This document shows positions 1 through 64,000 of a DNA stretch of 64,000 bases, one piece after another (within the stretch, counting starts at the first letter, position 1; each line of letters begins with the position of its first letter). The notes beneath the pieces are model-generated. The model was not told the DNA's origin. It saw nothing but the letters and a program-made list of their open reading frames with translations, and did no database searches. The DNA lies in the NCBI GenBank assembly GCA_963849615.1, contig CAWKIC010000056.1, positions 6,074 through 70,073 on the forward strand, written 5' to 3'. Source of the stretch: an uncultured Bacteroidales bacterium. Lineage in GTDB: Bacteria > Bacteroidota > Bacteroidia > Bacteroidales > VadinHA17. The translations under genes were made by a program, and so were the position numbers.

Positions 1-805
1 GAAACGGGAACGCGGATTTATGGATGTTGAATTGTACAAAAGTGTAATATCTGAACTGGGCCCGTATCTTTATAACGTCAATCTATACTTCCAGGGAGAG
101 CCCATGCTGCATCCACGGTTCTTTTCTTTTCCCGGATTGACAGGTAAGATTTATTCAGTGGTTTCGACAAACGGGCATTTCCTGTCGGCCGGGAATGCCG
201 CCAGGCTTGCAGGTTCGGGATTGAAAAAGCTTGTCGTTTCACTCGACGGGATGGATCAAAAAACATACTCTGAATACAGGAGGAACGGAGATTTTTGTAA
301 AGTGACCGAGGGAATAAAAAATGTTGCAGAAGCAATCCGATTGCAGGGCTCTCCCCTGAGGCTTGAAATCCAGTTCCTGGTAAACAGGGTAAATGAACAT
401 CAGATTCCGGATGTCAGGAAACTCGCGAGGGAAACAGGTACATTGTTAAGGCTGAAATCAATGCAGGTTATCAATAGCCGCGAGTCAGCGAAATGGATGC
501 CTGCTTCCGGAAAGTTCAGCAGATACAAAGAGGAAAACGGTGAATTCAGGATAAAAAGCAAACTGCCAAACAGGTGCATGCGCCTGTGGTTCAATCCGGT
601 AATAACCTGGGATGGGAAAGTGATCCCCTGCTGTTTTGACAAGGATGCAGAATTTGTGATGGGAGATCTTAAACAGAGCTCATTCAGGGCTATCTGGAAC
701 GGCCCCGCCTTCAGGGAATTCAGAAGCCGGATTTTGACGGGAAGGGACAAAATAGGTATCTGCAGGAACTGTACTTCAGGAATAAATCCGGAAATCAGGC
801 GTTAA
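1..805 (+). CDS. radical SAM / SPASM-domain protein, 5' end outside window
   Basis: The frame is open from base 2 to the stop at 803-805, so the listed Met at 20 is probably internal. The C-terminal Cys cluster (NRCMRLW...VIPCCFDKD...GICRNCTSG) fits a SPASM/twitch auxiliary Fe-S pattern. The CxxxCxxC core would lie upstream of the window. Confidence 0.7.
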   Translation, partial: KRERGFMDVELYKSVISELGPYLYNVNLYFQGEPMLHPRFFSFPGLTGKIYSVVSTNGHFLSAGNAARLAGSGLKKLVVSLDGMDQKTYSEYRRNGDFCKVTEGIKNVAEAIRLQGSPLRLEIQFLVNRVNEHQIPDVRKLARETGTLLRLKSMQVINSRESAKWMPASGKFSRYKEENGEFRIKSKLPNRCMRLWFNPVITWDGKVIPCCFDKDAEFVMGDLKQSSFRAIWNGPAFREFRSRILTGRDKIGICRNCTSGINPEIRR

Positions 806-848
806 TTTCAGGAATTTCGTAAATTAAGGGAGAATTATTCTACCGGAA

Positions 849-3245
849 ATGAAGCCTTTTGGTTGTAGTAAGTCATTATTACTGGAAGGAATTGTTTTTA
901 CCTTATTATTAGCAGGTTTTATTATTCCTCCTGCTAAAAAAGCAAAATCAGGACCACAATATGAGGGAGATCTTTCTGTATCAGGTATTTCAGAAGGTGT
1001 GACTGTCTATAGGGATGAACGGGGGATGCCTCATATCTATGCCGCCAGTGAGCACGACCTGTATTTTGCAACCGGTTACATAACTGCCCAGGAGAGACTG
1101 TGGCAGATGGATCTTATACGCCGCTCATCTACGGGGCATCTTTCCGAGATATTCGGGAAAACCTTCATCCAGGCTGATCTTTTCATGAGGTGCCTTGATA
1201 TTGAGGCTAAATCGAGGAATATATTAGAAGGTGAGGATCCTGAAATTATGGAGTGCCTGAACGCATATGTTGAAGGTGTGAATGCTTATATTGGGTCAGG
1301 AGTCAGGCTCCCCCCGGAGTTCAGGATACTCTCATACAAGCCCGAACTGTGGAGTACTGAAGATATCGCATGCATCATCGGGTTCATGGGATGGAACCTT
1401 GGATCGAGAAACCTTATGTCGGAGATCTTTAACTACCGTCTCGTAAATATGTTCGGGACAGGGAAAGCAAAACAGCTGATTCCTGACTGGACAATCGACA
1501 AAGAGATTGTATTCCCAGGCTTTAAAATCGACGAAATCTTACTCGACGAAGCGGCGTCGTTTGTTTCTTCCTTTGGGAAAATAGAAGAGCTTGGGATAGT
1601 ACCGATGTCGGGCAGCAATAACTGGGCTGTTTCAGGCAACAGGACTCAAACAGGAAAACCGATGCTTTCAAATGACATGCATCTTCAGCTGGGTTCCCCC
1701 GGAATCTGGATGCAGATGCACCAGGTGGTCCCGGGGAAAATTAATGTCACAGGTGTGCTGATACCAGGCGAGCCGTTCATAATTGCAGGACATAATGAAA
1801 AGATTGCCTGGGGTATGACAAACCTGATGGCTGATAATCTCGACCTTTTTTGCGAAACTACCAATCCTGAAAATTTTAATCAGTACTATTTCAACGGTGA
1901 ATGGAAAGACATGACCCTAAGGGAAGAGGTGATAGGAGTGAGGGGCGGGAGGAAGGACACCATTGTAATCAGGTACACACACCGGGGGCCGGTAGTATCA
2001 GGGTTTCAGGATGTTGATGATGAAGCTCTCAGCATGAAATGGGCCGGCAGTGACACTGGTGACGAGATAAGGTCGGTATATCTTATCAACAGGGCAGGGA
2101 ACTGGTCTGAATTCAGAACGGCAATCAGCACTTTCAGAACAATAAGCCAGAATTTTGTTTATGCCGATACCGAAGGAAACATCGGCCTTAATTCGGCCGG
2201 TGGCGTACCTGTAAGAAAGACAAACGGTAATCTGGTACGTAATGGAGAAACAGATGAGTTTGACTGGAAGGGTTATATCCCGTTTGAAAAGCTTCCTTTC
2301 AGCCTTAATCCGGAAACAGGATATGTTTCATCCGCAAACAACAAAACAGTTGATGGAAATTATCCATTTTACATAAGCGCCGACTTTGCTCTTCCCTACC
2401 GGATAAACAGGATAAGACAGATGCTGGAAGAGAAGGAAGTTTTCGGTGTTGGGGATTTTAAAAGAATGATCCTTGACCAGCATTCGGATTTTGCAGCATT
2501 GCTTACACCTTTTATCCTTAAACTGAATGAGAAGGCGGAAGATCTCACCCCGCTTGAGAAAAGTGCACTGGGTACCTTTACAGGGTGGGACTACGATATG
2601 AGGGCTGACCTGATTGCCCCCTCATTGTTTGAGTTTTTCAGAAGGAGTCTGAGGAAGTGCCTCCTTGCTGATGAGCTTGGAGTGCTTTTTGACAAATTAT
2701 ATTACGGGGCCGGAGAATATTATTTATACCAGGCATTTAAATACGGAGTCGACGGATGGGTAGATAATGTGGATACACCTGAAAAAGAGACACTTGACGA
2801 TATTGTGATTCAGAGTTTCAAAGATTGTGTGTCGGCCATATCTAAGGAGTTCGGGAATCATATTGAGAAATGGAAGTGGGGTAATATACATACCGTTGTA
2901 ATTGAGCACCCTCTAGGCACGGTCAGGATCCTAAACAGTATTTTCCATTTTAATTCAGCTGAATACAGTGTCGGGGGAAGTGATCATACCGTAAGTCCGT
3001 ACTTCTCTTTTTCTACAGGCTTCAAAGTACAAAGCGGAGCATCGGAGAGGCATATTTTCAATACAGCAGACTGGGATGATTCGTACACTATTATTCCGAC
3101 GGGGGCCTCGGGAATCCCGGGCTCTGAGTTTTATCTTTCCCAGACAAAGGCATTTATTGAGGGGAAGTTCTACAGGGATGTGTTTTCGGAGGAGGCAGTA
3201 AAAGCAGGAGCAAAATACACTCTGAAGCTTGATCCGGTGGAATGA
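849..3245 (+). CDS. penicillin acylase family protein (Ntn-hydrolase, peptidase S45; possible acyl-homoserine-lactone acylase)
   Basis: 798 aa with an N-terminal hydrophobic anchor. It has the family motifs DRLWQMD-like (ERLWQMDL) and the autoprocessing site GSNNWAVSG, which carries the beta-subunit nucleophile Ser. Confidence 0.85.
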   Translation: MKPFGCSKSLLLEGIVFTLLLAGFIIPPAKKAKSGPQYEGDLSVSGISEGVTVYRDERGMPHIYAASEHDLYFATGYITAQERLWQMDLIRRSSTGHLSEIFGKTFIQADLFMRCLDIEAKSRNILEGEDPEIMECLNAYVEGVNAYIGSGVRLPPEFRILSYKPELWSTEDIACIIGFMGWNLGSRNLMSEIFNYRLVNMFGTGKAKQLIPDWTIDKEIVFPGFKIDEILLDEAASFVSSFGKIEELGIVPMSGSNNWAVSGNRTQTGKPMLSNDMHLQLGSPGIWMQMHQVVPGKINVTGVLIPGEPFIIAGHNEKIAWGMTNLMADNLDLFCETTNPENFNQYYFNGEWKDMTLREEVIGVRGGRKDTIVIRYTHRGPVVSGFQDVDDEALSMKWAGSDTGDEIRSVYLINRAGNWSEFRTAISTFRTISQNFVYADTEGNIGLNSAGGVPVRKTNGNLVRNGETDEFDWKGYIPFEKLPFSLNPETGYVSSANNKTVDGNYPFYISADFALPYRINRIRQMLEEKEVFGVGDFKRMILDQHSDFAALLTPFILKLNEKAEDLTPLEKSALGTFTGWDYDMRADLIAPSLFEFFRRSLRKCLLADELGVLFDKLYYGAGEYYLYQAFKYGVDGWVDNVDTPEKETLDDIVIQSFKDCVSAISKEFGNHIEKWKWGNIHTVVIEHPLGTVRILNSIFHFNSAEYSVGGSDHTVSPYFSFSTGFKVQSGASERHIFNTADWDDSYTIIPTGASGIPGSEFYLSQTKAFIEGKFYRDVFSEEAVKAGAKYTLKLDPVE

Positions 3246-3249
3246 GGTC

Positions 3250-3813
3250 TTATACCGTCATCACTTCCTTTTCTTTCTGAACCATCACCTTATCGATCTT
3301 TGATGTAAAATCATGGATCAGCTTCTGCACTCCCTCCTCTGCATCCTTCTCCGCATCCTCGGGAAGACCTTCCTTTAGCATTCTTTTTAGTTCATCGTTT
3401 GCCCATTTCCTTGCAATACGCAGACTTATCCTTGCTGTCTCACTTTCGGTCCTTACCTGTTTGACAAGCTGATGTCTCCTCTCTTCGGTAAGAGGCGGAA
3501 TGTTTATCCTGATGACCTCCCCGTTATTCACCGGTGTGAGGCCGATATTTGCGGCCATTATCGCTTTTTCAATTGCCCCCAGGGTGTTCTTTTCCCATGG
3601 CTGGATCAGGATTGTTTTGGGATCGGGTGTGTTAATGTTAGAGACCTGGGAGAGTGGTGAGTTAACGCCGTAATAATCGATTGTTATACCGTCGAGCAGG
3701 GCAGGTGTTGCCCTTCCTGCACGCAGATGGGCAAGTTCATGTTCAAGATGTTCCAGGGCTTTCTGCATCCTGTCCTGGGTTTCTTCTATTATAAGTTCAA
3801 CTTCTTCGTTCAT
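3250..3813 (-). CDS. frr: ribosome recycling factor
   Basis: 187 aa, with typical Frr sequence throughout (LRAGRATPALLDGITIDYYG...INIPPLTEERR). Confidence 0.95.
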   Translation of the reverse strand: MNEEVELIIEETQDRMQKALEHLEHELAHLRAGRATPALLDGITIDYYGVNSPLSQVSNINTPDPKTILIQPWEKNTLGAIEKAIMAANIGLTPVNNGEVIRINIPPLTEERRHQLVKQVRTESETARISLRIARKWANDELKRMLKEGLPEDAEKDAEEGVQKLIHDFTSKIDKVMVQKEKEVMTV

Positions 3814-3915
3814 AGGGCCGGAATTAGGTTAGGTTCGATAAAACTGGTCTCTTATATTATATCTGCACTCCACAGGGAAACAAATATAATAAATTAGCCG
3901 GAAATCCAATAGGGC

Positions 3916-4623
3916 TTATTTACTAATAAGGGTTCCCGGGCCGGATCCCCTGACCACTTTCACCAGGTTCCCGGGTTTATTCATATTGAAGACAATGATC
4001 GGCATGTTGTTTTCACGGCACATTGTAAAGGCTGTTGAATCCATGACTTTCAGCCTTCTGTCGATAACTTCTTCGAAGGAGATATCATCAAATTTCCTGG
4101 CATCCGGGTCCTTTTCAGGATCTGACGTATATACACCGTCAACCCTTGTCCCTTTTAAGAGGACATCAGCTCCTATCTCCACGGCACGGAGCGCTGCTGC
4201 GGTATCAGTTGTAAAGAAAGGATTCCCTGTACCTCCTGCAAGCAGGCAGACAGTCCCTTTCATTAAGTCCTCAGTGACCCTGTCCCTGTTATAAAGCTCG
4301 CCCACAGGTTCCATTCGGATGGATGTAAAAACCCTTGCCCTGCCTCCCAGTTTATTTATTGCGCTTTCGAGCGCAAGGCTGTTAATTACGGTTGCCAGCA
4401 TTCCCATCTGGTCGCCTTTAACGCGGTCGAAACCTGATTCAGTGCCACTTAATCCGCGGAAGATATTACCGCCTCCGATAACAATTGCTACTTCGCAGCC
4501 GTTATTTACCACCTCATTTACCTGTGCTGCATATTCATTCAGGACATTGGTGCTTATTCCGCTGTAATTTTCACCAGACAATGATTCACCGCTCAGTTTC
4601 AATAAAACTCTTGAATAATTCAT
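3916..4623 (-). CDS. pyrH: UMP kinase
   Basis: MNYSRVLLKLSGESL...VIGGGNIFRG...DGVYTSDP. I use the internal ATG at 4621-4623; the 31 codons upstream in the ORF track are AT-rich and not protein-like. Confidence 0.92.
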   Translation of the reverse strand: MNYSRVLLKLSGESLSGENYSGISTNVLNEYAAQVNEVVNNGCEVAIVIGGGNIFRGLSGTESGFDRVKGDQMGMLATVINSLALESAINKLGGRARVFTSIRMEPVGELYNRDRVTEDLMKGTVCLLAGGTGNPFFTTDTAAALRAVEIGADVLLKGTRVDGVYTSDPEKDPDARKFDDISFEEVIDRRLKVMDSTAFTMCRENNMPIIVFNMNKPGNLVKVVRGSGPGTLISK

Positions 4624-4725
4624 AATGAATTTGATTTGGGTTATTCTTTTAAATAAAGTATCTGCCAAATTAATAATAATTAATTGAACCAGGTAGTTGT
4701 TAGCCCTTAGGGGCATAGGCGTTAA

Positions 4726-4998
4726 CTTAAGGAATAGGACAGCTTATGAATCAAATTGTATACAACTGATTTGCAATAATTTACATTGGGGTTGTTGAAA
4801 AAGTCAAAATCCCTTAACCGCAGAGGGCGCAAAGGGAAGACGCAAAGTTCGCAAAGAGCTGAATTTATGTGTTTTAGCTTTGCGTTCTTTGCGACATCTT
4901 TGCGTTCTTTGCGGTTAAAAAGGACTTTTTAAACAGCCCCAACTTATTTAATTGTATCTCAGCTAAATATAATTCTCAGTCTTAAACTGATTCTTAAG
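4726..4998. repeat. composite hairpin repeat, CGCAAAG-word subfamily with CTTAAGGAATAGG...leader
   Basis: The core at 4788-4940 has termini GGGGTTGTTGAAAAAGTC and GACTTTTTAAACAGCCCC. The arms hold CGCAGAG/CGCAAAG x4 (4819-4856) and CTTTGCG x4 (4878-4913). The outer leader 4726-4787 is about 80 percent identical to 38837-38899. Confidence 0.75.
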
Positions 4999-5020
4999 AT
5001 CGCCTATGCCAAAGGGGGCT

Positions 5021-5047
5021 AAAAGCAAAAAGGCGCCCTGGGGCGCC
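5021..5047 (-). terminator. intrinsic terminator downstream of tsf
   Basis: The minus strand reads GGCGCC-CCAG-GGCGCC followed by TTTTTGCTTTT, 27 nt after the tsf stop. Confidence 0.65.
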
Positions 5048-5073
5048 GTGGTAATATTGAATTATGAACCAAT

Positions 5074-5904
5074 CTATAAATTCAAAGTGTAACGATTAAA
5101 AGCAGTTACTGTTAATTCCTTATCAGCCGACTGAAGGTATTGTCTGATAGTCATTTTGTTGTCCTTGACAAAATCCTGGTTAAGCAGGGTGTTTTCCTTG
5201 AAAAATTTTCCGAGTTTACCCTGAGCTATCTTCTCAAGCATATCTTCGGGCTTGCCGTCGCGTCTGGCCTGATCCTTTCCTATTTCGATCTCCTGAGCAA
5301 TAACTTTCGCGGGCACATCATCTTTATCAATTGCAATCGGGCTCATAGCAGCAATCTGCATTGCAACATCCTTATAGACCTGAACATTCTGTCCGGCCTT
5401 TGAAAAACCAACCAGTGTGGCAAGCCTGTTTCCTGGATGGATATATGCCTGAACATGGGCGGCCTCGATCTTTTCATAATAAGCAACCTCTAATTTTTCG
5501 CCAATGATTCCTATATATTCAACAATTTTACCGCCAACAGTAGTTTTATCCATCGGTAAAGCCTTTAATCCCTCAAGGTCTGTGGGTTTCTTTGCAAGTG
5601 CGATATCGAGTATTTTGTTTGCCAGTGAGATAAACTCAGCATTTATTGCCACGAAATCAGTTTCACTGTTAAGCACTATCATGGCACCCGACTTGTTATC
5701 GGCGTTAGTTCTTGCCAGAACGACACCTTCAGTAGCTTCTCTGTCGGCCCTCTTACTGGCAACGAGTTGTCCCTTTTTCCTGATGATCTCAATAGCCATG
5801 TCGAAATTTCCGTTTGATTCCTCAAGAGCTTTTTTGCAATCCATCATTCCGGCTAAAGTAACTCTCCTCAGTTTTGCAACATCTGCAGCATTTATAGTCA
5901 CCAT
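5074..5904 (-). CDS. tsf: translation elongation factor Ts
   Basis: 276 aa. The N-terminal UBA-like motif LRRVTLAGMMDCKKALEES and the rest of the sequence are typical of EF-Ts. Confidence 0.95.
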   Translation of the reverse strand: MVTINAADVAKLRRVTLAGMMDCKKALEESNGNFDMAIEIIRKKGQLVASKRADREATEGVVLARTNADNKSGAMIVLNSETDFVAINAEFISLANKILDIALAKKPTDLEGLKALPMDKTTVGGKIVEYIGIIGEKLEVAYYEKIEAAHVQAYIHPGNRLATLVGFSKAGQNVQVYKDVAMQIAAMSPIAIDKDDVPAKVIAQEIEIGKDQARRDGKPEDMLEKIAQGKLGKFFKENTLLNQDFVKDNKMTIRQYLQSADKELTVTAFNRYTLNL

Positions 5905-5943
5905 TCTAAAATCTTTCTTTATGCGTTATTAACTAATAAAATA

Positions 5944-6831
5944 TTATTCTTCTTCCGGCTCTTCAGTTTCGGTAACAACCTCATCTTCCTCTTCAATTTC
6001 AATTGCAACAGGTTTTTCTTCAACTTCCACTTCCTCTTCTTCTTCAACGATTGCTTCAATCACTGATTCAGGGAGGTCTTTGGTTTCAAGTTCTTTTCTG
6101 ATGAATTTTTTGTCTTTCATAGCCGGTTCCTTGTCTTTTTCCAGCTTTCTTTCATTAAGGCCTTCCTCAATTGCCTGGCAGAGAATATCAACAATCAGTG
6201 TTATTGATTTTGATGCGTCGTCATTAGCCGGGATCGGGAATTCGATATCGGTCGGATTGGAATTGGTGTCAACCATTGCAAAAACAGGAATACCAAGTCT
6301 CTTAGCCTCTCTTACAGCAATATGTTCCTTCAGAACATCAACAATAAAGAGAGCCGAAGGGAGTCGTGTAAGGTCGATGATGCTTCCGAGTGTCTTTTCG
6401 AGTTTAGCTCTCTGGCGTGTAACCTGGAGCCTTTCGCGTTTGGACAGGTTGGTGAAGGTACCGTCGGTAGCCATTTTATCGATAGATCCCATCTTTTTGA
6501 CAGCCTTCCGGATCGTCGGGAAGTTTGTCAGCATTCCACCTGGCCATCTTTCTGTGACATAAGGCATGTTAACCTGTTTTACTCTTTCAGCAACAATCTC
6601 TTTAGCCTGTTTCTTGGTGGCAACAAAGAGGATTTTCTTTCCGGACCGGGCAATTTGCTTCATTGCAGAAGCTGCTTCATCGAGTTTAACGATGGTTTTA
6701 TGAAGGTCAATGATATGAATTCCGTTGCGCTCCATAAATATATAGGGAGCCATTGCGGGATTCCATTTTCTTTTAAGGTGTCCGAAATGAACACCGGCAT
6801 CAAGTAATTCTTCAAAATTTGTTCTTGGCAT
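5944..6831 (-). CDS. rpsB: 30S ribosomal protein S2 with acidic C-terminal tail
   Basis: MPRTNFEELLDAGVHFGH... is the canonical S2 start (ATG at 6829-6831). About 45 C-terminal residues are Glu-rich. Confidence 0.94.
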   Translation of the reverse strand: MPRTNFEELLDAGVHFGHLKRKWNPAMAPYIFMERNGIHIIDLHKTIVKLDEAASAMKQIARSGKKILFVATKKQAKEIVAERVKQVNMPYVTERWPGGMLTNFPTIRKAVKKMGSIDKMATDGTFTNLSKRERLQVTRQRAKLEKTLGSIIDLTRLPSALFIVDVLKEHIAVREAKRLGIPVFAMVDTNSNPTDIEFPIPANDDASKSITLIVDILCQAIEEGLNERKLEKDKEPAMKDKKFIRKELETKDLPESVIEAIVEEEEEVEVEEKPVAIEIEEEDEVVTETEEPEEE

Positions 6832-6944
6832 TTTAGCTTTTTTTAAGTTTACATTCTTTTCAATCAATTGCAGAGTAGTTCCATGCAGGAAGTCTCTGTA
6901 ATTTAGATACTAAACTTGCATCTATGATGACTGATCTGTTTTTT

Positions 6945-7331
6945 TTAACGTTTGCTGAACTGGAATCTCTTCCTGGCTTTTGGCTGGCCTGGTTTTTTTC
7001 TTTCAACTTCCCTTGGATCGCGGGTAACAAATCCGGCAGCCTTGAGCACCGATTTGGTTTCAGGATCGATCTGTACAAGGGCTCTTGTAATTCCAAGACG
7101 AAGAGCTTCGGCCTGGCCTTTCACACCGCCGCCGTCGAGATTCACCCGAATGTCATACTTTTCAAGTACATTCAGGGCAACTAGCGGCTGGGTTACAACA
7201 TACTGCAAAGTCTCAGCACCAAAATATTCCTTATAATCACGTTCGTTTACAGTTATTTTCCCCTTACCATCACTTAAAATTACTCTGGCAACGGCTGCTT
7301 TTCTTCTCCCAAGTGCATTAACTGGCTCCAT
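6945..7331 (-). CDS. rpsI: 30S ribosomal protein S9
   Basis: 128 aa ending in the canonical ...KARKRFQFSKR. Confidence 0.95.
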   Translation of the reverse strand: MEPVNALGRRKAAVARVILSDGKGKITVNERDYKEYFGAETLQYVVTQPLVALNVLEKYDIRVNLDGGGVKGQAEALRLGITRALVQIDPETKSVLKAAGFVTRDPREVERKKPGQPKARKRFQFSKR

Positions 7332-7349
7332 ATCTGTTTCTTAAATGTT

Positions 7350-7793
7350 TTAAAGTACTATTTTCTTAGGTTTCTGGGCTTCATGCGGATGCGTTTCACC
7401 TGGATAAACATGCATATTCCGGTATATTGCCCTTCCGAGCCTGCTTTTTGGAAGCATTCCTCTTACAGCATGCTCAACCAGGCTGATGGGATTCTTTTTC
7501 AGCATCTCTTCTGCAGTGGTAAACCTCTGGCCACCGGGATAACCGGTATGTCTTACGTATTCCTTATCAGACCATTTTTCTCCTGACAGGGAAACTTTTG
7601 CGGCATTGATAACAACAACATTATCCCCGCAATCGACATGAGGAGTAAAATTGGTTTTGTGCTTTCCTCTGAGTGTAGAAGCTATCACCGTCGCAAGACG
7701 GCCTAAAGTTGCGCCCTCTGCGTCGATAATTACCCACTCCTTGATTACAGTATCCTTATTTGCCGATACCGTTTTATAGCTTAAGGTGTTCAC
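7350..7793 (-). CDS. rplM: 50S ribosomal protein L13
   Basis: L13 sequence begins at a GTG (7791-7793): VNTLSYKTVSANKDTVIKEWVIIDAEG. The upstream 38 codons of the tracked ORF are not L13-like. Confidence 0.88.
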   Translation of the reverse strand: MNTLSYKTVSANKDTVIKEWVIIDAEGATLGRLATVIASTLRGKHKTNFTPHVDCGDNVVVINAAKVSLSGEKWSDKEYVRHTGYPGGQRFTTAEEMLKKNPISLVEHAVRGMLPKSRLGRAIYRNMHVYPGETHPHEAQKPKKIVL

Positions 7794-7951
7794 TTTATAA
7801 TTTTTTATTTTTAAAACACTTGAACTTAATGTAAAACCCCCTATTTTGGGTCTGCAAAAATACAATATATTTCCTAATAAAAAAGAATATTGACCAGAAT
7901 TTAACAATCATAAATTAAACTGGCTTAATTTTACAAACCAATATTGGATTT

Positions 7952-8470
7952 ATGCAGGAAGAAAAAAGGATAGCGCGGGATTTTTTTACCCGGGACGTGC
8001 TCGTAGTCGCCCCTGCACTTTTGTCAAAGACTCTGGCAATAAGGTTTGATGATATAATCAGAAGATTCACCATAACAGAAACTGAAGCATACAGGGGTGA
8101 GGAGGATAAAGCGTGTCATGCCTGGAAAGGAAGAACTCCAAGGACCGAAATAATGTATCATGAGGGGGGCAGACTTTACATTTACCTTGTTTACGGGATG
8201 CACTGGATGCTTAATATAGTGACCGGAGAAGAGAACAATCCCCAGGCTGTCCTGATAAGAGGAATCGAAAACTGTAAAGGTCCGGGGAGGGTTACAAAAG
8301 TGTTGGGCATCGACAGGACTTTTTATGGTGAGGACCTGACTGTTTCTGACAGGATATGGCTGGAAGGATCGGGGATTCCGGCTGGAATCCAAACCGGAAG
8401 CAGGATAGGGATTGATTATGCGGGGGAATATTGGAAAAGCAGGCCCTGGAGGTATTTTCTGACTTGTTAG
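7952..8470 (+). CDS. mpg: DNA-3-methyladenine glycosylase (MPG/AAG family)
   Basis: FFTRDVLVVAPALL...TETEAYRGEEDKACHA...LYIYLVYGMHWMLNIV...AVLIRG match the MPG family signature. Confidence 0.82.
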   Translation: MQEEKRIARDFFTRDVLVVAPALLSKTLAIRFDDIIRRFTITETEAYRGEEDKACHAWKGRTPRTEIMYHEGGRLYIYLVYGMHWMLNIVTGEENNPQAVLIRGIENCKGPGRVTKVLGIDRTFYGEDLTVSDRIWLEGSGIPAGIQTGSRIGIDYAGEYWKSRPWRYFLTC

Positions 8471-9573
8471 TGTTGTTTAAGGGACCCCAGCCGGAAGAGC
8501 TTATCAAACCTGAGATGAAGGGTCACGGCATTGTCCATTCTCTTACGATCCATATCGTAATAACCATCAAAAGCAAAATATAATTCCAGGAAACTCTCAG
8601 GAAGAAGAGTAATATTCACCGAACCTGTGATTATTTTCCTTATATGAACAGTCACATTTTCAATATGATCCGAAACGGAACTGAAAATAAAATTCCCCTC
8701 GGGCGCGTAAAAGTCGTGCGAGGTCCAGTAACCGGCATTAAAATCAACGATTTTATAGATGTAGAATATCTTATGCCATTCCCCGCGTCCGTAGTTTATA
8801 CCGGAGGGCGCATTTCTTCTGAGGGAATTGCCCCTGAAGATCAGATACTCAAAGCCTGTCTTACCGTATTTTTGTTCTCCAAGGTCAAAGCTGACCCTTA
8901 CTCCGCCGGCGAAGTTAAGATAGGTCTCAGTCTGTTCGGGGTAATCGCTTATCTGACCTCCATAGTGTTTGAATTGTAGTTGAAGAGGTACCTCCAGCCT
9001 TATCAGGTCTGCTATCAGGGGAGATGAATATTTGAATGATTCACCAGCGGAAAATATCTCCCGCTCCGAATCTCCCTTAAATATGTAATTTTCCCAGCTC
9101 AGCCAGGTATCACTGAGGAAATGATCGCTGAAAAATCTAAGCTGAAGCCCGTCTTCCGAATAGTTGGTGTACAGCCTTTCTCTGTTGTAATGCGGGTCGA
9201 ATAATTCATTTTTATAGTTGGCAGACAGCGAACCGATTGTAATGGAAGTGTTTTCGGAAAAGTTATATGTTGTTGAAAAGAGAGGCTTGATAACTGAAAA
9301 TTTATTTGTTCCCGCGTAGCTCAGAAGATGAGTCCCAAGGCGGAGGGTCACCTTTGCAGAGGGATGGTAGATAAGCTCGGGATGCAGGAAATAGCCAATG
9401 AGCGTATAACCCTCCGTTACCGGATTAGAATACTCATTGTTCCTTATAAAGTTAACATTCCTGAAATTGAAATATAGTTTCTCAGAAGAGGAACTCGTAT
9501 CTGATTTTTCCTGCCCGCTGACCGGAACCATTGCCAGGAAAAGAAAAAGAAGCACCGGAACCGGGTATCTCAT
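8467..9573 (-). CDS. hypothetical secreted / outer-membrane protein
   Basis: The signal peptide MRYPVPVLLFLFLAMVPVSGQ starts at the internal ATG 9571-9573. The composition is aromatic-rich with alternating hydrophobicity, suggesting a beta-barrel. I did not recognise a family. Confidence 0.5.
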   Translation of the reverse strand: MRYPVPVLLFLFLAMVPVSGQEKSDTSSSSEKLYFNFRNVNFIRNNEYSNPVTEGYTLIGYFLHPELIYHPSAKVTLRLGTHLLSYAGTNKFSVIKPLFSTTYNFSENTSITIGSLSANYKNELFDPHYNRERLYTNYSEDGLQLRFFSDHFLSDTWLSWENYIFKGDSEREIFSAGESFKYSSPLIADLIRLEVPLQLQFKHYGGQISDYPEQTETYLNFAGGVRVSFDLGEQKYGKTGFEYLIFRGNSLRRNAPSGINYGRGEWHKIFYIYKIVDFNAGYWTSHDFYAPEGNFIFSSVSDHIENVTVHIRKIITGSVNITLLPESFLELYFAFDGYYDMDRKRMDNAVTLHLRFDKLFRLGSLKQH

Positions 9574-9703
9574 CAGGGTTTTTATTTCAGGCAAAAGTAG
9601 CAAAATTAGTTTCAAGTTAAAATGAAGTTAAATAGTACACCCATTGTGCTTTAATAACATTTTTTTACGTTCTTTGTTTTCTCGGATATAAAAAAAATAT
9701 CAT

Positions 9704-12700
9704 ATGAACTCATTGTGGGGCAACTACCGCCGTCTGAACACACTTACCGGATGGGCCCTTTTTGCTATTTCTTCAATGGTGTACCTGCTTACAATTGAGC
9801 CTACCGTAAGCTTCTGGGATTGCGGGGAATTCATTCTCTCTGCTTTCAGGCTGCAGGTCGGGCATCCTCCGGGTGCTCCACTCTTCCTGATGATCGGCCG
9901 GATTGCCACCCTTTTTGCCCTCGGCGACACATCAAAGGTAGCCCTGATGATGAATGCCCTATCGGCCGTATGCAGCGGTTTTGCAATAATGTTCCTCTTC
10001 TGGACCATAACCCATCTTGTCAGAAAGGCCTACAACAACGGAAACGGCCTCGAGCCAAAAAATATCCTTCCGGTTATCGGAAGTGGAATAATAGGGGCTT
10101 TAACTTACACATTTTCTGATACCTTCTGGTTTTCGGCAGTTGAGGGTGAACTTTATGCGCTTTCTTCGCTTGTGACAGGACTTGTGTTCTGGGGTATGCT
10201 GAAATGGGAGGAGGAGGCCGATGAATCCTATGCCGGGAGATGGATCATCCTTATAGCATTCATAATGGGACTGGGGCTGGGAATTCACAGGCTTAACATC
10301 CTGGTCCTGCCGGTTCTTGTCTTTGTATTCTATTTCAGAAAATACGAAGTTTCAAGAAAAGGTGTGATCTACACTCTCCTTATCTCGGTAGTATTGTTGT
10401 GGCTGATGGTTTTCGTTCTGATACCGGGAGTCCCGAAAGTTGCCGGATGGTTTGAGCTACTGTTCGTAAACCTGATAGGGCTGCCGTATAACAGCGGGCT
10501 TATTCTTTTCATTGTTTTGCTGGCCGGGTTTCTGATCTTTGGAATAAAGTATTCGCTCCGGAACAAAAAAATCGTCCTGAATTATGTGATGACTGCAATA
10601 ACCGTAATTATGATAGGCTATTCATCGTATGCAATGATAATGATACGATCCTCAGCGCGTCCGCCAATGAACCAGAACAACCCTTCAGACATCTTTTCGC
10701 TTTCATACTATATTAATATGGAGCAATACGGGAGTTCTCCAAAAATTTACGGGAACTATTACAGTGCTCCGGTAATCGGTGTTAAAAATATGGTTGCCGG
10801 TTACAATAAAACAGGTGGGAAATATAAACCGTATTACAGGCCTGAATATGAATACGATAAAAAATTCATGACTGTATTTCCTCGTCTCTACGACCCTGAT
10901 CATGAAAGTGCATACAGGTATTGGGGCAGGATTAAAGGAAGGAGATATTCAGTCTCATCGGGCTCAGGGAAGGAAGCGGTTGTCTGTCCAACCTTTGTTG
11001 AAAATCTGCGGTACTTTTTCAGATATCAGACAGGATTCATGTACCTCAGGTATTTTATGTGGAATTTTGCAGGAAGGCAGAACGACCTTCAGGGCAATGG
11101 CAATCCTATTCAGGGCAACTGGATAAGCGGGATCGGTTTAATTGATGAGGCAAGGCTTGGAGACCTTGACAAGATTCCTGCCGATCTTAAAACAAATCCG
11201 GGGAGAAATACATATTTTTTTCTTCCACTTCTGGCAGGCCTGGCGGGGATATTCTGGAATTATAAAAAAAGGAGGAATGATTTCTGGCTTGTCTTTGCCT
11301 TTTTCATTATGACAGGGTTTGCAATTATCCTGTATCTGAACCAGTATCCTGACCAGCCACAGAGAAAGGGATTATGCATATGCAGGGTCGTTTTATGCAT
11401 TTGCCATCTGGATAGGAATGGGCTTTATGTTTGTGTATGAGAAAATAAGAAAGTTCTTAAAAGAACGAATGGCAGCAGTTTTGACATTGGCTGCCCTGTT
11501 ACTGGCAGTTCCGGTCCTTCTGGCATTCCAGAACTGGGATGACCATGACCGGTCAGGGCGCTACACTGCAAGGGACATCGGGGCCAATTACCTTAAGTCG
11601 TGTGCACCAAATGCCGTTCTGTTCACTTATGGCGACAATGATTCTTTCCCCGTATGGTACGTGCAGGATGTGGAAGGTGTCAGGGCTGATGTACGCGTTG
11701 CGAACCTGAGCTATATACAGGCCGGATGGTATATTGATATGATGAGGCAGAAAGCGTTCGACTCGGATCCGCTTCCCTTAACACTCCCGCCTGAAAAATA
11801 TGCTGAAGGTGTAAGGGTCCAGCTGCCCGTTAACAGCAGGGTTGACAAACCGGTTGAGTTAAGCCAGGTGGTTCAGTTTGCCGGGCAGGATGAAAAAAAA
11901 TACATGATCGATATAAGCGGCAGGGGTGATTATCTTAATTATTTGCCAGCCAGTAAATTCATAATCGATGTTGATTCTGCAAAAGTAGTATCCAATGGAA
12001 CCGTTAAAGAATATTTTAAAGACAGGATTGTATCACCTATGATCTGGGAATATACTGAAAGCGATGCTTTTAAAGGCGACCTGGCAATAATGGATCTCCT
12101 GTCGACAAACAAGTGGGAGAGACCTCTCTATTTTTCCACAACAGTTCCGTCAAGTCAATATAAAGGCCTTGAAAAATATTTTATACAGGAGGGCATGGCC
12201 TACAGGATTGTCCCTGTAAAAACTACTGTGCCGGAAGAAGGGGAATTCGGGATGATCGATCCAACGGTTATGTACGACAATATGATGAATAAATTCGAGT
12301 GGGGAAATGCAGCTGATCCATCAGTATATCTTGATGAGAATAATAAGCGTATGCTCAGCAACTTCAGAAGGATCTTCGGTAACCTGGGGAAAGCTCTTCT
12401 TGTCGCCGGCGATACGACGAAAGCTGTTGCAGCTGTCCGGAAGGGGCTCGAAATAGTGCCGCCGGAACAAATTCCTTATGATTTCTTTACAATTGGTCTG
12501 GCAGAGGTTCTGATAAGGGCAGGCAACGTGGAGGAAGGAAACAAAATCATCAGCGATGTGATCAGTTATTCAAAGGAGTATCTTGACTTCGCTTCAGGCT
12601 TAGGTCCTGAATTGCGCTTTGGCCTGGATTATGCAATTGGGATAAACATGCAGTCGCTGCTTGATATTTATAATATGGCAGGGGCTCTGAAGCTTGATTC

Positions 12701-12764
12701 CCTTTACAAGATTGTGGAGCCCGATGTTAACAGATATTACAGCATTCTATATTCTACCAAATAG
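9704..12764 (+). pseudogene. DUF2723 (TMEM260-like polytopic glycosyltransferase-type) protein, split by a +1 frameshift near 11360
   Basis: ORFs 9704..11440 and 11418..12764 are two halves of one protein of about 1020 aa. The first frame reads ...NQYPDQPQ and then nonsense (RKGLCICRVVLCICH). The second frame opens at 11340 and from 11361 reads RERDYAYAGSFYAFAIWIGMGFMF. One extra base at about 11360 explains the split. Confidence 0.85.
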
Positions 12765-12770
12765 GATTTT

Positions 12771-13394
12771 ATGAGGCTTTTCAGGCCATTCTTCCTGGCT
12801 AGGCTGATTTATCCCGATGCGCTTTTCAGGATAAAAACAAACAAAAATGAAGTGTGCCTGACTTTCGATGATGGTCCCGATCCCGGATCGACTCCCGGGA
12901 TCCTCGAAATTCTTGGCAGCCATCAGGTTAAGGCTGTTTTCTTTTGCAGCGGAACTCAGATTGAGAAGTACCCTGAACTGTCAGGACTCATTACCTCGAA
13001 CGGCCATATTACCGGCAATCACGGGTTTTTGCACCTTAGGGGATGGAAAACCGGAGCGGAACAATATATTGAAAATGCATACATGGCAGCAGGGTTTACA
13101 TCGTCCGGTCTTTTCAGGCCGCCCTACGGAAGCTTAAGCCCATTTCAGTACTTTAAACTTAAGAAATCCTTCAAAATAGTATTCTGGGACCTGATGCCAT
13201 ACGATTTTGACCCGGTTTTCGGGAAAGAACGATCGCTGGGAATACTGAAAGCTAAAATGAGGCCGGGTTCTGTAATTGTCCTTCATGACAAACCAGCCTC
13301 GACTGTTTTGTCCTTTCTGGAGGAATTTCTGGATTATGCGGAAGGAAAAGGGTACAGGTTTGTGTTTCCCGGTTTATCAGGCAAGGAACAATGA
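12771..13394 (+). CDS. polysaccharide deacetylase (NodB homology domain) family protein
   Basis: LTFDDGPDPGSTPGILEIL...VKAVFF...GNHGF...FRPPYG are NodB-domain motifs. Confidence 0.8.
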   Translation: MRLFRPFFLARLIYPDALFRIKTNKNEVCLTFDDGPDPGSTPGILEILGSHQVKAVFFCSGTQIEKYPELSGLITSNGHITGNHGFLHLRGWKTGAEQYIENAYMAAGFTSSGLFRPPYGSLSPFQYFKLKKSFKIVFWDLMPYDFDPVFGKERSLGILKAKMRPGSVIVLHDKPASTVLSFLEEFLDYAEGKGYRFVFPGLSGKEQ

Positions 13395-14515
13395 AGCTTC
13401 GGAAATAAGGCGGGTGAAACTTTTGTCAACTTCAGCTTTTTGAGCATTTTCGAAAACAGGGAAGGGGTTCTCGTGTGAGTAGGGGAAGGGGAAATCCCAA
13501 ACTTCAACTGCGTTGCGTGTGCTACGGCAATACCATTCAGGGTTTTTAAAATACCTGAAGCGGGGATCACCGAATCCTTAGCCAGGGTTATCGCCCGGAT
13601 TTGATCCTTCAGCCTTGACAAGATGCTTTCACGGAAGCCCTTGAACCTGGCAAAATCAATCATCGAACGGAAAGCCATGCCAAGCTGGCTGGAGCGGAGG
13701 TATTCAAATAAATGATTCTCCCTGCTTATCTCTTCCTCGAAATCATTAAGATAAAAGTTGTAAACTTTTTCAAAAGCAAGACTGTCCATAATAAGTTTTG
13801 AAGTGCCCTGCATGCGGCTGAATACCGAGCCCCCACAAAGCATAAAAAGCCGCGACTCTGTAAAAAGATTTTCCGGATTGCCTATCATAAGGATCTGCGC
13901 AAGGAAGGCTCCTATGGAATATGCGAAGATATTTACGCTTTCGGTTGCCGGGATGAGCTCATGCTTTCCGCTTCTGATCTGAAGTATCAGCTTTACTATA
14001 TCGGATGCTGTCTGGTGACCGGAGCTTAAAAAACGCATCGGCTCGGTGGTCAGCCGGTTACTTAGTGCAACGTTTGCGAAGCTCGACATTTGTACCGAGG
14101 TGTAATTTTCTTTCCTTTCTTTTAAAAAATCCATCATTTCCCTCGGATTGATCCATGAACCCGGCGACCGGTTAATATGAAATGAGATCGGAAAGAGAAC
14201 AACATAACTCCCGTTATTTTGCGACAACCAGTAAGCCCATACGAGGTATTTCAACCAGCTTCTCTCATTCAGACCATGGAGCAGGAGGATCACCTTCCGG
14301 CTGCTGTTACCCGGCGGAACAAAAACCGGGTAAGAGAATGCCATGTTTTCATTTATCAACGCATCATTTTTGTTTGAAAAGCCATCTATGCCAAAATCCG
14401 AGCTGAATTTCAGATTGACAATCCTGGTTTCAGATCCGGGAATCCTGATCTCTTTTTTCAAAGGATCAAATACCGTTTTAAGATCATGGTAGTTCTTTGT
14501 GTATTCAGGATTCAT
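13377..14515 (-). pseudogene. alpha/beta-hydrolase-fold protein, C-terminus displaced by a -1 frameshift within 13496-13575
   Basis: It carries LLLHGLNERSW and the nucleophile-elbow-like FAYSIGA. The tracked ORF tail (SPSPTHTRTPSLFSKMLKKLKL...) is not protein-like. The adjacent frame reads (VEVW)DFPFPYSHENPFPVFENAQKAEVDKSFTRLISEASLFLA and stops at 13377-13379. Both frames are open over 13496-13575, so the exact site is unresolved; the CCC run at 13496-13498 is one candidate. Confidence 0.6.
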
Positions 14516-14728
14516 GAATTGAGGTTCATTTATTTACAAAGTAAAAAATGATGCTTCCGGATTACAAATTATTGTGCCGGATGTACCCTTTCCGGGATGT
14601 AATATGAAATAGTGTGATATAATTTGAATATCAGGGACGAAATTCGGCCAGGGCAGATCTTAATTTTTCGCAAAAGCCCAAACCGGCGAAAAATTGTATT
14701 TTTGTGTATTGTTTCAGTTTGACAGATT

Positions 14729-15581
14729 ATGGATCTTCAAAAACCGATACCCCACTACTTCAACGAAAAGGATAACATTATCAGGCTCATAGTTTTTACA
14801 TCTCTGTTTGCGCTGGTATTCATCAATATTTATTCCCCCTTTGGATCCGACAGATGGTTTAATCTTACAAAACTTCAGTTCTTCACATTTTCAAGCCTTG
14901 TAATACTTGCAGGTGTCCTGGTTGTTGTATTAAGCAGGATAATAATGTATTACACCGGAAAAAGGCATATTATACAGGTATGGCAATACTGTGCATGGAT
15001 CTTTGCCGAAGTATTGCTGATGTCGCTTGTTTACGCCATTTTCAGTAAATATTTCCTTAAAGATGCGAGGATTTTTACAGACCTTGTTGAAGTTTCTGTC
15101 CGCAATACAGCGCTTGTCCTTTTGCTTCCCTATTCGTTAATGTGGCTCTATTTATCGTGGCAGGATAAAAAGGCACAGATTGAAAGAATGGCTGAAATAC
15201 AGTCGGTTTCGGGAGGTACGATGGACATGGTTCCTTTTTATGATGATAGGTCAATGCTTAAATTCTCGGTTAAAAAAGAGAACCTTCTTTATCTTGAATC
15301 GGCCGAAAATTATGTGAGCATTTGCTACCTTAACAAAGGCAAAGTCTCAAAATACCTGTTGCGCGATACACTCAAAAAAATGGAAGAGAATTTCGCTGGA
15401 ACAGGGATAGATAAGGTGTCACAGATCCTATATGGTTAATTTTGAGAAGGTCAGGGTTATCAGAAAAGAAAAGGACGGTTTAAAGCTTGAACTTGAGATT
15501 CCCTCGTTGTCAGATATTCCGGTATCAAGGACCTATGTGGAAAACGTGATGCTGACTTTCTCCAAGGTACAGCGGGGTTAG
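14729..15581 (+). pseudogene. membrane-anchored LytTR DNA-binding domain protein, +1 frameshift at 15410
   Basis: It has four N-terminal TM helices. The LytTR domain begins LKFSVKKENLLYLESAENYVSICYL. Frame A gives ...FAGTGIDKVSQILYG*. Frame B has a TAG at 15408-15410 and then reads IRCHRSYMVNFEKVRVIRKEKDGLKLELEIP...VSRTYVENV...* with its stop at 15579-15581. The extra base is G15410 in ATA-G-ATA. Confidence 0.78.
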
Positions 15582-15666
15582 TGAACCCGGATAACCAGTT
15601 CCTGATATCCCTGATTTTATTTAACCGAATGAAATACTACTTTTGAAAAGCCATTTAACAACTAAT

Positions 15667-16936
15667 ATGAATATTCTGATTCTTGGTTCCGGGGGAAGGG
15701 AGCATGCCCTTGCGTGGAAACTTTCACAAAGCAGTAAGATAGATAAGATATTTATAGGGCCTGGTAATGCGGGGACAAGTAGTGTCGGAACTAATTTAAA
15801 AATAAATCCGGAGAATTTTGATGAAGTCAAAAAGGCAGTTGAAGATAACGGTATAGGGATTGGTTATCGTTGGTCCTGAAGCCCCACTGGTGAAAGGTAT
15901 TCATGATTTTTTCCTGCAGGATGACTTCCTGAAAAAAGTTCCGGTGATAGGACCGGTTAAATCCGCCGCGCTTCTTGAAGGAAGCAAGGATTTTGCAAAA
16001 GCATTTCTTACAAGGCATAATATACCTACAGCCCGTTACAGGAGCTTCGATAAATCGAATCTGAACGAAGCAGATGCCTTCTTAAGAACGCTCAAACCTC
16101 CCTATGTCATCAAGGCTGACGGTCTGGCTGCCGGGAAGGGCGTGCTGATATTTGACAGAATTGAAGATGCGGAGGAGGAGCTTGACGCTATCATGGGAGG
16201 TAAATTCGGTTCTGCCGGGCAAAAGGTAGTCATCGAGCAGTTCCTTAAGGGGATTGAGGTATCTGTATTTATTATTACGGACGGTAAATCGTATAAGCTT
16301 CTTCCCGAAGCAAAGGATTACAAAAGGATTGGAGAAGGAGACGAAGGGCTCAATACAGGCGGGATGGGAGCGGTCTCTCCCGTTCCGTTCGCTACCGGAG
16401 CTTTCATGGAGAAAGTCAGGGAAAGGATAATAGATCCCACAATGAAGGGATTGATGGAGGAAGGGATAGAATACAAAGGATTTATCTTCTTCGGACTTAT
16501 AAATGTTGGCGGTGATCCCTTTGTTATTGAATACAATGCAAGACTTGGCGATCCTGAAACAGAGGCAATTATGCCAAGGATCAAGTCAGATCTTTTCGAC
16601 CTTATTGAAGGCGTTGCATTGGGGAACCTTGATGAAAGAATGCTTGAGATAGATGAAAGATTCGTGTCCTCGGTAATGCTGGTTTCAGGGGGATATCCGG
16701 GAACTTATGAAAAGGGATACGAGATTTCGGGACTTGAAAGGACAGGAGAGTGCGTCGTCTTTCATGCGGGGACCAGGATTGCAGATGGCAGGGTCGTAAC
16801 ATCAGGTGGCAGGGTGGTTGCAGTGAGTTCATGGGGCAGTACTATGAAGGCAGCTCTTGAAGGCTCCTACCGGAATGCAGGTTTAATAAAATTCACTGAT
16901 ATCTATTACAGAAGAGATATTGGATTTGATCTATAG
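15667..16936 (+). pseudogene. purD: phosphoribosylamine--glycine ligase, +1 frameshift in GGG run 15856-15858
   Basis: MNILILGSGGREHALAWKL...PGNAGT...EDNGIG runs into a stop at 15877-15879. The next frame has a TAG at 15854-15856 and then reads [19 protein letters not shown]... through a full ATP-grasp PurD. The only consistent join removes one G from 15856-15858. Confidence 0.9.
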
Positions 16937-16941
16937 CGTCT

Positions 16942-17935
16942 ATGTTTTTACGAAGATTCAAGGGCACCGGACCTGAAGTCATCGCACTGATTTTTATAGT
17001 TACGGTTCTTGTCTGGATAGGTCCCATATTGAATCCGGCGAATCCGTCATCGCCGGACTTTGTATGTGGAACCCATGCCTCTTTTCGGGTTACTTGCAAG
17101 CATTACGGGCCAAAATCAGATTGTCGGCCTTCTTTTAACTATTCTGCTTGTCCTTCTTACAGCCTTTCTTCTTGTAAACTTCAATACTTCAGGATTCTTC
17201 ATCAGTGAAAGGACTTTCCTTCCGGCGCTGTTTTATATTCTCTTCAGCGGCCTGTTTCCCACGGAACAGGTTTTGAATCCTGCACTTCCGGCAGCAATAT
17301 TTCTGATACTCGCCGTTAGAAAGATAATGGATTCATACAAAATTCAGTATACTGCGTTCTCCTTTTTCGATGCCGGACTGCTTATAAGTATCGGAAGTTT
17401 ATTCTATGCGGGATTTATCTGGTTTGGCCTGCTTCTTATTATCGGGATTGTAATTCTGAGAACAGGCAATGTCAGGGAGATTATAATATCACTTCTCGGA
17501 CTCATAACACCCTGGTTCATTACCTTTGGTCTTTATTATGTAACAGATAATGATCCGGGATCCCTTTTATCAGCCATAAAATACAACTTATCCGTACCTG
17601 TCCGGGATATCAGTCTGACAGGGATTGAAATTGCCGCTCTTACCGGGCTTGGAATAATCCTGGTGATCAGCATTTTATTCCTTTTTTCAGTGATAAACAC
17701 CAAAAAGATAAAGTCTCGAAAGACTTTCATATTATTAATGTGGGCGTTTATAATTTCAGCCGGCATCTACTTTTTTGCAAAAGGGGTATCAATTGAAATT
17801 TTGTGGCTGGCAGGAGTACCTGCAAGCTATCTTCTTTCGCACTATTTCGTGTTCAGCAAACAAAGGTTTATCCCTGAAATTTTATTTTCACTGCTTTTTG
17901 TTCTTGTTGCCCTGATGCAGATCGGCAGGCCTTGA
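16942..17935 (+). pseudogene. hypothetical polytopic membrane protein, probable +1 frameshift near 17059-17061
   Basis: ORF 16942.. begins plausibly (MFLRRFKGTGPEVIALIFIVTVLVWIGPILNPANPSSPD) and then turns Cys/Ser-rich. The +1 frame from 17060 reads LYVEPMPLFGLLASITGQNQIVGLLLT... with 7-8 TM helices. The TTT run at 17059-17061 is the likely site. I did not recognise a family. Confidence 0.55.
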
Positions 17936-17941
17936 TTGGTT

Positions 17942-19030
17942 CTATTTCTTTGCTGACGCGGGTTTGGCAAAATTTCTTTGTATCCAGCCAGGTACAATTG
18001 ATGCTCCTACGATCAGGTAAGGATAATAACTGAAGACCCTCCAGAGAATTGCTATTGCAAGTGCAATGCTTTTGGCATATTCCGGGCTTCCCGGGATTGT
18101 ATCAGAGATATATTGTCCGAGGATTATCTCTGCAAATCCGCTTCCCCCAGGAGTCGGGCTGATGATCATCATTATCCAGGTTACAAGCTGCCTGGCGAAG
18201 ATCAGGAAATGTTCATCTATGACAAAGAATGCAACAAGTATTGCATTTACCACCCAATACCTGGATGTCCATGACAGGAAGGTCGCGGTAAATGCCTTAA
18301 TCCAGAAAACAAAGGGCTGTCTCTTTAACTCAAGTGAGCTTTCAACAATATCATCCCCGGCTTTGACAGCCGAATCTTTCCATCGTCTCAGCAGGGGCAG
18401 CTTAAAAAAATAGACAATGGTTTTCTTAATCTTGATGGGATCAACAAAAAGTCCGTATCCTACTAAAAGCACCCAGGCAAGTATTATTGAATAGCCCACA
18501 ATAGCAACAATTAACAGGTTATTTAATAAGGCACCTCCTGTTCCCTGCGCAGATGTTGTGAAAAGGATATCACCTCCGACTATCAGAAGGATTACGGGAA
18601 ACATGATCACGAAATAGAGCTCGTCGAGGAAGGAGGTGGCAAGGACGATAGAGGTGCTTCTGCCCACGGAGATCCCTTCCTTGTGTATAAAGACCACTGC
18701 GACGGCAGTACCACCGACTGTTGAGGGTGTGATCGCAGAGGTAAATTCCCAGAGCATTATTACCCTGAAAGCCTGGCGCCAGGTCAGGTCCTTTTCAGAG
18801 AGGATTCTGATCCTGATGATGTATCCCAGATCTCTTCCTATCATGAAGCCCCAGGCTATTATAAGCCAGAAGACAGATCTCCAGTTGAAATTCAGGGTCT
18901 TAAGGACATCAGTGTCAATTTCTTTTACGATGAACCAGCCAACCACAGCCAGCCCGATCAGAATCGGTATCAGGATCCTGACAGGTTTAAGTTTACTTAC
19001 CAGTTTATAGTGACTATCCTGTATCATCAA
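17942..19030 (-). CDS. flippase-like / lysylphosphatidylglycerol-synthase TM-domain (UPF0104) family membrane protein
   Basis: 362 aa and polytopic, with the motif ...TPGGSGFAEI... typical of the UPF0104 (MprF C-terminal-less) family. Confidence 0.65.
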   Translation of the reverse strand: MMIQDSHYKLVSKLKPVRILIPILIGLAVVGWFIVKEIDTDVLKTLNFNWRSVFWLIIAWGFMIGRDLGYIIRIRILSEKDLTWRQAFRVIMLWEFTSAITPSTVGGTAVAVVFIHKEGISVGRSTSIVLATSFLDELYFVIMFPVILLIVGGDILFTTSAQGTGGALLNNLLIVAIVGYSIILAWVLLVGYGLFVDPIKIKKTIVYFFKLPLLRRWKDSAVKAGDDIVESSLELKRQPFVFWIKAFTATFLSWTSRYWVVNAILVAFFVIDEHFLIFARQLVTWIMMIISPTPGGSGFAEIILGQYISDTIPGSPEYAKSIALAIAILWRVFSYYPYLIVGASIVPGWIQRNFAKPASAKK

Positions 19031-19069
19031 AGATCTGGCCTTTTGACTCCGAAAAAGAGAATCTTATGA

Positions 19070-19273
19070 TCATCTGAAACTGAAAGCTTGTAAGCTTCTT
19101 TGATCCTTTTTCCACCCGTCAAATATTGTATCGGATGCAGGATTAAAGCTTCTGACTTCATGGTTTGAATAAATATTCGTTATTACCGGTAGAGTATTCA
19201 GGCCAGTAAGATTTAAATAAAAGAAGAGCAAAATTATGAAACCTGAAAGGGCAAACTTTAATGAATTCTTCAT
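19070..19273 (-). CDS. hypothetical small secreted/membrane protein
   Basis: 67 aa with an N-terminal hydrophobic segment. It sits 40 nt upstream of the next minus-strand gene. I recognised no homology. Confidence 0.3.
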   Translation of the reverse strand: MKNSLKFALSGFIILLFFYLNLTGLNTLPVITNIYSNHEVRSFNPASDTIFDGWKKDQRSLQAFSFR

Positions 19274-19364
19274 GACAGGAATTTTATTGAATGCTGAAAA
19301 AGATTAAAACAAACCAAATATAGACTATTTTCGAAATGAATTTTGTCTTCATAAAACAGTTATC

Positions 19365-21818
19365 ATGGTAAACAGAAATATTTTTCGTGGCTGGCTCTTA
19401 ATGACAATAATGTTTTTCAGCGGAGAGATTTTAGCACAGCCGTCCGGCAGAAATCTTCAGAACTTCAATTCCGGTTGGAAGTTCTATAAAGGAGAAGTAC
19501 CGGAAGGTCAGAGTCTTGCACTTGACGATTCAGGCTGGAGGGTTCTGGACCTGCCTCACGACTGGAGCATCGAAGGCCCCTTCAGCGCTGAAAATTCAAG
19601 TTGTACAGGATACCTTCCCGGGGGGAAGGGATGGTACAGAAAAACCTTTCAGGTTCCGGAGTATGAAAAAGGCCGTAAAGTTTTCATTTATTTTGACGGA
19701 GTCTACAACAACAGCGAAGTCTGGATAAACGGAAAATATCTTGGGAAACGGCCAAACGGTTACATATCGTTTCAATATGACCTTACACAACATCTGGTTT
19801 ACGGTGGTGAGAATCTTGTTGCCGTTAAGGTTGATCATTCGCTGTTTGCTGATTCACGCTGGTACACAGGCTCAGGTATCTACCGTGATGTGAAATTATT
19901 AACAACCGAACCCGTGCACATTAAGCAATGGGGAGTATATTGGAGGACCTCAGGGGTATCCGCCGCAGGTGCCGTGCTATCGGCTGATGTCACTGTAATG
20001 AATGAAACAGGTCACAATGTAAAAGTTAAGGTCGTCACCACACTGAAATACGGAAATGAGGTTGTCGGTAAGTCAACTAAAAAAATATCATTCGACGGTT
20101 CATCTGAAGAAACAGTCAATCACGTTTTTAATGTTACCAATCCAAAATTGTGGGATACTGAAAACCCCGAACTCTATTCTCTTGTCACCGAAGTACACGG
20201 CAGGGAACTTCTCGACAATACAGTAACGGCGGTTGGTTTCCGGGATTTAAAATTTGATGCCGGTAAAGGCTTCTTCCTTAACGGTAAAAATCTGAAACTA
20301 AAAGGGATATGCATGCATCACGATGCGGGAGCGCTGGGGACAGCAATTCCGAGGGAAGAGATAGCACGACGCCTTGATATACTGAAAGAGATGGGATGCA
20401 ATGCAATCCGTACAAGCCATAATCCGTTTTCATCCGATTTTCTTGACCTGTGTGATGAGAAGGGATTCCTGGTTATCGACGAGGCATTTGATGAGTGGGA
20501 GCTGCCAAAGAAGAAGTGGCTTGCAGGATGGAATGCAGGAACACCCGGGAAGGAAGGTTACTCTGTCAATTTTAAGGAATGGGGAAAGACCGACCTGAGG
20601 GATTTTGTTTTGAGGGACCGGAATCATCCATCGGTAATAATGTGGAGTATTGGAAATGAAGTGGATTATCCCAACGATCCGTATACCCATCCTGTATTAA
20701 ATACTGAAGCAAACCCCCAGACCTGGGCTAAGTTCAGCGAAGATCTGCCTCATGCCGGCAGGCTGGGAGAGATTGCCAGGGAACTCGTTGCTGTGATCAG
20801 GGAACTTGACGGAACCAGGCCGGTAACCGCGGGACTTGCCTCAGCTCTCATGTCGAATGAAACAGGATACGCTGATGCACTGGATGTCGCTGGTTACAAT
20901 TACCAGGAGTTCAGGTACGCGTCGGACCATAAAAAATACCCCAACCGGCCTGTTTATGGAAGTGAAAACGGGATGACACTCGAAATGTGGAATTATGTTG
21001 CTGATAATGAATATGTGATGGGACAGTTTCTCTGGACAGGATTTGAATACATAGGTGAAGCAGGACGATTTCCTTCACGCTCCAATACCGCCGGTGTTAT
21101 TGACCTTGCGGGGAATAAGAAACCTGAATTCTACTTCAGGCAAAGTCTCTGGAGCGACAAGCCAATGGTTTTCATTGGAACAACTGACCGGCTGACAGAT
21201 TCAAGACCTGAAAGCCTCTGGGCGCATAAAAGGGTTGAGCCGCTCTGGAACTGGGCTGATGGGAAAGCTATAAGTGTCAATGCCTTTTCGAATTGCGAGG
21301 AGGTAGAACTCTTCCTGAACGGTCGTTCTCTTGGAAATAAAAAGATGGCAGCCTTTAAGAACAGAACGATCACCTGGGAAGTGCCTTTTGAAAAAGGAAC
21401 CCTCAGGGCGGTTGGCAGGAATAGCGGAAAAGAAGTTGCGACGAATGAATTAAAGACAACAGGAAAACCGGTCAGGATTAATACGGTTGTTGTAGAGACA
21501 GGTCTGAGACCTGTCTCTACAACGACAACGACAACCGACATGATTCGCATATTTGTAACAATTTGTGATGAATCAGGTACCCTGGTCTATTCAGCAGACA
21601 ATGAGATAACCTGCACAATCGCAGGGCAGGTCCGTTTGCTGGGAATGGAGGATTCAAATCCTTCAAATGTGGAAGATTATAAGGATAACAAACAACATGC
21701 TTTTCATGGAAAGCTGCTGATATACCTGATGCCGGCAGCCAAAGCAGGAAAGGTAACGGTTACATTGTCCTCTCCCGGTCTGGAAGGAAAAGAAATTGAG
21801 TTGGAAATTAAGGAATAG
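19365..21818 (+). CDS. glycoside hydrolase family 2 (beta-galactosidase-like)
   Basis: It has a signal peptide, then LPHDWSIEGPF, RWYTGSGIYR, AIRTSHNP, MWSIGNE and the C-terminal GH2 beta-sandwich domains. Confidence 0.85.
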   Translation: MVNRNIFRGWLLMTIMFFSGEILAQPSGRNLQNFNSGWKFYKGEVPEGQSLALDDSGWRVLDLPHDWSIEGPFSAENSSCTGYLPGGKGWYRKTFQVPEYEKGRKVFIYFDGVYNNSEVWINGKYLGKRPNGYISFQYDLTQHLVYGGENLVAVKVDHSLFADSRWYTGSGIYRDVKLLTTEPVHIKQWGVYWRTSGVSAAGAVLSADVTVMNETGHNVKVKVVTTLKYGNEVVGKSTKKISFDGSSEETVNHVFNVTNPKLWDTENPELYSLVTEVHGRELLDNTVTAVGFRDLKFDAGKGFFLNGKNLKLKGICMHHDAGALGTAIPREEIARRLDILKEMGCNAIRTSHNPFSSDFLDLCDEKGFLVIDEAFDEWELPKKKWLAGWNAGTPGKEGYSVNFKEWGKTDLRDFVLRDRNHPSVIMWSIGNEVDYPNDPYTHPVLNTEANPQTWAKFSEDLPHAGRLGEIARELVAVIRELDGTRPVTAGLASALMSNETGYADALDVAGYNYQEFRYASDHKKYPNRPVYGSENGMTLEMWNYVADNEYVMGQFLWTGFEYIGEAGRFPSRSNTAGVIDLAGNKKPEFYFRQSLWSDKPMVFIGTTDRLTDSRPESLWAHKRVEPLWNWADGKAISVNAFSNCEEVELFLNGRSLGNKKMAAFKNRTITWEVPFEKGTLRAVGRNSGKEVATNELKTTGKPVRINTVVVETGLRPVSTTTTTTDMIRIFVTICDESGTLVYSADNEITCTIAGQVRLLGMEDSNPSNVEDYKDNKQHAFHGKLLIYLMPAAKAGKVTVTLSSPGLEGKEIELEIKE

Positions 21819-21977
21819 CGCCAAGCAGACCGAACCAGGGAAAAAAATGATCTGTTTGTTGTCAGCTGTGATAAAGTTGCTGATTTTAAGCATTGGATTG
21901 ATAAATGATAGTGTGGTAATAATTAATTTTTTTACATTTGTCCGTTCCGGTACTATACGGATAAAGTGGAAAAACCT

Positions 21978-22100
21978 GAAACCCATTAACCGCAAAGTTC
22001 GCTAAAATTGAAAACCTGAGAACGCAAAGAAATGCAAATCAACATTATAACTTTGCGACCTTTGCGAAAACTTTGCGTGCTTTGCGGTTAAAAAGGACGC
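21978..22100. repeat. hairpin repeat, CGCAAAG-word subfamily
   Basis: The left terminus is AAACCCATTAACCGCAAAGTTCGC. The right arm has CTTTGCG x4 at 22051/22060/22071/22080, the same 9/11/9 spacing as 4878-4913, and ends GCGGTTAAAAAGGAC. Confidence 0.75.
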
Positions 22101-22154
22101 ACAAACCTAAAAAGGAAACCAGTAACCAGATTTAATTATTTTAAGCTTATAACC

Positions 22155-24260
22155 ATGAAAAAAATCCTCTCAATTTTTTTAACATCGCTGCTTGTTTTTT
22201 CATCCTGCAACAAGACCAAAAATAGTATGGAAAATCCATTCTTCAGTGAGTATAACACTCCATTCCAGGTGCCGCCTTTTGATCTTATCGATACCAGCCA
22301 CTATCTTCCTGCAATTGCAAAAGGCATCGCCGGGCAGCAGGCTGAAATTGATGCGATTTTAAATAACAGCGAACCACCCTCATTTGCAAATACGATCCTG
22401 GCGTATGATAAATCCGGGAGACTGTTGAGAAAGGTGAGCTCGGTTTTTGGAAGCCTCAATTCGGCTAATACGAATCCCGTGATGCAGGGTCTGAACAGAA
22501 AGATCTCCCCGATGACCACAAGGCACAGAGACAATATCTCATTGAATGATAAGCTTTTTCTGAGGGTCAAATCAGTTTATGATACCCGTTTTACAAGCAA
22601 CCTCGATACCGACCAGATAAGAGTTGTTGAGAAATACTACACCGATTTTGTCCGTAATGGCGCTAACCTTAATGAAACAGATAAGGAGAAGCTCCGCAGG
22701 ATCAATGAGGAGCTGTCGGTAAACCAGATAAAATTTAATGAAAATCATCTTGCCGAGACCAACACAAACTTCAGGCTTGTTGTAGAAAAACTGGAAGATA
22801 TGGATGGCCTTTCCAATGAGGTAATAGCTGCTGCTGCTGAGACGGCAAAGGCTGCCGGGATGGAAGGAAAATGGATCTTCACGCTGCAGAAGCCGAGCCT
22901 TCTTCCTTTTCTTACCTATGCCAAAAACAGGGATCTTCGTGAAAAATTATATCGTGGTTATTTTATGAGGGGAGATAATAATAATGATTTTGATAATAAA
23001 GAAACCATTCTTAAGATAGTGAATCTCAGGGCTGAAAAGGCAAACCTGCTGGGTTATAAAACATATGCCGATTATATCATCGAGAACAATATGGCCAAAA
23101 CTCCGGAAGCTGTTTCGGAATTCCTTAATGAGCTGATGGTGCCAGCCCTGGCAATTGCCGATAAGGATCGCGATGAAATGCAGAAGATAATTGACAGGGA
23201 GGGAGGTAATTTTAAACTTGCCTCATGGGACTGGTGGTATTATTCGGAGAAACTTAAAAAGGAAAAATATGACCTTGATGAGGCGGAGATGAAGCCATAT
23301 TTTTCGCTTACCAATGTAAGGGATGGTATGTTCTACGTGGCAAATAAGCTTTACGGAATCAGGTTCACAAGAATTCCTGACGCTCCTGTTTATCATCCGG
23401 AGGTTGAAGTCTTTGAGGTAAATGAGGCCAATGGATCCCATGTAGGTGTGCTTTACCTCGACTACCACCCCCGTCCTGGTAAAAATGCCGGAGCATGGTG
23501 CGGAAGATTCCGTAGCCAGTCGTATGAGGACGGAAAAAAGATCTACCCGGTTGTAACAATTGTTACAAATTTTACAAGACCATCAGGCGATACACCCGCG
23601 CTTCTCTCATGGGATGAAACCCAGACTCTTTTCCATGAATTCGGACACTCCCTGGCAGGACTCTTTACAGACGGGAAGTATGACAGGACCGCCGGCAACC
23701 TGCCGCGCGATATGGTTGAATTGCCATCACAGATCATGGAAAACTGGGCAGGTGAACCGGATGTTCTTAAAGTATATGCAAAACATTACAAGACCGGGGA
23801 AGTTATTCCCGACGATTTGATACAGAGGATGGAGAAAGCATCTGTTTTTAACCAGGGTTTTATTACTGTTGAATATATTGCAGCCTCCGTACTTGATATC
23901 GACTGGCATAGTATTAATGAAGCAAAACAGGTCGATGTAAATGAATTCGAAAAGGAATCGATGAACAGGATAAATCTTATGGATGAGATAATTCCACGGT
24001 ACCGTACAACATATTTCAGTCATATCAACGGGGGCTATGCCGCCGGATACTATGTTTACCTGTGGGCTGCAGTGCTTGATTCCGATGCATTCCAGGCCTT
24101 TGTGGATTCGGGCGATATCTATAATCCGGAGATCGCCACCCGGTTCAGAAAGTATATCCTGACCGAAGGAGGTAAGGACGAAGGTATGGTTCAATACCTC
24201 AAATTCAGGGGCAAAGATCCTTCAAAAGAACCTTTGCTCAAAAAGAGGGGGCTACTTTAG
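22155..24260 (+). CDS. dcp: M3 family peptidyl-dipeptidase (Dcp-like)
   Basis: 701 aa with a lipoprotein-type signal (FSSCNK) and the zinc site TLFHEFGHSL. Family-wide similarity to Dcp / oligopeptidase A is recognisable. Confidence 0.87.
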   Translation: MKKILSIFLTSLLVFSSCNKTKNSMENPFFSEYNTPFQVPPFDLIDTSHYLPAIAKGIAGQQAEIDAILNNSEPPSFANTILAYDKSGRLLRKVSSVFGSLNSANTNPVMQGLNRKISPMTTRHRDNISLNDKLFLRVKSVYDTRFTSNLDTDQIRVVEKYYTDFVRNGANLNETDKEKLRRINEELSVNQIKFNENHLAETNTNFRLVVEKLEDMDGLSNEVIAAAAETAKAAGMEGKWIFTLQKPSLLPFLTYAKNRDLREKLYRGYFMRGDNNNDFDNKETILKIVNLRAEKANLLGYKTYADYIIENNMAKTPEAVSEFLNELMVPALAIADKDRDEMQKIIDREGGNFKLASWDWWYYSEKLKKEKYDLDEAEMKPYFSLTNVRDGMFYVANKLYGIRFTRIPDAPVYHPEVEVFEVNEANGSHVGVLYLDYHPRPGKNAGAWCGRFRSQSYEDGKKIYPVVTIVTNFTRPSGDTPALLSWDETQTLFHEFGHSLAGLFTDGKYDRTAGNLPRDMVELPSQIMENWAGEPDVLKVYAKHYKTGEVIPDDLIQRMEKASVFNQGFITVEYIAASVLDIDWHSINEAKQVDVNEFEKESMNRINLMDEIIPRYRTTYFSHINGGYAAGYYVYLWAAVLDSDAFQAFVDSGDIYNPEIATRFRKYILTEGGKDEGMVQYLKFRGKDPSKEPLLKKRGLL

Positions 24261-26840
24261 TTCCTTTTCTGCATGTGAAATATTCCAGCCTGCAAGAACA
24301 AGAACTGGTGTTTCACCTTTCAGATCGTCAGGATTGAATTCCACTGCGACTTTCTTCTTTTCCTTTGGAAGAAGTGAAAAGTAGTTATCTTCCCAGTAGA
24401 CCGGAAGGATCATATCCCTCGATTTCTGTCCCAGGATTTTCGGATTAACCGAAAAGGCGAGAGAGGTTGAAGGATTTTCGATTTCGACTACAGCGCGGTA
24501 TTTTCCTTTCTCCTTAACCAGGGATGAAACAGAAAATTTAAGATCAACTTTTTGCAGGTCGTTAAGGGTCTTAAAATCAGCTTTCTCGTCACCTTTTGAT
24601 GATAACCAGTAAAAATTGGAAGAGATCTCTTTATTTGCTGCATCCGTTAATCTGAGCTTCAGGAAGCAGACATCACCGGTTAAAGCGGGAAGAGCAGGGA
24701 AGGGAACTTTCAAACTTTCATCCGGCTTAATGTCGACAACGGCATCTTTTGACCATATTTCTTCCATCTTCATGCTATACAATTTAACGGAGGCTTTCAG
24801 TCCTTTAAAGTCTTTATAATAGCTGTTTACGGCACGGATCGAGTTGTCGTCATAAGAATACTGAATATGAACCGGTTCGCAGGCTTTTTTAGTTCCGTAG
24901 AAGGAACCGTTAGGGGCAAAGAAGTAATCATAAAGCTGCCAGTACATGGATGGCCATGCTGAATTATACATCCAGTAAATTATACCGCTGGAGCGGTATT
25001 TATTTCCGGCAAAGGCTTCGAACATCGCCCGGGTGGCTTCATACTGGAGGACCTGCGATTTCATACTGTACTCTTCGAGGCCGGCAGGCTTTCCATACCT
25101 CGATTCGAGGGCTTCGCGCATCGGAGGATAAAATGCTTTATGCAGCCGGATATTCCAGGAGTTGCTCATTGGCCAAAGATCTTGTTCAGGCATCATCTTG
25201 CGCATTGTCTCAACTGGCGGGATCTGCTCCCCTGAAGGCGCTGCTTCAGTGTTAAATTCAAGTTTCCCATACCAGTAAACAGGCGGAGCGTAGGCATATA
25301 CTTTTGGATAGGGGCCCATGTAAAGCCCTGTATTTCCGTCAATGGAGCTTGAATCGGCGGTTGCGGATGACTGGTAGGGTCGTGTGCCGTCAAATTCGTC
25401 AAGTACGCTTATGTATCGTTTCTCAACGTCAGCAGGGGGGAAATTATCACTGCCGTAGAGCCAGTTGAAAACGGAAGGGTGGTTCCTGAGGTGGACTATC
25501 TGATCCCTCCAGCTCAGTTCCGCAATATCAGCAATATGAGGGGTCCATGTTTTCCATTGCTCCCATGAGCTGCAGCAGCACCAGCCGACAATCAGCATTA
25601 TACCCTCTTCGTCGCATCTGTCAAAAAGATAATCAGAACCGCGCGGAGCCTCCATCCTGAGCGCATTCAGGCCCATGTGTTTCGCGTACATCAGATCAGT
25701 ATCGACCCTCTTGTCAGATGGTCGAAGCATCATATCCTCGACATAGCCTCCACCCCTGACAACAATATTTTTACCGTTGACCTGGAATACCCTTGTATGT
25801 TTCCCATCAAAATTATTCATCCAGGAGGTGATTTCGCGTATCCCGAACCTGGTCCTGTTGATATCGGATGCTTTTCCCTTTATTTCAAACGTAAGGGTGA
25901 GATCGTAAAGGTTCTGAGGGCCTACCGTATGTGGCCACCATAATTTTGGATCATTGATCACAAGCTGTTTAAATTTATCCGGGTCGAAGCTTACAGTCTT
26001 TTTTTCGTCCGGGTTGAGGGTTACTTCCTGGGTAAAGCTGAGGTTATCAATCCTTCCTTTCAGGGTTCCTGTAATTTTGTTAGTTGTCGGATTGAAAAGT
26101 TCAGTCGAGATGTTCAGCCTTGCAACGTTTGTCGATGGCAGGTTAAGCTTTGTAACAACTTTGGTGTTTTCAATTGCCACAGGTCCTGTTGAATGTATGG
26201 AAACATCGTACCAGATCCCCATGCCCTTATCGGGTGGAGTAGGATTCCAATCAACCCAGGTAATCGTGAGGTCCTTGCCTTTCGGGGGAAATATTTCGAG
26301 TGCAAGACAATTCTTGCCGCCGGCCACAGCAAATTCGGTAATATTAAGATTATATAAACGGTAAGCTCCCTGCACTGACACTGTATCGGCAATAAGGTGT
26401 CCATTTAACCATATATTGGCTTTATAATTGATACTGTGAAATTTAAGCCATGAATTCATACCTTTGTAGTCCGATGGCAATGAAAACACCGTACGGTACC
26501 ACCAGGCAACCTTAAATGGAGAATTTTCAGGAACTTCCCCTCTACGGCTTGCAGTATAACCCGGGATCGACTCGATGTTGGTCCCGAAGTAGGGATCGGG
26601 GTACACTTTGTTTTCGACAAGGGTTCCGAGCACCGTCGAAGGAACCGTGGCAGGATACCATTTCGCAGGGTCAAAGGTTGAAGACGAGATTGTTTTTCCG
26701 TCAGCTTTTATCTCTTTTGAAGATTGGATGGCCCAGTTATCCCTTAACAAAATTTTTTCATTTTTGACTGTCTGGCACATCGCAGACATTGAAAAAATTC
26801 CGGAAGCCAGAAAAATGCCGCACAAGCTTTTTGTCTTCAT
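24252..26840 (-). CDS. glycoside hydrolase family 2 (exo-beta-glucosaminidase / beta-mannosidase-like)
   Basis: 862 aa with a signal peptide. It shows ...LWWPHTVGPQNLYDL..., NALRMEAP and WLYGSDN, a GH2 TIM barrel with flanking beta-sandwiches. Confidence 0.78.
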   Translation of the reverse strand: MKTKSLCGIFLASGIFSMSAMCQTVKNEKILLRDNWAIQSSKEIKADGKTISSSTFDPAKWYPATVPSTVLGTLVENKVYPDPYFGTNIESIPGYTASRRGEVPENSPFKVAWWYRTVFSLPSDYKGMNSWLKFHSINYKANIWLNGHLIADTVSVQGAYRLYNLNITEFAVAGGKNCLALEIFPPKGKDLTITWVDWNPTPPDKGMGIWYDVSIHSTGPVAIENTKVVTKLNLPSTNVARLNISTELFNPTTNKITGTLKGRIDNLSFTQEVTLNPDEKKTVSFDPDKFKQLVINDPKLWWPHTVGPQNLYDLTLTFEIKGKASDINRTRFGIREITSWMNNFDGKHTRVFQVNGKNIVVRGGGYVEDMMLRPSDKRVDTDLMYAKHMGLNALRMEAPRGSDYLFDRCDEEGIMLIVGWCCCSSWEQWKTWTPHIADIAELSWRDQIVHLRNHPSVFNWLYGSDNFPPADVEKRYISVLDEFDGTRPYQSSATADSSSIDGNTGLYMGPYPKVYAYAPPVYWYGKLEFNTEAAPSGEQIPPVETMRKMMPEQDLWPMSNSWNIRLHKAFYPPMREALESRYGKPAGLEEYSMKSQVLQYEATRAMFEAFAGNKYRSSGIIYWMYNSAWPSMYWQLYDYFFAPNGSFYGTKKACEPVHIQYSYDDNSIRAVNSYYKDFKGLKASVKLYSMKMEEIWSKDAVVDIKPDESLKVPFPALPALTGDVCFLKLRLTDAANKEISSNFYWLSSKGDEKADFKTLNDLQKVDLKFSVSSLVKEKGKYRAVVEIENPSTSLAFSVNPKILGQKSRDMILPVYWEDNYFSLLPKEKKKVAVEFNPDDLKGETPVLVLAGWNISHAEKELK

Positions 26841-26920
26841 TTTATTTACAGATTTGTTTAAAGTTGTTGAGTAAGTATTATAAAGGTCAGTTTCTCAGTT
26901 TGATACTAAATTAGTATCTA

Positions 26921-27087
26921 ATTAACCTAAGTTGCTAGTTACTTGTTGCTTGTTGCTAGTTATTTGATAATTAGCATCATGATTAATGCAAAAATATTAA
27001 ATACATTTTAACAAAATCGCTTATTGTTCTGTTAATCAACAACTAACCAGTAACAAGGAACCAGCAACTAGCAACTTGAGTTAATTA
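26921..27087. repeat. hairpin repeat, CAGCAAC/CAGTAAC-word subfamily
   Basis: The left arm ATTAACCTAAGTTGCTAGTTACTTGTTGCTTGTTGCTAGTTA pairs with the right arm CAACAACTAACCAGTAACAAGGAACCAGCAACTAGCAACTTGAGTTAAT across a loop of about 60 nt. Confidence 0.75.
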
Positions 27088-27333
27088 TTAAAATTACAAA
27101 AAAACAAATCCATCAGGTTGTTTATTGATTAATTTTATTGTCTGATACAAAAATATGAAAAAACTCCCTTTGACATGGGTTTGTCGCAGTCGGTAAATAC
27201 AGCATGCATAAAAGCCTTTGACAATAAAGGGATCACGTCAGGAAGCATCATGGTTCCCTGTCCGTGGGCTTTTTAGGAGGGATCTGATGAACGCCCGATA
27301 AAGACCAAAAACAATTTGACAACATAAGAAGCT

Positions 27334-30300
27334 ATGAAACCAATTAAAACAATTTTGATGATTGTGCTGCTATCAGCATTTGCACCATCTGTCAGCGCGC
27401 AGCAGAAAGGCTATTACAGGTACCCCGCAATCCATGGAAATGATATTGTATTCACTGCCGAGGGCGATTTGTGGAAGTTCAGCCTTACATCCGGTGAATC
27501 AATACGCCTGACTACCAACCACGGTGTTGAGTCGCAGGCAAGCATCTCCCCTGACGGGATGTGGATTGCCTTCACAGGCCAGTACGAAGGACCGTCGGAG
27601 GTATATGTAATGCCGGTTGGCGGCGGTACACCCAAACGTCTCACATACGATGAAGGAAACCCGGCAGTGTATCAATGGACATCTGATGGCAGGATTTTAT
27701 ATTCCACCAGCACCTACTCAACGTTGCCCAATCCCCAGCTCGTCAAGATTAATCCGTTGGACCTGACCATGGAAGTTGTCCCTCTTTCGCAGGCTGACCA
27801 GGGAACCTATTCGCCCGATGGTGTGCTCTTCTTCACCCGTCTAAGGGACCAGGGAAGCCATACCAAGCGTTACAGGGGAGGAACAGCACAATCGATCTGG
27901 AAATTCGACGGTACAAATGAGGCTCAGAGCCTCACAGCCGATTATCCCGGTACTAGCAAAAACCCGATTTACTTCAATAACAGGATATATTTCCTTACCG
28001 ACCGCGATGGTACAATGAATTTATGGTCAATGAACACAAGCGGTACAGACCTTAAACAACATACAAGGGCGGTAAGGTTTGATCTTGAAGAGGCTGACTG
28101 TTACGAAGGCAAGGTTGTCTGTCAGCAGGGTGCCGACATTCTTATGTATGATATTCTTTCTGACAAGACAACCAAACCGGATATTAAACTTATTTCGGAT
28201 TTTGACCAGAGGCGTGTTCAATGGATAAATGACCCCAGGTCTAAGATAACCTCGGTGGATCTGTCGTATAAAGGCGACCAGGTTGTCATTACATCGAGAG
28301 GTCGGATATTTTCCGTCCCGGTTGAAGGTGAAAGATGGTCGGAAGTGACGCGTAAATACGGCATAAGGTACAAAAATGCGGCATACGTTAATCCGGAAAA
28401 CGAGATCATGATGCTCTCAGATGAATCGGGTGAGTTTGAGATCTGGAAAACAGATAATTATGGCTTCAACAGTCCGGGTGCTGTCACCAGTGGATCAAAG
28501 AACCTGATAGAGAGCTTTCTTGCTTCGCCCGATGGCAATTATGTAGTTTATAATGAGAAGGATAACAGGCTGATGCTATATTCAAAAGCAAAAGGTGGAT
28601 CCAGCCTCATAGCCCAGAACGATTTTGGCTTTCGTGGACCTTTTGCCTGGTCGCCCGATAGCCGGTGGCTGGCTTATAACGACTTTGCTGACACTCAGAG
28701 CGGATATATTAAGATTTATGAAGTGCAATCGGGCAAATCATACCAGGTTACGACAGAACGGCAGGAGAACTACAGGCCCAGGTTCAGCACGGATGGGAAA
28801 TGGCTCTATTTCATTTCTGACCGGACTTTCAGCAACTCGGTCAGAAGTCCCTGGGGAAGCAGGCAGCCTGAGCCATATTATGAGAAAACAGCCAGGATCT
28901 ATGCTGTTGCCCTAAATACGACATCAGTTTTTCCATTCCGTGAAGTCGATGAACTCACTCCTGAGAAACCGGATACCACAAAGCCTGCTACTGTTAAATC
29001 TGATAAAAAGAAAACAGAAAAGCCTAAAACTGAAGCAGTGGTTAATAATGTAGATATCACGGGCATTATAAACAGGCTTTATATCGTTCCCGTAAAAGCT
29101 GCTAACATTGGCAGCTTTGAGCTTAACAATGAGTGGATCTACTGGTCAGAGTATATTCAGACCGACAACTCAGTCAATCTGAATGCTTTGAAGATTACAA
29201 ACAAGAAAGAAAATGAAGTTGTTAATATTGCAACATCTATAAATGACTATACTCTTTCGGGTGACGGGAAAAAACTTCTTATCAGGGATAAAAACGGCAT
29301 CGTTGTTATCAATGCCGATGGTAAAAAGCCTGAACCGAAAAAGAACATTGTAGATCTTACAAAATGGGCTTTTACCATTGATCCTGTGGAGGACTGGAAA
29401 CAGATGTTCAAGGATGCATGGAGGATGGAGCGCGACTATTTCTATGACAGGAATATGCACGGAGTTGACTGGCAAACTGTTTACGATCAGTATCGTCCTC
29501 TGGTCGACAGGGTTACCGACAGGTATGAGCTTGATGACCTTCTTGCACAGATGATATCTGAACTCTCGGCGCTTCATATGTTTGTATATGGAGGTGACAA
29601 GCGCACTGCAGCTGATAATGTCTCAAACGGTTATCTTGGAGCCATTCTGACCCGTAACGCCAGCAGGGGAGGGTATGTGATTGAACACATCTACAGGTCC
29701 GATCCGGACTTTCCGGCTGAACTTTCACCACTTGGAATGCCCGGACTGAAGATCCGTGAAGGGGATGTGATAACGGCAGTAAATGGTATAAACACGCTAG
29801 ACTTACCGCATATTAACCAGCTGCTTGTTAACAGGGCTGATATGCAGGTAAGGCTAAAACTTAAAAATGCAGGCGGAAGTTATGAAGAAGTTGTTAAGCC
29901 CCTGAGCGCTTCAGCCTCAAATGGACTGCGTTACAGCGAATGGGAATATACCCGCCGTCTTGAGGTTGAAAACCAATCGTCAGCTAAAATCGGCTACCTT
30001 CATCTAAGGGCAATGGGAGGAAACGACTATGATGATTTTGTTAAAAATTTCTATCCTTCAATTACTAAGGAGGGCCTTATAATAGATGTAAGACATAACC
30101 GGGGAGGAAACATTGACAGCTGGATTCTGGAGAAGCTGATGCGAAAAGCCTGGTTTTACTGGGCTCCCAGAGTAGGTAAACCTACCCCGAACATGCAATA
30201 CTCCTTTACCGGTCATCTTGTCGTCCTTATGGATGAAAATACTGCTTCTGATGGTGAGGCTTTCTCTGAAGGGTTCAGGCGCCTGGGACTTGGCAAGCTT

Positions 30301-30607
30301 ATCGGTGTACGGACCTGGGGAGGCGAGATATGGCTTTCATCAGGAAACAGACTTGTGGATAACGGGATTGCGACAGCAGCAGAAACAGGCGTTTATTCAC
30401 CCGAAGGGGAGTGGCTTATTGAAGGATGGGGCGTGGAACCTGATATCAGGGTTGACAACATGCCTCATGAATCATTCGGAGGGTAAAGATGCCCAGCTTG
30501 AAGCAGCTGTGCAGCATCTCCTGAAGCTCATGAAAGATGAACCTGTGAAAACGCCGGCTGTTCCTCCGTACCCAATTAAGTCATTTGATTATAAAGAAAA
30601 ACAATAA
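27334..30607 (+). pseudogene. tricorn protease homologue (S41 family), +1 frameshift in G run 30481-30483
   Basis: The N-terminus YYRYPAIHGNDIVFTAEGDLW...SPDG repeats and the PDZ + S41 C-terminal core are present. The frame ends ...DNMPHESFGG* at 30484-30486. The +1 frame continues (G)KDAQLEAAVQHLLKLMKDEPVKTPAVPPYPIKSF...* to 30607, which is the expected family C-terminus. Confidence 0.85.
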
Positions 30608-30792
30608 AAAAATCAACCTGACTTAACCTTCTGACATAACGACGTTTCTTCAGCCAATTTGACTGTAAAATTAAAACTAATTCAGATTTTTCCGGATTTT
30701 AGCCGCCCTTCCATTCCAGCGGATCTGAAATTCTATTCATTCTCCGTTTGGCTTAAATATTGTATTTCTTTTTTAAAGAACAGGAGGGTTCT

Positions 30793-31725
30793 ATGGATCC
30801 AATTTCTGAAATTATTGTATCAGCGGTTGACAAAGTAAAGAACGCTGTTGTAAAGATCGACAACTATACGACAGTCAGAGGTACGGAGAGAATTTCCGGG
30901 TCAGGATCAGGATTTGTCTTTTCGAGTGATGGGCTAATTCTCACAAATGCGCATGTAATTGCAAATTCCGGAAGGCTAAACGTTACACTGCTTGATGGAG
31001 AGGAATATACAGGAGATATCACCGGTATTGACACGGATACTGATGTAGCTATAATCAAGATATTTGGCACGGGGTATACTCCGGCCAAACTTGGCAACTC
31101 GGGGGAGTTGAAAATAGGACAATTTGTAATTGCCATCGGGAATCCGTTTGGGTACCAGCATTCGGTATCAGTTGGTGTGCTGAGCGGTGTAGGGCGTACA
31201 ATGCGAACGCCCGACGGGCATCTGATTGATAATATCCTGCAATCGGATGCTGCAATGAACCCCGGAAATTCCGGCGGACCTATGATCGACACCCAGGGTG
31301 AAGTAATCGGCATCAATACTGCTATTATCCCAAGTGCGCAGGGACTTAGCTTTTCAATAGGCATTGATACAGTTAAGGAAATCGCCAGGTACCTTATAAG
31401 GGACGGGAAAGTGATAAAGGCTTATCTCGGGCTGATAGTCCAGGAAGTGGACATTAATCCAAGGATAAAAAATTTTCACAGGCTCAACTCAAAAAAGGGT
31501 CTCCTGATTGCAGGTGTGGAGAATTCGTCGCCTGCCTACAGGGCAAATCTTCATGAAGGGGATATAATAATAGAGTTTGACGGAGGACAGATAGCAGGTT
31601 CAGGCGACCTGACAAAGCACCTGGTTGGCGGGGATTTAATCTTAAGACAAACTCAGATGAAAATATTGCGACAGACCAGGATGATAGACGTTGAAATTGT
31701 CCCGGTTGAACGTCCTGCAGCTTAG
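30793..31725 (+). CDS. trypsin-like serine protease with PDZ domain (S1C, HtrA-like)
   Basis: The catalytic triad contexts are TNAHV, DVAIIK and GNSGGP, with a C-terminal PDZ. I prefer the ATG at 30793, preceded by AGGAGG at 30783-30788, over the tracked TTG at 30760. Confidence 0.85.
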   Translation: MDPISEIIVSAVDKVKNAVVKIDNYTTVRGTERISGSGSGFVFSSDGLILTNAHVIANSGRLNVTLLDGEEYTGDITGIDTDTDVAIIKIFGTGYTPAKLGNSGELKIGQFVIAIGNPFGYQHSVSVGVLSGVGRTMRTPDGHLIDNILQSDAAMNPGNSGGPMIDTQGEVIGINTAIIPSAQGLSFSIGIDTVKEIARYLIRDGKVIKAYLGLIVQEVDINPRIKNFHRLNSKKGLLIAGVENSSPAYRANLHEGDIIIEFDGGQIAGSGDLTKHLVGGDLILRQTQMKILRQTRMIDVEIVPVERPAA

Positions 31726-31744
31726 GTTAAATTGATTTTACACA

Positions 31745-32232
31745 ATAAAAGAAGCCGGCACTGAGTTTTAAGAAAGTAGAAAATTGTGTTTATCAATTCA
31801 TTCGTCAAATATTCGTCAACTCTGAAAGTGCCGGCGATTTCAAAATTAAATAAACAAGCTTACTGTATAGTACTGACTTTTCAAGAGTTATAAACAGTTA
31901 TAAAAAGCTATCAACACCCCCAGGTTTTCTTCCGGAATTAACCAGCATCAGTTTTACAGGTATTTTATTAATAAAGCAGGAAATGGAATGTTCTGATCCA
32001 CAAGCGCGAAAGTGACTGTAATTACGATCCGAAGCTCCGGCAGAGGAGAGACCTACCGTCGGGTTCCTGTAAAAATTTGAACTTTTTTAAATCTGAATTG
32101 TTTTATACTAGTGAGGCCAGCATCCTTTCCCACCTTACGAAATTATATATTTGACGAACTATATAATATTTGACGAATGATTGATAAACTTTCTCTATAA
32201 GACAGTAAAAAGGATGCTGGCTTCTTTATTAA
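31745..32232. repeat. pair of inverted hairpin modules bracketing a ~270-bp segment
   Basis: Module 1 is a 9-bp stem, GCCGGCACT 31754-31762 with AGTGCCGGC 31827-31835. Module 2 is a 13-bp stem, GCCAGCATCCTTT 32116-32128 with AAAGGATGCTGGC 32209-32221. Their loops share, in inverted orientation, GTTTATCAAT(T)CATTCGTCAAATATT (31788-31813 versus 32165-32189). Confidence 0.7.
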
Positions 32233-32417
32233 TTACTGTCTAATCCAGAAATTATTATAATCTGAACTAACGATTTTCTTAACCACCAGCCACCAACTTC
32301 TCACAGTTCGCTGAATAATGCATCAGGGCCATTAAGCCTGTCGCCTCCCGGTAGGCCCCTGATTGTATCAGCATTACCATTATCTTTGTCATTTGGTTAA
32401 AGAGGCAACTATCAGAT

Positions 32418-33044
32418 ATGATAAACTCAGAACAGAGACTCTACAAACAGGCATTCAGATTAAGTCTGTTTACAATTTTTTACAATGTTATTGAAGGCAT
32501 TGTTTCAATGGCCTTAGGTTATGAAGATGAAACACTTACTTTGTTTGGTTTTGGTGCGGACAGCTTCATTGAAGTAATATCAGGCATTGGCATTGCAATG
32601 ATGATAATCCGAATCACACAGAATCCCGATAGTCCTAAAAGCAGATTCGAAATAACAGCTTTAAAAATTACAGGAACGGCATTTTATCTGTTATCAGCAG
32701 GCCTGATTGCAGGAATTGTTTTGAATATCATTAAACATAATAAGCCGGAAACTACGCTTTGGGGTGTGATAATATCCCTGATATCAATTGCTGTTATGGT
32801 GTGGCTCATGAATGCAAAAAAAAGAGTTGGTAAAAAGTTACATTCCGAACCAATAATTGCTGATGCCAATTGCACAAAGATTTGTGTGTATATGTCATTG
32901 GTTCTGCTCGTTTCAAGTCTTATCTTTGAACTCACGGGCTTTGCTTATGCAGATGTTATTGGTGCTGCAGGTCTTACATACTTTTCCATATCAGAGGGCA
33001 GGGAAGCCTTTGAAAAAGCAAAAGGAAAGGAATGTGAATGCTGA
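32418..33044 (+). CDS. cation-efflux (CDF-like) transmembrane-domain protein
   Basis: 208 aa with about 6 TM helices. The N-terminal pattern FYNVIEGIVSMALGY...LFGFGADSFIEVISG resembles the CDF TM domain. It has no C-terminal cytoplasmic domain and ends in KECEC. Confidence 0.5.
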   Translation: MINSEQRLYKQAFRLSLFTIFYNVIEGIVSMALGYEDETLTLFGFGADSFIEVISGIGIAMMIIRITQNPDSPKSRFEITALKITGTAFYLLSAGLIAGIVLNIIKHNKPETTLWGVIISLISIAVMVWLMNAKKRVGKKLHSEPIIADANCTKICVYMSLVLLVSSLIFELTGFAYADVIGAAGLTYFSISEGREAFEKAKGKECEC

Positions 33045-33256
33045 GAAATTTTTTAATTGGAAGTCAGGCTCTCTGATTACCTGCCTTTGTACGGAGATAT
33101 GATAAAATACCCCAATTTCAATCCGCAACAGTATTCATTTAAGAATTCATTATATGGCTTAATCTGGTCCGATTTTTGTACTTTGCAGATAAGTTTATAT
33201 TCCTGATTTATCTTTTTAATCGAAAGTTCCTGATCTTAAAACTAAAACTCCTGAAG

Positions 33257-33943
33257 ATGAAAACAATCTTTTTTGCAGCAATTTTTGCAATGTCCTTATT
33301 AACAATTGACGTGTTTAGTCAGAGCAGTTGTAAGGTACTGTTACCACGAATTGGTGATTTATACAACGGTTCCTGCAAACAGGGGCTGGCTGATGGTAAA
33401 GGCGAAGCATCCGGGATTGACCAGTATAAGGGTGATTTCAAGAAGGGTTTTCCTGACGGAGAAGGGACATATATCTGGCAGACGGGAGAAACATACAAAG
33501 GTGATTGGAAAAAAGGATTGAGAGATGGTAATGGTGAATTCACCTTTAAGGCGATGGGCAGAGATTCACTGCTTGCAGGTATCTGGAAAGCAGATAAGTA
33601 CGTCGGTAAGCAAATGATTGCTCCTTACACAATTGGATATCGTAACAATGTTGGCAGGGTTATCTGTATGAAAACAGGTGAAAAGCCCAATTATGTCAAG
33701 TATAAATTCTCACGTGCAGGTGAAGCATCTTCATTCCTTGCCATAAGCAATATTCTGTTACAGGGAAGTTCCGGATCCGAAAATATAACAACAACTTTTA
33801 CAGGCTTCGAGGATGTGACTTTCCCGTTTGAGGGGAAGGTCAGATTTAATGCACCCAATTCATTAAATACCTCATCGCTCGAATGTGAACTGCGATTAAC
33901 AATTAATGAGCCCGGTACATGGCTTGTTACTATATACTATTGA
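33257..33943 (+). CDS. MORN-repeat protein, secreted
   Basis: A signal peptide starts at ATG 33257 (MKTIFFAAIFAMSLLTIDVFSQ). Four or five MORN-type repeats follow (YNGSCKQGLADGKG, YKGDFKKGFPDGEG, YKGDWKKGLRDGNG). Confidence 0.72.
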   Translation: MKTIFFAAIFAMSLLTIDVFSQSSCKVLLPRIGDLYNGSCKQGLADGKGEASGIDQYKGDFKKGFPDGEGTYIWQTGETYKGDWKKGLRDGNGEFTFKAMGRDSLLAGIWKADKYVGKQMIAPYTIGYRNNVGRVICMKTGEKPNYVKYKFSRAGEASSFLAISNILLQGSSGSENITTTFTGFEDVTFPFEGKVRFNAPNSLNTSSLECELRLTINEPGTWLVTIYY

Positions 33944-34077
33944 TTTAGTTTTCTAAATTAAAAGACCGGATACATATTTATTTTGTTTCCAGGGCATCGG
34001 CACTCCAATAATGAGATAAGATCCATCATGGACCTTTTCTTTGTAAAGTTGCTTCAGCAAGCTAATTAACCGGTAGT

Positions 34078-34251
34078 CTAGTTCCCTTTGCTTTCATTTT
34101 TATTCTTCATTAAATCAGCAAATAAGAATACTAACCCTATCGCAAACCAGAAAATGACTTTAAGCCAATTTTTTGTCTGGATAGCTTCAATGGTACCCAT
34201 TCCGAAGAATAGAATGAAAACTGTTGTATTCGTGAAACTGAGTTTTTTCAT
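34078..34251 (-). CDS. hypothetical 57-aa two-TM protein (below ORF-track cutoff)
   Basis: My own translation is MKKLSFTNTTVFILFFGMGTIEAIQTKNWLKVIFWFAIGLVFLFADLMKNKNESKGN*. Its ATG overlaps an upstream in-frame stop as TAATG. Confidence 0.3.
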   Translation of the reverse strand: MKKLSFTNTTVFILFFGMGTIEAIQTKNWLKVIFWFAIGLVFLFADLMKNKNESKGN

Positions 34252-34364
34252 TATTGTTTAATTTTTTCGTCGAACAGCCACAACCTTTTTGGAACCTGAT
34301 TAATAACAACTTTATTTCCGACGCCAGGTTCAATAAAATCTTGTCCGTATTTCCAGTTGACCGG

Positions 34365-34736
34365 CTACAAAGGGCGTTTTGTATTTGCCAGGTTTTCTTT
34401 TAGTCTGAATTCTACAATTCGTGCTATCAGGTCAAAGGGTATTGGCTTATCAATTGGAAACTGAACTGAACCTTTTCCCTTTTTGTATTTAGATAGCTCT
34501 TCAACAAATTCCGAGTGTCCTGTTGGTGTTGCGTAAAATCCAATATGAGATTTATATCCCGCAAAATATACCAGTGGTTTCCCGTGAGTCTTAAATGCAG
34601 GCATTCCGTAACTTATGCTTTCAATAGCCCCTGGAGCTTTCTTTCTTATTGTAACCCGGATCTGCTCCATTATCTTTTGAACATCTACCGGAAATGTGGC
34701 GATGTACTCATCTATATTTTTGTAAGATCTTTTCAT
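34365..34736 (-). CDS. DUF1801 (YdhG-like) domain protein
   Basis: 123 aa. IDEYIATFP...YGMPAFK...GKPLVYFAGYKSHIGFY...KGKGSVQFP is typical of DUF1801. Confidence 0.75.
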   Translation of the reverse strand: MKRSYKNIDEYIATFPVDVQKIMEQIRVTIRKKAPGAIESISYGMPAFKTHGKPLVYFAGYKSHIGFYATPTGHSEFVEELSKYKKGKGSVQFPIDKPIPFDLIARIVEFRLKENLANTKRPL

Positions 34737-34999
34737 GACCCTTCTTCAAATTTCTTGAAGCTTCCGTGGTTTATTTATTAAAACAGGTAACGTTTACACA
34801 TGTAGTAAAAGTAATAATAATTTGCTTTTATCTGGTTTCATACACGGCATGCTTCATTGCATAAATTATTTTTTGGTTCCTGATGGAACTGTCAGGGTGA
34901 TGCCGGATTTTACTGGTTCTCCGAAATCCGTCAGGGATTGTGTATTCAAAATAAAACGCAGTTATGATATAAATTTCATAACTGCTTTATATTCAGAGT

Positions 35000-35073
35000 G
35001 GAGATTAGGGGAATCGAACCCCTGACCTTGTGACTGCCAGTCACACGCTCTAGCCAACTGAGCTAAACCCCCG
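35000..35073 (-). tRNA. tRNA-Ala (anticodon GGC)
   Basis: I folded the cloverleaf by hand. The acceptor is GGGGGTT/AATCTCC with the G3:U70 alanine identity pair. The anticodon loop is CTGGCAG and the T-loop is TTCGATT. It is 74 nt with no encoded CCA. Confidence 0.9.
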
Positions 35074-35094
35074 AAATTAAGTAATATCTAAGTG

Positions 35095-35144
35095 TCACAC
35101 GCTCTTGCTTCCTGGTACCTATACGGATAAGCTAACCCCCGAAT
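35095..35144 (-). pseudogene. degenerate copy of the tRNA-Ala 5' half
   Basis: GTCACACGCTCT (35095-35106) and AGCTAACCCCCGAA (35131-35144) repeat 35041-35052 and 35062-35076 of the tRNA gene. The D-arm is replaced by an unrelated 24-nt segment. Confidence 0.4.
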
Positions 35145-35403
35145 CCGGACGCTAATTTAAGAAAAAAATGAAAATATCAAACCATTGTAGAAATGCCGAT
35201 TTAATATACTTTGCAGTAAATGCGCTTATTTGTACTTTTGCATGAAATTTTATCTCCGGCTTAACTTTTCAGCTGGCCAATCGTTTTAACAGAAATCAGC
35301 ACGATTGACTGAAAAACCGGGAGGTAATTATTACAGCAATCCGAGAGTGAGAGAACAAAGTACTGATAATAAATTACCTGTAAAGAAAGGGCATCAAAAG
35401 CTT

Positions 35404-36171
35404 ATGATATCGGACTTTGATGATCTTGTATTTGAAAAAAGGAACAGGGAGTATGGGGCCTACCAGCTACGGAAGAGGTATAATAAAGTACTGCTGACAG
35501 GAACCCTCATAGCTTGCCTGATGGGAACCTTTGCGGTTCTGATCCCTTTTCTTTCACGACCTGATACAGAAAGTGTAGTGTTGGGGGGAGCAGGTTATGT
35601 TCAGGTTCAGTTTGAGAATCTCCAGCCTCCTGAGGAAATATATGTACCCCCTTCTGCTCCCCCTCCCGAATCTGCAAAGATTCAGGAGAATGTTAAATAC
35701 GTGCCTCCCGTAGTTGTTGACTCGGTTAGTCCGATTGATTTAATTCCCGTGTCTACCGATGAAGTATTAGCTTCAATAGAGAGTGAGACAACCGAATCTG
35801 CAGGATCGGGGTTCGGGGATGGCCTTCTCCCCGGAGGGGATGGAGGAAATCTCGAGGAGCCATTATTCCAGGTTGAGGTTATGCCTACCTTTAAAGGTGG
35901 AGGCCTTAATAACTTCCGTACATGGATAGGTAAACGAACAAACTATCCGCAGGCTGCCATTGATAACAAAATCAGGGGAACGGTTTTTTTGACATTCGTT
36001 GTGGAAAAAGATGGTTCGGTCAGTAATGTGATTATCCTTAAAGGCGTGCACCCTTTACTTGATGAAGAAGCCGTAAAAGCTATTTCTGAATCGCCAAAAT
36101 GGACTCCCGGATTGCAGCGCGGACAGCCTGTAAGAGTCAGATTCCAGATACCTCTTAGTTTTGCCTACTAA
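35404..36171 (+). CDS. tonB: energy transducer TonB
   Basis: It has an N-terminal anchor (EYGAYQLRKRYNKVLLTGTLIACLM), a Pro-rich linker and the TonB C-terminal domain (MPTFKGGG...IRGTVFLTFVVEKDGSV...PKWTPGLQRGQPVRV). I prefer the ATG at 35404 over the tracked TTG. Confidence 0.8.
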   Translation: MISDFDDLVFEKRNREYGAYQLRKRYNKVLLTGTLIACLMGTFAVLIPFLSRPDTESVVLGGAGYVQVQFENLQPPEEIYVPPSAPPPESAKIQENVKYVPPVVVDSVSPIDLIPVSTDEVLASIESETTESAGSGFGDGLLPGGDGGNLEEPLFQVEVMPTFKGGGLNNFRTWIGKRTNYPQAAIDNKIRGTVFLTFVVEKDGSVSNVIILKGVHPLLDEEAVKAISESPKWTPGLQRGQPVRVRFQIPLSFAY

Positions 36172-36258
36172 AATTGATGACTATCAGGTGAATAAGTTAA
36201 ATATAATTGTAATTTAATTCCTATTTTTGCGTTTATCTGCAAATTAACTTACAATTCT

Positions 36259-37431
36259 ATGAAAAGATTTATTTCAGGCCTCTCCATCCTGCTCATTATA
36301 CTTTCAGGATGCGGTTCATCAAAGAAACAACTCGAAAAAGGAAACTATGAAGCTGCTATTGATAAGGCAGTAAGGCAGTTACGTAAAGATCCGCGTGACA
36401 CTAAACAGATTGAAATACTCGACAGATCGTATAACATTGTAAATGAGCAGGATAATGAACGAATCAGGTTTCTCAAGCTGGAAGGAAAGCCGGCCAACTG
36501 GGATGAGATCTACCTGGTAAACAAGAGGTTGAACGACAGACAGGCTTTTGTAAGAACAGTAACTCCACTTACCCTTAACGGCAAAACAATTGAATATCCC
36601 TATATCGATTACATGCCGGAGATGATTGCTGCCAAGCGCAAATCAGCTGACTTTTATTATGCTCATGGGAACGAACTGATGAAGAATGAATTGAAAGATT
36701 CATACAGACAGGCTTTTTATGAATTCGTGAGAGCAAAAGAATATATAGGTGACTATGAGGGCATAGACAATAAAATTCAGGATGCTAAATACTTGGGAAT
36801 GAGCCGGGTGCTCATTTCTCTGCGGAATATGTCGATCCTGAAGTTTCCACAGGAGTTTGAAGATGAGCTTCTGGCGATTGATCTCCCGAGATTGAACAGC
36901 GAATGGGTCGAGTACCATACTCAAAGCCATAATACAGAAGCTAAATACGACTATTATGTTAATGTGGTTGTCAGAAATATAGCAGTAAGCCCGGATCAGA
37001 CGATGCAGCGGGATACTGTCGTCAGAAAGGAAGTACAGGACGGATTCAATTACCAGCTTGATAAAAAAGGTAATGTGATGAAAGACTCCCTGGGGAATGA
37101 TATAAAAACAGCAAAATACAAATCACTTCAGTGTGCCCTTATTGAAACGATTCAGTCAAAGGAATGCCGTATCGATGGCGACGTTGAAGTCGTACAGGTA
37201 AACCCGGATAAAATACTTAAAAAAGATCCCATTGGCGCGCGGTCTGATTTTGAAAATGTATCAGCACGGGCATTGGGAGATGTCCAGGCTTTAAGCGCTG
37301 CACAGATTGAAAAAACCAAATTGAAGCCTGTGCCGTTCCCATCGGATATGGAAATGGTTTTCCGTTGTTCGGAGACACTTAAGCTGGCAATAAACGGCGC
37401 AATCCTGAGTAACAGGAGGTTTATTAATTGA
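36259..37431 (+). CDS. hypothetical lipoprotein
   Basis: It has a lipobox (LLIILSGCGSS). It is 390 aa and I did not recognise a family. Confidence 0.55.
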   Translation: MKRFISGLSILLIILSGCGSSKKQLEKGNYEAAIDKAVRQLRKDPRDTKQIEILDRSYNIVNEQDNERIRFLKLEGKPANWDEIYLVNKRLNDRQAFVRTVTPLTLNGKTIEYPYIDYMPEMIAAKRKSADFYYAHGNELMKNELKDSYRQAFYEFVRAKEYIGDYEGIDNKIQDAKYLGMSRVLISLRNMSILKFPQEFEDELLAIDLPRLNSEWVEYHTQSHNTEAKYDYYVNVVVRNIAVSPDQTMQRDTVVRKEVQDGFNYQLDKKGNVMKDSLGNDIKTAKYKSLQCALIETIQSKECRIDGDVEVVQVNPDKILKKDPIGARSDFENVSARALGDVQALSAAQIEKTKLKPVPFPSDMEMVFRCSETLKLAINGAILSNRRFIN

Positions 37432-37435
37432 ACCG

Positions 37436-37540
37436 GGTTGCTGGTTATTTGTTATTAATTCCGGTACATGGTCACCTGACGACATTAGTTTAACTTTCAA
37501 CCAGTACCCAGTAACCAGGACCAGCAACTTGATTTAATCA
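37436..37540. repeat. hairpin repeat, CAGCAAC/CAGTAAC-word subfamily
   Basis: GGTTGCTGGTTATTTGTTATTAA pairs with TCAACCAGTACCCAGTAACCAGGACCAGCAACTTGATTTAAT. The right end is homologous to 27061-27087 and stops 1 nt before the hflX ATG. Confidence 0.7.
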
Positions 37541-37541
37541 G

Positions 37542-38735
37542 ATGATAGAAACAGAAAAGCAGGAAGAACGGGCAATACTTATTGGATTAATCTACCCCGG
37601 ACAGGATGAAAGCCAGTCGCGGGAATACCTCGCAGAACTTTCATTTTTAACAGAAACAGCTGGGGCAACTCCCGTCCGGACTTTCATTCAGAAACTCAAT
37701 GTCGCTGACCCCAGAACCTTTGTTGGTTCCGGAAAGATCGCCGAAATAGCAGGATATGTTGGCGGGAACGACATAGATCTGGCCATTTTCGATGATGAGC
37801 TGTCTCCAAGCCAGATACGGAATATTGAAGAGATTCTGGGTTGCAGGATACTTGACAGGACAAATCTTATTCTTGATATTTTTGCCCGCCGTGCACGGAC
37901 ATCTCATGCACGGACACAGGTGGAGCTTGCCCAGTACCAGTATCTTCTCCCGAGGCTTGCCGGTATGTGGACCCACCTTGAACGGCAGCGGGGAGGTATA
38001 GGTTTGAGAGGCCCCGGAGAAACTGAAATTGAAACCGACAGACGGATAATCAGGGACAGGATACAGCTTCTTAAGACACAGCTTAAGAAGATCGACATTC
38101 AAATGGCTACCCAGCGTAAAAACCGCGGTAAGATGGTAAGAGTGGCGCTTGTAGGTTATACAAATGTTGGGAAATCGACAATCATGAATCTGCTGAGCAA
38201 ATCAGAGGTTTTTGCCGAAAACAAGCTCTTCGCCACACTTGATACAACAACCAGAAAAGTAGTCATCGGCAATCTGCCATTTTTGTTGTCCGATACTGTC
38301 GGATTCATCCGCAAACTTCCTCACGATCTTGTAGAATCATTCAAGTCGACCCTCGATGAGGTGAGGGAATCAGACCTGCTGTTGCATATTGTCGATATTT
38401 CCCATTCGGGTTTTGAAGAACAGATATCGGTTGTGAATGAGACACTTAAAGAGCTTGGATCAAACAACAAGCCGGTAATTCTCGTATTTAACAAGATCGA
38501 TGCTTTCACATACAATGCAAAGGATGAAGATGATCTTACGCCAGTGTACAGGGAGAATTTTTCTCTGGATGATCTTGAAAAAAGCTGGATGGCGCTGGAC
38601 AAGCATCACAGGACAATATTCATCTCAGCCAGAACACACGAGAATATTGAGCAGTTGCGTAATCTTTTGTATGACGAGGTTAAGGTGATACATGTTAAAC
38701 GGTATCCCTATAATGATTTTCTGTTCGAAGGTTAA
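37542..38735 (+). CDS. hflX: GTPase HflX
   Basis: It has the HflX N-terminal domain (...LSPSQIRNIE...ILDRTNLILDIFARRA...) and the G domain GYTNVGKST, DTVGF, NKID. Confidence 0.92.
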   Translation: MIETEKQEERAILIGLIYPGQDESQSREYLAELSFLTETAGATPVRTFIQKLNVADPRTFVGSGKIAEIAGYVGGNDIDLAIFDDELSPSQIRNIEEILGCRILDRTNLILDIFARRARTSHARTQVELAQYQYLLPRLAGMWTHLERQRGGIGLRGPGETEIETDRRIIRDRIQLLKTQLKKIDIQMATQRKNRGKMVRVALVGYTNVGKSTIMNLLSKSEVFAENKLFATLDTTTRKVVIGNLPFLLSDTVGFIRKLPHDLVESFKSTLDEVRESDLLLHIVDISHSGFEEQISVVNETLKELGSNNKPVILVFNKIDAFTYNAKDEDDLTPVYRENFSLDDLEKSWMALDKHHRTIFISARTHENIEQLRNLLYDEVKVIHVKRYPYNDFLFEG

Positions 38736-38775
38736 CTCTCCCGATACCAAACTGTTTCAAAGCATTCCCCTCTTG

Positions 38776-39045
38776 GTTTACCCCTAAATCCCCTAAAGGG
38801 GACTTATAAGAACCCCCTTTAGAGTATACTCGTCAACTTAAGGAATAGGAAAACTTATGAATCTAATTGTATGCAGTTGATTTTCTGTAACTTAAATATG
38901 GGGCTATTGAAAAAGTCCTTTGTGAACCTTGGTGATAACCCCTGCCTGCCGGCAGGCAGGTTTGAGTACCTTTGTGGTAAAGTAATTTATTGAACCACAA
39001 AGGATCACAAAGTATAACACTAAGGAACACAAAGGGAAAAAGTCT
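38776..39045. repeat. composite repeat cluster: G/C mini-hairpin module, CTTAAGGAATAGG leader, CACAAAGG-word hairpin
   Basis: 38776-38815 is GTTTACCCCTAAATCCCCTAAAGGGGACTTATAAGAACC. 38837-38899 is a leader homologous to 4726-4787. 38900-39045 is colinear with the reverse complement of 51030-51163, apart from a 20-nt insert. Confidence 0.8.
38941..38960. repeat. 20-bp perfect palindrome CCTGCCTGCCGGCAGGCAGG (inserted copy)
   Basis: It is self-complementary over all 20 nt. An identical copy lies at 60835-60854. It is absent from the homologous position of the 51.1-kb element, whose junction is at 51122/51123. Confidence 0.85.
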
Positions 39046-39089
39046 AAAAAATCTTGTGTTTCAAAACGGGGTGGTTTGAGGAACAGGAA

Positions 39090-40079
39090 CTAATAGAGCT
39101 TATTTGCTGCCATATATTCTGCGATCTGGATCGCATTGGTGGCAGCTCCCTTCCGGATATTGTCTGACACGATCCAAAGGTTCAGGCATTTTTCCTTCGA
39201 CAGATCCCTCCTGATTCGTCCCACAAAAACTTCATCCCTGTTATGCGACATTATCGGCATCGGATACTTGAATTCTGCAGGATTATCATAAACCACAACT
39301 CCCGGAAACTGACTTATCAGGAACCTTACATCATCAATATTGAATTCTTTTTCAAATTCAATATTTACAGCTTCTGAATGACCTCCGACTACCGGAATTC
39401 TGACTACAGTGGCGGTAACCATAATGGTCTGGTCCTCAAGTATCTTACGGGTTTCATCGATAAGCTTCTGTTCTTCAGTTGTATAACCGTCACTTTGAAA
39501 GGATCCCCCGTGAGGAAAGCAATTCAGGTCGATCTGGTACTGGTATGCCATTTCCCCTTTGATCCCGCGCCTCTCATTTTCCATCTGGGTTACTGCCTTT
39601 ACACCTGTTCCCGTCACTGATTGATAAGTTGCTATAACCAGCCGCTTAATTTTATATTTTCTGTGAAGGGGTGCAAGGGCCATCACCATTTGAATTGTTG
39701 AACAGTTAGGATTAGCAATTATCCTGTCTCCTTTCTTTATCACGTGACTGTTTATTTCCGGAACTACCAGGGGAACATTCTTTTCCATTCTCCATGCTGA
39801 GGAGTTATCTATAACAACTGTACCGTTTTCTGCAAATGCCGGAGCCCATTCCTTTGAAGTTGAAGCGCCGGCAGAAAAAATTGCAAACACCGGTTTTGCT
39901 TCAATAGCTTCCATAACGCTTACTACCCTGACAGCTTTTCCTTTGAATATAATCTCTTTTCCAACCGAACGCTCTGATGCGGCAGGGATTAATTCAGAAA
40001 CCGGAAAGTTTCTCTCTTCAAGGACTCTGATCATTGTACGGCCAACCATTCCGGTAGCTCCAACAACTGCTGTCTTCAT
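39090..40079 (-). CDS. asd: aspartate-semialdehyde dehydrogenase
   Basis: MKTAVVGATGMVGR...NPNCSTIQMV...; 329 aa, typical Asd. Confidence 0.93.
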   Translation of the reverse strand: MKTAVVGATGMVGRTMIRVLEERNFPVSELIPAASERSVGKEIIFKGKAVRVVSVMEAIEAKPVFAIFSAGASTSKEWAPAFAENGTVVIDNSSAWRMEKNVPLVVPEINSHVIKKGDRIIANPNCSTIQMVMALAPLHRKYKIKRLVIATYQSVTGTGVKAVTQMENERRGIKGEMAYQYQIDLNCFPHGGSFQSDGYTTEEQKLIDETRKILEDQTIMVTATVVRIPVVGGHSEAVNIEFEKEFNIDDVRFLISQFPGVVVYDNPAEFKYPMPIMSHNRDEVFVGRIRRDLSKEKCLNLWIVSDNIRKGAATNAIQIAEYMAANKLY

Positions 40080-40171
40080 AATTTAATTTGTTTGAATTAA
40101 AGTAATTACTTAAATTTACTGTCACTTTAAAAACGGTCAAAAGTAACTTTTTTTTCAATTCGTCCCGCTGC

Positions 40172-42781
40172 ATGAATAAAGTTATTTTGCTGGTTTTGTT
40201 AATGCCTGCTACGGCATTCGGCCAGATCATTGATAATTTCGAACGTGGTAATTGTACCGGTTGGATTCAAAATCCTGAAGGCCGCTGGAATACTGATAAC
40301 ATTAACAGTATATCAGGCCTCTTCTCACTTCATCACACATACGATAATTCTGAATCCGGGACAGACCGGATCGGATTGGAGCTCCGGAACCTTCATCCTG
40401 ACGAAGGTATTACAAGATGGACATTTACAATCAGGTACGGTTGCGAACCGTCGTCATCAAATAACTGGGCATTATTTCTTATGTCCGGATCCGATCCGGG
40501 GGCTCTTCAGGATGGAGTAAATGGATTTGCATTAGGGGTAAACCTGACCGGCTATGATGATACCCTGAGGCTCTGGAAGGTAAAGGCCGGAATATTTTAT
40601 AGCGTAGTAAACAGCGGATTAAACTGGCAGACCGATATCGGGACTTCCAGAGCAGTAAAGATTAGTGTGGAGAGAACATACGAAGGACGATGGACCCTCA
40701 ATGTCTCCAATTCTGATAATGTACTTATCGTCTCCTCTTCAGGTACTGATGCTGAAATTCCAGGATCCGGGTGGCTGGTCTTAGCCAATAAATATACATC
40801 AACCCGCGACAGGCTTATATGGTTTGACGATTTAAAGATCGACGGAGTTTTCTATGAAGATATGAAACCTCCGGAGATTACAGGATGTGAAGTTACGGGA
40901 AGAAATTCTATACTGCTTACATTCAGTGAGGAACCATCGCCGGGATCGCTGACCTTATCGAACTTTTCGATTGAAAATGTGAATAATCAGGTGTCGGAGG
41001 TTATACCGGAAAGTCCATTGACGGCGGTCATTAAATTTGACAGTCAATTTATTAATCAGATTACAAATAAGCTGGTTATAAATAGTTTATGCGATAAGCT
41101 TAATAATTGCCGATTGGGTGCAGCAATTGACTTTACGCCTGTATGGGTGATGCCAGGCGACATTATAATTTCTGAGATAATGGCTGATCCGCTTCCTGCT
41201 GTATCTCTCCCGGCTAAGGAATACCTGGAGCTTACAAACAGAAGCGGATTTAAGGTAAACCTGAAAAACTGGTTTATTACTGACGGATACCAGAGGTACT
41301 TTTTTCCTGATAAGAAAATTGATGATGTTACTCCGGTAATTATATGTTCATATACCGATACAATTCTATTCGGGAGCTATGGCCCGACAATCGGCCTTAA
41401 ATCCTTTCCTGCGCTTACCGACGGAGGTAAGGTCCTGGCTCTGAATGACAGCACAGGCACTCTTATACATGGAATTAAATACTCTTCAGAATGGTATGGG
41501 GATGCGCTAAAATCTGGTGGCGGCTGGTCACTGGAAATGATTGACAGGGAGTTCCCGTTTTTTGGGAAAGGCAACTGGAAAGCGTCTTTATCAAAGGAAG
41601 GAGGCAGCCCCGGGACCTTTAATACTTTCTCACAAAACAATCCCGATCTTATGTTTACAGGGATCGAAAATGTATTCCCGGATGACAGCGCCAATATTAC
41701 GATCAGGTTTTCTGAAACGGTATTTGGCTTGCCGGAAAAAAGTGGATCTCTCAAAATCGGGGATGGGACGATCAGGGAGCTTTCTCCTTCTGATCCTCTT
41801 CTTCAGGAATTCTCTGTTGTCACTGATGTACCTCTTGAACGAGGAAAGGTATACACATTTAAGGCAGGTGATGAAATAGTTGATTTTGCAGGTAACCGTA
41901 TGAGAAGGAATGAGTTTGGTTTCGGGATCCCGGAAAAGGCGGAAGAAGGCGATATTCTTTTTAACGAGCTGTTATTTAATCCATTGTCCGGTGATCCGGA
42001 TTATATCGAGTTCTTTAATAATTCCGGCAGGATCATCGATGCTTCCCGTTTGGTACTTGTTTCGGTTAATGATGAGACAAGTGATACATCAGCACTTTCT
42101 TATCTGTCGGATGAGCCCCGTTGTATTCTTCCCGGTGACTTCTATGCGATCACAACAGACAGGGAGAGAGTTCTCGACAGGTATCCTGCCTCAGACCCTT
42201 TCAAGGTACTTGAAGTATCATCCCTTCCATCAATGCCTGATGACAGGGGGCATCTGTTACTTTTCAGCTTTGATCTTGAAAAGATAGATGAAGTAGTGTA
42301 TGATGAGGATATGCAATATTCTCTGTTGCAGGACAATGAAGGAATAGCACTGGAGAAGATCAGGCCACGGCAGTCAGCTGAACAGCCAAACTGGCACTCG
42401 GCCTCAGAGGCTTCAGGGTGGGGGACACCTGGTGTTGCCAACTCAGTGTATTCAGAAAAGCCTGAAAGTCCGGATATTTTAACTTTTTCTTCAACTAAAA
42501 TTACACCCGATAATGACGGGAATGAGGATTTTCTTGTTGTTGATCTGGATCTGGCAGGTAATGGGAATGTTGTTTCGATAACAGTATTTGATGAAACCGG
42601 AAGCTTTGTTAAAAAATTAACAGATAATCTGTTGGCAGGGCAGGAGGCTTCAATTGTGTGGGATGGAACCGGTGAGGATGGAGGGATTGTGCGAAGCGGG
42701 ATCTATATTTTGCTCATTTCCATATTTGATGAAACCGGCAAAACCGAGAAATGGAAGAAGGTTTGTGCGGTTATCCGGTGA
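40172..42781 (+). CDS. secreted lamin-tail-domain (LTD) protein with C-terminal Ig-like/sorting-type domain
   Basis: It has a signal peptide and two LTD-type segments (ISEIMADP...EYLELTNRSG; ILFNELLFNP...DYIEFFNNSG). The C-terminal ~90 aa (ITPDNDGNEDF...IYILLISIFDETG) resemble FlgD-Ig / T9SS-type tails. Confidence 0.65.
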   Translation: MNKVILLVLLMPATAFGQIIDNFERGNCTGWIQNPEGRWNTDNINSISGLFSLHHTYDNSESGTDRIGLELRNLHPDEGITRWTFTIRYGCEPSSSNNWALFLMSGSDPGALQDGVNGFALGVNLTGYDDTLRLWKVKAGIFYSVVNSGLNWQTDIGTSRAVKISVERTYEGRWTLNVSNSDNVLIVSSSGTDAEIPGSGWLVLANKYTSTRDRLIWFDDLKIDGVFYEDMKPPEITGCEVTGRNSILLTFSEEPSPGSLTLSNFSIENVNNQVSEVIPESPLTAVIKFDSQFINQITNKLVINSLCDKLNNCRLGAAIDFTPVWVMPGDIIISEIMADPLPAVSLPAKEYLELTNRSGFKVNLKNWFITDGYQRYFFPDKKIDDVTPVIICSYTDTILFGSYGPTIGLKSFPALTDGGKVLALNDSTGTLIHGIKYSSEWYGDALKSGGGWSLEMIDREFPFFGKGNWKASLSKEGGSPGTFNTFSQNNPDLMFTGIENVFPDDSANITIRFSETVFGLPEKSGSLKIGDGTIRELSPSDPLLQEFSVVTDVPLERGKVYTFKAGDEIVDFAGNRMRRNEFGFGIPEKAEEGDILFNELLFNPLSGDPDYIEFFNNSGRIIDASRLVLVSVNDETSDTSALSYLSDEPRCILPGDFYAITTDRERVLDRYPASDPFKVLEVSSLPSMPDDRGHLLLFSFDLEKIDEVVYDEDMQYSLLQDNEGIALEKIRPRQSAEQPNWHSASEASGWGTPGVANSVYSEKPESPDILTFSSTKITPDNDGNEDFLVVDLDLAGNGNVVSITVFDETGSFVKKLTDNLLAGQEASIVWDGTGEDGGIVRSGIYILLISIFDETGKTEKWKKVCAVIR

Positions 42782-42784
42782 TCA

Positions 42785-42960
42785 GATTGCGGATTGCGGA
42801 TTTTGATTTTGAACATAAATATTTTTTACCACAAAGGTTCTCAAAGGTATTCACAAAAGGTCACAAAGGTTTTCACAAAGGTTCACAAAGGTTTCCACAA
42901 AGGTTCACCAAGGTATTCACAAAGGTTTTCACGAAGTAACACAAAGTAAAACATAGAAAT
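42785..42960. repeat. CACAAAGG-word array (11 direct units) forming the left flank of the GxxExxY gene
   Basis: GATTGCG x2 and GATTTT x2 lie at 42785-42812. Between 42828 and 42946 there are 11 units of [CT]CAC[AC]AAGG spaced 9-13 nt apart (mean about 11). Confidence 0.85.
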
Positions 42961-43332
42961 ATGAATATTGAAAAGATTTTTAAAACACTATTGGATTGCT
43001 CTTTTAGAGTCCACTCTGCGCTAGGTCCAGGATTGCTTGAGAGTGTATATGTTGAATGTTTGTTTTATGAACTTTTAAAGGCAGACCTAAAAGTTGAAAA
43101 ACAGAAACCCCTGCCGCTAGTTTATAGGGAAGTAAAGCTTGAAGCAGGCTATAGGATCGACTTGTTGGTGGAGAGTAGTGTAGTTGTGGAGATTAAGTCA
43201 ATTGAAGCCTTAGCGGATATTCACCTGGCTCAAATACTAACTTATCTGAAATTGTCGGGGTGCAAGTTAGGTCTATTGGCAAATTTTAATGTTGAACATC
43301 TGAAGGATGGTATCCGAAGAGTCGTCTTGTGA
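42961..43332 (+). CDS. GxxExxY protein (PD-(D/E)XK nuclease-like superfamily)
   Basis: 123 aa. It carries the signature GLLESVY, then ...YRIDLLVESSVVVEIKS..., which is D/E-x-K-like core spacing. The size and C-terminal ...GIRRVVL are typical of the family. Confidence 0.85.
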   Translation: MNIEKIFKTLLDCSFRVHSALGPGLLESVYVECLFYELLKADLKVEKQKPLPLVYREVKLEAGYRIDLLVESSVVVEIKSIEALADIHLAQILTYLKLSGCKLGLLANFNVEHLKDGIRRVVL

Positions 43333-43495
43333 TCCTTAGTGTACCTTTGTGAAGTCCTTTGTGGCCCTTAGTGGTAAAAAGAGTAAGCATCCGGGGAAAT
43401 AATTACTAAGTATTTAACCACAAAGGACACAATGGATTCTCTTTGGATCACAAAGTAATTATGGTGTCCGAAGAGTCGTCCTTTACCCTGCGAGG
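43333..43495. repeat. CACAAAGG-word hairpin on the right flank of the GxxExxY gene, followed by a duplicate of the gene's 3' end
   Basis: A hairpin runs from about 43327 to 43457 (CTTGTGATCC...GGATCACAAAG). ATGGTGTCCGAAGAGTCGTC at 43461-43480 repeats 43307-43326 with 19/20 identity. Confidence 0.8.
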
Positions 43496-43503
43496 TAATA
43501 AGA

Positions 43504-44313
43504 CTATAAAGAAGCTATTAATTCTGTCATAATGGTTGTCATGTGTGCTTCAGCTTTTTGAGCTTCCATCTGAACCGATTCGTGTGTAGTATACTCAATT
43601 TTTCCTTCAACGCCAAGGTCAGTAATGATGCTTACGGCAAAGCACTTAAGTCCCATGTGGCGGGCAACGATTACCTCCGGTACTGTCGACATTCCGACTG
43701 AATCAGCACCTATAGTACGGAAATATTTATATTCGGCCGGAGTCTCGAATGTCGGACCGGTTGTACCAAGATAAATGCCTTTATGGACTCTTATCCCGTT
43801 TTCCTCAGCGATTTTCAATGCCTTGTTTATAAGCGTTTTATCATATGATGCGCTCATGTCAGGAAAACGCGGCCCGATCCGGTCGTCATTTAGTCCAATA
43901 AGAGGATTTGGCATCAGGTTTATATGATCGGTGATTATCATTATATCGCCTATTCGGAATTCGGGATTTACTCCCCCTGCAGCATTTGAAAGAAACAGGT
44001 TACGTATCCCAAGGTATTTCATGACACGGATTGGCAGGGCAACCTGCTCCGGACCATACCCTTCATAGTAGTGGAACCGGCCTTTCATTGCAACAATCCT
44101 CTTTCCACCAAAATCACCAAGGATAAGCTTTCCGGCATGACCTTCAACTGTTGACACCGGAAAGTTGGGAATATCCCCGTAATCGATAACAAGGGGATTT
44201 TCGATCTTTGCTGTCAGCCCTCCCAACCCGGTGCCGAGAATTATACCTGCTTCAGGATCAACGATCCCTCTGGACTTTAGAAATTCAGCTGTTTCCTTTA
44301 TTCTTTCCAACAT
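43504..44313 (-). CDS. purine nucleoside phosphorylase (PNP/MTAP family 2)
   Basis: MLERIKETAEFLK...GLGG...EGHAGKLILG...MKGRFHYYEGY...NAAGG...GPTFETPAE...GADSVGMSTVPE. I use the ATG at 44311-44313. Confidence 0.9.
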   Translation of the reverse strand: MLERIKETAEFLKSRGIVDPEAGIILGTGLGGLTAKIENPLVIDYGDIPNFPVSTVEGHAGKLILGDFGGKRIVAMKGRFHYYEGYGPEQVALPIRVMKYLGIRNLFLSNAAGGVNPEFRIGDIMIITDHINLMPNPLIGLNDDRIGPRFPDMSASYDKTLINKALKIAEENGIRVHKGIYLGTTGPTFETPAEYKYFRTIGADSVGMSTVPEVIVARHMGLKCFAVSIITDLGVEGKIEYTTHESVQMEAQKAEAHMTTIMTELIASL

Positions 44314-45370
44314 AATCAAATATAAGATTATCAAATGAGTATTTGCCATTGTTTAAAAAATTGACAGATACCGGGATGTAGTAGATTGACCCTTTCAGAG
44401 AGTTCGTAATGTTAGCAAATTCCCTTAACCTGACAGCATCCTTTTCAGTCGTGATAATATACTTTGAGGATGATTTCAGGTTATTCCAGGAGTCATTGAT
44501 AACCTTAATATCACGCTCATTGAAACAATGATGGTCAGGCAGATCAATATGATCTATTTCGCTGAAATACCTGCTAAGGTATCTGAGAAAGGGCTGAGGG
44601 GATGAAATTCCGGTAATCAGAACTGCACCCCGGGAGTGCCGGTCCTCATCACTCATAATCAGCTTTCGGCTGGAACTGTCCTCAAACAATGGAACAGGAT
44701 CTTTATAAAGTACAGTTGTAAAAAAAAGATTCTGTTCTGAGTATAATCTCAACTCTGTTGAAATATCCTTTATTTCCGTTTCTGCAATATCTTCAGCCGA
44801 TTTTGTTACAATAATGATTCCGGCTCTCATGGAATTTTTAGCACTTTCCCTCAGCCGGCCATAGGGAATCAGGTGATCCCTGGTAATCAGTCTGCCATAG
44901 TCGGTAAGAAGGATTGAAAGGCCGGGTTTTATGCTTCTGTGTTGAAAGCCGTCATCCATTACTATTATTTCAGTCTCAGGATGATCTTTAATTAGTTTTG
45001 AAACGCCATTTACCCTGTCTCCGTCAACTGCAACGAGAATTTCAGGAAACTTCTGAAAGATTTGTAAAGGTTCATCGCCTATATCACTGGCAGTGGAGGA
45101 GGCGGAAGCCAGCCGGAAACCATGCGATTCCCTTTTGTATCCCCTGCTCAGGACAGCAACTCTGTATTTTCTGCGCAGGAGATCAATAAGGTATTCTGTA
45201 TGAGGAGTCTTGCCTGTGCCGCCCATTGTTATATTTCCGACACAAATCACCGGAATATCAAATTCTCTTGAAGAAAGAAAACCGGTATCATAAAGGAAAT
45301 TTCTGATATCCGTAATCAGGCGGTAAAGAAGAGAAAATGGGTATAAAATGAAATATTTTCTGTAACCCAT
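44285..45370 (-). CDS. lpxK: tetraacyldisaccharide 4'-kinase
   Basis: It has the P-loop context VICVGNITMGGTGKTPHTEYL, plus VLSRGYKR and DDGFQH. Confidence 0.88.
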   Translation of the reverse strand: MGYRKYFILYPFSLLYRLITDIRNFLYDTGFLSSREFDIPVICVGNITMGGTGKTPHTEYLIDLLRRKYRVAVLSRGYKRESHGFRLASASSTASDIGDEPLQIFQKFPEILVAVDGDRVNGVSKLIKDHPETEIIVMDDGFQHRSIKPGLSILLTDYGRLITRDHLIPYGRLRESAKNSMRAGIIIVTKSAEDIAETEIKDISTELRLYSEQNLFFTTVLYKDPVPLFEDSSSRKLIMSDEDRHSRGAVLITGISSPQPFLRYLSRYFSEIDHIDLPDHHCFNERDIKVINDSWNNLKSSSKYIITTEKDAVRLREFANITNSLKGSIYYIPVSVNFLNNGKYSFDNLIFDYVGKNKGNS

Positions 45371-45373
45371 ATA

Positions 45374-47143
45374 TTAATGGACCTCAATAAAATATGGTAA
45401 TCGTGCCTGTATTCCGGAGAGATTTTTTAAGTCCTGAAGCTCATTATAGAATTTAATATTTTCACCGAGCTCATTTCTCAGGATCTTCATTTTAATGTCA
45501 CCTGTCAGCTGGTTCAGGAGTTTTGTGTATGGATCTTCGATGGAGGGCAATTCCCTGATTGAATATGTATCTAATCCCGCAAGGCTTGCTGCGGTGTCGA
45601 TCGAAGCCTGTAAGCCGCCCATCCCGTCAACAAGACCGATCTCCAGGGCGCTTGTTCCGCTCCAGACCCGTCCCTGACCGATACTATCCACAGCGGTTGT
45701 CCTCATATGCCTGCCTTCCGATACTTTACTTACAAAATCGGAGTAGATATGCTCAATACTTTTCTGCATAACCTCTTTTTCATATATATCCATCGGCCTG
45801 TAAATCGACGGGAAATCGGAGTTCTTATTTGTGCTGACAGTTTCAGTTGAAATTCCAAGCTTCTGATTCATCAGCTTGCCGGCGTTGGGCAGCAATCCGA
45901 AAACACCGATTGACCCTGTAATTGTAGTAGGGTTTGCCAGAATTCTTGTTCCAGGGGCTGAAATAAAATATCCCCCGGATGCGGCATAGTTACCCATTGA
46001 GATAACGACGGGCTTAGCTTTTGCTGCCTGCTCCAGTTCTCTCCAGATAATGTCGGAGGCGATAGCATTCCCCCCGGGGGAGTTAACCCTTAGAACTATT
46101 GCCTTTATGGTGGAATCCTTGCGCACCGTCCTGATTACATCCGCATATGCGTTTCCCCCGATATTGTTTTCATTACCCTTGCCCATTACAATTGTTCCTT
46201 CGGCGTAAACCACTGCTATCTTATTCTTTGCCGACACCATCTTTTTGGGGTTGGGAACTTTGGTATAACGTGTCATCGACACCAGATTGATCTTATCGTC
46301 AGTAGTAAGACCTGATCGGATCTTAAGTGTGTCAATAAGTGCATCACGGTAAATGATGCCATCGACAAGCTTATTTTCAAGGGCCTCCGAAGCAAGGTAG
46401 CCTGTAAGGCTGTCAGCAAGTTCATTAAGCCTTCCGGGAGTAATGCCTCTCGATTCTGAGATATTTTCAATTACATGTGACCAGATTGATCCGATATAAC
46501 TTTCTATCTGTTCTTTATTTTCCTTGCTGAGACCGTCAAGGATAAAAGGCTCAACTGCACCTTTAAACTTACCGTGGCGGGTTACCTGCACCTCGACCCC
46601 CAATTTTTCGAGGGCTTTTTTATAAAACATGACCTCACCGCTTAATCCTTTAAAATCCAATGTTGAAGAGGGATTAATAAATATCTTATCGGCGGCGGTT
46701 GACAGGTAGTATCCCTGCTGTGACATTACATAGTCAGAAAAAGCAATGACAAATTTACCGCTGGCCCTGAATTTTTCGAGCGCCTCCCTGATTTCTTCCG
46801 TAGTGGCCCATCCTGAAGGGAGAAGCCCGTTTTCGATAAGTATTCCGTTTATTTTATCGTCGGCTGAAGCTTTTCTTAAGTTTTCAAGGATTTCATTTAA
46901 TCCGGGCATCGGGGTAACAGTCATATCTATAATATTGAAGCTGGCGAAGGGATTCCTGCTGCCTCTGTCGGGAATGGGATTACCTGCCTTGAGCACAAGT
47001 ATCGAATTATCTGAAACGGAAGCAGGTTTTTCACCGGAAGCGACAATAGCACTCAGGCTGGCCATCAATATCACGAAGAATAGTATTGTGGCAAGTATTA
47101 TACCTGTAATAGTTGCCAGAGTATAAACAAGAAAGTTTTTCAT
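45374..47143 (-). CDS. sppA: signal peptide peptidase SppA, 67K type
   Basis: 589 aa with an N-terminal TM and two ClpP/crotonase-like halves (VLRVNSPGG...ASGGY). Confidence 0.88.
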   Translation of the reverse strand: MKNFLVYTLATITGIILATILFFVILMASLSAIVASGEKPASVSDNSILVLKAGNPIPDRGSRNPFASFNIIDMTVTPMPGLNEILENLRKASADDKINGILIENGLLPSGWATTEEIREALEKFRASGKFVIAFSDYVMSQQGYYLSTAADKIFINPSSTLDFKGLSGEVMFYKKALEKLGVEVQVTRHGKFKGAVEPFILDGLSKENKEQIESYIGSIWSHVIENISESRGITPGRLNELADSLTGYLASEALENKLVDGIIYRDALIDTLKIRSGLTTDDKINLVSMTRYTKVPNPKKMVSAKNKIAVVYAEGTIVMGKGNENNIGGNAYADVIRTVRKDSTIKAIVLRVNSPGGNAIASDIIWRELEQAAKAKPVVISMGNYAASGGYFISAPGTRILANPTTITGSIGVFGLLPNAGKLMNQKLGISTETVSTNKNSDFPSIYRPMDIYEKEVMQKSIEHIYSDFVSKVSEGRHMRTTAVDSIGQGRVWSGTSALEIGLVDGMGGLQASIDTAASLAGLDTYSIRELPSIEDPYTKLLNQLTGDIKMKILRNELGENIKFYNELQDLKNLSGIQARLPYFIEVH

Positions 47144-47245
47144 TTGTTAAGATGCTTTAATAAAATGAGTTACAAATATATAAAAAACTAATTTATAAGG
47201 AGGTCAGAATTACAGGATTTAATAATTTTAAACAAAATCTATTTA

Positions 47246-47734
47246 ATGGGAAAAGTCGTATTCCTCGGATTGGGCACCAACCTTGGCGACAGGGAGACCA
47301 TTTTAAATGAGGCAATAGAGCACCTGATCGAATCGGCAGGGGATGTAATTTCATTATCAGCGATTTACGAAACAGAGCCCTGGGGTTTCCGGTCAGAAAA
47401 CAAGTTCCTCAATATGGTAGTAGGGCTCAGGACCAGACTCAATCCGGATGCGCTTCTGAAAAGAGTGATGAATATCGAAGCTAAACTCGGAAGGATAAGA
47501 ACCGGGGAGGGGTATTCCTCCAGAACAATAGATATTGACATACTGCTTTATGATGATCTGGTTATCAATAAGCCTGATCTTAAAGTACCCCATCCGCTGA
47601 TGAGGGAAAGGAGATTCGTGTTGGTACCCTTATGTGATGTAGCATCCGATATTGTTCATCCGGTATTTAAGAAGACAATTGCTTCCCTGCTAAAGGAATG
47701 CAAGGATGATATACAGGTAAAGTTGTTTAAATGA
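47246..47734 (+). CDS. folK: 2-amino-4-hydroxy-6-hydroxymethyldihydropteridine diphosphokinase
   Basis: LGLGTNLGDR...SAIYETEPWG...RTIDIDILLY...PHPLMRERRFVLVPL is the HPPK signature. Confidence 0.9.
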   Translation: MGKVVFLGLGTNLGDRETILNEAIEHLIESAGDVISLSAIYETEPWGFRSENKFLNMVVGLRTRLNPDALLKRVMNIEAKLGRIRTGEGYSSRTIDIDILLYDDLVINKPDLKVPHPLMRERRFVLVPLCDVASDIVHPVFKKTIASLLKECKDDIQVKLFK

Positions 47735-47957
47735 ACAAAGGAAATGTAACCATCCTCATTCCGGTCTTAATAATTTTGCCTGATATCGAACTTTATCCTC
47801 TGCACTGTGTTTATTGCCTGATAAGACAAAACATCCGGCATTGGTTTTCCTTTTAATCTGACCCTTAAGTTAATACGGAAACCTTATTTATGGTTTTTTT
47901 AAGTGGAGCCGATGGTTTTGTCAAGTCAATATTGATTTGCATCAAACCCCTGGCACC

Positions 47958-48947
47958 ATGAAAAGCACATTGCTGATACTAAGTTTAACGGTTATAACCG
48001 GATTGATGGGATGCAGCAAGATAACAGATAATGAGCTGATTATGCCATATATACCTGATGTGCCTTCAGTCGTCACATTTGCACCGGAAAGAGTATCAAC
48101 GCGCGCCGCCGAACTTGGTGGACGCATCCTTTCGGGTGGTGGCGGCACTATTACCGAAAGCGGCATAAAGATATATGCTACAGGGACCCCTGCAATTCCA
48201 GGCCAGTCACCATCTGCCAGATTCAATGAGATCAGGATTTCCCAGCTTACGACTGAAGGAGTTTTCAGTGTTAATGTCCGGAATTTAATGTCGAATACGA
48301 CCTACAATTACAGGGCATTTGCAACAAATGAAGCCGGCACTGCTTATGGCGAAATGAAAGTATTGGTGACATCATACGGCACAATAACTGATAATGAAGG
48401 CAATCAGTACCAGACAATAAAGATCAACAATCAGGTATGGATGCGAGAGAACCTGAGGTCAGGAAAATACACCGACGGCACCACCATTAAAGGAAACTGC
48501 AATTCACCAGACGAATTTGCTTTCGGAAAATATTATTCCTGGCAGTCTGTGCAGGGAATAAGTCCGGAGTTCACGGTGAATAAGAATATCTGTCCGGATG
48601 GATGGCATGTTCCAGACGATGAGGAATGGAAAGAGCTCCTGAAATCCGCCGGTGTACCTGTTGATCAGCTTGGCAAGACCGGGCCGATAGGAACTGATCA
48701 GGCAATCAGGCTTAAGGATTCAGGGTCAGATTACTGGGAAAGTGAACTTATCACCAACAGTACCGGATTCTCAGCCTTGCCAGCCGGCGTTTGCAGGGGC
48801 ACAGAGGAGACTCCTTTAATCCAGGCTGGTTTCTGGACGTCAACACCATACATCTATTATGGGTTTCAGTCAGGATCTGATAAGATATTCAGGGAAATTG
48901 AACCTATAACTGATTCCGGTTTTTCGGTACGGTGCATTCAAAACTGA
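47958..48947 (+). CDS. FISUMP (Fibrobacter succinogenes major paralogous) domain lipoprotein
   Basis: It has a lipobox (LMGCSK) at the ATG-47958 start. The C-terminal part reads GTITDNEGNQYQTIKINNQVWMRENL...YYSW...CPDGWHVPDDEEWKEL...GFSALPAG, the FISUMP domain pattern. Confidence 0.75.
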   Translation: MKSTLLILSLTVITGLMGCSKITDNELIMPYIPDVPSVVTFAPERVSTRAAELGGRILSGGGGTITESGIKIYATGTPAIPGQSPSARFNEIRISQLTTEGVFSVNVRNLMSNTTYNYRAFATNEAGTAYGEMKVLVTSYGTITDNEGNQYQTIKINNQVWMRENLRSGKYTDGTTIKGNCNSPDEFAFGKYYSWQSVQGISPEFTVNKNICPDGWHVPDDEEWKELLKSAGVPVDQLGKTGPIGTDQAIRLKDSGSDYWESELITNSTGFSALPAGVCRGTEETPLIQAGFWTSTPYIYYGFQSGSDKIFREIEPITDSGFSVRCIQN

Positions 48948-48982
48948 AATTCTAACCCGATATGATGGGTTTTTGAAAAGAT

Positions 48983-49666
48983 TCATAGTAACCCATTATC
49001 TGCAAAACTATAATAATCTTTTTCAGAAATAATCAGATGGTCAAGTAGTTGTATATCCATAAGATTGCCGGCCTCCTTTATTTTCCTTGTGATTTTAGTG
49101 TCAGATTCACTCGGATTCAGATTACCTGACGGATGATTATGACAAACAATGATTCCCGAGGCAAGATATTCAATTGCTTTTTTCATCACGATCCTTATAT
49201 CCGTCACGGTTCCGCTTACGCCTCCCTGGCTCAGTTTCATTTTGTCGATAACCCTGTTAGCCCTGTTAAGGAAGAGTATCCAGAACTCCTCATGGATCAG
49301 GTCGGACAGTAAAGGCTGAAAAATATCGGCGACATCTTTGGAACATTTTATCTGAAGGGAATTAGGCACTTCGGCAAGTTTTCTCCTTCGACCCAGCTCG
49401 AGGGCTGCAGAAATGGTAACCGCTTTTGCAGGGCCGATCCCATGGATCTTCCTCAGGTCGGAGACAGTCAGCTTTCCAAGGGAGTTAAGGTTGTTGTTTA
49501 CAACACCCAGCAGCTCCCTCCCCAGGTCAACTGCTGATTTTTTCCTTGTCCCTGAACTAATGAGAATTGCCAGTAATTCTGCATCGCTCAGGCTGGAAAT
49601 ACCTTTCCTGATAAGTTTTTCCCTGGGTCTGTCCTCGACAGCCCAGTCAGTAATTTTAAGAGACAT
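48983..49666 (-). CDS. radC: RadC-family JAB-domain protein
   Basis: It has an HhH region (LSDAELLAILISSGT...IHGIGPAKA) and the JAMM motif (HNHPSGNLNPSESD). Confidence 0.88.
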   Translation of the reverse strand: MSLKITDWAVEDRPREKLIRKGISSLSDAELLAILISSGTRKKSAVDLGRELLGVVNNNLNSLGKLTVSDLRKIHGIGPAKAVTISAALELGRRRKLAEVPNSLQIKCSKDVADIFQPLLSDLIHEEFWILFLNRANRVIDKMKLSQGGVSGTVTDIRIVMKKAIEYLASGIIVCHNHPSGNLNPSESDTKITRKIKEAGNLMDIQLLDHLIISEKDYYSFADNGLL

Positions 49667-49840
49667 GCAGCGATAGAAATGATGACTCTATAAAATTAAG
49701 AAATAAAAATTGAAAGAGGGAATGATCGGTGATTTTTATTTAGATTCCTTTAGAATTTTTTTTGGGGGGTATTATCCTTTAGGTGGCTTCTTTATAACCA
49801 GTTCCATTTCAAATATCCTAATTTATATAAACTTACGAGG

Positions 49841-49946
49841 CCACAGAGGTAGCACAGAGGTCCACAGGGACCGTTCAAGATTGGTCGATCAGAAAAACTT
49901 TTGACCCGCAGATCACGCAGATTTACGCAGATCACTATGGCAGATA
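49841..49946. repeat. word-array repeat, CACAGAGG units followed by CGCAGAT units
   Basis: CCACAGAGGTAGCACAGAGGTCCACAGGG lies at 49841-49869. CCCGCAGATCACGCAGATTTACGCAGATCAC lies at 49905-49935. The unit spacing is about 10-11 nt. Confidence 0.7.
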
Positions 49947-50013
49947 TACGGGTATTCGAGAAGCCGAGTGGGAGATCGGAGATGAATTCGTAAGTATTCT
50001 GGCTTATTAGAAC

Positions 50014-50046
50014 AAATAAAAAAGGGGCTGAATAATCAGTCCCCTT
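50014..50046 (-). terminator. intrinsic terminator downstream of rpsT
   Basis: The minus strand reads AAGGGGACTGA-TTAT-TCAGCCCCTT (10 bp with one bulged A) followed by TTTTTTTATTTG, about 20 nt after the rpsT stop. Confidence 0.7.
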
Positions 50047-50067
50047 GATATTATATGATATTTCAGG

Positions 50068-50322
50068 TTAATTCAAGCTATCTACATGCTTAACAAGGGA
50101 AGACTTCAGGTTGGAAGCCTTATTCTTGTGAATGATGTTCTTTTTTGCCAGTTTGTCAAGTATGGCATTCATCTTTGGCAGTAACACTACTGCTTCTTCC
50201 TTTTTGGTTGTACTGCGAATAGACTTAAGTGCATTACGCATAGTTTTTGCATAATACTTGTTGCCCTCATTTCTTGTTTTGATCTGTCTGATCCTTTTTT
50301 TTGACGACTTGTGATTTGCCAT
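50068..50322 (-). CDS. rpsT: 30S ribosomal protein S20
   Basis: MANHKSSKKRIRQ...; 84 aa, canonical S20. Confidence 0.92.
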   Translation of the reverse strand: MANHKSSKKRIRQIKTRNEGNKYYAKTMRNALKSIRSTTKKEEAVVLLPKMNAILDKLAKKNIIHKNKASNLKSSLVKHVDSLN

Positions 50323-50353
50323 GCTTAATTCTATTAATTTATTACAAATTTAG

Positions 50354-50425
50354 TAGTCCATAGGGGAATCGAACCCCTGTTACCAGGATGAAAACCTGAC
50401 GTCCTAACCACTAGACGAATGGACC
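50354..50425 (-). tRNA. tRNA-Glu (anticodon UUC)
   Basis: I folded the cloverleaf by hand. The acceptor is GGTCCAT/ATGGACT (G1:U72 wobble), the D-loop AGTGGTTA, the anticodon loop TTTTCAT and the T-loop TTCGATT. It is 72 nt. Confidence 0.87.
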
Positions 50426-50491
50426 CTATAAAGAACTTTTAAAACGCGGATGCAAAGAAACGATGTTTTTTTTGATCTGCAAAATAAATTA

Positions 50492-50962
50492 TTAAAAAAC
50501 ATATCTGACTGATAAAGCACCGTTTATTCCACCCCAGCCGGATGAGCCGATGAGGTTTATTGACGGCAGGATGTCAAGCGAGAGGTTCAGCGGTATCTCG
50601 TCAAAGGTGTACTCAAGTCCGAGAATTCCGTCAATACCGATCACCGGGCCTGAATAGCTAACATCAAGCCTGGGGTTGTATCCCTCATTCCAGATCCCTA
50701 CATGTGCGCCACCGCCCCAGTACCAGTTCAACCCCGGATATTCCCCGGTCCACTGTTCGAATTCGTAAAGCCCGGTGACCACAAATCCTCTCCACTTACT
50801 TGCAAGAATGCCTTCTATCGCGTTGTTTTCATTCAGAAAATGTTTAACTGTCACCCCGACCGGCAATCCTGCCCTGAGACCAAGGCTTGTTCTGTAGTCC
50901 TGTGCGTTTGAAGTTATCAGCATCGATGTGGCAAGGATAAGCATAATGTAAATTCTTTTCAT
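50492..50962 (-). CDS. hypothetical small outer-membrane beta-barrel-like protein
   Basis: It has a signal peptide (MKRIYIMLILATSMLITSNAQ), Gly/aromatic-rich alternating strands and a C-terminal ...SVRYVF, which ends in an aromatic residue. Confidence 0.5.
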   Translation of the reverse strand: MKRIYIMLILATSMLITSNAQDYRTSLGLRAGLPVGVTVKHFLNENNAIEGILASKWRGFVVTGLYEFEQWTGEYPGLNWYWGGGAHVGIWNEGYNPRLDVSYSGPVIGIDGILGLEYTFDEIPLNLSLDILPSINLIGSSGWGGINGALSVRYVF

Positions 50963-51029
50963 ATCAATCAATTTATATTAGTTTTTAATCAGGTTCCCAG
51001 AAAAACCAGAATCCATTTACCCTGCCTGC

Positions 51030-51163
51030 AGGGGCTGTGGAAAAAGATGGATTTTTGGCTTTTGTTATCCTTTGTGATCCTTTGTGGTTCAATAAATTTA
51101 CTTTTTACCACAAAGTACTCAAAGGTTATCACTAAGGTTCACAAAGTCCTTTTTCAACAGCCC
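51030..51163. repeat. CACAAAGG-word hairpin repeat, complete copy with both termini (empty site for the 20-bp palindrome)
   Basis: The termini are GGGGCTGTGGAAAAAG (51030) and CTTTTTCAACAGCCCC (51163). The arms are CCTTTGTG x2 and CACAAAG / CTCAAAGG / CACTAAGG / CACAAAG. Confidence 0.85.
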
Positions 51164-51265
51164 CATATGCAAAGTCAGAAGAGGTTTAAAATCCCTGCAC
51201 ACAAAGAGAAAGACAAACAATATAACTTTGCATCCTGTGTGCTGCCATACAACGTTTCAAACCTC

Positions 51266-52630
51266 TTATTTGTTACACAGCAATTCTTCAGAAATTGATT
51301 TCAGATCGCATCCATCAAAATCGCCGGAGCTCATGAAGAGATACACCGGAAATTTAAAATGCCTGCCTTTGATATTTGTAAAGAGATCTGCGGAATTGTC
51401 GAAAACCGTCAGATTTTCACGACCAAATGCCTCTTTAACAATCTCTTTTGTTAATGGAGCAAGTTTCTTGACCTCGAACTGATGGGGATTGTAATAAACA
51501 AATGCAAAAGTCGCCCCGTCAAGTGTCCCTTTATAAAAAGGGATAAAATCAATATTAAGGCTTGAATAGGTATGCAGCTCAAAACATGCGATGATGTCCC
51601 GGCCCTGATATCTTGATGCCACAGCATCGACAGTCGCTTTTACCTTGGAGGGTGAATGGGCAAAATCGAGAAAGGCAGTTCCGTTTTCGTTTTCAATAAG
51701 TTTCTGCAGTCTCTTTGATGTGCCCTCAAAACTTTGTATTGCAGCATAAAAATCATCTTCGTTTATTCCGGCCGCAAGACACGCCTCTTTAGCGGCAGAG
51801 AGGTTTTGCATGTTGTGTTCCCCGAAGACCTTTACAGGGAGTGTCCTGTTATGTGTTGCAGCGTAAAATCCTGTTTTGTTCTGAAAGTGACCATGGGTCC
51901 TGTATGGCACTTTTTTAATGTTCCCGGGTGCGGCTTCAGCAATCTTTTTTACTTCAGAATCATCTGCGAAATAGATCAGGGTGCCGCCATCGGTTATTTT
52001 TTCAGTGAAGATCCTGAACTGTTCGACGTAGGTTTCAAACGTAGGAAAGACATTCATATGGTCCCAGGCAATCCCGTTAATTACGGCAATGTCAGGCATG
52101 TAGAGGTGGAACTTCGGACGCCTGTCGAGGGCTGAGGTAAGATATTCATCACCCTCCATTACTGCAATTTCTGAATCTTCTGAAATCCCTACCATGGTGT
52201 CATAACCGTCAATCTGTGAACCGACCATAAAATCGAATTTCATCCCCAGGGTTTTAAAAACATGCATAATCATTGCAGTAGTTGTTGTTTTACCATGACT
52301 ACCCGCAATAACTATTCGTAATTTATTCCTGGTCTGGTGGTAAATGAATTCAGGAAATGACATTATCCTGATTCCCGATTCGACAGCTTTCAGTAGCTCA
52401 GGGTTATCAGCTTTGGCATGCATTCCCAGGATAACAGTGTCAATATCGTTGGTGATTCTCTCCGGGTGCCAGCCTGGCTTTTCGGGAAGGAGGTTATATG
52501 ATGCAAGTCTGGACCGGGCTGGTTCAAATATCTCGTCATCCGACCCGGTAACAGCATATCCTTTAAGTTGAAGGGCAATTGCCAGGTTATGCATAACTGC
52601 TCCACCAACTGCAATAAAGTGAACCCTCAT
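51266..52630 (-). CDS. mpl: Mur ligase family protein, Mpl-like (UDP-N-acetylmuramate:tripeptide ligase)
   Basis: It starts MRVHFIAVGGAVMHNLAIAL (ATG 52628-52630). It has the ATP site GSHGKTTTTAM and the Mur ligase middle and C-terminal domains. Confidence 0.78.
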   Translation of the reverse strand: MRVHFIAVGGAVMHNLAIALQLKGYAVTGSDDEIFEPARSRLASYNLLPEKPGWHPERITNDIDTVILGMHAKADNPELLKAVESGIRIMSFPEFIYHQTRNKLRIVIAGSHGKTTTTAMIMHVFKTLGMKFDFMVGSQIDGYDTMVGISEDSEIAVMEGDEYLTSALDRRPKFHLYMPDIAVINGIAWDHMNVFPTFETYVEQFRIFTEKITDGGTLIYFADDSEVKKIAEAAPGNIKKVPYRTHGHFQNKTGFYAATHNRTLPVKVFGEHNMQNLSAAKEACLAAGINEDDFYAAIQSFEGTSKRLQKLIENENGTAFLDFAHSPSKVKATVDAVASRYQGRDIIACFELHTYSSLNIDFIPFYKGTLDGATFAFVYYNPHQFEVKKLAPLTKEIVKEAFGRENLTVFDNSADLFTNIKGRHFKFPVYLFMSSGDFDGCDLKSISEELLCNK

Positions 52631-52631
52631 C

Positions 52632-53495
52632 CTAAACGTCACAGATCTGGATGCACTTTTTCAGCGAGGCCAGTTTGTCTTTCTGTGCTGGAACAAATTC
52701 CTGGCCTACATATCCTTTGTAACCTGCCTTGACAACGGCTTTCATAATTGCAGGATAGTAAAGTTCCTGGGTCTCATCGAGCTCGTGCCTCCCCGGAACG
52801 CCTCCTGTGTGTATATGTCCGATATGAGAGATATATTTTGTAATATTCTCTATGATATTACCTTCCATGATCTGCATGTGGTAAATATCATAGAGGAGCC
52901 TGAACCTTTCCGACCCTACCATTTCACAGAGAGCTGCACCCCATGGTGTATTGTCGCACTGATAATCCTTATGCCCATAGCTGTTCAGCAGTTCCATGAT
53001 TATTGTGACACCGTATTTTTCGGCCGACGGCATGAGCTTGCGAAGCCCGGCAGCACAGTTGATCATCCCTTCGTTGTCATTTTGTCCTTCACGGTTGCCT
53101 GAGAAACATATCAGGTTCGGGACTCCGGCTGCTGCAGCTTTTGGTATCATTGCCTCAAAATCTGTAATCAGCTTCTCATGATTGGCAATACGGTTGAATC
53201 CTTTCGGGATACCCCAGTCGGTTGCGTAGCCGACAGCGCATTTAAGTCCGCCATCAGTTACCGTTTTCCAGTCTTTTTCATTGAGCAGCTCGATGGATTC
53301 GATTCCCATCTCTTTGCAGGCTTTTGTGAACTCAACCAGCGGAATATCGCCATAACACCACTGGCTTACCGAGTGATGAATGTTTCCTTTTAGCTGGGGT
53401 GGTTTTTCACCAATTCCTTCAAGACTGCTGAAAGGTTTTCCTGCCGTTACTACGGCTGCTCCTGCCATAGTTCCTATCATGTTCCTTCTTGTCAT
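52632..53495 (-). CDS. xylose-isomerase-like TIM-barrel protein (hydroxypyruvate isomerase family), Tat-type signal
   Basis: MTRRNMIGTMAGAAVVTAG is Tat-like. ...MELLN..., ...DIYHMQIMEG... and ...IGHIHTGG... fit the AP-endonuclease-2 / sugar-phosphate isomerase fold. Confidence 0.72.
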   Translation of the reverse strand: MTRRNMIGTMAGAAVVTAGKPFSSLEGIGEKPPQLKGNIHHSVSQWCYGDIPLVEFTKACKEMGIESIELLNEKDWKTVTDGGLKCAVGYATDWGIPKGFNRIANHEKLITDFEAMIPKAAAAGVPNLICFSGNREGQNDNEGMINCAAGLRKLMPSAEKYGVTIIMELLNSYGHKDYQCDNTPWGAALCEMVGSERFRLLYDIYHMQIMEGNIIENITKYISHIGHIHTGGVPGRHELDETQELYYPAIMKAVVKAGYKGYVGQEFVPAQKDKLASLKKCIQICDV

Positions 53496-53587
53496 AGTAG
53501 TAGATATTAAGAAGTCCTAAATTAAGTATTTTTTTAATAGCTTTCTTAGTTACACGGTGGTCCGTAAAGCTTTGCCCTCAACTCAAA

Positions 53588-54020
53588 GGAAATCCACCCC
53601 TAAATCCCCCAGGGGGGACTTTCAATGCTTCACTAAGAATCCAGGCAACCTGGAAAGTTGCAGGTTTTGCTCCAAGCCCCCCTTGGGGGGTTTGGGGGTA
53701 AGCCCTTATAAAGGACTTTTTCCCTTTGTGTTCCTTTGTGTTCCTTTGTGTTTTACTTTGTGATCCTTTGCGGTATTGATTTAAAATTAACCACTAAGGT
53801 ACACAAAGGGTTTCACTAAGAATTCACAAAGGACTTTTTTAGCAGCCCCTTCTTCCGGAAATCCACCCCTAAATCCCCCAGGGGGGGACTTTCAAGAATC
53901 CTCTCACCACCGTTTACCCCTAAATCCCCCAGGGGGACTTTTAAGAACCGATTTTAGCGAGGCAAATTTCTTTGCGAACTTGGGTTTTAATTCTTAGCGA
54001 ACTTTGCGGTTAATGGATTT
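53588..54020. repeat. repeat cluster: three G/C mini-hairpin modules, one GGGG-loop module, one CACAAAGG hairpin, one CGCAAAG half-element
   Basis: 53588-53626, 53857-53901 and 53911-53948 carry ...CCCCTAAATCCCCCAGGGGGGACTTT.... 53672-53705 is AGCCCCCCTTGGGGGGTTTGGGGGTAAGCCC. 53708-53848 is a CCTTTGTG x4 / CACAAAGG hairpin ending CAGCCCC. 53955-54020 ends GCGAACTTTGCGGTTAATGGATTT. Confidence 0.8.
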
Positions 54021-54133
54021 CGGCTTCCTTATAAAGGTGGCTTGAAATTAAAGTAACACAATTATGATGCTGATTGCAGCCTTGCTGTTAAAGTCTTATA
54101 TTTGTAAGAGACCCAACGCAACGGGAGGATTTT

Positions 54134-55315
54134 ATGAAAATTCCTTCAGGACCAGGTTTTAAACATGGACATTCCATAGAGCTGCTTCGAAGCGGAGAGC
54201 CCTTTTTTAATTGTAATATCAGGTTAATCGACGAGGCTCGGCACTATATCCATTTTCAATCCTATATTATTGACGAGGATGAAACAGGGTTAAATGTTAT
54301 CGATGCTCTTGTAAGGGCTGCTGGAAGAGGTGTCAGGATATACCTGCTGCTCGATGCCTTTGGTACTGAGTACCTGTCGGGTGAACTGATAAAAAGAATC
54401 GACGACTCAGGGATCCTGTTGCGTTTTTTTTCTCCTGCATTTATTACAAAAGGCTTTCAGCTAAGTCTGAGACTCCATCATAAAGTTTTGTTGGTTGATG
54501 GTAAAGTTGCTGTTATCGGAGGGATGAACTTTGCGGATCGTTATCACGGGACCCGGAAGAAAAAGGAATGGCTCGATTTTGCCCTTTTAATAAAAGGACC
54601 TGAATGTGCCCGGATTAACAACATCCTTAAAAAACACTGGAACAAAGCTTTTACTCCAAAGAGCGAACGGGCGCATGAAGTGGTTCACAGCACTGAAATT
54701 TACAAGGAAAATGTAAAAATCAGGGTCCTTGAAAATAACTGGTATCGCAAGAAAATTGAAATTCTGAGAAGTTACCGGGCTGCTTTCAGGTTTGCGCAGG
54801 ACAGGATGATAATATTTGCGAGTTACTTCCTGCCAGGCCGTAATGAGCGTAAGCTTCTCAGGATGGCAGGCCGCAGGGGGGTGGATATCACAATTGTCCT
54901 TGCCGCAGAGTCGGATGCCCCCATATTCAAAAGAGCTACGGGTTTTCTTTACGATTTCATACTCCGGAGTAACATCAAAATATATGAGTATGTGCCTTCA
55001 AACCTTCATGCCAAGGTTGCTATTGTTGATGGAAAATGGTGTACAATAGGGAGTTACAATCTAAACCACCTCAGCGACTATGGGAGTATAGAAATGAATG
55101 TTGAAGTGATGGATGTCCCCTTTACTCAGCAGTTTGAAAAGCTGCTTCTCAAAATTATCAGGAATGACTGCAGGCAGGTTACAGTTGAGGAGAATCTGCG
55201 GAGAAAAACATGGTATTCACAATTTGCCGGCTGGGTCTCTTACCAGATGATCAGGTTATTGATGAGGATTATGGGCCAGATGACGTCAAAGAAGAAGTCT
55301 CCAATTCGAAACTAA
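54134..55315 (+). CDS. phospholipase D-like protein (cardiolipin-synthase-type, two HKD motifs)
   Basis: It has HHKVLLVDGKVAVIGGMN and LHAKVAIVDGKWCTIGSYN. Confidence 0.82.
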   Translation: MKIPSGPGFKHGHSIELLRSGEPFFNCNIRLIDEARHYIHFQSYIIDEDETGLNVIDALVRAAGRGVRIYLLLDAFGTEYLSGELIKRIDDSGILLRFFSPAFITKGFQLSLRLHHKVLLVDGKVAVIGGMNFADRYHGTRKKKEWLDFALLIKGPECARINNILKKHWNKAFTPKSERAHEVVHSTEIYKENVKIRVLENNWYRKKIEILRSYRAAFRFAQDRMIIFASYFLPGRNERKLLRMAGRRGVDITIVLAAESDAPIFKRATGFLYDFILRSNIKIYEYVPSNLHAKVAIVDGKWCTIGSYNLNHLSDYGSIEMNVEVMDVPFTQQFEKLLLKIIRNDCRQVTVEENLRRKTWYSQFAGWVSYQMIRLLMRIMGQMTSKKKSPIRN

Positions 55316-55445
55316 ATCCATTAACCGCAAAGTTCGCGAAGGGGTACGCAACAGATCGCAAAGAGCTAATTATTAACGTCTTGACGTTTTAACTTTGCGT
55401 TCTTTACGCCTCCAAAGCGTGCTTAGCGGTTAAAAAGTCTTAACC
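55316..55445. repeat. hairpin repeat, CGCAAAG-word subfamily
   Basis: It starts immediately after the PLD stop with ATCCATTAACCGCAAAGTTCGC. The right arm has CTTTGCG/CTTTACG/CAAAGCG/CTTAGCG at 55393/55402/55413/55422 (9/11/9 spacing) and ends GCGGTTAAAAAGTC. Confidence 0.75.
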
Positions 55446-55469
55446 ACACGGACCGGGAACGATTGACCC

Positions 55470-56333
55470 CTAGAACTGATGAAACGACATCGAAACGAAT
55501 TCAAGCACCACCGGCAACGCAGTTCTCCAGTAAGTCCAGCTGTGACTGCCATCGCGGATCCTGAATTCATGAGGGATCTCTTTCTTGCGCATTGCGATAT
55601 GCACAAGTGAGTTGCCTTCAAAAAGAAAATCATCGTCACCGCAATCGATATACCACCTGACAGCCCTTTTCTGATTATCAGGTATATTTTCGATAAGACT
55701 TAATACGCTGTATTTTTTGAAATAGGATTCCTTGTCGGCATCTGTTATGCCTTCGACTCCCTGCCAGAGCTTGTAGTTTTTAAGCTCATCGGTATTTTTC
55801 GGTCCGGTGGCAGCGCTTAACGGGCAGGCTGACGAAAAGAGCTCGGGGTGATGAAGTGCATAAACGAATGTTCCTTCGCCTCCCATTGAGAGACCCGCAA
55901 TAGCACGATATCTTTTATCACTTTTAATTCTGTATGTTTTTTCAACAAAAGGCATAAGCTCCTCAAAGAAGAAATCTTCAAATCTCCACTCTCCCTTGAC
56001 ATCGTTTACATAACCTCTTTTTCCGGTATTTGCATCGGGCATCACGACAATCATCGGAGTTGCGATACCTTCATTTATTGCCTTGTCGGCAATGTTGAGG
56101 ATCTCGCCGAACTGAACCCAGCCGGTCTGGTCATCACCCGCGCCATGAAGAAGATAAAGCACCGGATAGCTACGCTGAGAGGATTCATAGTCGGGAGGAA
56201 GATAAATTGCATATTTCCTCTCCATTTTCAGAATTTTGCTGGTCATCGACAAGTTATCCATTACCTTGCCGGTCTGAGCCATCAAAGAAGCTGCAAACAT
56301 CGAAAAGATGAGGACGAAGAATATTTTTCTCAT
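55470..56333 (-). CDS. putative esterase (alpha/beta hydrolase, esterase D / CE1-like)
   Basis: It has a signal peptide, YPVLYLLHGAGDD and the nucleophile elbow GLSMGG. Confidence 0.8.
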   Translation of the reverse strand: MRKIFFVLIFSMFAASLMAQTGKVMDNLSMTSKILKMERKYAIYLPPDYESSQRSYPVLYLLHGAGDDQTGWVQFGEILNIADKAINEGIATPMIVVMPDANTGKRGYVNDVKGEWRFEDFFFEELMPFVEKTYRIKSDKRYRAIAGLSMGGEGTFVYALHHPELFSSACPLSAATGPKNTDELKNYKLWQGVEGITDADKESYFKKYSVLSLIENIPDNQKRAVRWYIDCGDDDFLFEGNSLVHIAMRKKEIPHEFRIRDGSHSWTYWRTALPVVLEFVSMSFHQF

Positions 56334-56389
56334 AGGTTAAAGGTTAAGTTATTGTTGCCTGTTAATATTTATTGGAAAGGTATTAAAAA

Positions 56390-56472
56390 AATTTTATTTC
56401 CCGCAGATAACGCAGCTGTCACGGCAGATTTAATCTGCGTACGATCAGAGGGATCAGCGGGAAATTTTTACT
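56390..56472. repeat. hairpin repeat, CGCAGAT-word subfamily
   Basis: TTTCCCGCAGATAACGCAGCTGTCACGGCAGAT pairs with ATCTGCGTACGATCAGAGGGATCAGCGGGAAA. Confidence 0.72.
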
Positions 56473-56529
56473 TTTCATCTACACAAAAGACATTAGTATA
56501 TTTGTTATAATGTAACTTATAAACTCTGT

Positions 56530-57387
56530 ATGAAAATTCAGCTATTCAACATATCAAATTTCAAAGTTGACGGAGGTGCAATGTTCGGTGTTATTCCGAA
56601 AGCTTTATGGTCACGCGTGTACGCGTCGGATGAGAATAACCTCATAACTCTCACGCTTAATTCACTTATAGTCGAAACCGACAGTCATGTTATTCTGGTT
56701 GATACCGGTTGGGGTGACAAGCAGGATGAGAAATTCTTCCGTCATGTTTATCTGCATGGCGGAGAGGGTCTGATTAATGGGCTCGGAAACCGGGGGTACA
56801 GGCCTGAAGACATAACCGATGTTTTCCTCACCCATCTTCATGCTGACCATTGCGGTGGTGGAGTGGTCAAAAGCAAATCAGGAGAGGGTTATGAACTGAC
56901 CTTTCCGAATGCAGCTTACCATGTAAGCCGTAGCCAATGGGAATGGGCAATAAAGAATAACCTTCGGGAAGAAGATGCTTTTCTGGAAGAAAACATAATT
57001 CCCATTTCTCAGAGCGGTCACCTGAACCTTGTTGATGAAGAGGGTGAATTGTTTAAGGGATTTTCAGCAAGGATATGTTACGGACACACACCCGGACTTC
57101 TGATCCCCGTAATTGAATATGAGGGAAGAACCCTGGTATATACAGGTGATCTTATTCCTACCATTGCACACATTCCCCTGATATGGAATATGAGTTATGA
57201 TGTGGAATCGCTTAAAACGATTGATGAGAAGAGCAGGCTTCTGGAAGAAGCATTAATGAATAATTATATTCTTGTATTCCAGCATGATGCAAATGTTGAA
57301 TGCTGCAACCTGCAAATGACTCCGAAAGGTATCCGGGCTAAGGACAAATTTCAGTTTTCTGAAATACACCCCCCTGAAGGGACGTAA
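56530..57387 (+). CDS. MBL-fold metallo-hydrolase
   Basis: It carries the THLHADHCGG metal-binding motif, and the later H and D residues are in the expected order. Confidence 0.8.
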   Translation: MKIQLFNISNFKVDGGAMFGVIPKALWSRVYASDENNLITLTLNSLIVETDSHVILVDTGWGDKQDEKFFRHVYLHGGEGLINGLGNRGYRPEDITDVFLTHLHADHCGGGVVKSKSGEGYELTFPNAAYHVSRSQWEWAIKNNLREEDAFLEENIIPISQSGHLNLVDEEGELFKGFSARICYGHTPGLLIPVIEYEGRTLVYTGDLIPTIAHIPLIWNMSYDVESLKTIDEKSRLLEEALMNNYILVFQHDANVECCNLQMTPKGIRAKDKFQFSEIHPPEGT

Positions 57388-57540
57388 ATGAATGCTTAGT
57401 TTGCCCCCTAACGGGACCAACGCCCCCCGACCCCCTGAAGGGGGCTAAAATACGATCATCTACTTGCTTTCATTACAAGAAAAGCCTGGTGGGAGCACAG
57501 AATTAGCCCCCATCGGGGGGTTGGGGGGTGATCCTACCTT
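57366..57540. repeat. cluster of G/C mini-hairpin modules
   Basis: CACCCCCCTGAAGGGACG at 57368-57385 overlaps the MBL stop region. The cluster also includes GACCCCCTGAAGGGGGCTAAAA at 57428-57449 and TTAGCCCCCATCGGGGGGTTGGGGGGTGATCC at 57503-57534. Confidence 0.7.
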
Positions 57541-57662
57541 GAAAATGCTTCCCAGAAGTGATAAATGCAACTCCATTGTTTCTTTATCCATTTGTTGTTA
57601 ATTTTGAAACAATATAGGATCCGGGATTTAAGTATTTTATTGTTAATAAAATAACACAGGAT

Positions 57663-59276
57663 ATGGCAGACTTTATTTATGAAAAGCAGTTCCAGATTGA
57701 AAAGGACACTACAAGCTACAAGCTCCTGACAAAAGAGTATGTTAAAACAGTTGAATCCGATGGCCGGAGGGTATTGAAAGTTGATCCGCGCGGTCTTGAG
57801 CTGCTTGCTAAAAAGGCAGTTTCGGACCTCTCATTTTTCCTCCGCACCTCACATCTCGAAAAGCTCCGCAGGATACTTGACGATCCGGAAGCCACGGATA
57901 ATGACAGGTTTGTAGCCTACCTGATGCTTAAAAATACTGTTATTTCATCAAAAGAAGTTCTTCCCTGGTGCCAGGATACGGGTACCGCAATCGTAATCGG
58001 GAAAAAGGGTGAAAATGTCTTCACCGGAGTAAATGACGCAGAGTATCTTTCCAGAGGGATCTACGACACATACCAGGAAAAAAGCCTCAGGTATTCGCAG
58101 GTAGTTCCTGTCACTATGTTTGATGAAAAAAACAGCGCTACCAACCTTCCCGCACAGATAGATATCTATTCAACTCCGGGGATGATGTATGAATTCCTGT
58201 TTATTACAAAGGGTGGAGGTTCGGCTAATAAGACATTCCTCTTTCAACAAACAAAATCTCTACTGAATGAAGAATCCCTGACCCGGTTTGTTAAGGAAAA
58301 GATTAAGGAGCTGGGTACCTCTGCCTGTCCACCTTATCATCTTGCTCTTGTAATTGGGGGAACATCGGCCGAAGCTACATTAAAGACTGTCAAAGAGGCA
58401 TCAGCAGGTTATCTTGATCATCTCCCTGTAACCGGTAATGCAAGCGGACGTGCTTTCAGGGACATTGAATGGGAAGAAAGGATTGAAAAGATCTGCCAGG
58501 AATATGGGGTAGGTGCTCAGTTCGGAGGTAAATACTTTGTGCATGATGTAAGAGTAATAAGGCTTCCCCGACATGCAGCTTCATGTCCGGTAGGACTTGG
58601 AGTGAGTTGCAGCGCTGACAGGAATGTAAAAGCCAGGATTGATGAGAACGGTATATTCCTTGAAGAGCTTGAAAAAGATCCGGTACGCTTCCTTCCGGAT
58701 AAGTCTTCTGAACTTGAAAAGCCTGTTGAGATCGACCTTGACCGTCCTATGAACGAAGTCCTGAGAGAGCTTACAAAATACCCCGTCAAAACTCGTTTGA
58801 GTCTTACAGGTACCCTGATAGTTGCCCGCGATATAGCTCATGCCCGGATAATGAAGATGATTGATGAAGGGAAGACAATACCCGATTATTTCAGGAAACA
58901 TCCCATTTATTATGCCGGACCCGCAAAGACCCCGACAGGTTTGCCCTCCGGAAGTTTTGGCCCCACAACAGCCGGAAGAATGGATTCATATGTTGAAAGC
59001 TTCCAGAGGTACGGAGGTTCACTTATTATGGTGGCAAAAGGAAACCGGAGCCGCGCGGTTATAGAGTCATGCAAAAAGTACGGCGGTTTTTACCTTGGAT
59101 CAGTGGGTGGTCCGGCGGCATTACTAGCTGCCGAAAATATAAAATCAGTCGAAACTGTCGATTTTGAAGATCTCGGGATGGAGGCAATCAGGAAGATCAG
59201 GGTTGAAAATATGCCGGCTTTCATTATCACCGACGACAAAGGGAATGACTTTTTTGATGAGTATAATTCCAAATAG
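57663..59276 (+). CDS. fumA: class I (Fe-S) fumarate hydratase
   Basis: 537 aa. [10 protein letters not shown]..., ...GGGSANK... and a C-terminal beta-type domain (...YAGPAKTP...GPTTAGRMD...GKGNR) are typical of single-chain class I fumarase. Confidence 0.88.
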
Positions 59277-59286
59277 GCCTGGTTCA

Positions 59287-60718
59287 TTAATTCAGCTCCT
59301 CAATTGTAAACGCATCATGTCTGTCTAGACTCAACCAGTACTTTATTGAGTTTTTCCTGACGAGTTCCCAGTAGATATTGCTGTCGAGCCCATATATATA
59401 GTTTATCTCCTTTAGCTCTGAACTTATTTTTTCTGCTATTTCAGGTTTCAGGGTAAGCCTGATCTTTTTGTCCATATATCTGAATTCTGCCACAGGGGAT
59501 GATGTCGTATTATTAAGCACTGTAAGCAAACCATGACCGGGTGTTGCGCCTGTGCTTACCTGCAAACCGTCATTCATGCAGCTGAGTGGCGGAACGGAAC
59601 CGGCGAAAGAGGTCGCGGTAAATTCATCAACACCGGTATTGAAGTATTCCCTTGCCCGGATTCCCATCTTTACTCCCACAATCGCAAATACTCCAAGGTG
59701 TCTGTGAAGCTCATTTGCCAGCACGCCGGAGATCCACTCATCAGTCCCGTATTTGTTAATTATCTCATTTACCGAGCCTTGTATGTCTTCAAAGTAAAAC
59801 GACGGGTCGGACGGGAAAACCTTTATGACCTGATTTCTGGCTGCCGTCTCCCCGCTCAGGATTTTGATCATACATTCCCTTAATCCGGCCGGATCAGAAG
59901 GAACACAATCCGATACATTTCCAAGTGTTTTGTTTATAAAAAGATCCTGGTTGTGAAGGAATATTGCTGCCATTTCATCAGTTCCGGTAAATGAGAACTT
60001 ATGCTCTTTTAAATTTTCAGATCCAAAGAATTCAGAGATTTTTTTTCCATAAGGAGTTCCGACTTTATTTATCATGTTAATAAGCTCTTCGTTGTAAAAG
60101 TCAGCTATACTGAATTTCCTCACGATCCTGACCGGGATCTCCTGTCTCAGAATCCCCACCGATGAGTTCTTATCGATATTATAATTAAATCCATCCTTAT
60201 CACCTGATCCATCCGCGCTCCAGATAAAATCCTTAACCTGCGCGCCAAAGCCGGGGATTTTCCTTAAAAGATTGTAGGCTGTCGACATGCTCCCCAGGCA
60301 GATAAAACTGATTTTGGTTTTTTCGGCAGCCATTATGGCACTTGTCATTATGATAAAATCATCTGCACTTCCGGAATTGATCTCAGTTTCATCTCCCCAT
60401 TTGGTTTGGAGCGCAACGGGGAATTCCTTTGGCTTATAATTACTGGTTCTGTTAATAGCGACCGGAATTCCTTCGTGATGAAATGAATTAAGCAGACTTT
60501 TAACCTTTATGAATGCATTTTCTGCCAGAAAGTGCTCCGGGCGATACAATGATCCCCAGCACCCTGACATCCGGTGATGCCAGCAGCATCGTTATTGCCC
60601 TAATATCGTCAATCCCTGCGTCGGTATCAATTATCACATAGTGTGAGGGTTTCCATGGGTGGGAATAAAGGGTGACGCAAAGCATCAGGCTGATAAGAAA
60701 GAAAGCGACTCTTTTCAT
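59287..60718 (-). pseudogene. secreted nucleoside-hydrolase-like domain fused to FmdE-like domain, +1 frameshift near 60525
   Basis: ORF 60500..60718 gives a signal peptide plus HYVIIDTDAGIDDIRAITMLLASPDVRVLGIIVSPGALS and then nonsense. The +1 frame continues AENAFIKVKSLLNSFHHEGIPVA... to 59287. The CC run at 60525-60526 (GG on the coding strand) is the likely site. The C-terminal ~170 aa (HLGVFAIVGVKMG...PPLSCMNDGLQVSTGATPGHG) look FmdE-like. Confidence 0.68.
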
Positions 60719-60764
60719 ATTGTAATATTATTCCTGCAAAAATAATATTTATTACCTGCCCAAC

Positions 60765-60930
60765 CTCCCTGCGCGGTAACTCCGTGCGGCTTTCGGGAGG
60801 AAATGAGTTTCCGGTTTCCCGCAGATCACGCAGACCTGCCTGCCGGCAGGCAGGTTTGCGCAGATTAACCCCCATCAATGGCACTGTCATTGCGAGGAAG
60901 CATACATCGTAGGTCGACAAAGCAATCACC
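60765..60930. repeat. composite repeat: CGCAGAT words interrupted by the 20-bp palindrome, plus CATTGCGAGG...AAAGCAATC module
   Basis: TTTCCCGCAGATCACGCAGA is followed by CCTGCCTGCCGGCAGGCAGG (60835-60854) and then TTTGCGCAGATTAACCCCC. A CCTCCC...GGGAGG hairpin lies at 60765-60800. Confidence 0.75.
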
Positions 60931-61021
60931 TATTTACTGTAAATAAATTACTACTAAAATGACCTGACCTGTTCCGGATTTAAGATAATTTTTTATCTTG
61001 ACGCAAACTTTTTTTGACCCA

Positions 61022-62562
61022 ATGAAGAAATTTCTATTATGGTTCACACCGGGGCTAATTGCGGGGATCCTGATTATCCTTGGAGCGGGCAGTGCTATTA
61101 CCAAAACGTCAACAAACGAATACTGCATGTCGTGTCATATCCATCCCATGGCTGACGCTTCATGGAAAAAATCGGTTCATTATGATACTGAGTCGGGGTA
61201 CAGGGTAGCCTGCGCCGAGTGCCACCTCCCTCCAAAGGGACATGGGTACCTGTGGGCAAAAGGGAAGACAGGACTCCGCGACCTCTGGAGCTACTGGACA
61301 AAAGACTCTGCATCGTTCAACTGGGAAGACCGCAGAAGACTTGAAGTTGCACGGGGCTATACTTATGAAAGCTCCTGTATAAAATGCCATGAGAACCTGT
61401 TCCCCTCCAAACTGACAAAGGAAGGCGAAGATGCTCATCTTTATTATACTCAACAGGAAAAAACACCCGATCTTCATTGTATAAACTGCCATCTGAACTC
61501 AGGTCACTTTATAGAAGGTTATACGCACGGCAGCAATACCACATTCGGGTCAACATCATCTGCCCCAAAGGAAATATTTGTCGAACCCTCAACAGTAACT
61601 GAATTTAAAAACTTTACAGAAAAGATCCCCGCATCGACAGTTACATTTAATATGGTGGCTATTCCGGGCGGCACTTTTAAGATGGGAAGCCCGCCGGATG
61701 AACCATTCAGAAAAGAAGATGAAGGTCCTGTAAGGGAAGTTGAGCTGAGTCCTTTCTTCATGGCGGAGGTGGAAGTAACCTGGGATGAATACCTTGCATT
61801 TTATGTTCAGACAGCAGCCGAGGGGCGGTCGACCGATACCGAAGGGCTTGCGAAACCAGAACGCATCCGGCCAGGGAGTTGATGCGATCTCAGGTGCTAC
61901 ACCTCCTTATGGTCAGCCTGATCAGGGCTGGGGAATGGGACAGAGGCCGGCAATTTCTTTTTCATATCATGCTGCTGAAACCTACTGCAGGTGGTTGTCG
62001 CTGGTTACGGGTAAAACATACAGGCTGCCTACCGAGGCCGAATGGGAATATGCCTGCAGGGCAGGCGCACACCGGACCTTATTTCTTTGAGGGCGATCCT
62101 AAAAAATTCGAGAAGACAGGCTTAAGAGCCAGAATTTCAAAAAACGATACTGCGGTAATCAATTCATATGTGGTTTATAAGGGTAACAGCCCTTCCAAAA
62201 CACAGACTCCCGATTTCGTTAAACCTAATCCCTTTGGTCTGAAGAACATGCCGGGTAATGTCGCAGAATTTTGTGCCGACTGGTATCAGTCCGATGCTTA
62301 TTCACAATATCCCGACGGCGTCGTCAGGGATCCGAAGGGGCCGGAGACGGGTGAAGAACATGTAATCAGAGGAGGTACATTCATGAGTCCTGCAGGCTCC
62401 ATCAGAAGTGCTGCACGTGACTACACCAGAACCGAGGCCTGGTTGAAAACCGACCCGCAGATGCCCAAAAGTATCTGGTGGTACTCCGACTGTTTCAACG
62501 TGGGTTTCAGGGTGGTTTGCGAGTTTGATAACAAAACAGGGAATCCGGATCCTTCAAAGTGA
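61022..62562 (+). pseudogene. membrane-anchored tetrahaem NapC/NirT-type cytochrome c fused to FGE/SUMF1-type domain; two +1 frameshifts (about 61850-61880 and 62068-62073)
   Basis: It has an N-terminal TM helix and four CxxCH motifs (CMSCH, CAECH, CIKCH, CINCH). The FGE-sulfatase domain is spread over three frames: VAIPGGTFKMGSP...EVTWDEY; then [12 protein letters not shown]...[16 protein letters not shown]; then [10 protein letters not shown]...GNVAEFCADWY...IRGGTF...GFRVVCEF*. Confidence 0.75.
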
Positions 62563-62921
62563 TTTTTATGTTATTTGTATAGAAACACAAAAAGAAAATT
62601 GACGAAGGTGCTTGTTTTTGCCAAACAAGTTATATATATTGCGTGGCTTTTAACACTCTTTAACCCTCAACCGATTAAAAAGAACCTAACCTTAATCTGA
62701 AGATTTAAAGAAAAAGAAGTACAAATAAGTAAATTATAATGAGTGTAAGTTTTACACTTACTCTTATTATATATAATTTATTAATAATCTAAAACCTGGC
62801 ACCCGGAACTCCTGACCGGGAGAAATTAAATGCAGGAGACCTGAATGATAACCAATAACCAGTAAACAATTAAAACAATCCTAATATCTAACTTTTATTA
62901 ACCAACTAACAGTGTAACAGT

Positions 62922-64000
62922 ATGAAAAAAACTCCCAGCTGCTTTTGGTCCTTGCGGCCAGATGTAAATTTTCGCAGGCTGCTATTCCCTGTGAAAATTG
63001 TAGTTCTTCTTCTGTTCTGCGGCCTGGCGGTTCCCGCCTATACATTGGCTGCAGATATTCCTGCTGTGGAAGATCAGCAGGTCAGGGTTACGGGGACCGT
63101 TACCGATGTTGCAACCGGCGAGGCAATGCCGGGTGTTAACATTCAGGTAAAGGGAACCAGCCTTGGTGCAATCACCGACATCGATGGTAAGTATGAAATC
63201 GTTAATGTCGACAGGAATGCGACCCTTGTATTTTCATTTATCGGTTACGTAGCCCAGGAAGTTGCACTTGGCGGCAGAGTGGTGATCGATGTGACTCTTT
63301 CAGGCGACTTAACAGACCTCGATGAGGTCGTTGTTGTAGGTTATACAACTCAGAAACGTGCAAACGTTGTAGGATCTGTAACCTCCATTTCCGGCCAGAG
63401 TATCCAGTCTATTCCGTCTCCCACAGTTGCCACAGCTCTGTCGGGCCGGTTGCCTGGATCAGTAGTTATACAGCAGAACGGCGAGCCCGGTCAGTATGGA
63501 ACAAGAATTCTGGTTCGTGGCCGTAGTACTCTTGGAGGTGACAGAGCTGCCTTATCTTCTCAAACTAACCCTCTTGTTATTATTGACGGTGTTCCCGGAC
63601 GTTCAATGGATGAAATTGACCCCATGGATATTGAAAGCCTGTCTGTCCTTAAAGACGCTTCGGCTGCCATCTATGGAGCTCAGGCTGCAAACGGTGTTAT
63701 TCTTATAACAACTAAAAAAGGAACAGAAGGCACACCAAGGCTTAACTATCAGTTTTATCAAGGCTTCATGACACCGACTGTTATACCTGATGTAACCAAT
63801 GCAGCAGAGTATGCAACCATGCTTTCTGAATACCAGGTTGGAAAGGGTGCATCGAGGACATACTCAGATGCAGACATTGAATTATTCAAATCAGGTGCAG
63901 ATCCCTGGAGACATCCTGATACCGACTGGTACAGCGACCTTATTAAAAAATGGACAACTACTTTCAGGCATAACATTACAATTGACGGCGGAACAAGGGG
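62922..64000 (+). CDS. SusC/RagA-family TonB-dependent outer-membrane receptor, 3' end outside window
   Basis: This ORF is not in the supplied track because it has no in-window stop. My hand translation from ATG 62922 is stop-free to base 64000. It shows a signal peptide, a carboxypeptidase-regulatory-like domain (VTGTVTDVATGEAMPGVNIQVKGTSLGAITDIDGKYEI), then DEVVVVGYTTQKRANVVGSVTSISG and a plug (NPLVIIDGVPG...IESLSVLKDASAAIYGAQAANGVILITTKKG). Confidence 0.87.
   Translation, partial: MKKTPSCFWSLRPDVNFRRLLFPVKIVVLLLFCGLAVPAYTLAADIPAVEDQQVRVTGTVTDVATGEAMPGVNIQVKGTSLGAITDIDGKYEIVNVDRNATLVFSFIGYVAQEVALGGRVVIDVTLSGDLTDLDEVVVVGYTTQKRANVVGSVTSISGQSIQSIPSPTVATALSGRLPGSVVIQQNGEPGQYGTRILVRGRSTLGGDRAALSSQTNPLVIIDGVPGRSMDEIDPMDIESLSVLKDASAAIYGAQAANGVILITTKKGTEGTPRLNYQFYQGFMTPTVIPDVTNAAEYATMLSEYQVGKGASRTYSDADIELFKSGADPWRHPDTDWYSDLIKKWTTTFRHNITIDGGTR

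Follow-up and report, generated by a model that had tools for sequence, protein, structure and literature searches.

Phased word arrays around a GxxExxY nuclease gene and their probable gene-less copies in a Bacteroidales genome segment

The DNA analyzed here (the window) is a 64-kb stretch from an uncultured Bacteroidales bacterium. It carries one complete cassette (42823-43380), in which inverted arrays of a short word bracket a GxxExxY gene, together with one adjoining gene-deleted cassette and at least seven gene-less hairpins. These features and other small repeats are listed by position.

4717..5010, no strand assigned: three-layer nested hairpin (z -6.2) with outer arms of ~70 nt (4717-4787 and 4941-5010), IS1182-type terminal inverted repeats (TIRs; 4788-4805 and 4923-4940) and, as its core, a CGCAAAG 4+4 hairpin (4814-4918) in cassette-like orientation (TTAACCGCAGAG...CTTTGCGGTTAA).
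21960..22112, + strand: CGCAAAG-type MITE copy with decayed TIRs that aligns full-length with TIR-bearing copies; its right arm is four perfect CTTTGCG words spaced 9/11/9.
26919..27087, no strand assigned: hairpin of a 7-nt repeat (AGTTGCT), found as an inverted repeat and by TRF.
37427..37538, no strand assigned: hairpin of a 7-nt repeat (CCAGTAC/CCAGCAA), found in the same ways and related to that at 26.9k.
38900..39045, + strand: CACAAAGG-type MITE copy with a left TIR (38900-38917), a decayed right TIR, inside-out arrays (R-loop-F), an outer arm at 38826-38899 and a left arm split by the 20-nt palindrome CCTGCCTGCCGGCAGGCAGG (38941-38960).
42823..42953, + strand: upstream (F) array of ~11 CACAAAGG-type words, ending 8 nt before the ATG.
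42961..43332, + strand: GxxExxY gene for a minimal PD-(D/E)XK nuclease of 123 aa.
43334..43380, + strand: downstream (R) array of four CCTTTGTG-type words, ending in GGTAAAAA.
43417..43480, + strand: second F array, from the gene-deleted cassette, of four words and then a 20-nt ORF remnant.
49841..49945, + strand: two solo arms, CACAGAGG x3 (49841-49868) and CGCAGAT x4 (49907-49945), neither with an inverted partner.
51031..51164, + strand: CACAAAGG-type MITE, R-loop-F, carrying a TIR at each end (3 and 2 mismatches).
53702..53849, + strand: CACAAAGG-type R-loop-F hairpin with a right TIR (53832-53849) and G/C mini-hairpins around it.
53958..54020, - strand: half copy of a CGCAAAG-type element.
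55314..55445, + strand: CGCAAAG-type copy that begins at the PLD gene's stop codon and has no recognizable TIRs.
56395..56470, + strand: CGCAGAT 3+3 hairpin, kept at the orthologous spacer in two relatives (L001 and L002).
60811..60866, + strand: CGCAGAT array with no partner arm, split by the 20-nt palindrome (60835-60854).

The original prediction placed a single architecture, a hairpin of phased words, in 13 spacers of the window. Its words are real and strongly non-coding, with 20 of 21 occurrences of CACAAAGG and 20 of 23 of CGCAAAG falling within the 16% of the DNA that is non-coding; their density in coding DNA is 0.02-0.06 per kb. The runs are also phased, fold as hairpins and have shared termini, as had been stated. 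Tandem runs of at least three exact 6-mers at 8-14 nt spacing occur in six loci (0.37 expected from dinucleotide shuffles), inverted repeats were found at 4814/4898, 21986/22072, 38961/38987, 53722/53792, 26919/27030 and 37427/37520, and single-strand folding gives the hairpin loci z-scores of -3.4 to -6.2. The terminus GGGGCTRTTGAAAAAGTC lies at 4788, 38900 and 51031 and, reverse-complemented, ends at 4940, 51164 and 53849, and AAAYCCATTAACCGCAAAGTTCGC recurs with 0 mismatches (0 expected) at 21979, at 55314 and, on the minus strand, at 53997-54020. The listed intervals total 2,504 nt or 3.9% of the window, matching the earlier estimate of ~2.5 kb and ~4%. Of three arms said to keep an identical 9/11/9 spacing, those at 4878 and 22051 are exact; the copy at 55393 is degenerate and retains the register.

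The unity of the set did not survive. The proposed 9-13 nt spacing is wrong for the loci at 26.9k and 37.5k, which TRF resolves as 7-nt-period arrays; considered as phased-word elements, both were rejected as members of a different class. CGCAGAT is not an intergenic word in the same sense (only 7 of 15 occurrences are non-coding), and its loci may belong to another class; at 56395..56470 its words are missing the final G that is invariant in the words around GxxExxY genes. The loci at 49.9k and 60.8k, described as hairpins or hairpin arms, are single arms that lack a partner, and those at 42.8k and 43.3k, described as a non-coding hairpin, actually bracket the 123-aa ORF. Because of these corrections, the single architecture gives way to several nested types of element in the 13 spacers.

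The GxxExxY protein matches Pfam PF13366 (E 6e-40) and TIGR04256 (E 8e-42), and its invariant columns are E27, D67, E77 and K79. Cas4 and lambda-exonuclease are the weak best folds for its AF2 model (pLDDT 89; best Cas4, E 7e-3). It has no separate DNA-binding domain, which, like the weak fold matches, counts against the nuclease as a binder of the words. The F array has expanded in 22-nt (10+12) units (TRF period 22, 4.5 copies, 42830-42927) and forms with 43334-43380 a 47-nt inverted repeat that is 79% complementary. The R-array words sit at +2, +12, +24 and +34 past the stop codon, positions that recur in most of 83 relatives. The ORF remnant (43461-43480) is a 19/20 copy of the last GxxExxY codons (43307-43326); on that match, 43417-43480 is a gene-deleted cassette in tandem with the intact one.

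The original prediction listed the GxxExxY protein for a pull-down but did not recognize the architecture as what flanks GxxExxY genes. The repeat module consists of two inverted arrays, usually of four 7-8-nt words each, that when complete bracket a GxxExxY gene. The word is CnCnAAGG, or CGCAAAG, CACAGAG or CGCAGAG in other lineages; the cassette layout is 4+4 words, the spacing (10/12/10 or 9/11/9 nt) is nearly invariant, and the outermost word runs on to T(T/A)ACC, with A/T runs outside it. Arrays flank 57 of 72 distinct metagenomic GxxExxY relatives with enough flanking sequence, compared with 0 of 46 control windows taken 300 nt further out, and they are present in 33 of 47 independent contexts and in 24 of 25 cases in the orthologous spacer. 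At least 3+3 words, each with at most one mismatch, accompany 64 of 83 GxxExxY genes at modal positions +2/+12/+24/+34. The layout is identical in cultured Bacteroides finegoldii and Bernardetia. A TIR is found on just 1 of the 83 gene-bearing cassettes, a rarity that speaks against the explanation preferred below, in which hairpins came to be placed between TIRs.

Word type tracks the GxxExxY protein clade, which supports the tie between arrays and gene. This match may be mere linkage, which counts against the explanation preferred below, as does the presence within the 64 kb of CGCAAAG-type hairpins but no CGCAAAG-type gene.

The proposed check of orthologous spacers for presence or absence revealed that relatives do differ. 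The PLD-esterase spacer exists in four states in four relatives; the spacer at 55314 is occupied in L001 by a CACAGAG hairpin and in L002 by a full composite MITE; L003 lacks the element. The MITE at 51.0k has an orthologous copy in L001 only, being missing from L002 and L003. Near-identical counterparts of the 38900..39045 element occur in L045 and L024, a ~90-nt piece of the 53958..54020 half copy is present in L001 but in a different spacer, and L002 alone carries a CGCAAAG MITE in the loop of the 56.4k hairpin. These differences speak for mobility of the copies. The gene-less copies are also nested with other small palindromes.

The shared termini had been viewed as part of a conserved design, which they are not: GGGGCTGTTGAAAAAGTC serves IS1182-family insertion sequences as their terminal inverted repeat and is set around unrelated cargo in many phyla. 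Exact matches to this 18-bp TIR lie on at least 120 stretches from many phyla. It occurs in 55 pairs 90-260 nt apart and bounds at least 55 small MITEs; word hairpins are MITE cargo only in Bacteroidales. In other phyla, the TIR also bounds 1.5-1.9-kb elements encoding 468-580-aa proteins that carry DUF772 and DDE_Tnp_1_6 and score 342 and 380 bits against the NCBIfam IS1182 cut-off of 270, and at four further loci it lies 50-80 nt upstream of an IS1182-type transposase. Several gene-less hairpins are MITEs because they lie between TIRs identical to those of the IS1182 family. No IS1182 transposase was found in the Bacteroidales sequences examined, and the window copies have no clear target-site duplication; both results count against the explanation preferred below. 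Word module and TIR exist independently of each other.

The fixed word positions (CCTTnGnG) of gene-bearing cassettes are evidently under very strong purifying selection: across 24 orthologous cassettes they are 97.7% identical, compared with 41% for linkers, 38% for fourfold sites (both saturated) and 86% for codon positions 1+2. It is very improbable that the repeats are neutral remains of one decaying MITE family with an internal minisatellite, their words alike through recent transposition and concerted evolution. Such decay would account for the decayed-TIR copies at 22.0k, 55.3k and 38.9k, for array growth by slippage of a 22-nt unit and for the rapid turnover among relatives, and the published Bacteroidota MITE BrickBuilt also has a minisatellite (PMC4596501). 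However, it is already contradicted for the gene-bearing cassettes by this near-identity of words under vertical inheritance, and it sits poorly with the independence of TIR and word module and with a 4+4 layout that recurs with different words across protein clades and phyla.

The earlier argument for selection on structure or protein-binding geometry, not decay, stands in part. Because words and phasing are kept while linkers and fourfold sites are saturated, the words can fairly be read as kept for binding geometry; the case for selection on the hairpin itself is weak. Perhaps, though we consider it unlikely, the arrays work as RNA: the one 5′ of the ORF would pair with the one 3′ of it, enclosing the ORF in a long, imperfect stem. 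In read-through from the upstream gene, this stem would be a processing or stability signal or a substrate of a GxxExxY ribonuclease, with gene-less hairpins as leftovers and with ORF-bearing 23S rRNA intervening sequences, cut by RNase III, as a parallel. A pairing signal does exist: 81% of positions pair in a unique register (35-48% in slid controls), and covariation (score 0.101 versus 0.071 in shuffles) exceeds all 500 shuffles. Yet a pairing constraint would permit compensatory drift, and all eight words retain the same six bases (98% identity). The proposed covariation check yielded compensatory changes in the 2-nt linkers, and the linkers are 47-50% complementary; in several degenerate word columns, 6-12 of 17 sequences are unpaired and nothing has changed to compensate. 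In gene-bearing cassettes, linkers and two positions per word drift without compensation, and the pairs broken at the variable positions are mostly A.A (37) and T.T (29), with no G.U excess (19 versus 16 A.C). The upstream neighbor is co-directional with the GxxExxY gene in 31 of 35 contexts, which would suit a function as RNA in read-through transcripts and counts against the explanation preferred below; spacers can be very short (e.g., fabD-GxxExxY-fabG), the R array begins 2 nt past the stop codon, and no promoter of the gene's own was identified. Gene-less copies, in contrast, lie in all orientations with respect to their neighbors, and no Rfam family or terminator-like site overlaps them. 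Taken together, the uncompensated mismatches, lack of wobble bias and conserved words point to sequence-specific recognition.

A different relation between genes and hairpins seems quite doubtful to us, namely that empty 4+4 hairpins are primary landing pads. The nuclease would cut the loop and its gene would be copied in by repair (homing), with the arrays as homology arms and MITE spread of empty hairpins making new homing sites. Filled and empty versions do have exactly identical arrays and boundaries and frequently form tandem pairs (the window; L141, L169, L184, L193 and L203), but the only intermediate seen directly is a gene-deleted cassette, which favors deletion. Likewise, empty hairpins outnumber genes in the window, but most CACAAAGG-type MITE hairpins are R-loop-F, which is not the gene-bracketing order. 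The catalytic residues are intact; the 40-nt arms, however, are short for recombination, and the orthologous cassette has stayed where it is even beyond the point at which synonymous sites are saturated, unlike in a typical homing cycle.

We therefore favor, with some reservation, the view that the hairpins are mostly gene-less copies of GxxExxY flank arrays, several carried between IS1182-type TIRs, and that the words are recognition sites. The words would be sequence-specific binding sites for a factor acting on the cassette in cis, and their average spacing of ~10.7 bp would put them on one face of the duplex. The candidate factor is most probably the encoded GxxExxY nuclease, which might bind both arrays as an oligomer in the service of cassette mobility or homing, or of self-regulation. 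Gene-less copies would be deletion derivatives that retain the sites and whose present spread is passive, driven in trans by an IS1182-type transposase, which may prefer palindrome loops as targets.

Among known systems, IS-derived MITEs of the IS1182 family come close: the window elements are non-coding, 130-160 nt long, multi-copy, intergenic and polymorphic between relatives, and their 18-bp TIRs are identical to those of autonomous DDE-transposase ISs. However, only the TIR is common with the IS here, whereas MITEs of other phyla also contain subterminal IS sequence, and the cargo here is a module taken over from a different genetic element. BrickBuilt of Porphyromonas gingivalis is likewise an intergenic Bacteroidota MITE, with small inverted-repeat ends and a 23-nt internal repeat of variable copy number (PMC4596501), similar to the 22-nt double-word unit. 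Its repeats are direct and head-to-tail without spacers, with a distinct leader and tail and no reported gene-family link; the arrays here are inverted, normally 4+4, and tied to GxxExxY genes. REP/BIME and REPIN-RAYT systems (PMC3116915, PMC3733652) are also short intergenic palindromes in nested mosaics, are IS insertion targets and are tied to a gene, single- or low-copy, with a product presumed to recognize them. Here there is no Y1 (RAYT) transposase or GTAG/CGTC tag, four-word arrays replace one 20-40-nt palindrome, and the gene lies inside the hairpin.

ORF-bearing intervening sequences of 23S rRNA, such as the Coxiella IVS with an S23p ORF, have a multi-copy small ORF, uncharacterized and widely scattered, that lies between inverted repeats able to form a stem around it, and they are regarded as selfish (PMC4990558). 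The analogy with them is our own; the cassettes here lie between protein genes with no rRNA context observed, encode a PD-(D/E)XK protein rather than a four-helix bundle, and have arms of phased repeated words in place of a unique stem. Cyanobacterial small dispersed repeats and the Nezha MITE (Elhai 2008; Zhou 2008; via PMC3184786) give spacers a similar look, with very small palindromes nested in larger repeats and MITEs, but the window host belongs to Bacteroidales. GxxExxY is a very large protein family of small uncharacterized genes, and with the arrays it would for the first time have candidate recognition sites in DNA or RNA.

The short words repeated in the spacers of the window, which has a G+C content of 43% and densely packed genes, are real, non-random and intergenic, as the original prediction held. 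Within the 16% non-coding part of the window fall 20 of the 21 occurrences of CACAAAGG and 20 of the 23 of the CGCAGAAG-like word CGCAAAG. Phased runs of at least three identical 6-mers at a spacing of 8-14 nt number six in the window, where 0.37 would be expected. The hairpins are recovered by an inverted-repeat search of the window, and both kinds of shared termini lie exactly at the positions claimed for them. As single strands, the word hairpins fold 3.4-6.2 sd better than shuffled sequences. The proposal that one "hairpin of phased words" architecture occupies 13 spacers describes a real finding, but one that is a composite of several repeat classes. The majority of loci represent, without the gene, the module that flanks a GxxExxY gene, and several window loci are this flank module packaged as IS1182-type MITEs (small gene-less elements between two terminal inverted repeats, or TIRs). 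The loci at 26.9k and 37.5k are a separate repeat class, built of 7-nt tandem repeats instead of the phased-word hairpins proposed. Occurrences of CGCAGAT are not mainly non-coding, only one of its three loci has more than a single arm, and no gene association was found for these loci.

For the phospholipase-D-like gene at 54134-55315, a match with 99% identity carries the name 'MAG: Bacteroidales bacterium', and the protein of this gene is 87%, 81% and 82% identical to those of the syntenic contigs L001, L002 and L003, respectively. These contigs also encode SusD/RagB, a TonB-dependent receptor, CHU_C and LpxK. An assignment of the spacer repeats to cyanobacterial families (Nostoc SDR, Nezha) is rejected, given the gene content of the orthologous contigs and the matches named Bacteroidales.

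The arrays at 42.8k and 43.3k had been taken for parts of a non-coding hairpin, but they bracket an ORF.

Gene of the GxxExxY cassette in the window
42961-43332: GxxExxY ORF (PF13366, E 6e-40; TIGR04256, E 8e-42)

This is the only window locus that encodes a GxxExxY protein, the others being gene-less. Upstream of the gene lie CACAAAGG words (the F array), and four CCTTTGTG-type words (the R array) start 2 nt past its stop codon. In L001, the orthologue lies exactly where a 4+4 hairpin, TTAACCACAAAGG...CCTTAGTGGTTAA, would have its loop. A scan of metagenome contigs made by protein, and hence blind to the words, returned 80 loci. Inverted arrays of 3-4 words directly flanking the gene, a criterion defined here rather than taken from the literature, are a recurrent feature: at least three words upstream and at least three complementary words downstream accompany 64 of 83 GxxExxY genes, with modal positions of +2/+12/+24/+34. 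Once duplicates and short-flank loci are removed, arrays are present in 33 of 47 independent contexts and in 24 of 25 orthologous-spacer copies, and control windows 300 nt further out carry them in 0 of 46 cases. The word varies with the protein clade, being CACAAAG, CGCAAAG, CACAGAG or CGCAGAG. Cultured organisms have the same array-gene-array layout, as seen in Bacteroides finegoldii, where the order is radA-(CACAGAGG x3)-GxxExxY gene-(CCTCTGTG x3), and in Bernardetia. Long F...R pairs contain a GxxExxY gene in 42 of 45 cases, a sample that is biased by how loci were fetched and is not counted as evidence. No description of the association was found in the literature searched, which is not proof of novelty, and a full-text search with the word and TIR strings returned no repeat description, its matches being primer coincidences.

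The cassette also varies. A gene-deleted form is present in the window, where the final 20 nt of the ORF recur, with 19/20 matching, after a second F array. At 42830-42927, the F array has grown by 22-nt units and now counts about 11 words, versus four in orthologues, which shows that minisatellite-like behaviour of the arrays can occur. On a Sphingomonas parapaucimobilis plasmid (L206; NZ_CP155749.1, 482837-483265), a GxxExxY gene sits between fabD and fabG, all co-directional, with CGCGAAGG-type words upstream only and a downstream spacer that is nearly nil.

About 29 metagenome loci are orthologous to the window cassette and share its spacer, which has a CHU_C-domain gene on one side and PNP_UDP_1 on the other. 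Identities were compared among 24 non-identical cassettes (22 for the gene), with duplicates and two aberrant loci removed.

Pairwise identity by site class in orthologous cassettes
Fixed word positions (CCTTnGnG): 97.7%
Two degenerate positions per word: 68%
Linkers: 41%
Codon positions 1+2 of the GxxExxY gene: 86%
Fourfold synonymous sites of the GxxExxY gene: 38%

Constraint on the words thus exceeds that on the protein. Selection on structure or on protein-binding geometry had been proposed, and the word positions are indeed conserved, but the contribution of pairing appears weaker. The F and R arms pair at 81% in a unique register, and the degenerate word positions disrupt pairs without compensation. 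Mismatches between the arms are chiefly A.A and T.T, and G.U pairs (19) show no excess over A.C (16). Complementarity at degenerate positions is slightly above permutation (137 vs 126 ± 4.6), and the 2-nt linkers show some compensatory change. We read these patterns to mean that each word is probably recognized in a sequence-specific manner, with complementarity adding less. With words about 10.7 nt apart on average, all four in an array would face the same side of B-DNA.

The protein has an intact PD-(D/E)XK site, formed by the invariant residues E27, D67, E77 and K79, and its predicted structure is confident (pLDDT 89). Foldseek matches to this model are weak and comprise just Cas4 (minimal) and lambda-exonuclease cores. 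A sequence search of the PDB found no solved relative, PADLOC gave only marginal Cas4 matches and no defence-system assignment, and the single PHROGs family matched is of unknown function. A word-index search found at least 8,000 PF13366/TIGR04256 relatives; these occur in Bacteroidota as well as other phyla, and their annotation is simply "GxxExxY protein". The only survey located that names the family likewise gives its function as unknown (PMC3424549). Our best inference is that the nuclease itself binds the words, which would be its putative sites. In 31 of 35 independent contexts the gene and its upstream neighbour are co-directional, and so the cassette may have a role at the RNA level. 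We also offer, tentatively and as a reading that may well prove wrong, that the GxxExxY nuclease and its flanking 4+4 phased arrays constitute an unrecognized, self-contained module. The nuclease would recognize its own inverted arrays, as DNA or as transcript, to move, home or control itself, and gene-less arrays would persist by hitch-hiking in the ends of unrelated transposons.

A role of the word hairpins as terminators finds no favour in the window, where predicted intrinsic terminators are not enriched (14 sites vs 17.8 expected) and none overlaps a word hairpin; what comes after the stems is an A run or a TIR. A sigma-70 promoter scan is uninformative in Bacteroidota. Rfam at gathering score yielded two tRNAs only for the window, and at E<=1 it gave no relevant match for 38.7-57.6 kb. 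The GTAG/CGTC tag of REPIN/REP-RAYT elements is not evident in the element sequences. The BrickBuilt MITE of P. gingivalis, compared here by description, consists of 23-nt direct repeats joined head-to-tail and has leader and tail segments, whereas the window arrays are inverted, 4+4 and separated by linkers, and so do not conform to it.

The ends between which some hairpins are packaged form a separate module. An exact scan for GGGGYTGTTGAAAAAGTC, using one genome per species, returned at least 120 stretches, and the matches listed are from Bacteroidales, Planctomycetota, Nitrospinota, Hydrogenedentota, Verrucomicrobiota, Acidobacteriota and others. At least 55 TIR pairs lie in inverted orientation 90-260 nt apart when three mismatches are allowed. 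A TIR spacing of about 1.5 kb also recurs, and this revealed autonomous elements.

Autonomous insertion sequences (ISs) bounded by GGGGCTGTTGAAAAAGTC, by TIR match
L027, 3-1530
L066, 1997-3507
L118, 2354-3869
L081, 5419-7335

Their ORFs of 468-580 aa carry the domains DUF772 and DDE_Tnp_1_6 and pass the NCBIfam IS1182 model NF033551 (342 and 380 bits vs a cut-off of 270). Four more loci have the TIR 50-80 nt upstream of the same IS1182-type transposase, and the best plasmid matches are annotated as IS1182-family transposases. Given the transposase profile and the TIR evidence, the GGGGCT...AGCCCC ends are therefore IS1182-type TIRs of 18 bp, and the elements between them are MITEs. Besides sharing TIRs with an autonomous IS, these elements are small (131-180 nt), non-coding and multi-copy, with 18 Bacteroidales copies among the fetched loci in addition to the window copies, and they are polymorphic for presence, as spacer content differs among the window, L001, L002 and L003. 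Target duplications of 5 bp surround the ISs and many MITEs of other phyla (L066, L118, L032, L105, L111, L041); the window copies at 4788-4940 and 51031-51164 show no clear one. By tblastn, the IS1182 transposase matched only non-Bacteroidales loci, the window being just 64 kb of its genome.

MITE cargo varies by phylum, and phased-word hairpins are carried only by Bacteroidales/Rikenellaceae copies, bar one Acidobacteriota case. In the latter, a Bryobacterales MAG (L035, 5573-5670), a 3+3 CACAGAT word hairpin adjoins the right IS1182-type TIR, and MITE word hairpins are therefore not strictly confined to Bacteroidales. In other phyla, IS1182-family ISs and many small elements lie centrally in G/C palindromes with 5-bp duplications (L066, L118, L032, L105, L111, L113); one such target palindrome is CCCCCC-TTGAG-GGGGGG. 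The analysis suggests that IS1182-type elements have a strong preference for hairpin loops.

TIR-bounded Bacteroidales copies have a fixed order of 18-nt TIR, four words, a loop of about 20 nt, four complementary words and TIR. The words are spaced 9/11/9 or 10/12/10, and the total of about 151-155 nt is alike for CGCAAAG, CACAAAGG and CACAGAG words. CGCAAAG MITEs keep the cassette order F-loop-R, and those with CACAAAGG and CACAGAG have the inside-out order R-loop-F, which is found too where two cassettes abut. Gene-less hairpins and GxxExxY cassettes share the same word, spacing and end motifs. We considered the TIR as part of the GxxExxY cassette and dropped this idea because gene-bearing cassettes lack it, the exception (1/83) being a locus fetched via the TIR itself. 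The TIR and the word module are therefore independent.

Compared for presence or absence at orthologous spacers, the four relatives (the window, L001, L002 and L003) differ at nearly all of them. In the PLD-esterase spacer, the window has a TIR-less CGCAAAG copy, L001 a CACAGAG hairpin and L002 a full three-layer composite; in L003 the spacer is absent and the genes overlap. The 51.0k MITE is common only to the window and L001, and the 53.5-54.1k spacer measures 638 nt in the window vs 119-317 nt in relatives. The 56.4k CGCAGAT hairpin is common to the window, L001 and L002, and in L002 it has a MITE in its loop.

Smaller repeats are nested among these elements. A 20-nt perfect palindrome, CCTGCCTGCCGGCAGGCAGG, lies inside word arrays at window 38941-38960 and 60835-60854 and in L001, L024, L045, L095, L097 and L109; these loci are unrelated, and the palindrome resembles a tiny mobile element in its own right. 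Mutually pairing arms of about 70 nt (GGCGTTAACTTAAGGAATAGG...AATTGTAT...) on both sides of an IS1182-type MITE form a third nesting layer.

Outer arms of about 70 nt
4717-4787 / 4941-5010: window
38826-38899: window
11210-11285: L002

The 7-nt tandem repeats (AGTTGCT / CCAGTAA) form hairpins or arrays at window 26919-27087 and 37427-37538 and at about 17540-17600 in L002, immediately before the start of genes, one of which, in L002, is SusC-like. G/C mini-hairpins (CCCCTAAATCCCCCAGGGGGGACTTT) lie beside word elements at 38781-38806, 53597-53622, 53866-53891, 53917-53942 and 57366-57540, and also in L001, L002, L008, L026, L037 and L056; in L097 a MITE is apparently inserted in one. Orthologous spacers of the relatives hold other long tandem arrays (L001 9684-10000, L002 6004-6677, L003 14843-15283), composed of 8-nt GACCAGTA, C-rich 30-40-nt and 33-nt GCACCTCACCCCAACC... 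repeats. The window's relatives belong to lineages generally rich in intergenic repeats.

Word hairpins are hot-spot markers of spacer turnover among close relatives, and their origin from the flank module accounts for an intergenic repeat class that breaks up metagenome assemblies. The IS1182-type TIR, which is the same across many phyla, takes up available local hairpins and lands in the loops of palindromes, helps MITE annotation in uncultured lineages. If the module reading is true, it would represent two-tier parasitism by a nuclease cassette plus IS1182 MITEs. The clade-linked, helically phased flanking arrays provide a concrete candidate ligand for GxxExxY proteins.

Follow-up and report, generated by a model that had tools for sequence, protein, structure and literature searches.

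Small dispersed repeats (SDRs) of Nostoc and other cyanobacteria are reportedly mobile units of 21–27 nt that nest at fixed places in larger repeats. They are said to show both filled and empty sites, and different families are said to occupy the same host position. We know of no enzyme that has been assigned to SDRs. Their description reportedly covers one cyanobacterial group, and we are aware of no report of cross-phylum identity, association with tRNA copies or a linked nuclease gene for them. Rickettsia palindromic elements (RPEs) are reportedly about 100–150 bp long and restricted to Rickettsia.

REP and REPIN sequences are short, extragenic, non-autonomous palindromes that flank the gene of their presumed mover, the RAYT transposase (TnpA_REP, HUH Y1). 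REPs were connected with RAYTs on the grounds that the palindromes flank the enzyme gene (PMC2817692, PMC3116915). In fungal mitochondria, GC clusters and PstI palindromes form another class of short, GC-rich palindromes, located in AT-richer spacers; they are mobile, nest in one another and occur in genomes where genes for GIY-YIG and LAGLIDADG homing endonucleases abound (for example PMC7218506).

Here we describe a 20-base perfect palindrome, CCTGCCTGCCGGCAGGCAGG (hereafter the 20-mer), found in a 64-kb stretch of DNA that we refer to, at its full length, as the window. Among the systems known to us, its behaviour in the window most resembles that reported for the Nostoc SDRs. Like REPs and REPINs, the 20-mer is short, extragenic and non-autonomous, flanks the gene of a presumed mover and inserts without target duplication. 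It differs from REPs, which are imperfect palindromes of 20–40 nt, in being perfect and in having flanks without GTAG/CGTC or any other conserved tetranucleotide. REPINs are inverted doublets, whereas the 20-mer occurs as singlets. REPs number hundreds per genome and are lineage-specific and vertically inherited, whereas the 20-mer has two copies in 64 kb, few copies per stretch elsewhere and an identical sequence across phyla. The gene linked to it encodes a GIY-YIG nuclease and not an HUH transposase.

Like RPEs, the 20-mer is palindromic selfish DNA that can lie in frame in conserved protein genes and add a surface peptide, here LPAGRQ. Unlike RPEs, its length is not a multiple of three and its copies are mostly intergenic, and the size and taxon criteria for RPEs are not met. 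The fungal GC clusters resemble the 20-mer as short, mobile, GC-rich palindromes that nest in one another, but they belong to organelles, their sequences are specific to a lineage, and short target duplications accompany several of their classes. With homing endonuclease genes such as those of I-TevI and the Seg proteins, the present system shares a GIY-YIG domain, insertion at a conserved RNA gene and flanking target repeats. Unlike homing GIY-YIG genes, the linked genes encode proteins of about 80 aa without a DNA-binding domain, and a fixed palindrome in the duplicated target has not been described for homing. The adjacent gene that marks a GIY-YIG homing cassette is absent from the window; elsewhere it was met in the whole of a blind sample (see below).

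What is new is thus the identity across phyla, the setting in duplicated tRNAs and the link to GIY-YIG genes. Concept-level literature searches returned only the REP/RAYT and fungal mitochondrial work. We found no description of the 20-mer, of two companion palindromes or of LPAGRQ in the searchable literature, which is incomplete, so that an earlier description cannot be excluded. The 20-mer looks like an undescribed, extremely small mobile element.

A 20-bp unit gained and lost without target duplication

We identified exactly two copies of the 20-mer in the window, both at the positions reported in the initial annotation of this DNA (Table 1), and found no other window match with up to three mismatches. 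The number expected in the window by chance is zero (none in 100 shuffles). The two copies lie 22 kb apart in unrelated hosts, copy 1 in a CTTTGTG hairpin element and copy 2 in a CGCAGA array. Copy 1 sits between convergent HflX-like and Asd genes (named by Pfam), and copy 2 sits with its host in a divergent intergenic region. The palindrome consists of two abutted 10-bp inverted halves and folds as a GC-rich 8-bp stem with a 4-nt loop.

Table 1. Palindrome copies, host elements, empty paralogues and related features of the window.
Feature	Position	Strand	Description
Partial 5′ tRNA-Ala copy	35093–35140	−	Upstream of the real tRNA-Ala(ggc) at 34998–35072
Copy-1 host element	38896–39050	+	~155 bp, long imperfect hairpin repeat
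Palindrome copy 1, filled site	38941–38960	.	Exact match; missing from 3 homologous host elements
Empty paralogue of copy-2 host, CCCGCAGATCACGCAGA|TTTACGCAGAT	49905–49932	+	Junction 49921|49922
CCCTGCCTGCAGGGG	51020–51034	.	Adjoins the 51.1-kb element; has CCTGCCTGC in common with the 20-mer
Empty paralogue of copy-1 host (51.1-kb element)	51055–51170	−	Uninterrupted junction 51123|51124
Second empty paralogue, copy-1 host family (53.7-kb element)	53706–53856	−	Uninterrupted in the multiple alignment
Copy-2 host	60818–60865	+	Short array of CGCAGA units, 9–10 nt period
Palindrome copy 2, filled site	60835–60854	.	Exact match

The copy-1 host is a member of a family of long imperfect hairpins with the termini GGGGCTnTTGAAAAAGTCC...GGACTTTTTnnnCAGCCCC, whose arms are made of heptamers 10–12 nt apart. 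It reads, in order, GGGGCTnTTGAAAAAGTCC, CTTTGTG units every 10–12 nt, a loop, CACAAAG units and GGnAAAAAGTC. Folded as single-stranded DNA it reaches −32.3 kcal/mol (z = −6.6), and the palindrome forms a separate side hairpin. The host matches the reverse complement of the 51.1-kb element, as the initial annotation had noticed: 38896–38940 pairs with 51124–51168 at 91%, and 38984–39019 pairs with 51063–51098 at 97%. The annotation was also right that the 51.1-kb copy is uninterrupted, reading GATAACC|TTTGAG (CAAA|GGTTATC on the + strand), but it placed the junction at 51122/51123, which Table 1 corrects.

We aligned five homologous copy-1 host elements, of which three lie in the window and the other two come from metagenome relatives (L122 and L131). 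Three are empty (51.1-kb, 53.7-kb and L122) and one, at 38.9 kb, contains the 20-mer. The remaining element, in L131, contains a different 16-nt palindrome, CCCGATAGTTATCGGG, about 4 nt from the insertion point of the 20-mer. Since three of the five homologues lack an insert, the empty state is ancestral, and the 51.1-kb copy is not the product of a decayed deletion, a possibility that would have told against insertion. The occurrence of the 20-mer and CCCGATAGTTATCGGG near one spot of the host indicates that the site takes more than one kind of mini-palindrome. This combination of one copy filled by the 20-mer, one with another palindrome close by and three empty copies is what makes the locus SDR-like. 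At orthologous Asd loci from metagenomes the spacer is hypervariable, and none contains an ortholog of the same element. Exact-protein look-ups of the window's flanking genes returned no strain variants on record.

Copy 2 provides a second filled/empty pair. Its filled site reads CCCGCAGATCACGCAGA, the 20-mer and TTTGCGCAGAT, and the empty paralogue reads CCCGCAGATCACGCAGA|TTTaCGCAGAT. The flanking bases of the pair are identical at 27 of 28 positions, and the gap is exactly 20 bp. Excision of any other 20-base frame fails to recreate the empty sequence, which makes the boundaries unambiguous and leaves no target-site duplication. We found no such duplication at the two window sites or at nine further loci where an intact tRNA provides the empty state, and the flanking duplications that the initial annotation had considered do not flank the palindrome. 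Its claim that the palindrome was gained or lost as a unit is supported by empty paralogues for both window copies and by at least nine further loci with a clean 20-bp difference. The 20-mer is a discrete unit that is gained and lost precisely, without target duplication. The two window copies are 100% identical, whereas their host repeats match their paralogues at only 91–97%, indicating that the insertions are younger than the hosts.

Two further features of the window relate to these palindromes. The sequence CCCTGCCTGCAGGGG, which had been placed at 51018–51032 and in fact lies slightly further along (Table 1), may be a decayed or internally deleted palindrome copy; we leave this undecided. 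The partial tRNA-Ala copy has its D-loop broken by a decayed 18-nt palindrome, TCCGTATAGGTACCAGGA (35110–35127), which represents a different mini-palindrome family with the same behaviour as the 20-mer. Orthologous loci contain TCCCGATAGCTATCGGGA (L134, L135 and L138) or nested forms of TCCCGATAGCTATCGGGA (L128 and L148), and in L124 the 20-mer is present instead of TCCCGATAGCTATCGGGA, 5 nt upstream. The only window matches to Rfam at gathering score are two tRNAs, and the palindrome matches no curated RNA model.

The 20-mer across bacteria and viruses

We identified the exact 20-mer in at least 120 stretches of species-representative genomes (one genome per species, 596 Gb). The count expected by chance in 596 Gb is ~0.5 at uniform base composition and would be roughly 15 if all genomes had 70% G+C. 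Carriers span about nine phylum-level groups, with taxa taken from record titles, and include cultured isolates. They comprise many Patescibacteria lineages, Bacteroidota (including four cultured isolates and a complete chromosome), Omnitrophota, Planctomycetota and the wider PVC group, uncultured Gammaproteobacteria, delta-proteobacterial groups, Bdellovibrionales, Thermodesulfovibrio-type Nitrospirota and Chloroflexi. Viral contigs contributed 35 further stretches with the exact sequence. The palindrome is identical across phyla and phages, and its flanks are unrelated from genome to genome. Most of the 8-kb stretches sampled contain one copy, so the copy number observed is low. Carriers in many phyla, among them isolates, together with viral contigs and unrelated flanks, make an assembly or adapter artefact not credible. 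The claim of the initial annotation would have failed had the 20-mer been confined to its two window sites and been shown by reads to be an assembly chimera, and these occurrences remove that objection.

Short tandem arrays, mostly of heptamers, account for about 10% of sites, and their phase is restored when the 20-mer is removed. Many other sites fall within sequence derived from a tRNA, in most cases an incomplete copy beside the intact gene. At nine of these loci (L037, L106, L118, L297, L311, L318, L320, L326 and L328) the interrupted sequence differs from an intact tRNA in cis by exactly 20 bp, without duplication. In three genomes (L018, L042 and L021) one copy of the 20-mer lies within another, at 9|10 or 11|12, two positions that its symmetry makes equivalent. 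The palindrome nests in other repeats and in itself, and the description of it as a nested mini-element, proposed from the window alone, is borne out by the self-nested copies and by the different palindrome near the same host spot. Two companion palindromes, TCCGCCAGCTGGCGGA and TCCCGATAGCTATCGGGA, which are likewise GC-rich, turn up repeatedly in 20-mer loci of different phyla and behave alike.

A minority of copies, all in other genomes, lie in frame within conserved proteins and are mostly read as LPAGRQ. We confirmed three of the carriers (GatB, RfbB and bS6) against solved structures and recognised a further one, an FtsK-like ORF, from its motifs. In an IS91-like gene the palindrome shifts the frame by two, as expected of a plain 20-nt insertion. 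In-frame copies require a net change that is a multiple of three and not 20 bp, implying that junctions are sometimes imprecise.

The signal at the insertion site is weak. An A is present at position −1 in 104 of 250 flanks and at position −3 in 93 of 250, so a site-specific nuclease does not explain the choice of target. The motif TTTG, put forward in the initial annotation as a 3′ target, occurs at only 4 of 165 unique sites, two of which are those in the window. IS200/IS605-type single-strand transposition inserts 3′ of a fixed 4–5 nt target without duplication; at 20-mer sites duplication is absent, but the weak A preference takes the place of a fixed motif. The 20-mer also lacks the flanking target-site duplication that marks a MITE. 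When we folded 163 reconstructed empty sites (minimum free energy), insertion points showed no excess in loops or junctions relative to shifted positions. Flanking direct repeats of ~7 bp do peak at the insertion point (17 of 161 sites, versus a background of about 4). We rejected a ~7-bp target-site duplication because direct repeats are present in only ~10% of sites, and such a peak is expected for any position within a tandem array of heptamers.

Variant copies bear on how the palindrome is propagated. The perfect form is the commonest in viral contigs (39 unique sites). The second commonest is an asymmetric one-mismatch variant, CCTGCCTaCCGGCAGGCAGG (14 viral sites and 4 sites in genome loci), which is directly followed on its 3′ side by C in 16 of 18 cases. 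A 21-nt unit therefore holds for the variant. For the perfect form, a unit of the 20-mer plus G/C was rejected, a left G or right C being present in 44% of cases versus ~39% expected. The compensated variant, with the symmetric double change, occurs once in viral contigs, compared with the 14 uncompensated viral sites, which gives no evidence of stem covariation or of selection on pairing. This imbalance indicates that copies are templated from copies and that the sequence is conserved, not the pairing.

Linkage to GIY-YIG nucleases at tRNA loci

We clustered 9409 ORFs from 1.2 Mb around copies of the palindrome. The sole small family enriched encodes GIY-YIG nucleases of ~80 aa. No other protein family was enriched, and no transposase family, HUH or other, emerged among these ORFs, which derive from sampled loci and not from whole genomes, and we saw no insertion sequence with ends like the 10-bp halves among the ORF families around copies. 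Of the 10 GIY-YIG ORFs at loci that had been retrieved through the palindrome, 8 lie next to it. These loci typically consist, in this order, of a partial tRNA copy interrupted by the palindrome, the nuclease ORF and an intact tRNA of the same sequence. Two exceptions were found: L074 has a decayed GIY-YIG ORF and a tRNA duplicate without the palindrome, and L093 has a GIY-YIG ORF in a 23S rRNA gene, also without it.

The first GIY-YIG loci had been chosen through the palindrome, and we therefore ran a blind test. A profile made from six GIY-YIG proteins identified at least 7257 relatives, ten of which were looked up by protein sequence alone. In all ten loci the palindrome (six exact, four decayed) lies no more than about 100 nt from the gene. 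It sits in each case within a duplicated copy of the tRNA next to the gene (Leu, Asn or Arg), and the loci represent at least six different gene neighbourhoods. The palindrome is physically linked to one GIY-YIG subfamily at tRNA loci.

The linked proteins consist of the GIY-YIG catalytic domain (Pfam accession PF01541), without a DNA-binding domain. They score below the NCBIfam intron-endonuclease cut-off, and we found no NCBIfam model for this ~80-aa subfamily. Viral contigs scanned with the GIY-YIG profile yielded only two loci, both already known. Neither the window nor 481 kb of sequence from relatives contains a GIY-YIG ORF, and the partner thus remains unproven for this genome. Linkage to a GxxExxY/PDDEXK_3 ORF that is present in the window was rejected, since its homologues at other loci lie away from the palindrome.

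Candidate explanations

Reasoning from a palindrome beside a nuclease gene, as was done for REP and RAYT, we infer that the GIY-YIG protein is the partner of the 20-mer. By this analogy the 20-mer would be a non-autonomous mini-element with the GIY-YIG subfamily as its trans-acting partner, a reading to which we assign a probability of roughly 0.55. That the nuclease mobilises the palindrome, and that the window copies are its solo products, is inferred. In this reading a solo, non-autonomous copy enters and leaves DNA as a precise 20-bp unit and does not duplicate its target. Within this genome it has recently entered two unrelated short-period repeat elements, while elsewhere it constantly accompanies one subfamily of stand-alone ~80-aa GIY-YIG genes lying between an intact tRNA and a duplicate segment.

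The palindrome might be the cognate binding or cleavage site of the nuclease, in the way that REP sequences depend on RAYT. Scattered solo copies could then be by-products of nuclease activity, possibly carried between phyla on phages and nuclease cassettes. For the chemistry of insertion we offer only a working guess: the DNA would be cut where the hairpin extrudes or just next to it, and copy-repair or ligation would follow. GIY-YIG nucleases act by hydrolysis, and we know of none that moves a short DNA segment, which counts against the nuclease-partner reading. The weak signal at insertion sites, the two GIY-YIG loci without the palindrome, the occasional imprecise junctions, the low copy number observed and the absence of a GIY-YIG ORF from the window also weigh against it.

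The main rival holds that the palindrome is moved by an unidentified enzyme and collects at GIY-YIG cassettes because their dead tRNA fragments are a harmless, preferred target. Several observations are consistent with this. The 20-mer occurs in tRNA-like sequences that lack a nearby GIY-YIG ORF (L015, L030, L085, L099 and L225), and palindromes of the TCCCGATAGCTATCGGGA family occupy the tRNA-Ala fragment, both in the window and in five relatives, although it lacks an adjacent nuclease ORF. Where the 20-mer interrupts tRNA sequence, it does so mostly in a loop or at the border between stem and loop, a distribution that fits structure-directed insertion into folded single strands. We nonetheless consider this rival unlikely. 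More than one copy per stretch is rare, so that occupancy of a ~40-nt target in 10 of 10 blind loci is improbable by chance, and the 1.2 Mb around copies revealed no enriched transposase family that could supply the enzyme.

The association with nuclease genes would also follow if the palindrome were a repair scar, in which a double-strand break made by a selfish nuclease receives an identical 10-nt addition at each end and joining creates a perfect palindrome without any copying. Such an origin would explain the perfect two-fold symmetry, (CCTG)2-CCGG-(CAGG)2, and the varied sites without a strong target motif. It would also explain two irregular cases, a 24-nt form with an extra CCTG (L324) and a palindrome that replaces 19 nt of its target instead of adding to it (L077). 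However, at least 11 sites of known empty state are precise to the base, and if one template specified both ends the asymmetric variant should be rare and not more frequent than the symmetric double. This precision and the recurrence of the asymmetric variant argue against de novo repair. We also know of no bacterial enzyme that adds a fixed 10-mer to DNA ends, and we regard this origin as improbable.

The palindrome could alternatively be a selected regulatory or structural signal, such as a nuclease operator, an RNA 5′ stabiliser or a terminator, that is moved passively by recombination. Its GC-rich hairpin, its position just 5′ of the GIY-YIG ORF in most sampled GIY-YIG loci and the placement of copy 1 between convergent genes suit such a role. 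There is also precedent in I-TevI, which represses its own gene at an operator. An intrinsic terminator was rejected, in that a T-run accompanies the palindrome at 18 of 165 sites versus 30 in control positions. The lack of a T-run and the lack of stem-preserving covariation argue against a purely functional hairpin. Copy 2, moreover, lies between divergent genes, other copies lie inside coding sequence and inside repeats, and passive recombination leaves clean 20-bp insertions into unrelated flanks unexplained. We therefore place little weight on this possibility.

That there was no insertion, the pattern reflecting deletion in the empty copies, chance matches or an assembly or library artefact, can be discounted: palindromes do tend to be deleted, and metagenome-assembled genomes make up most of the carriers, but most members of the host family are empty, no copies are expected by chance in the window, the 20-mer is present in isolates, a complete chromosome and contigs whose names suggest long-read assembly, its contexts are always biologically coherent, and it matches no adapter known to us.

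A wider claim, which we make only tentatively, is that the 20-mer and the ~80-aa GIY-YIG proteins constitute an unrecognised mobile system that is driven by a hydrolytic nuclease and not by a transposase, is anchored at universally conserved tRNAs, moves a bare 20-bp cargo and can seed repeats and essential genes. The cargo palindrome is identical from Patescibacteria to Bacteroidota and their phages. If confirmed, it would rank with the smallest known units of mobile DNA and as one of the few whose sequence is the same in many bacterial phyla as well as in their viruses. The mobility of SDRs, RPEs and organellar GC clusters has, to our knowledge, never been explained, and confirmation would provide a testable enzyme candidate for all three. 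It would also account for the broken tRNA copies beside genes annotated as 'GIY-YIG nuclease family protein' and for the LPAGRQ inserts in conserved proteins of uncultured lineages, and would provide a 20-bp tag for recent DNA traffic between very distant bacteria. On a practical level, a copy of the palindrome can disrupt the calling of genes and tRNAs in metagenome-assembled genomes. In one viral contig, where the palindrome lies in the variable loop of a tRNA, ARAGORN calls a 92-nt tRNA-Met.

Palindromes associated with the 20-mer

Two more perfect palindromes, TCCGCCAGCTGGCGGA and TCCCGATAGCTATCGGGA, were found repeatedly across phyla beside or near the 20-bp perfect palindrome (20-mer). 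These occurrences are in loci fetched for comparison from other genomes, metagenome relatives or viral contigs (L011, L015, L016, L032, L040, L108, L110; L052, L062, L070, L128, L134, L135, L138, L148). Both palindromes are also placed at the tips or inside of local repeats. This recurrence near the 20-mer across phyla, and in local repeats as well, suggests that the 20-mer is one member of a palindrome set.

Length variants of the 20-mer have CCTG/CAGG tetramers as building blocks. They include a 24-nt variant, CCTGCCTGCCTGCCGGCAGGCAGG (L324 407-430), and 40-nt self-nested forms (L018, L042). Tetramer slippage may be an added source of variability in the 20-mer.

Palindromes and GIY-YIG ORFs in RNA genes

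The D-loop of the window's partial tRNA-Ala copy (table) holds a decayed 18-nt palindrome. This fragment is kept in relatives with Asd proteins 85-91% identical to the window's Asd. Among those relatives the palindrome within it varies and can be TCCCGATAGCTATCGGGA, nested doubles of TCCCGATAGCTATCGGGA, or the 20-mer.

Full-length tRNA-Leu(gag) duplicates, each adjoined by an intact tRNA-Leu(gag), are interrupted twice by the palindrome, first in the D-loop and again at the T-stem/T-loop junction (L320 1626-1750; downstream of the ORF in L294 and L296). Viral contigs carry the 20-mer within the variable loop of a tRNA-Met (L225 2239-2330; L202 8616). The L225 gene is still called by ARAGORN, as a 92-nt tRNA with a long variable arm, and might still be functional.

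The GIY-YIG ORFs encode a nuclease family of ~80 aa and usually lie at tRNA genes beside a palindrome-broken tRNA duplicate. One member of the family sits inside a 23S rRNA gene as an intervening sequence (L093 4758-5042, minus strand), without a palindrome; we read its site as the helix-25 region. At another locus (L326), a 23S_rRNA_IVP four-helix-bundle ORF is immediately upstream of a GIY-YIG/tRNA-Asn unit. A viral contig has a GIY-YIG ORF whose downstream intact tRNA copy (L232, about 830-960) is apparently broken after the anticodon-loop CT, by an insert that resembles a group I intron as judged from the sequence alone.

Hairpin repeats and small insertions

The intergenic long-hairpin repeats of the window form one family, in which the termini GGGGCTnTTGAAAAAGTCC ... 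GGACTTTTTnnnCAGCCCC are conserved and the arms consist of the heptamers CTTTGTG/CACAAAG or CTTTGCG/CGCAAAG, spaced at 10-12 nt. Relatives' repeats use other heptamers, such as CTCTGTG (L132, L147).

Repeats, tRNA fragment and nuclease-fold ORF in the window
Feature	Positions	Strand	Remark
Long-hairpin repeat family	4780-4945, 21975-22098, 38896-39050, 42826-42946, 43334-43460, 51055-51170, 53706-53856, 53960-54015, 55320-55440		
Small repeat CCACCCCTAAATCCCCCAGGGGGGAC	38772-38801, 53588-53617, 53857-53886, 53908-53937		
Partial 5' copy of tRNA-Ala	35093-35140	-	adjoins tRNA-Ala at 34998-35072
GxxExxY / PDDEXK_3 nuclease-fold ORF	42961-43332	+	TIGR04256, PF13366

The spacer between the convergent HflX-like and Asd genes (window 38736-39089) is a small-insertion hot spot. 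Its orthologues downstream of the Asd gene in close relatives (L121-L179) are hypervariable and contain a shifting set of small hairpin elements, such as heptamer hairpins and elements of the CCCCCCAAATGGGGGG and CCCCTAAATCCCC...GGGG types. Two identical copies of the small repeat CCACCCCTAAATCCCCCAGGGGGGAC lie 269 bp apart, either side of the 53.7-kb hairpin element.

The GxxExxY / PDDEXK_3 ORF shows no linkage to the 20-mer. This ORF is flanked by a CACAAAG array on one side and inverted CTTTGTG units on the other, as if it were cargo in the loop of a long-hairpin repeat. It occupies the same position in five relatives (L122, L129, L135, L149, L165).
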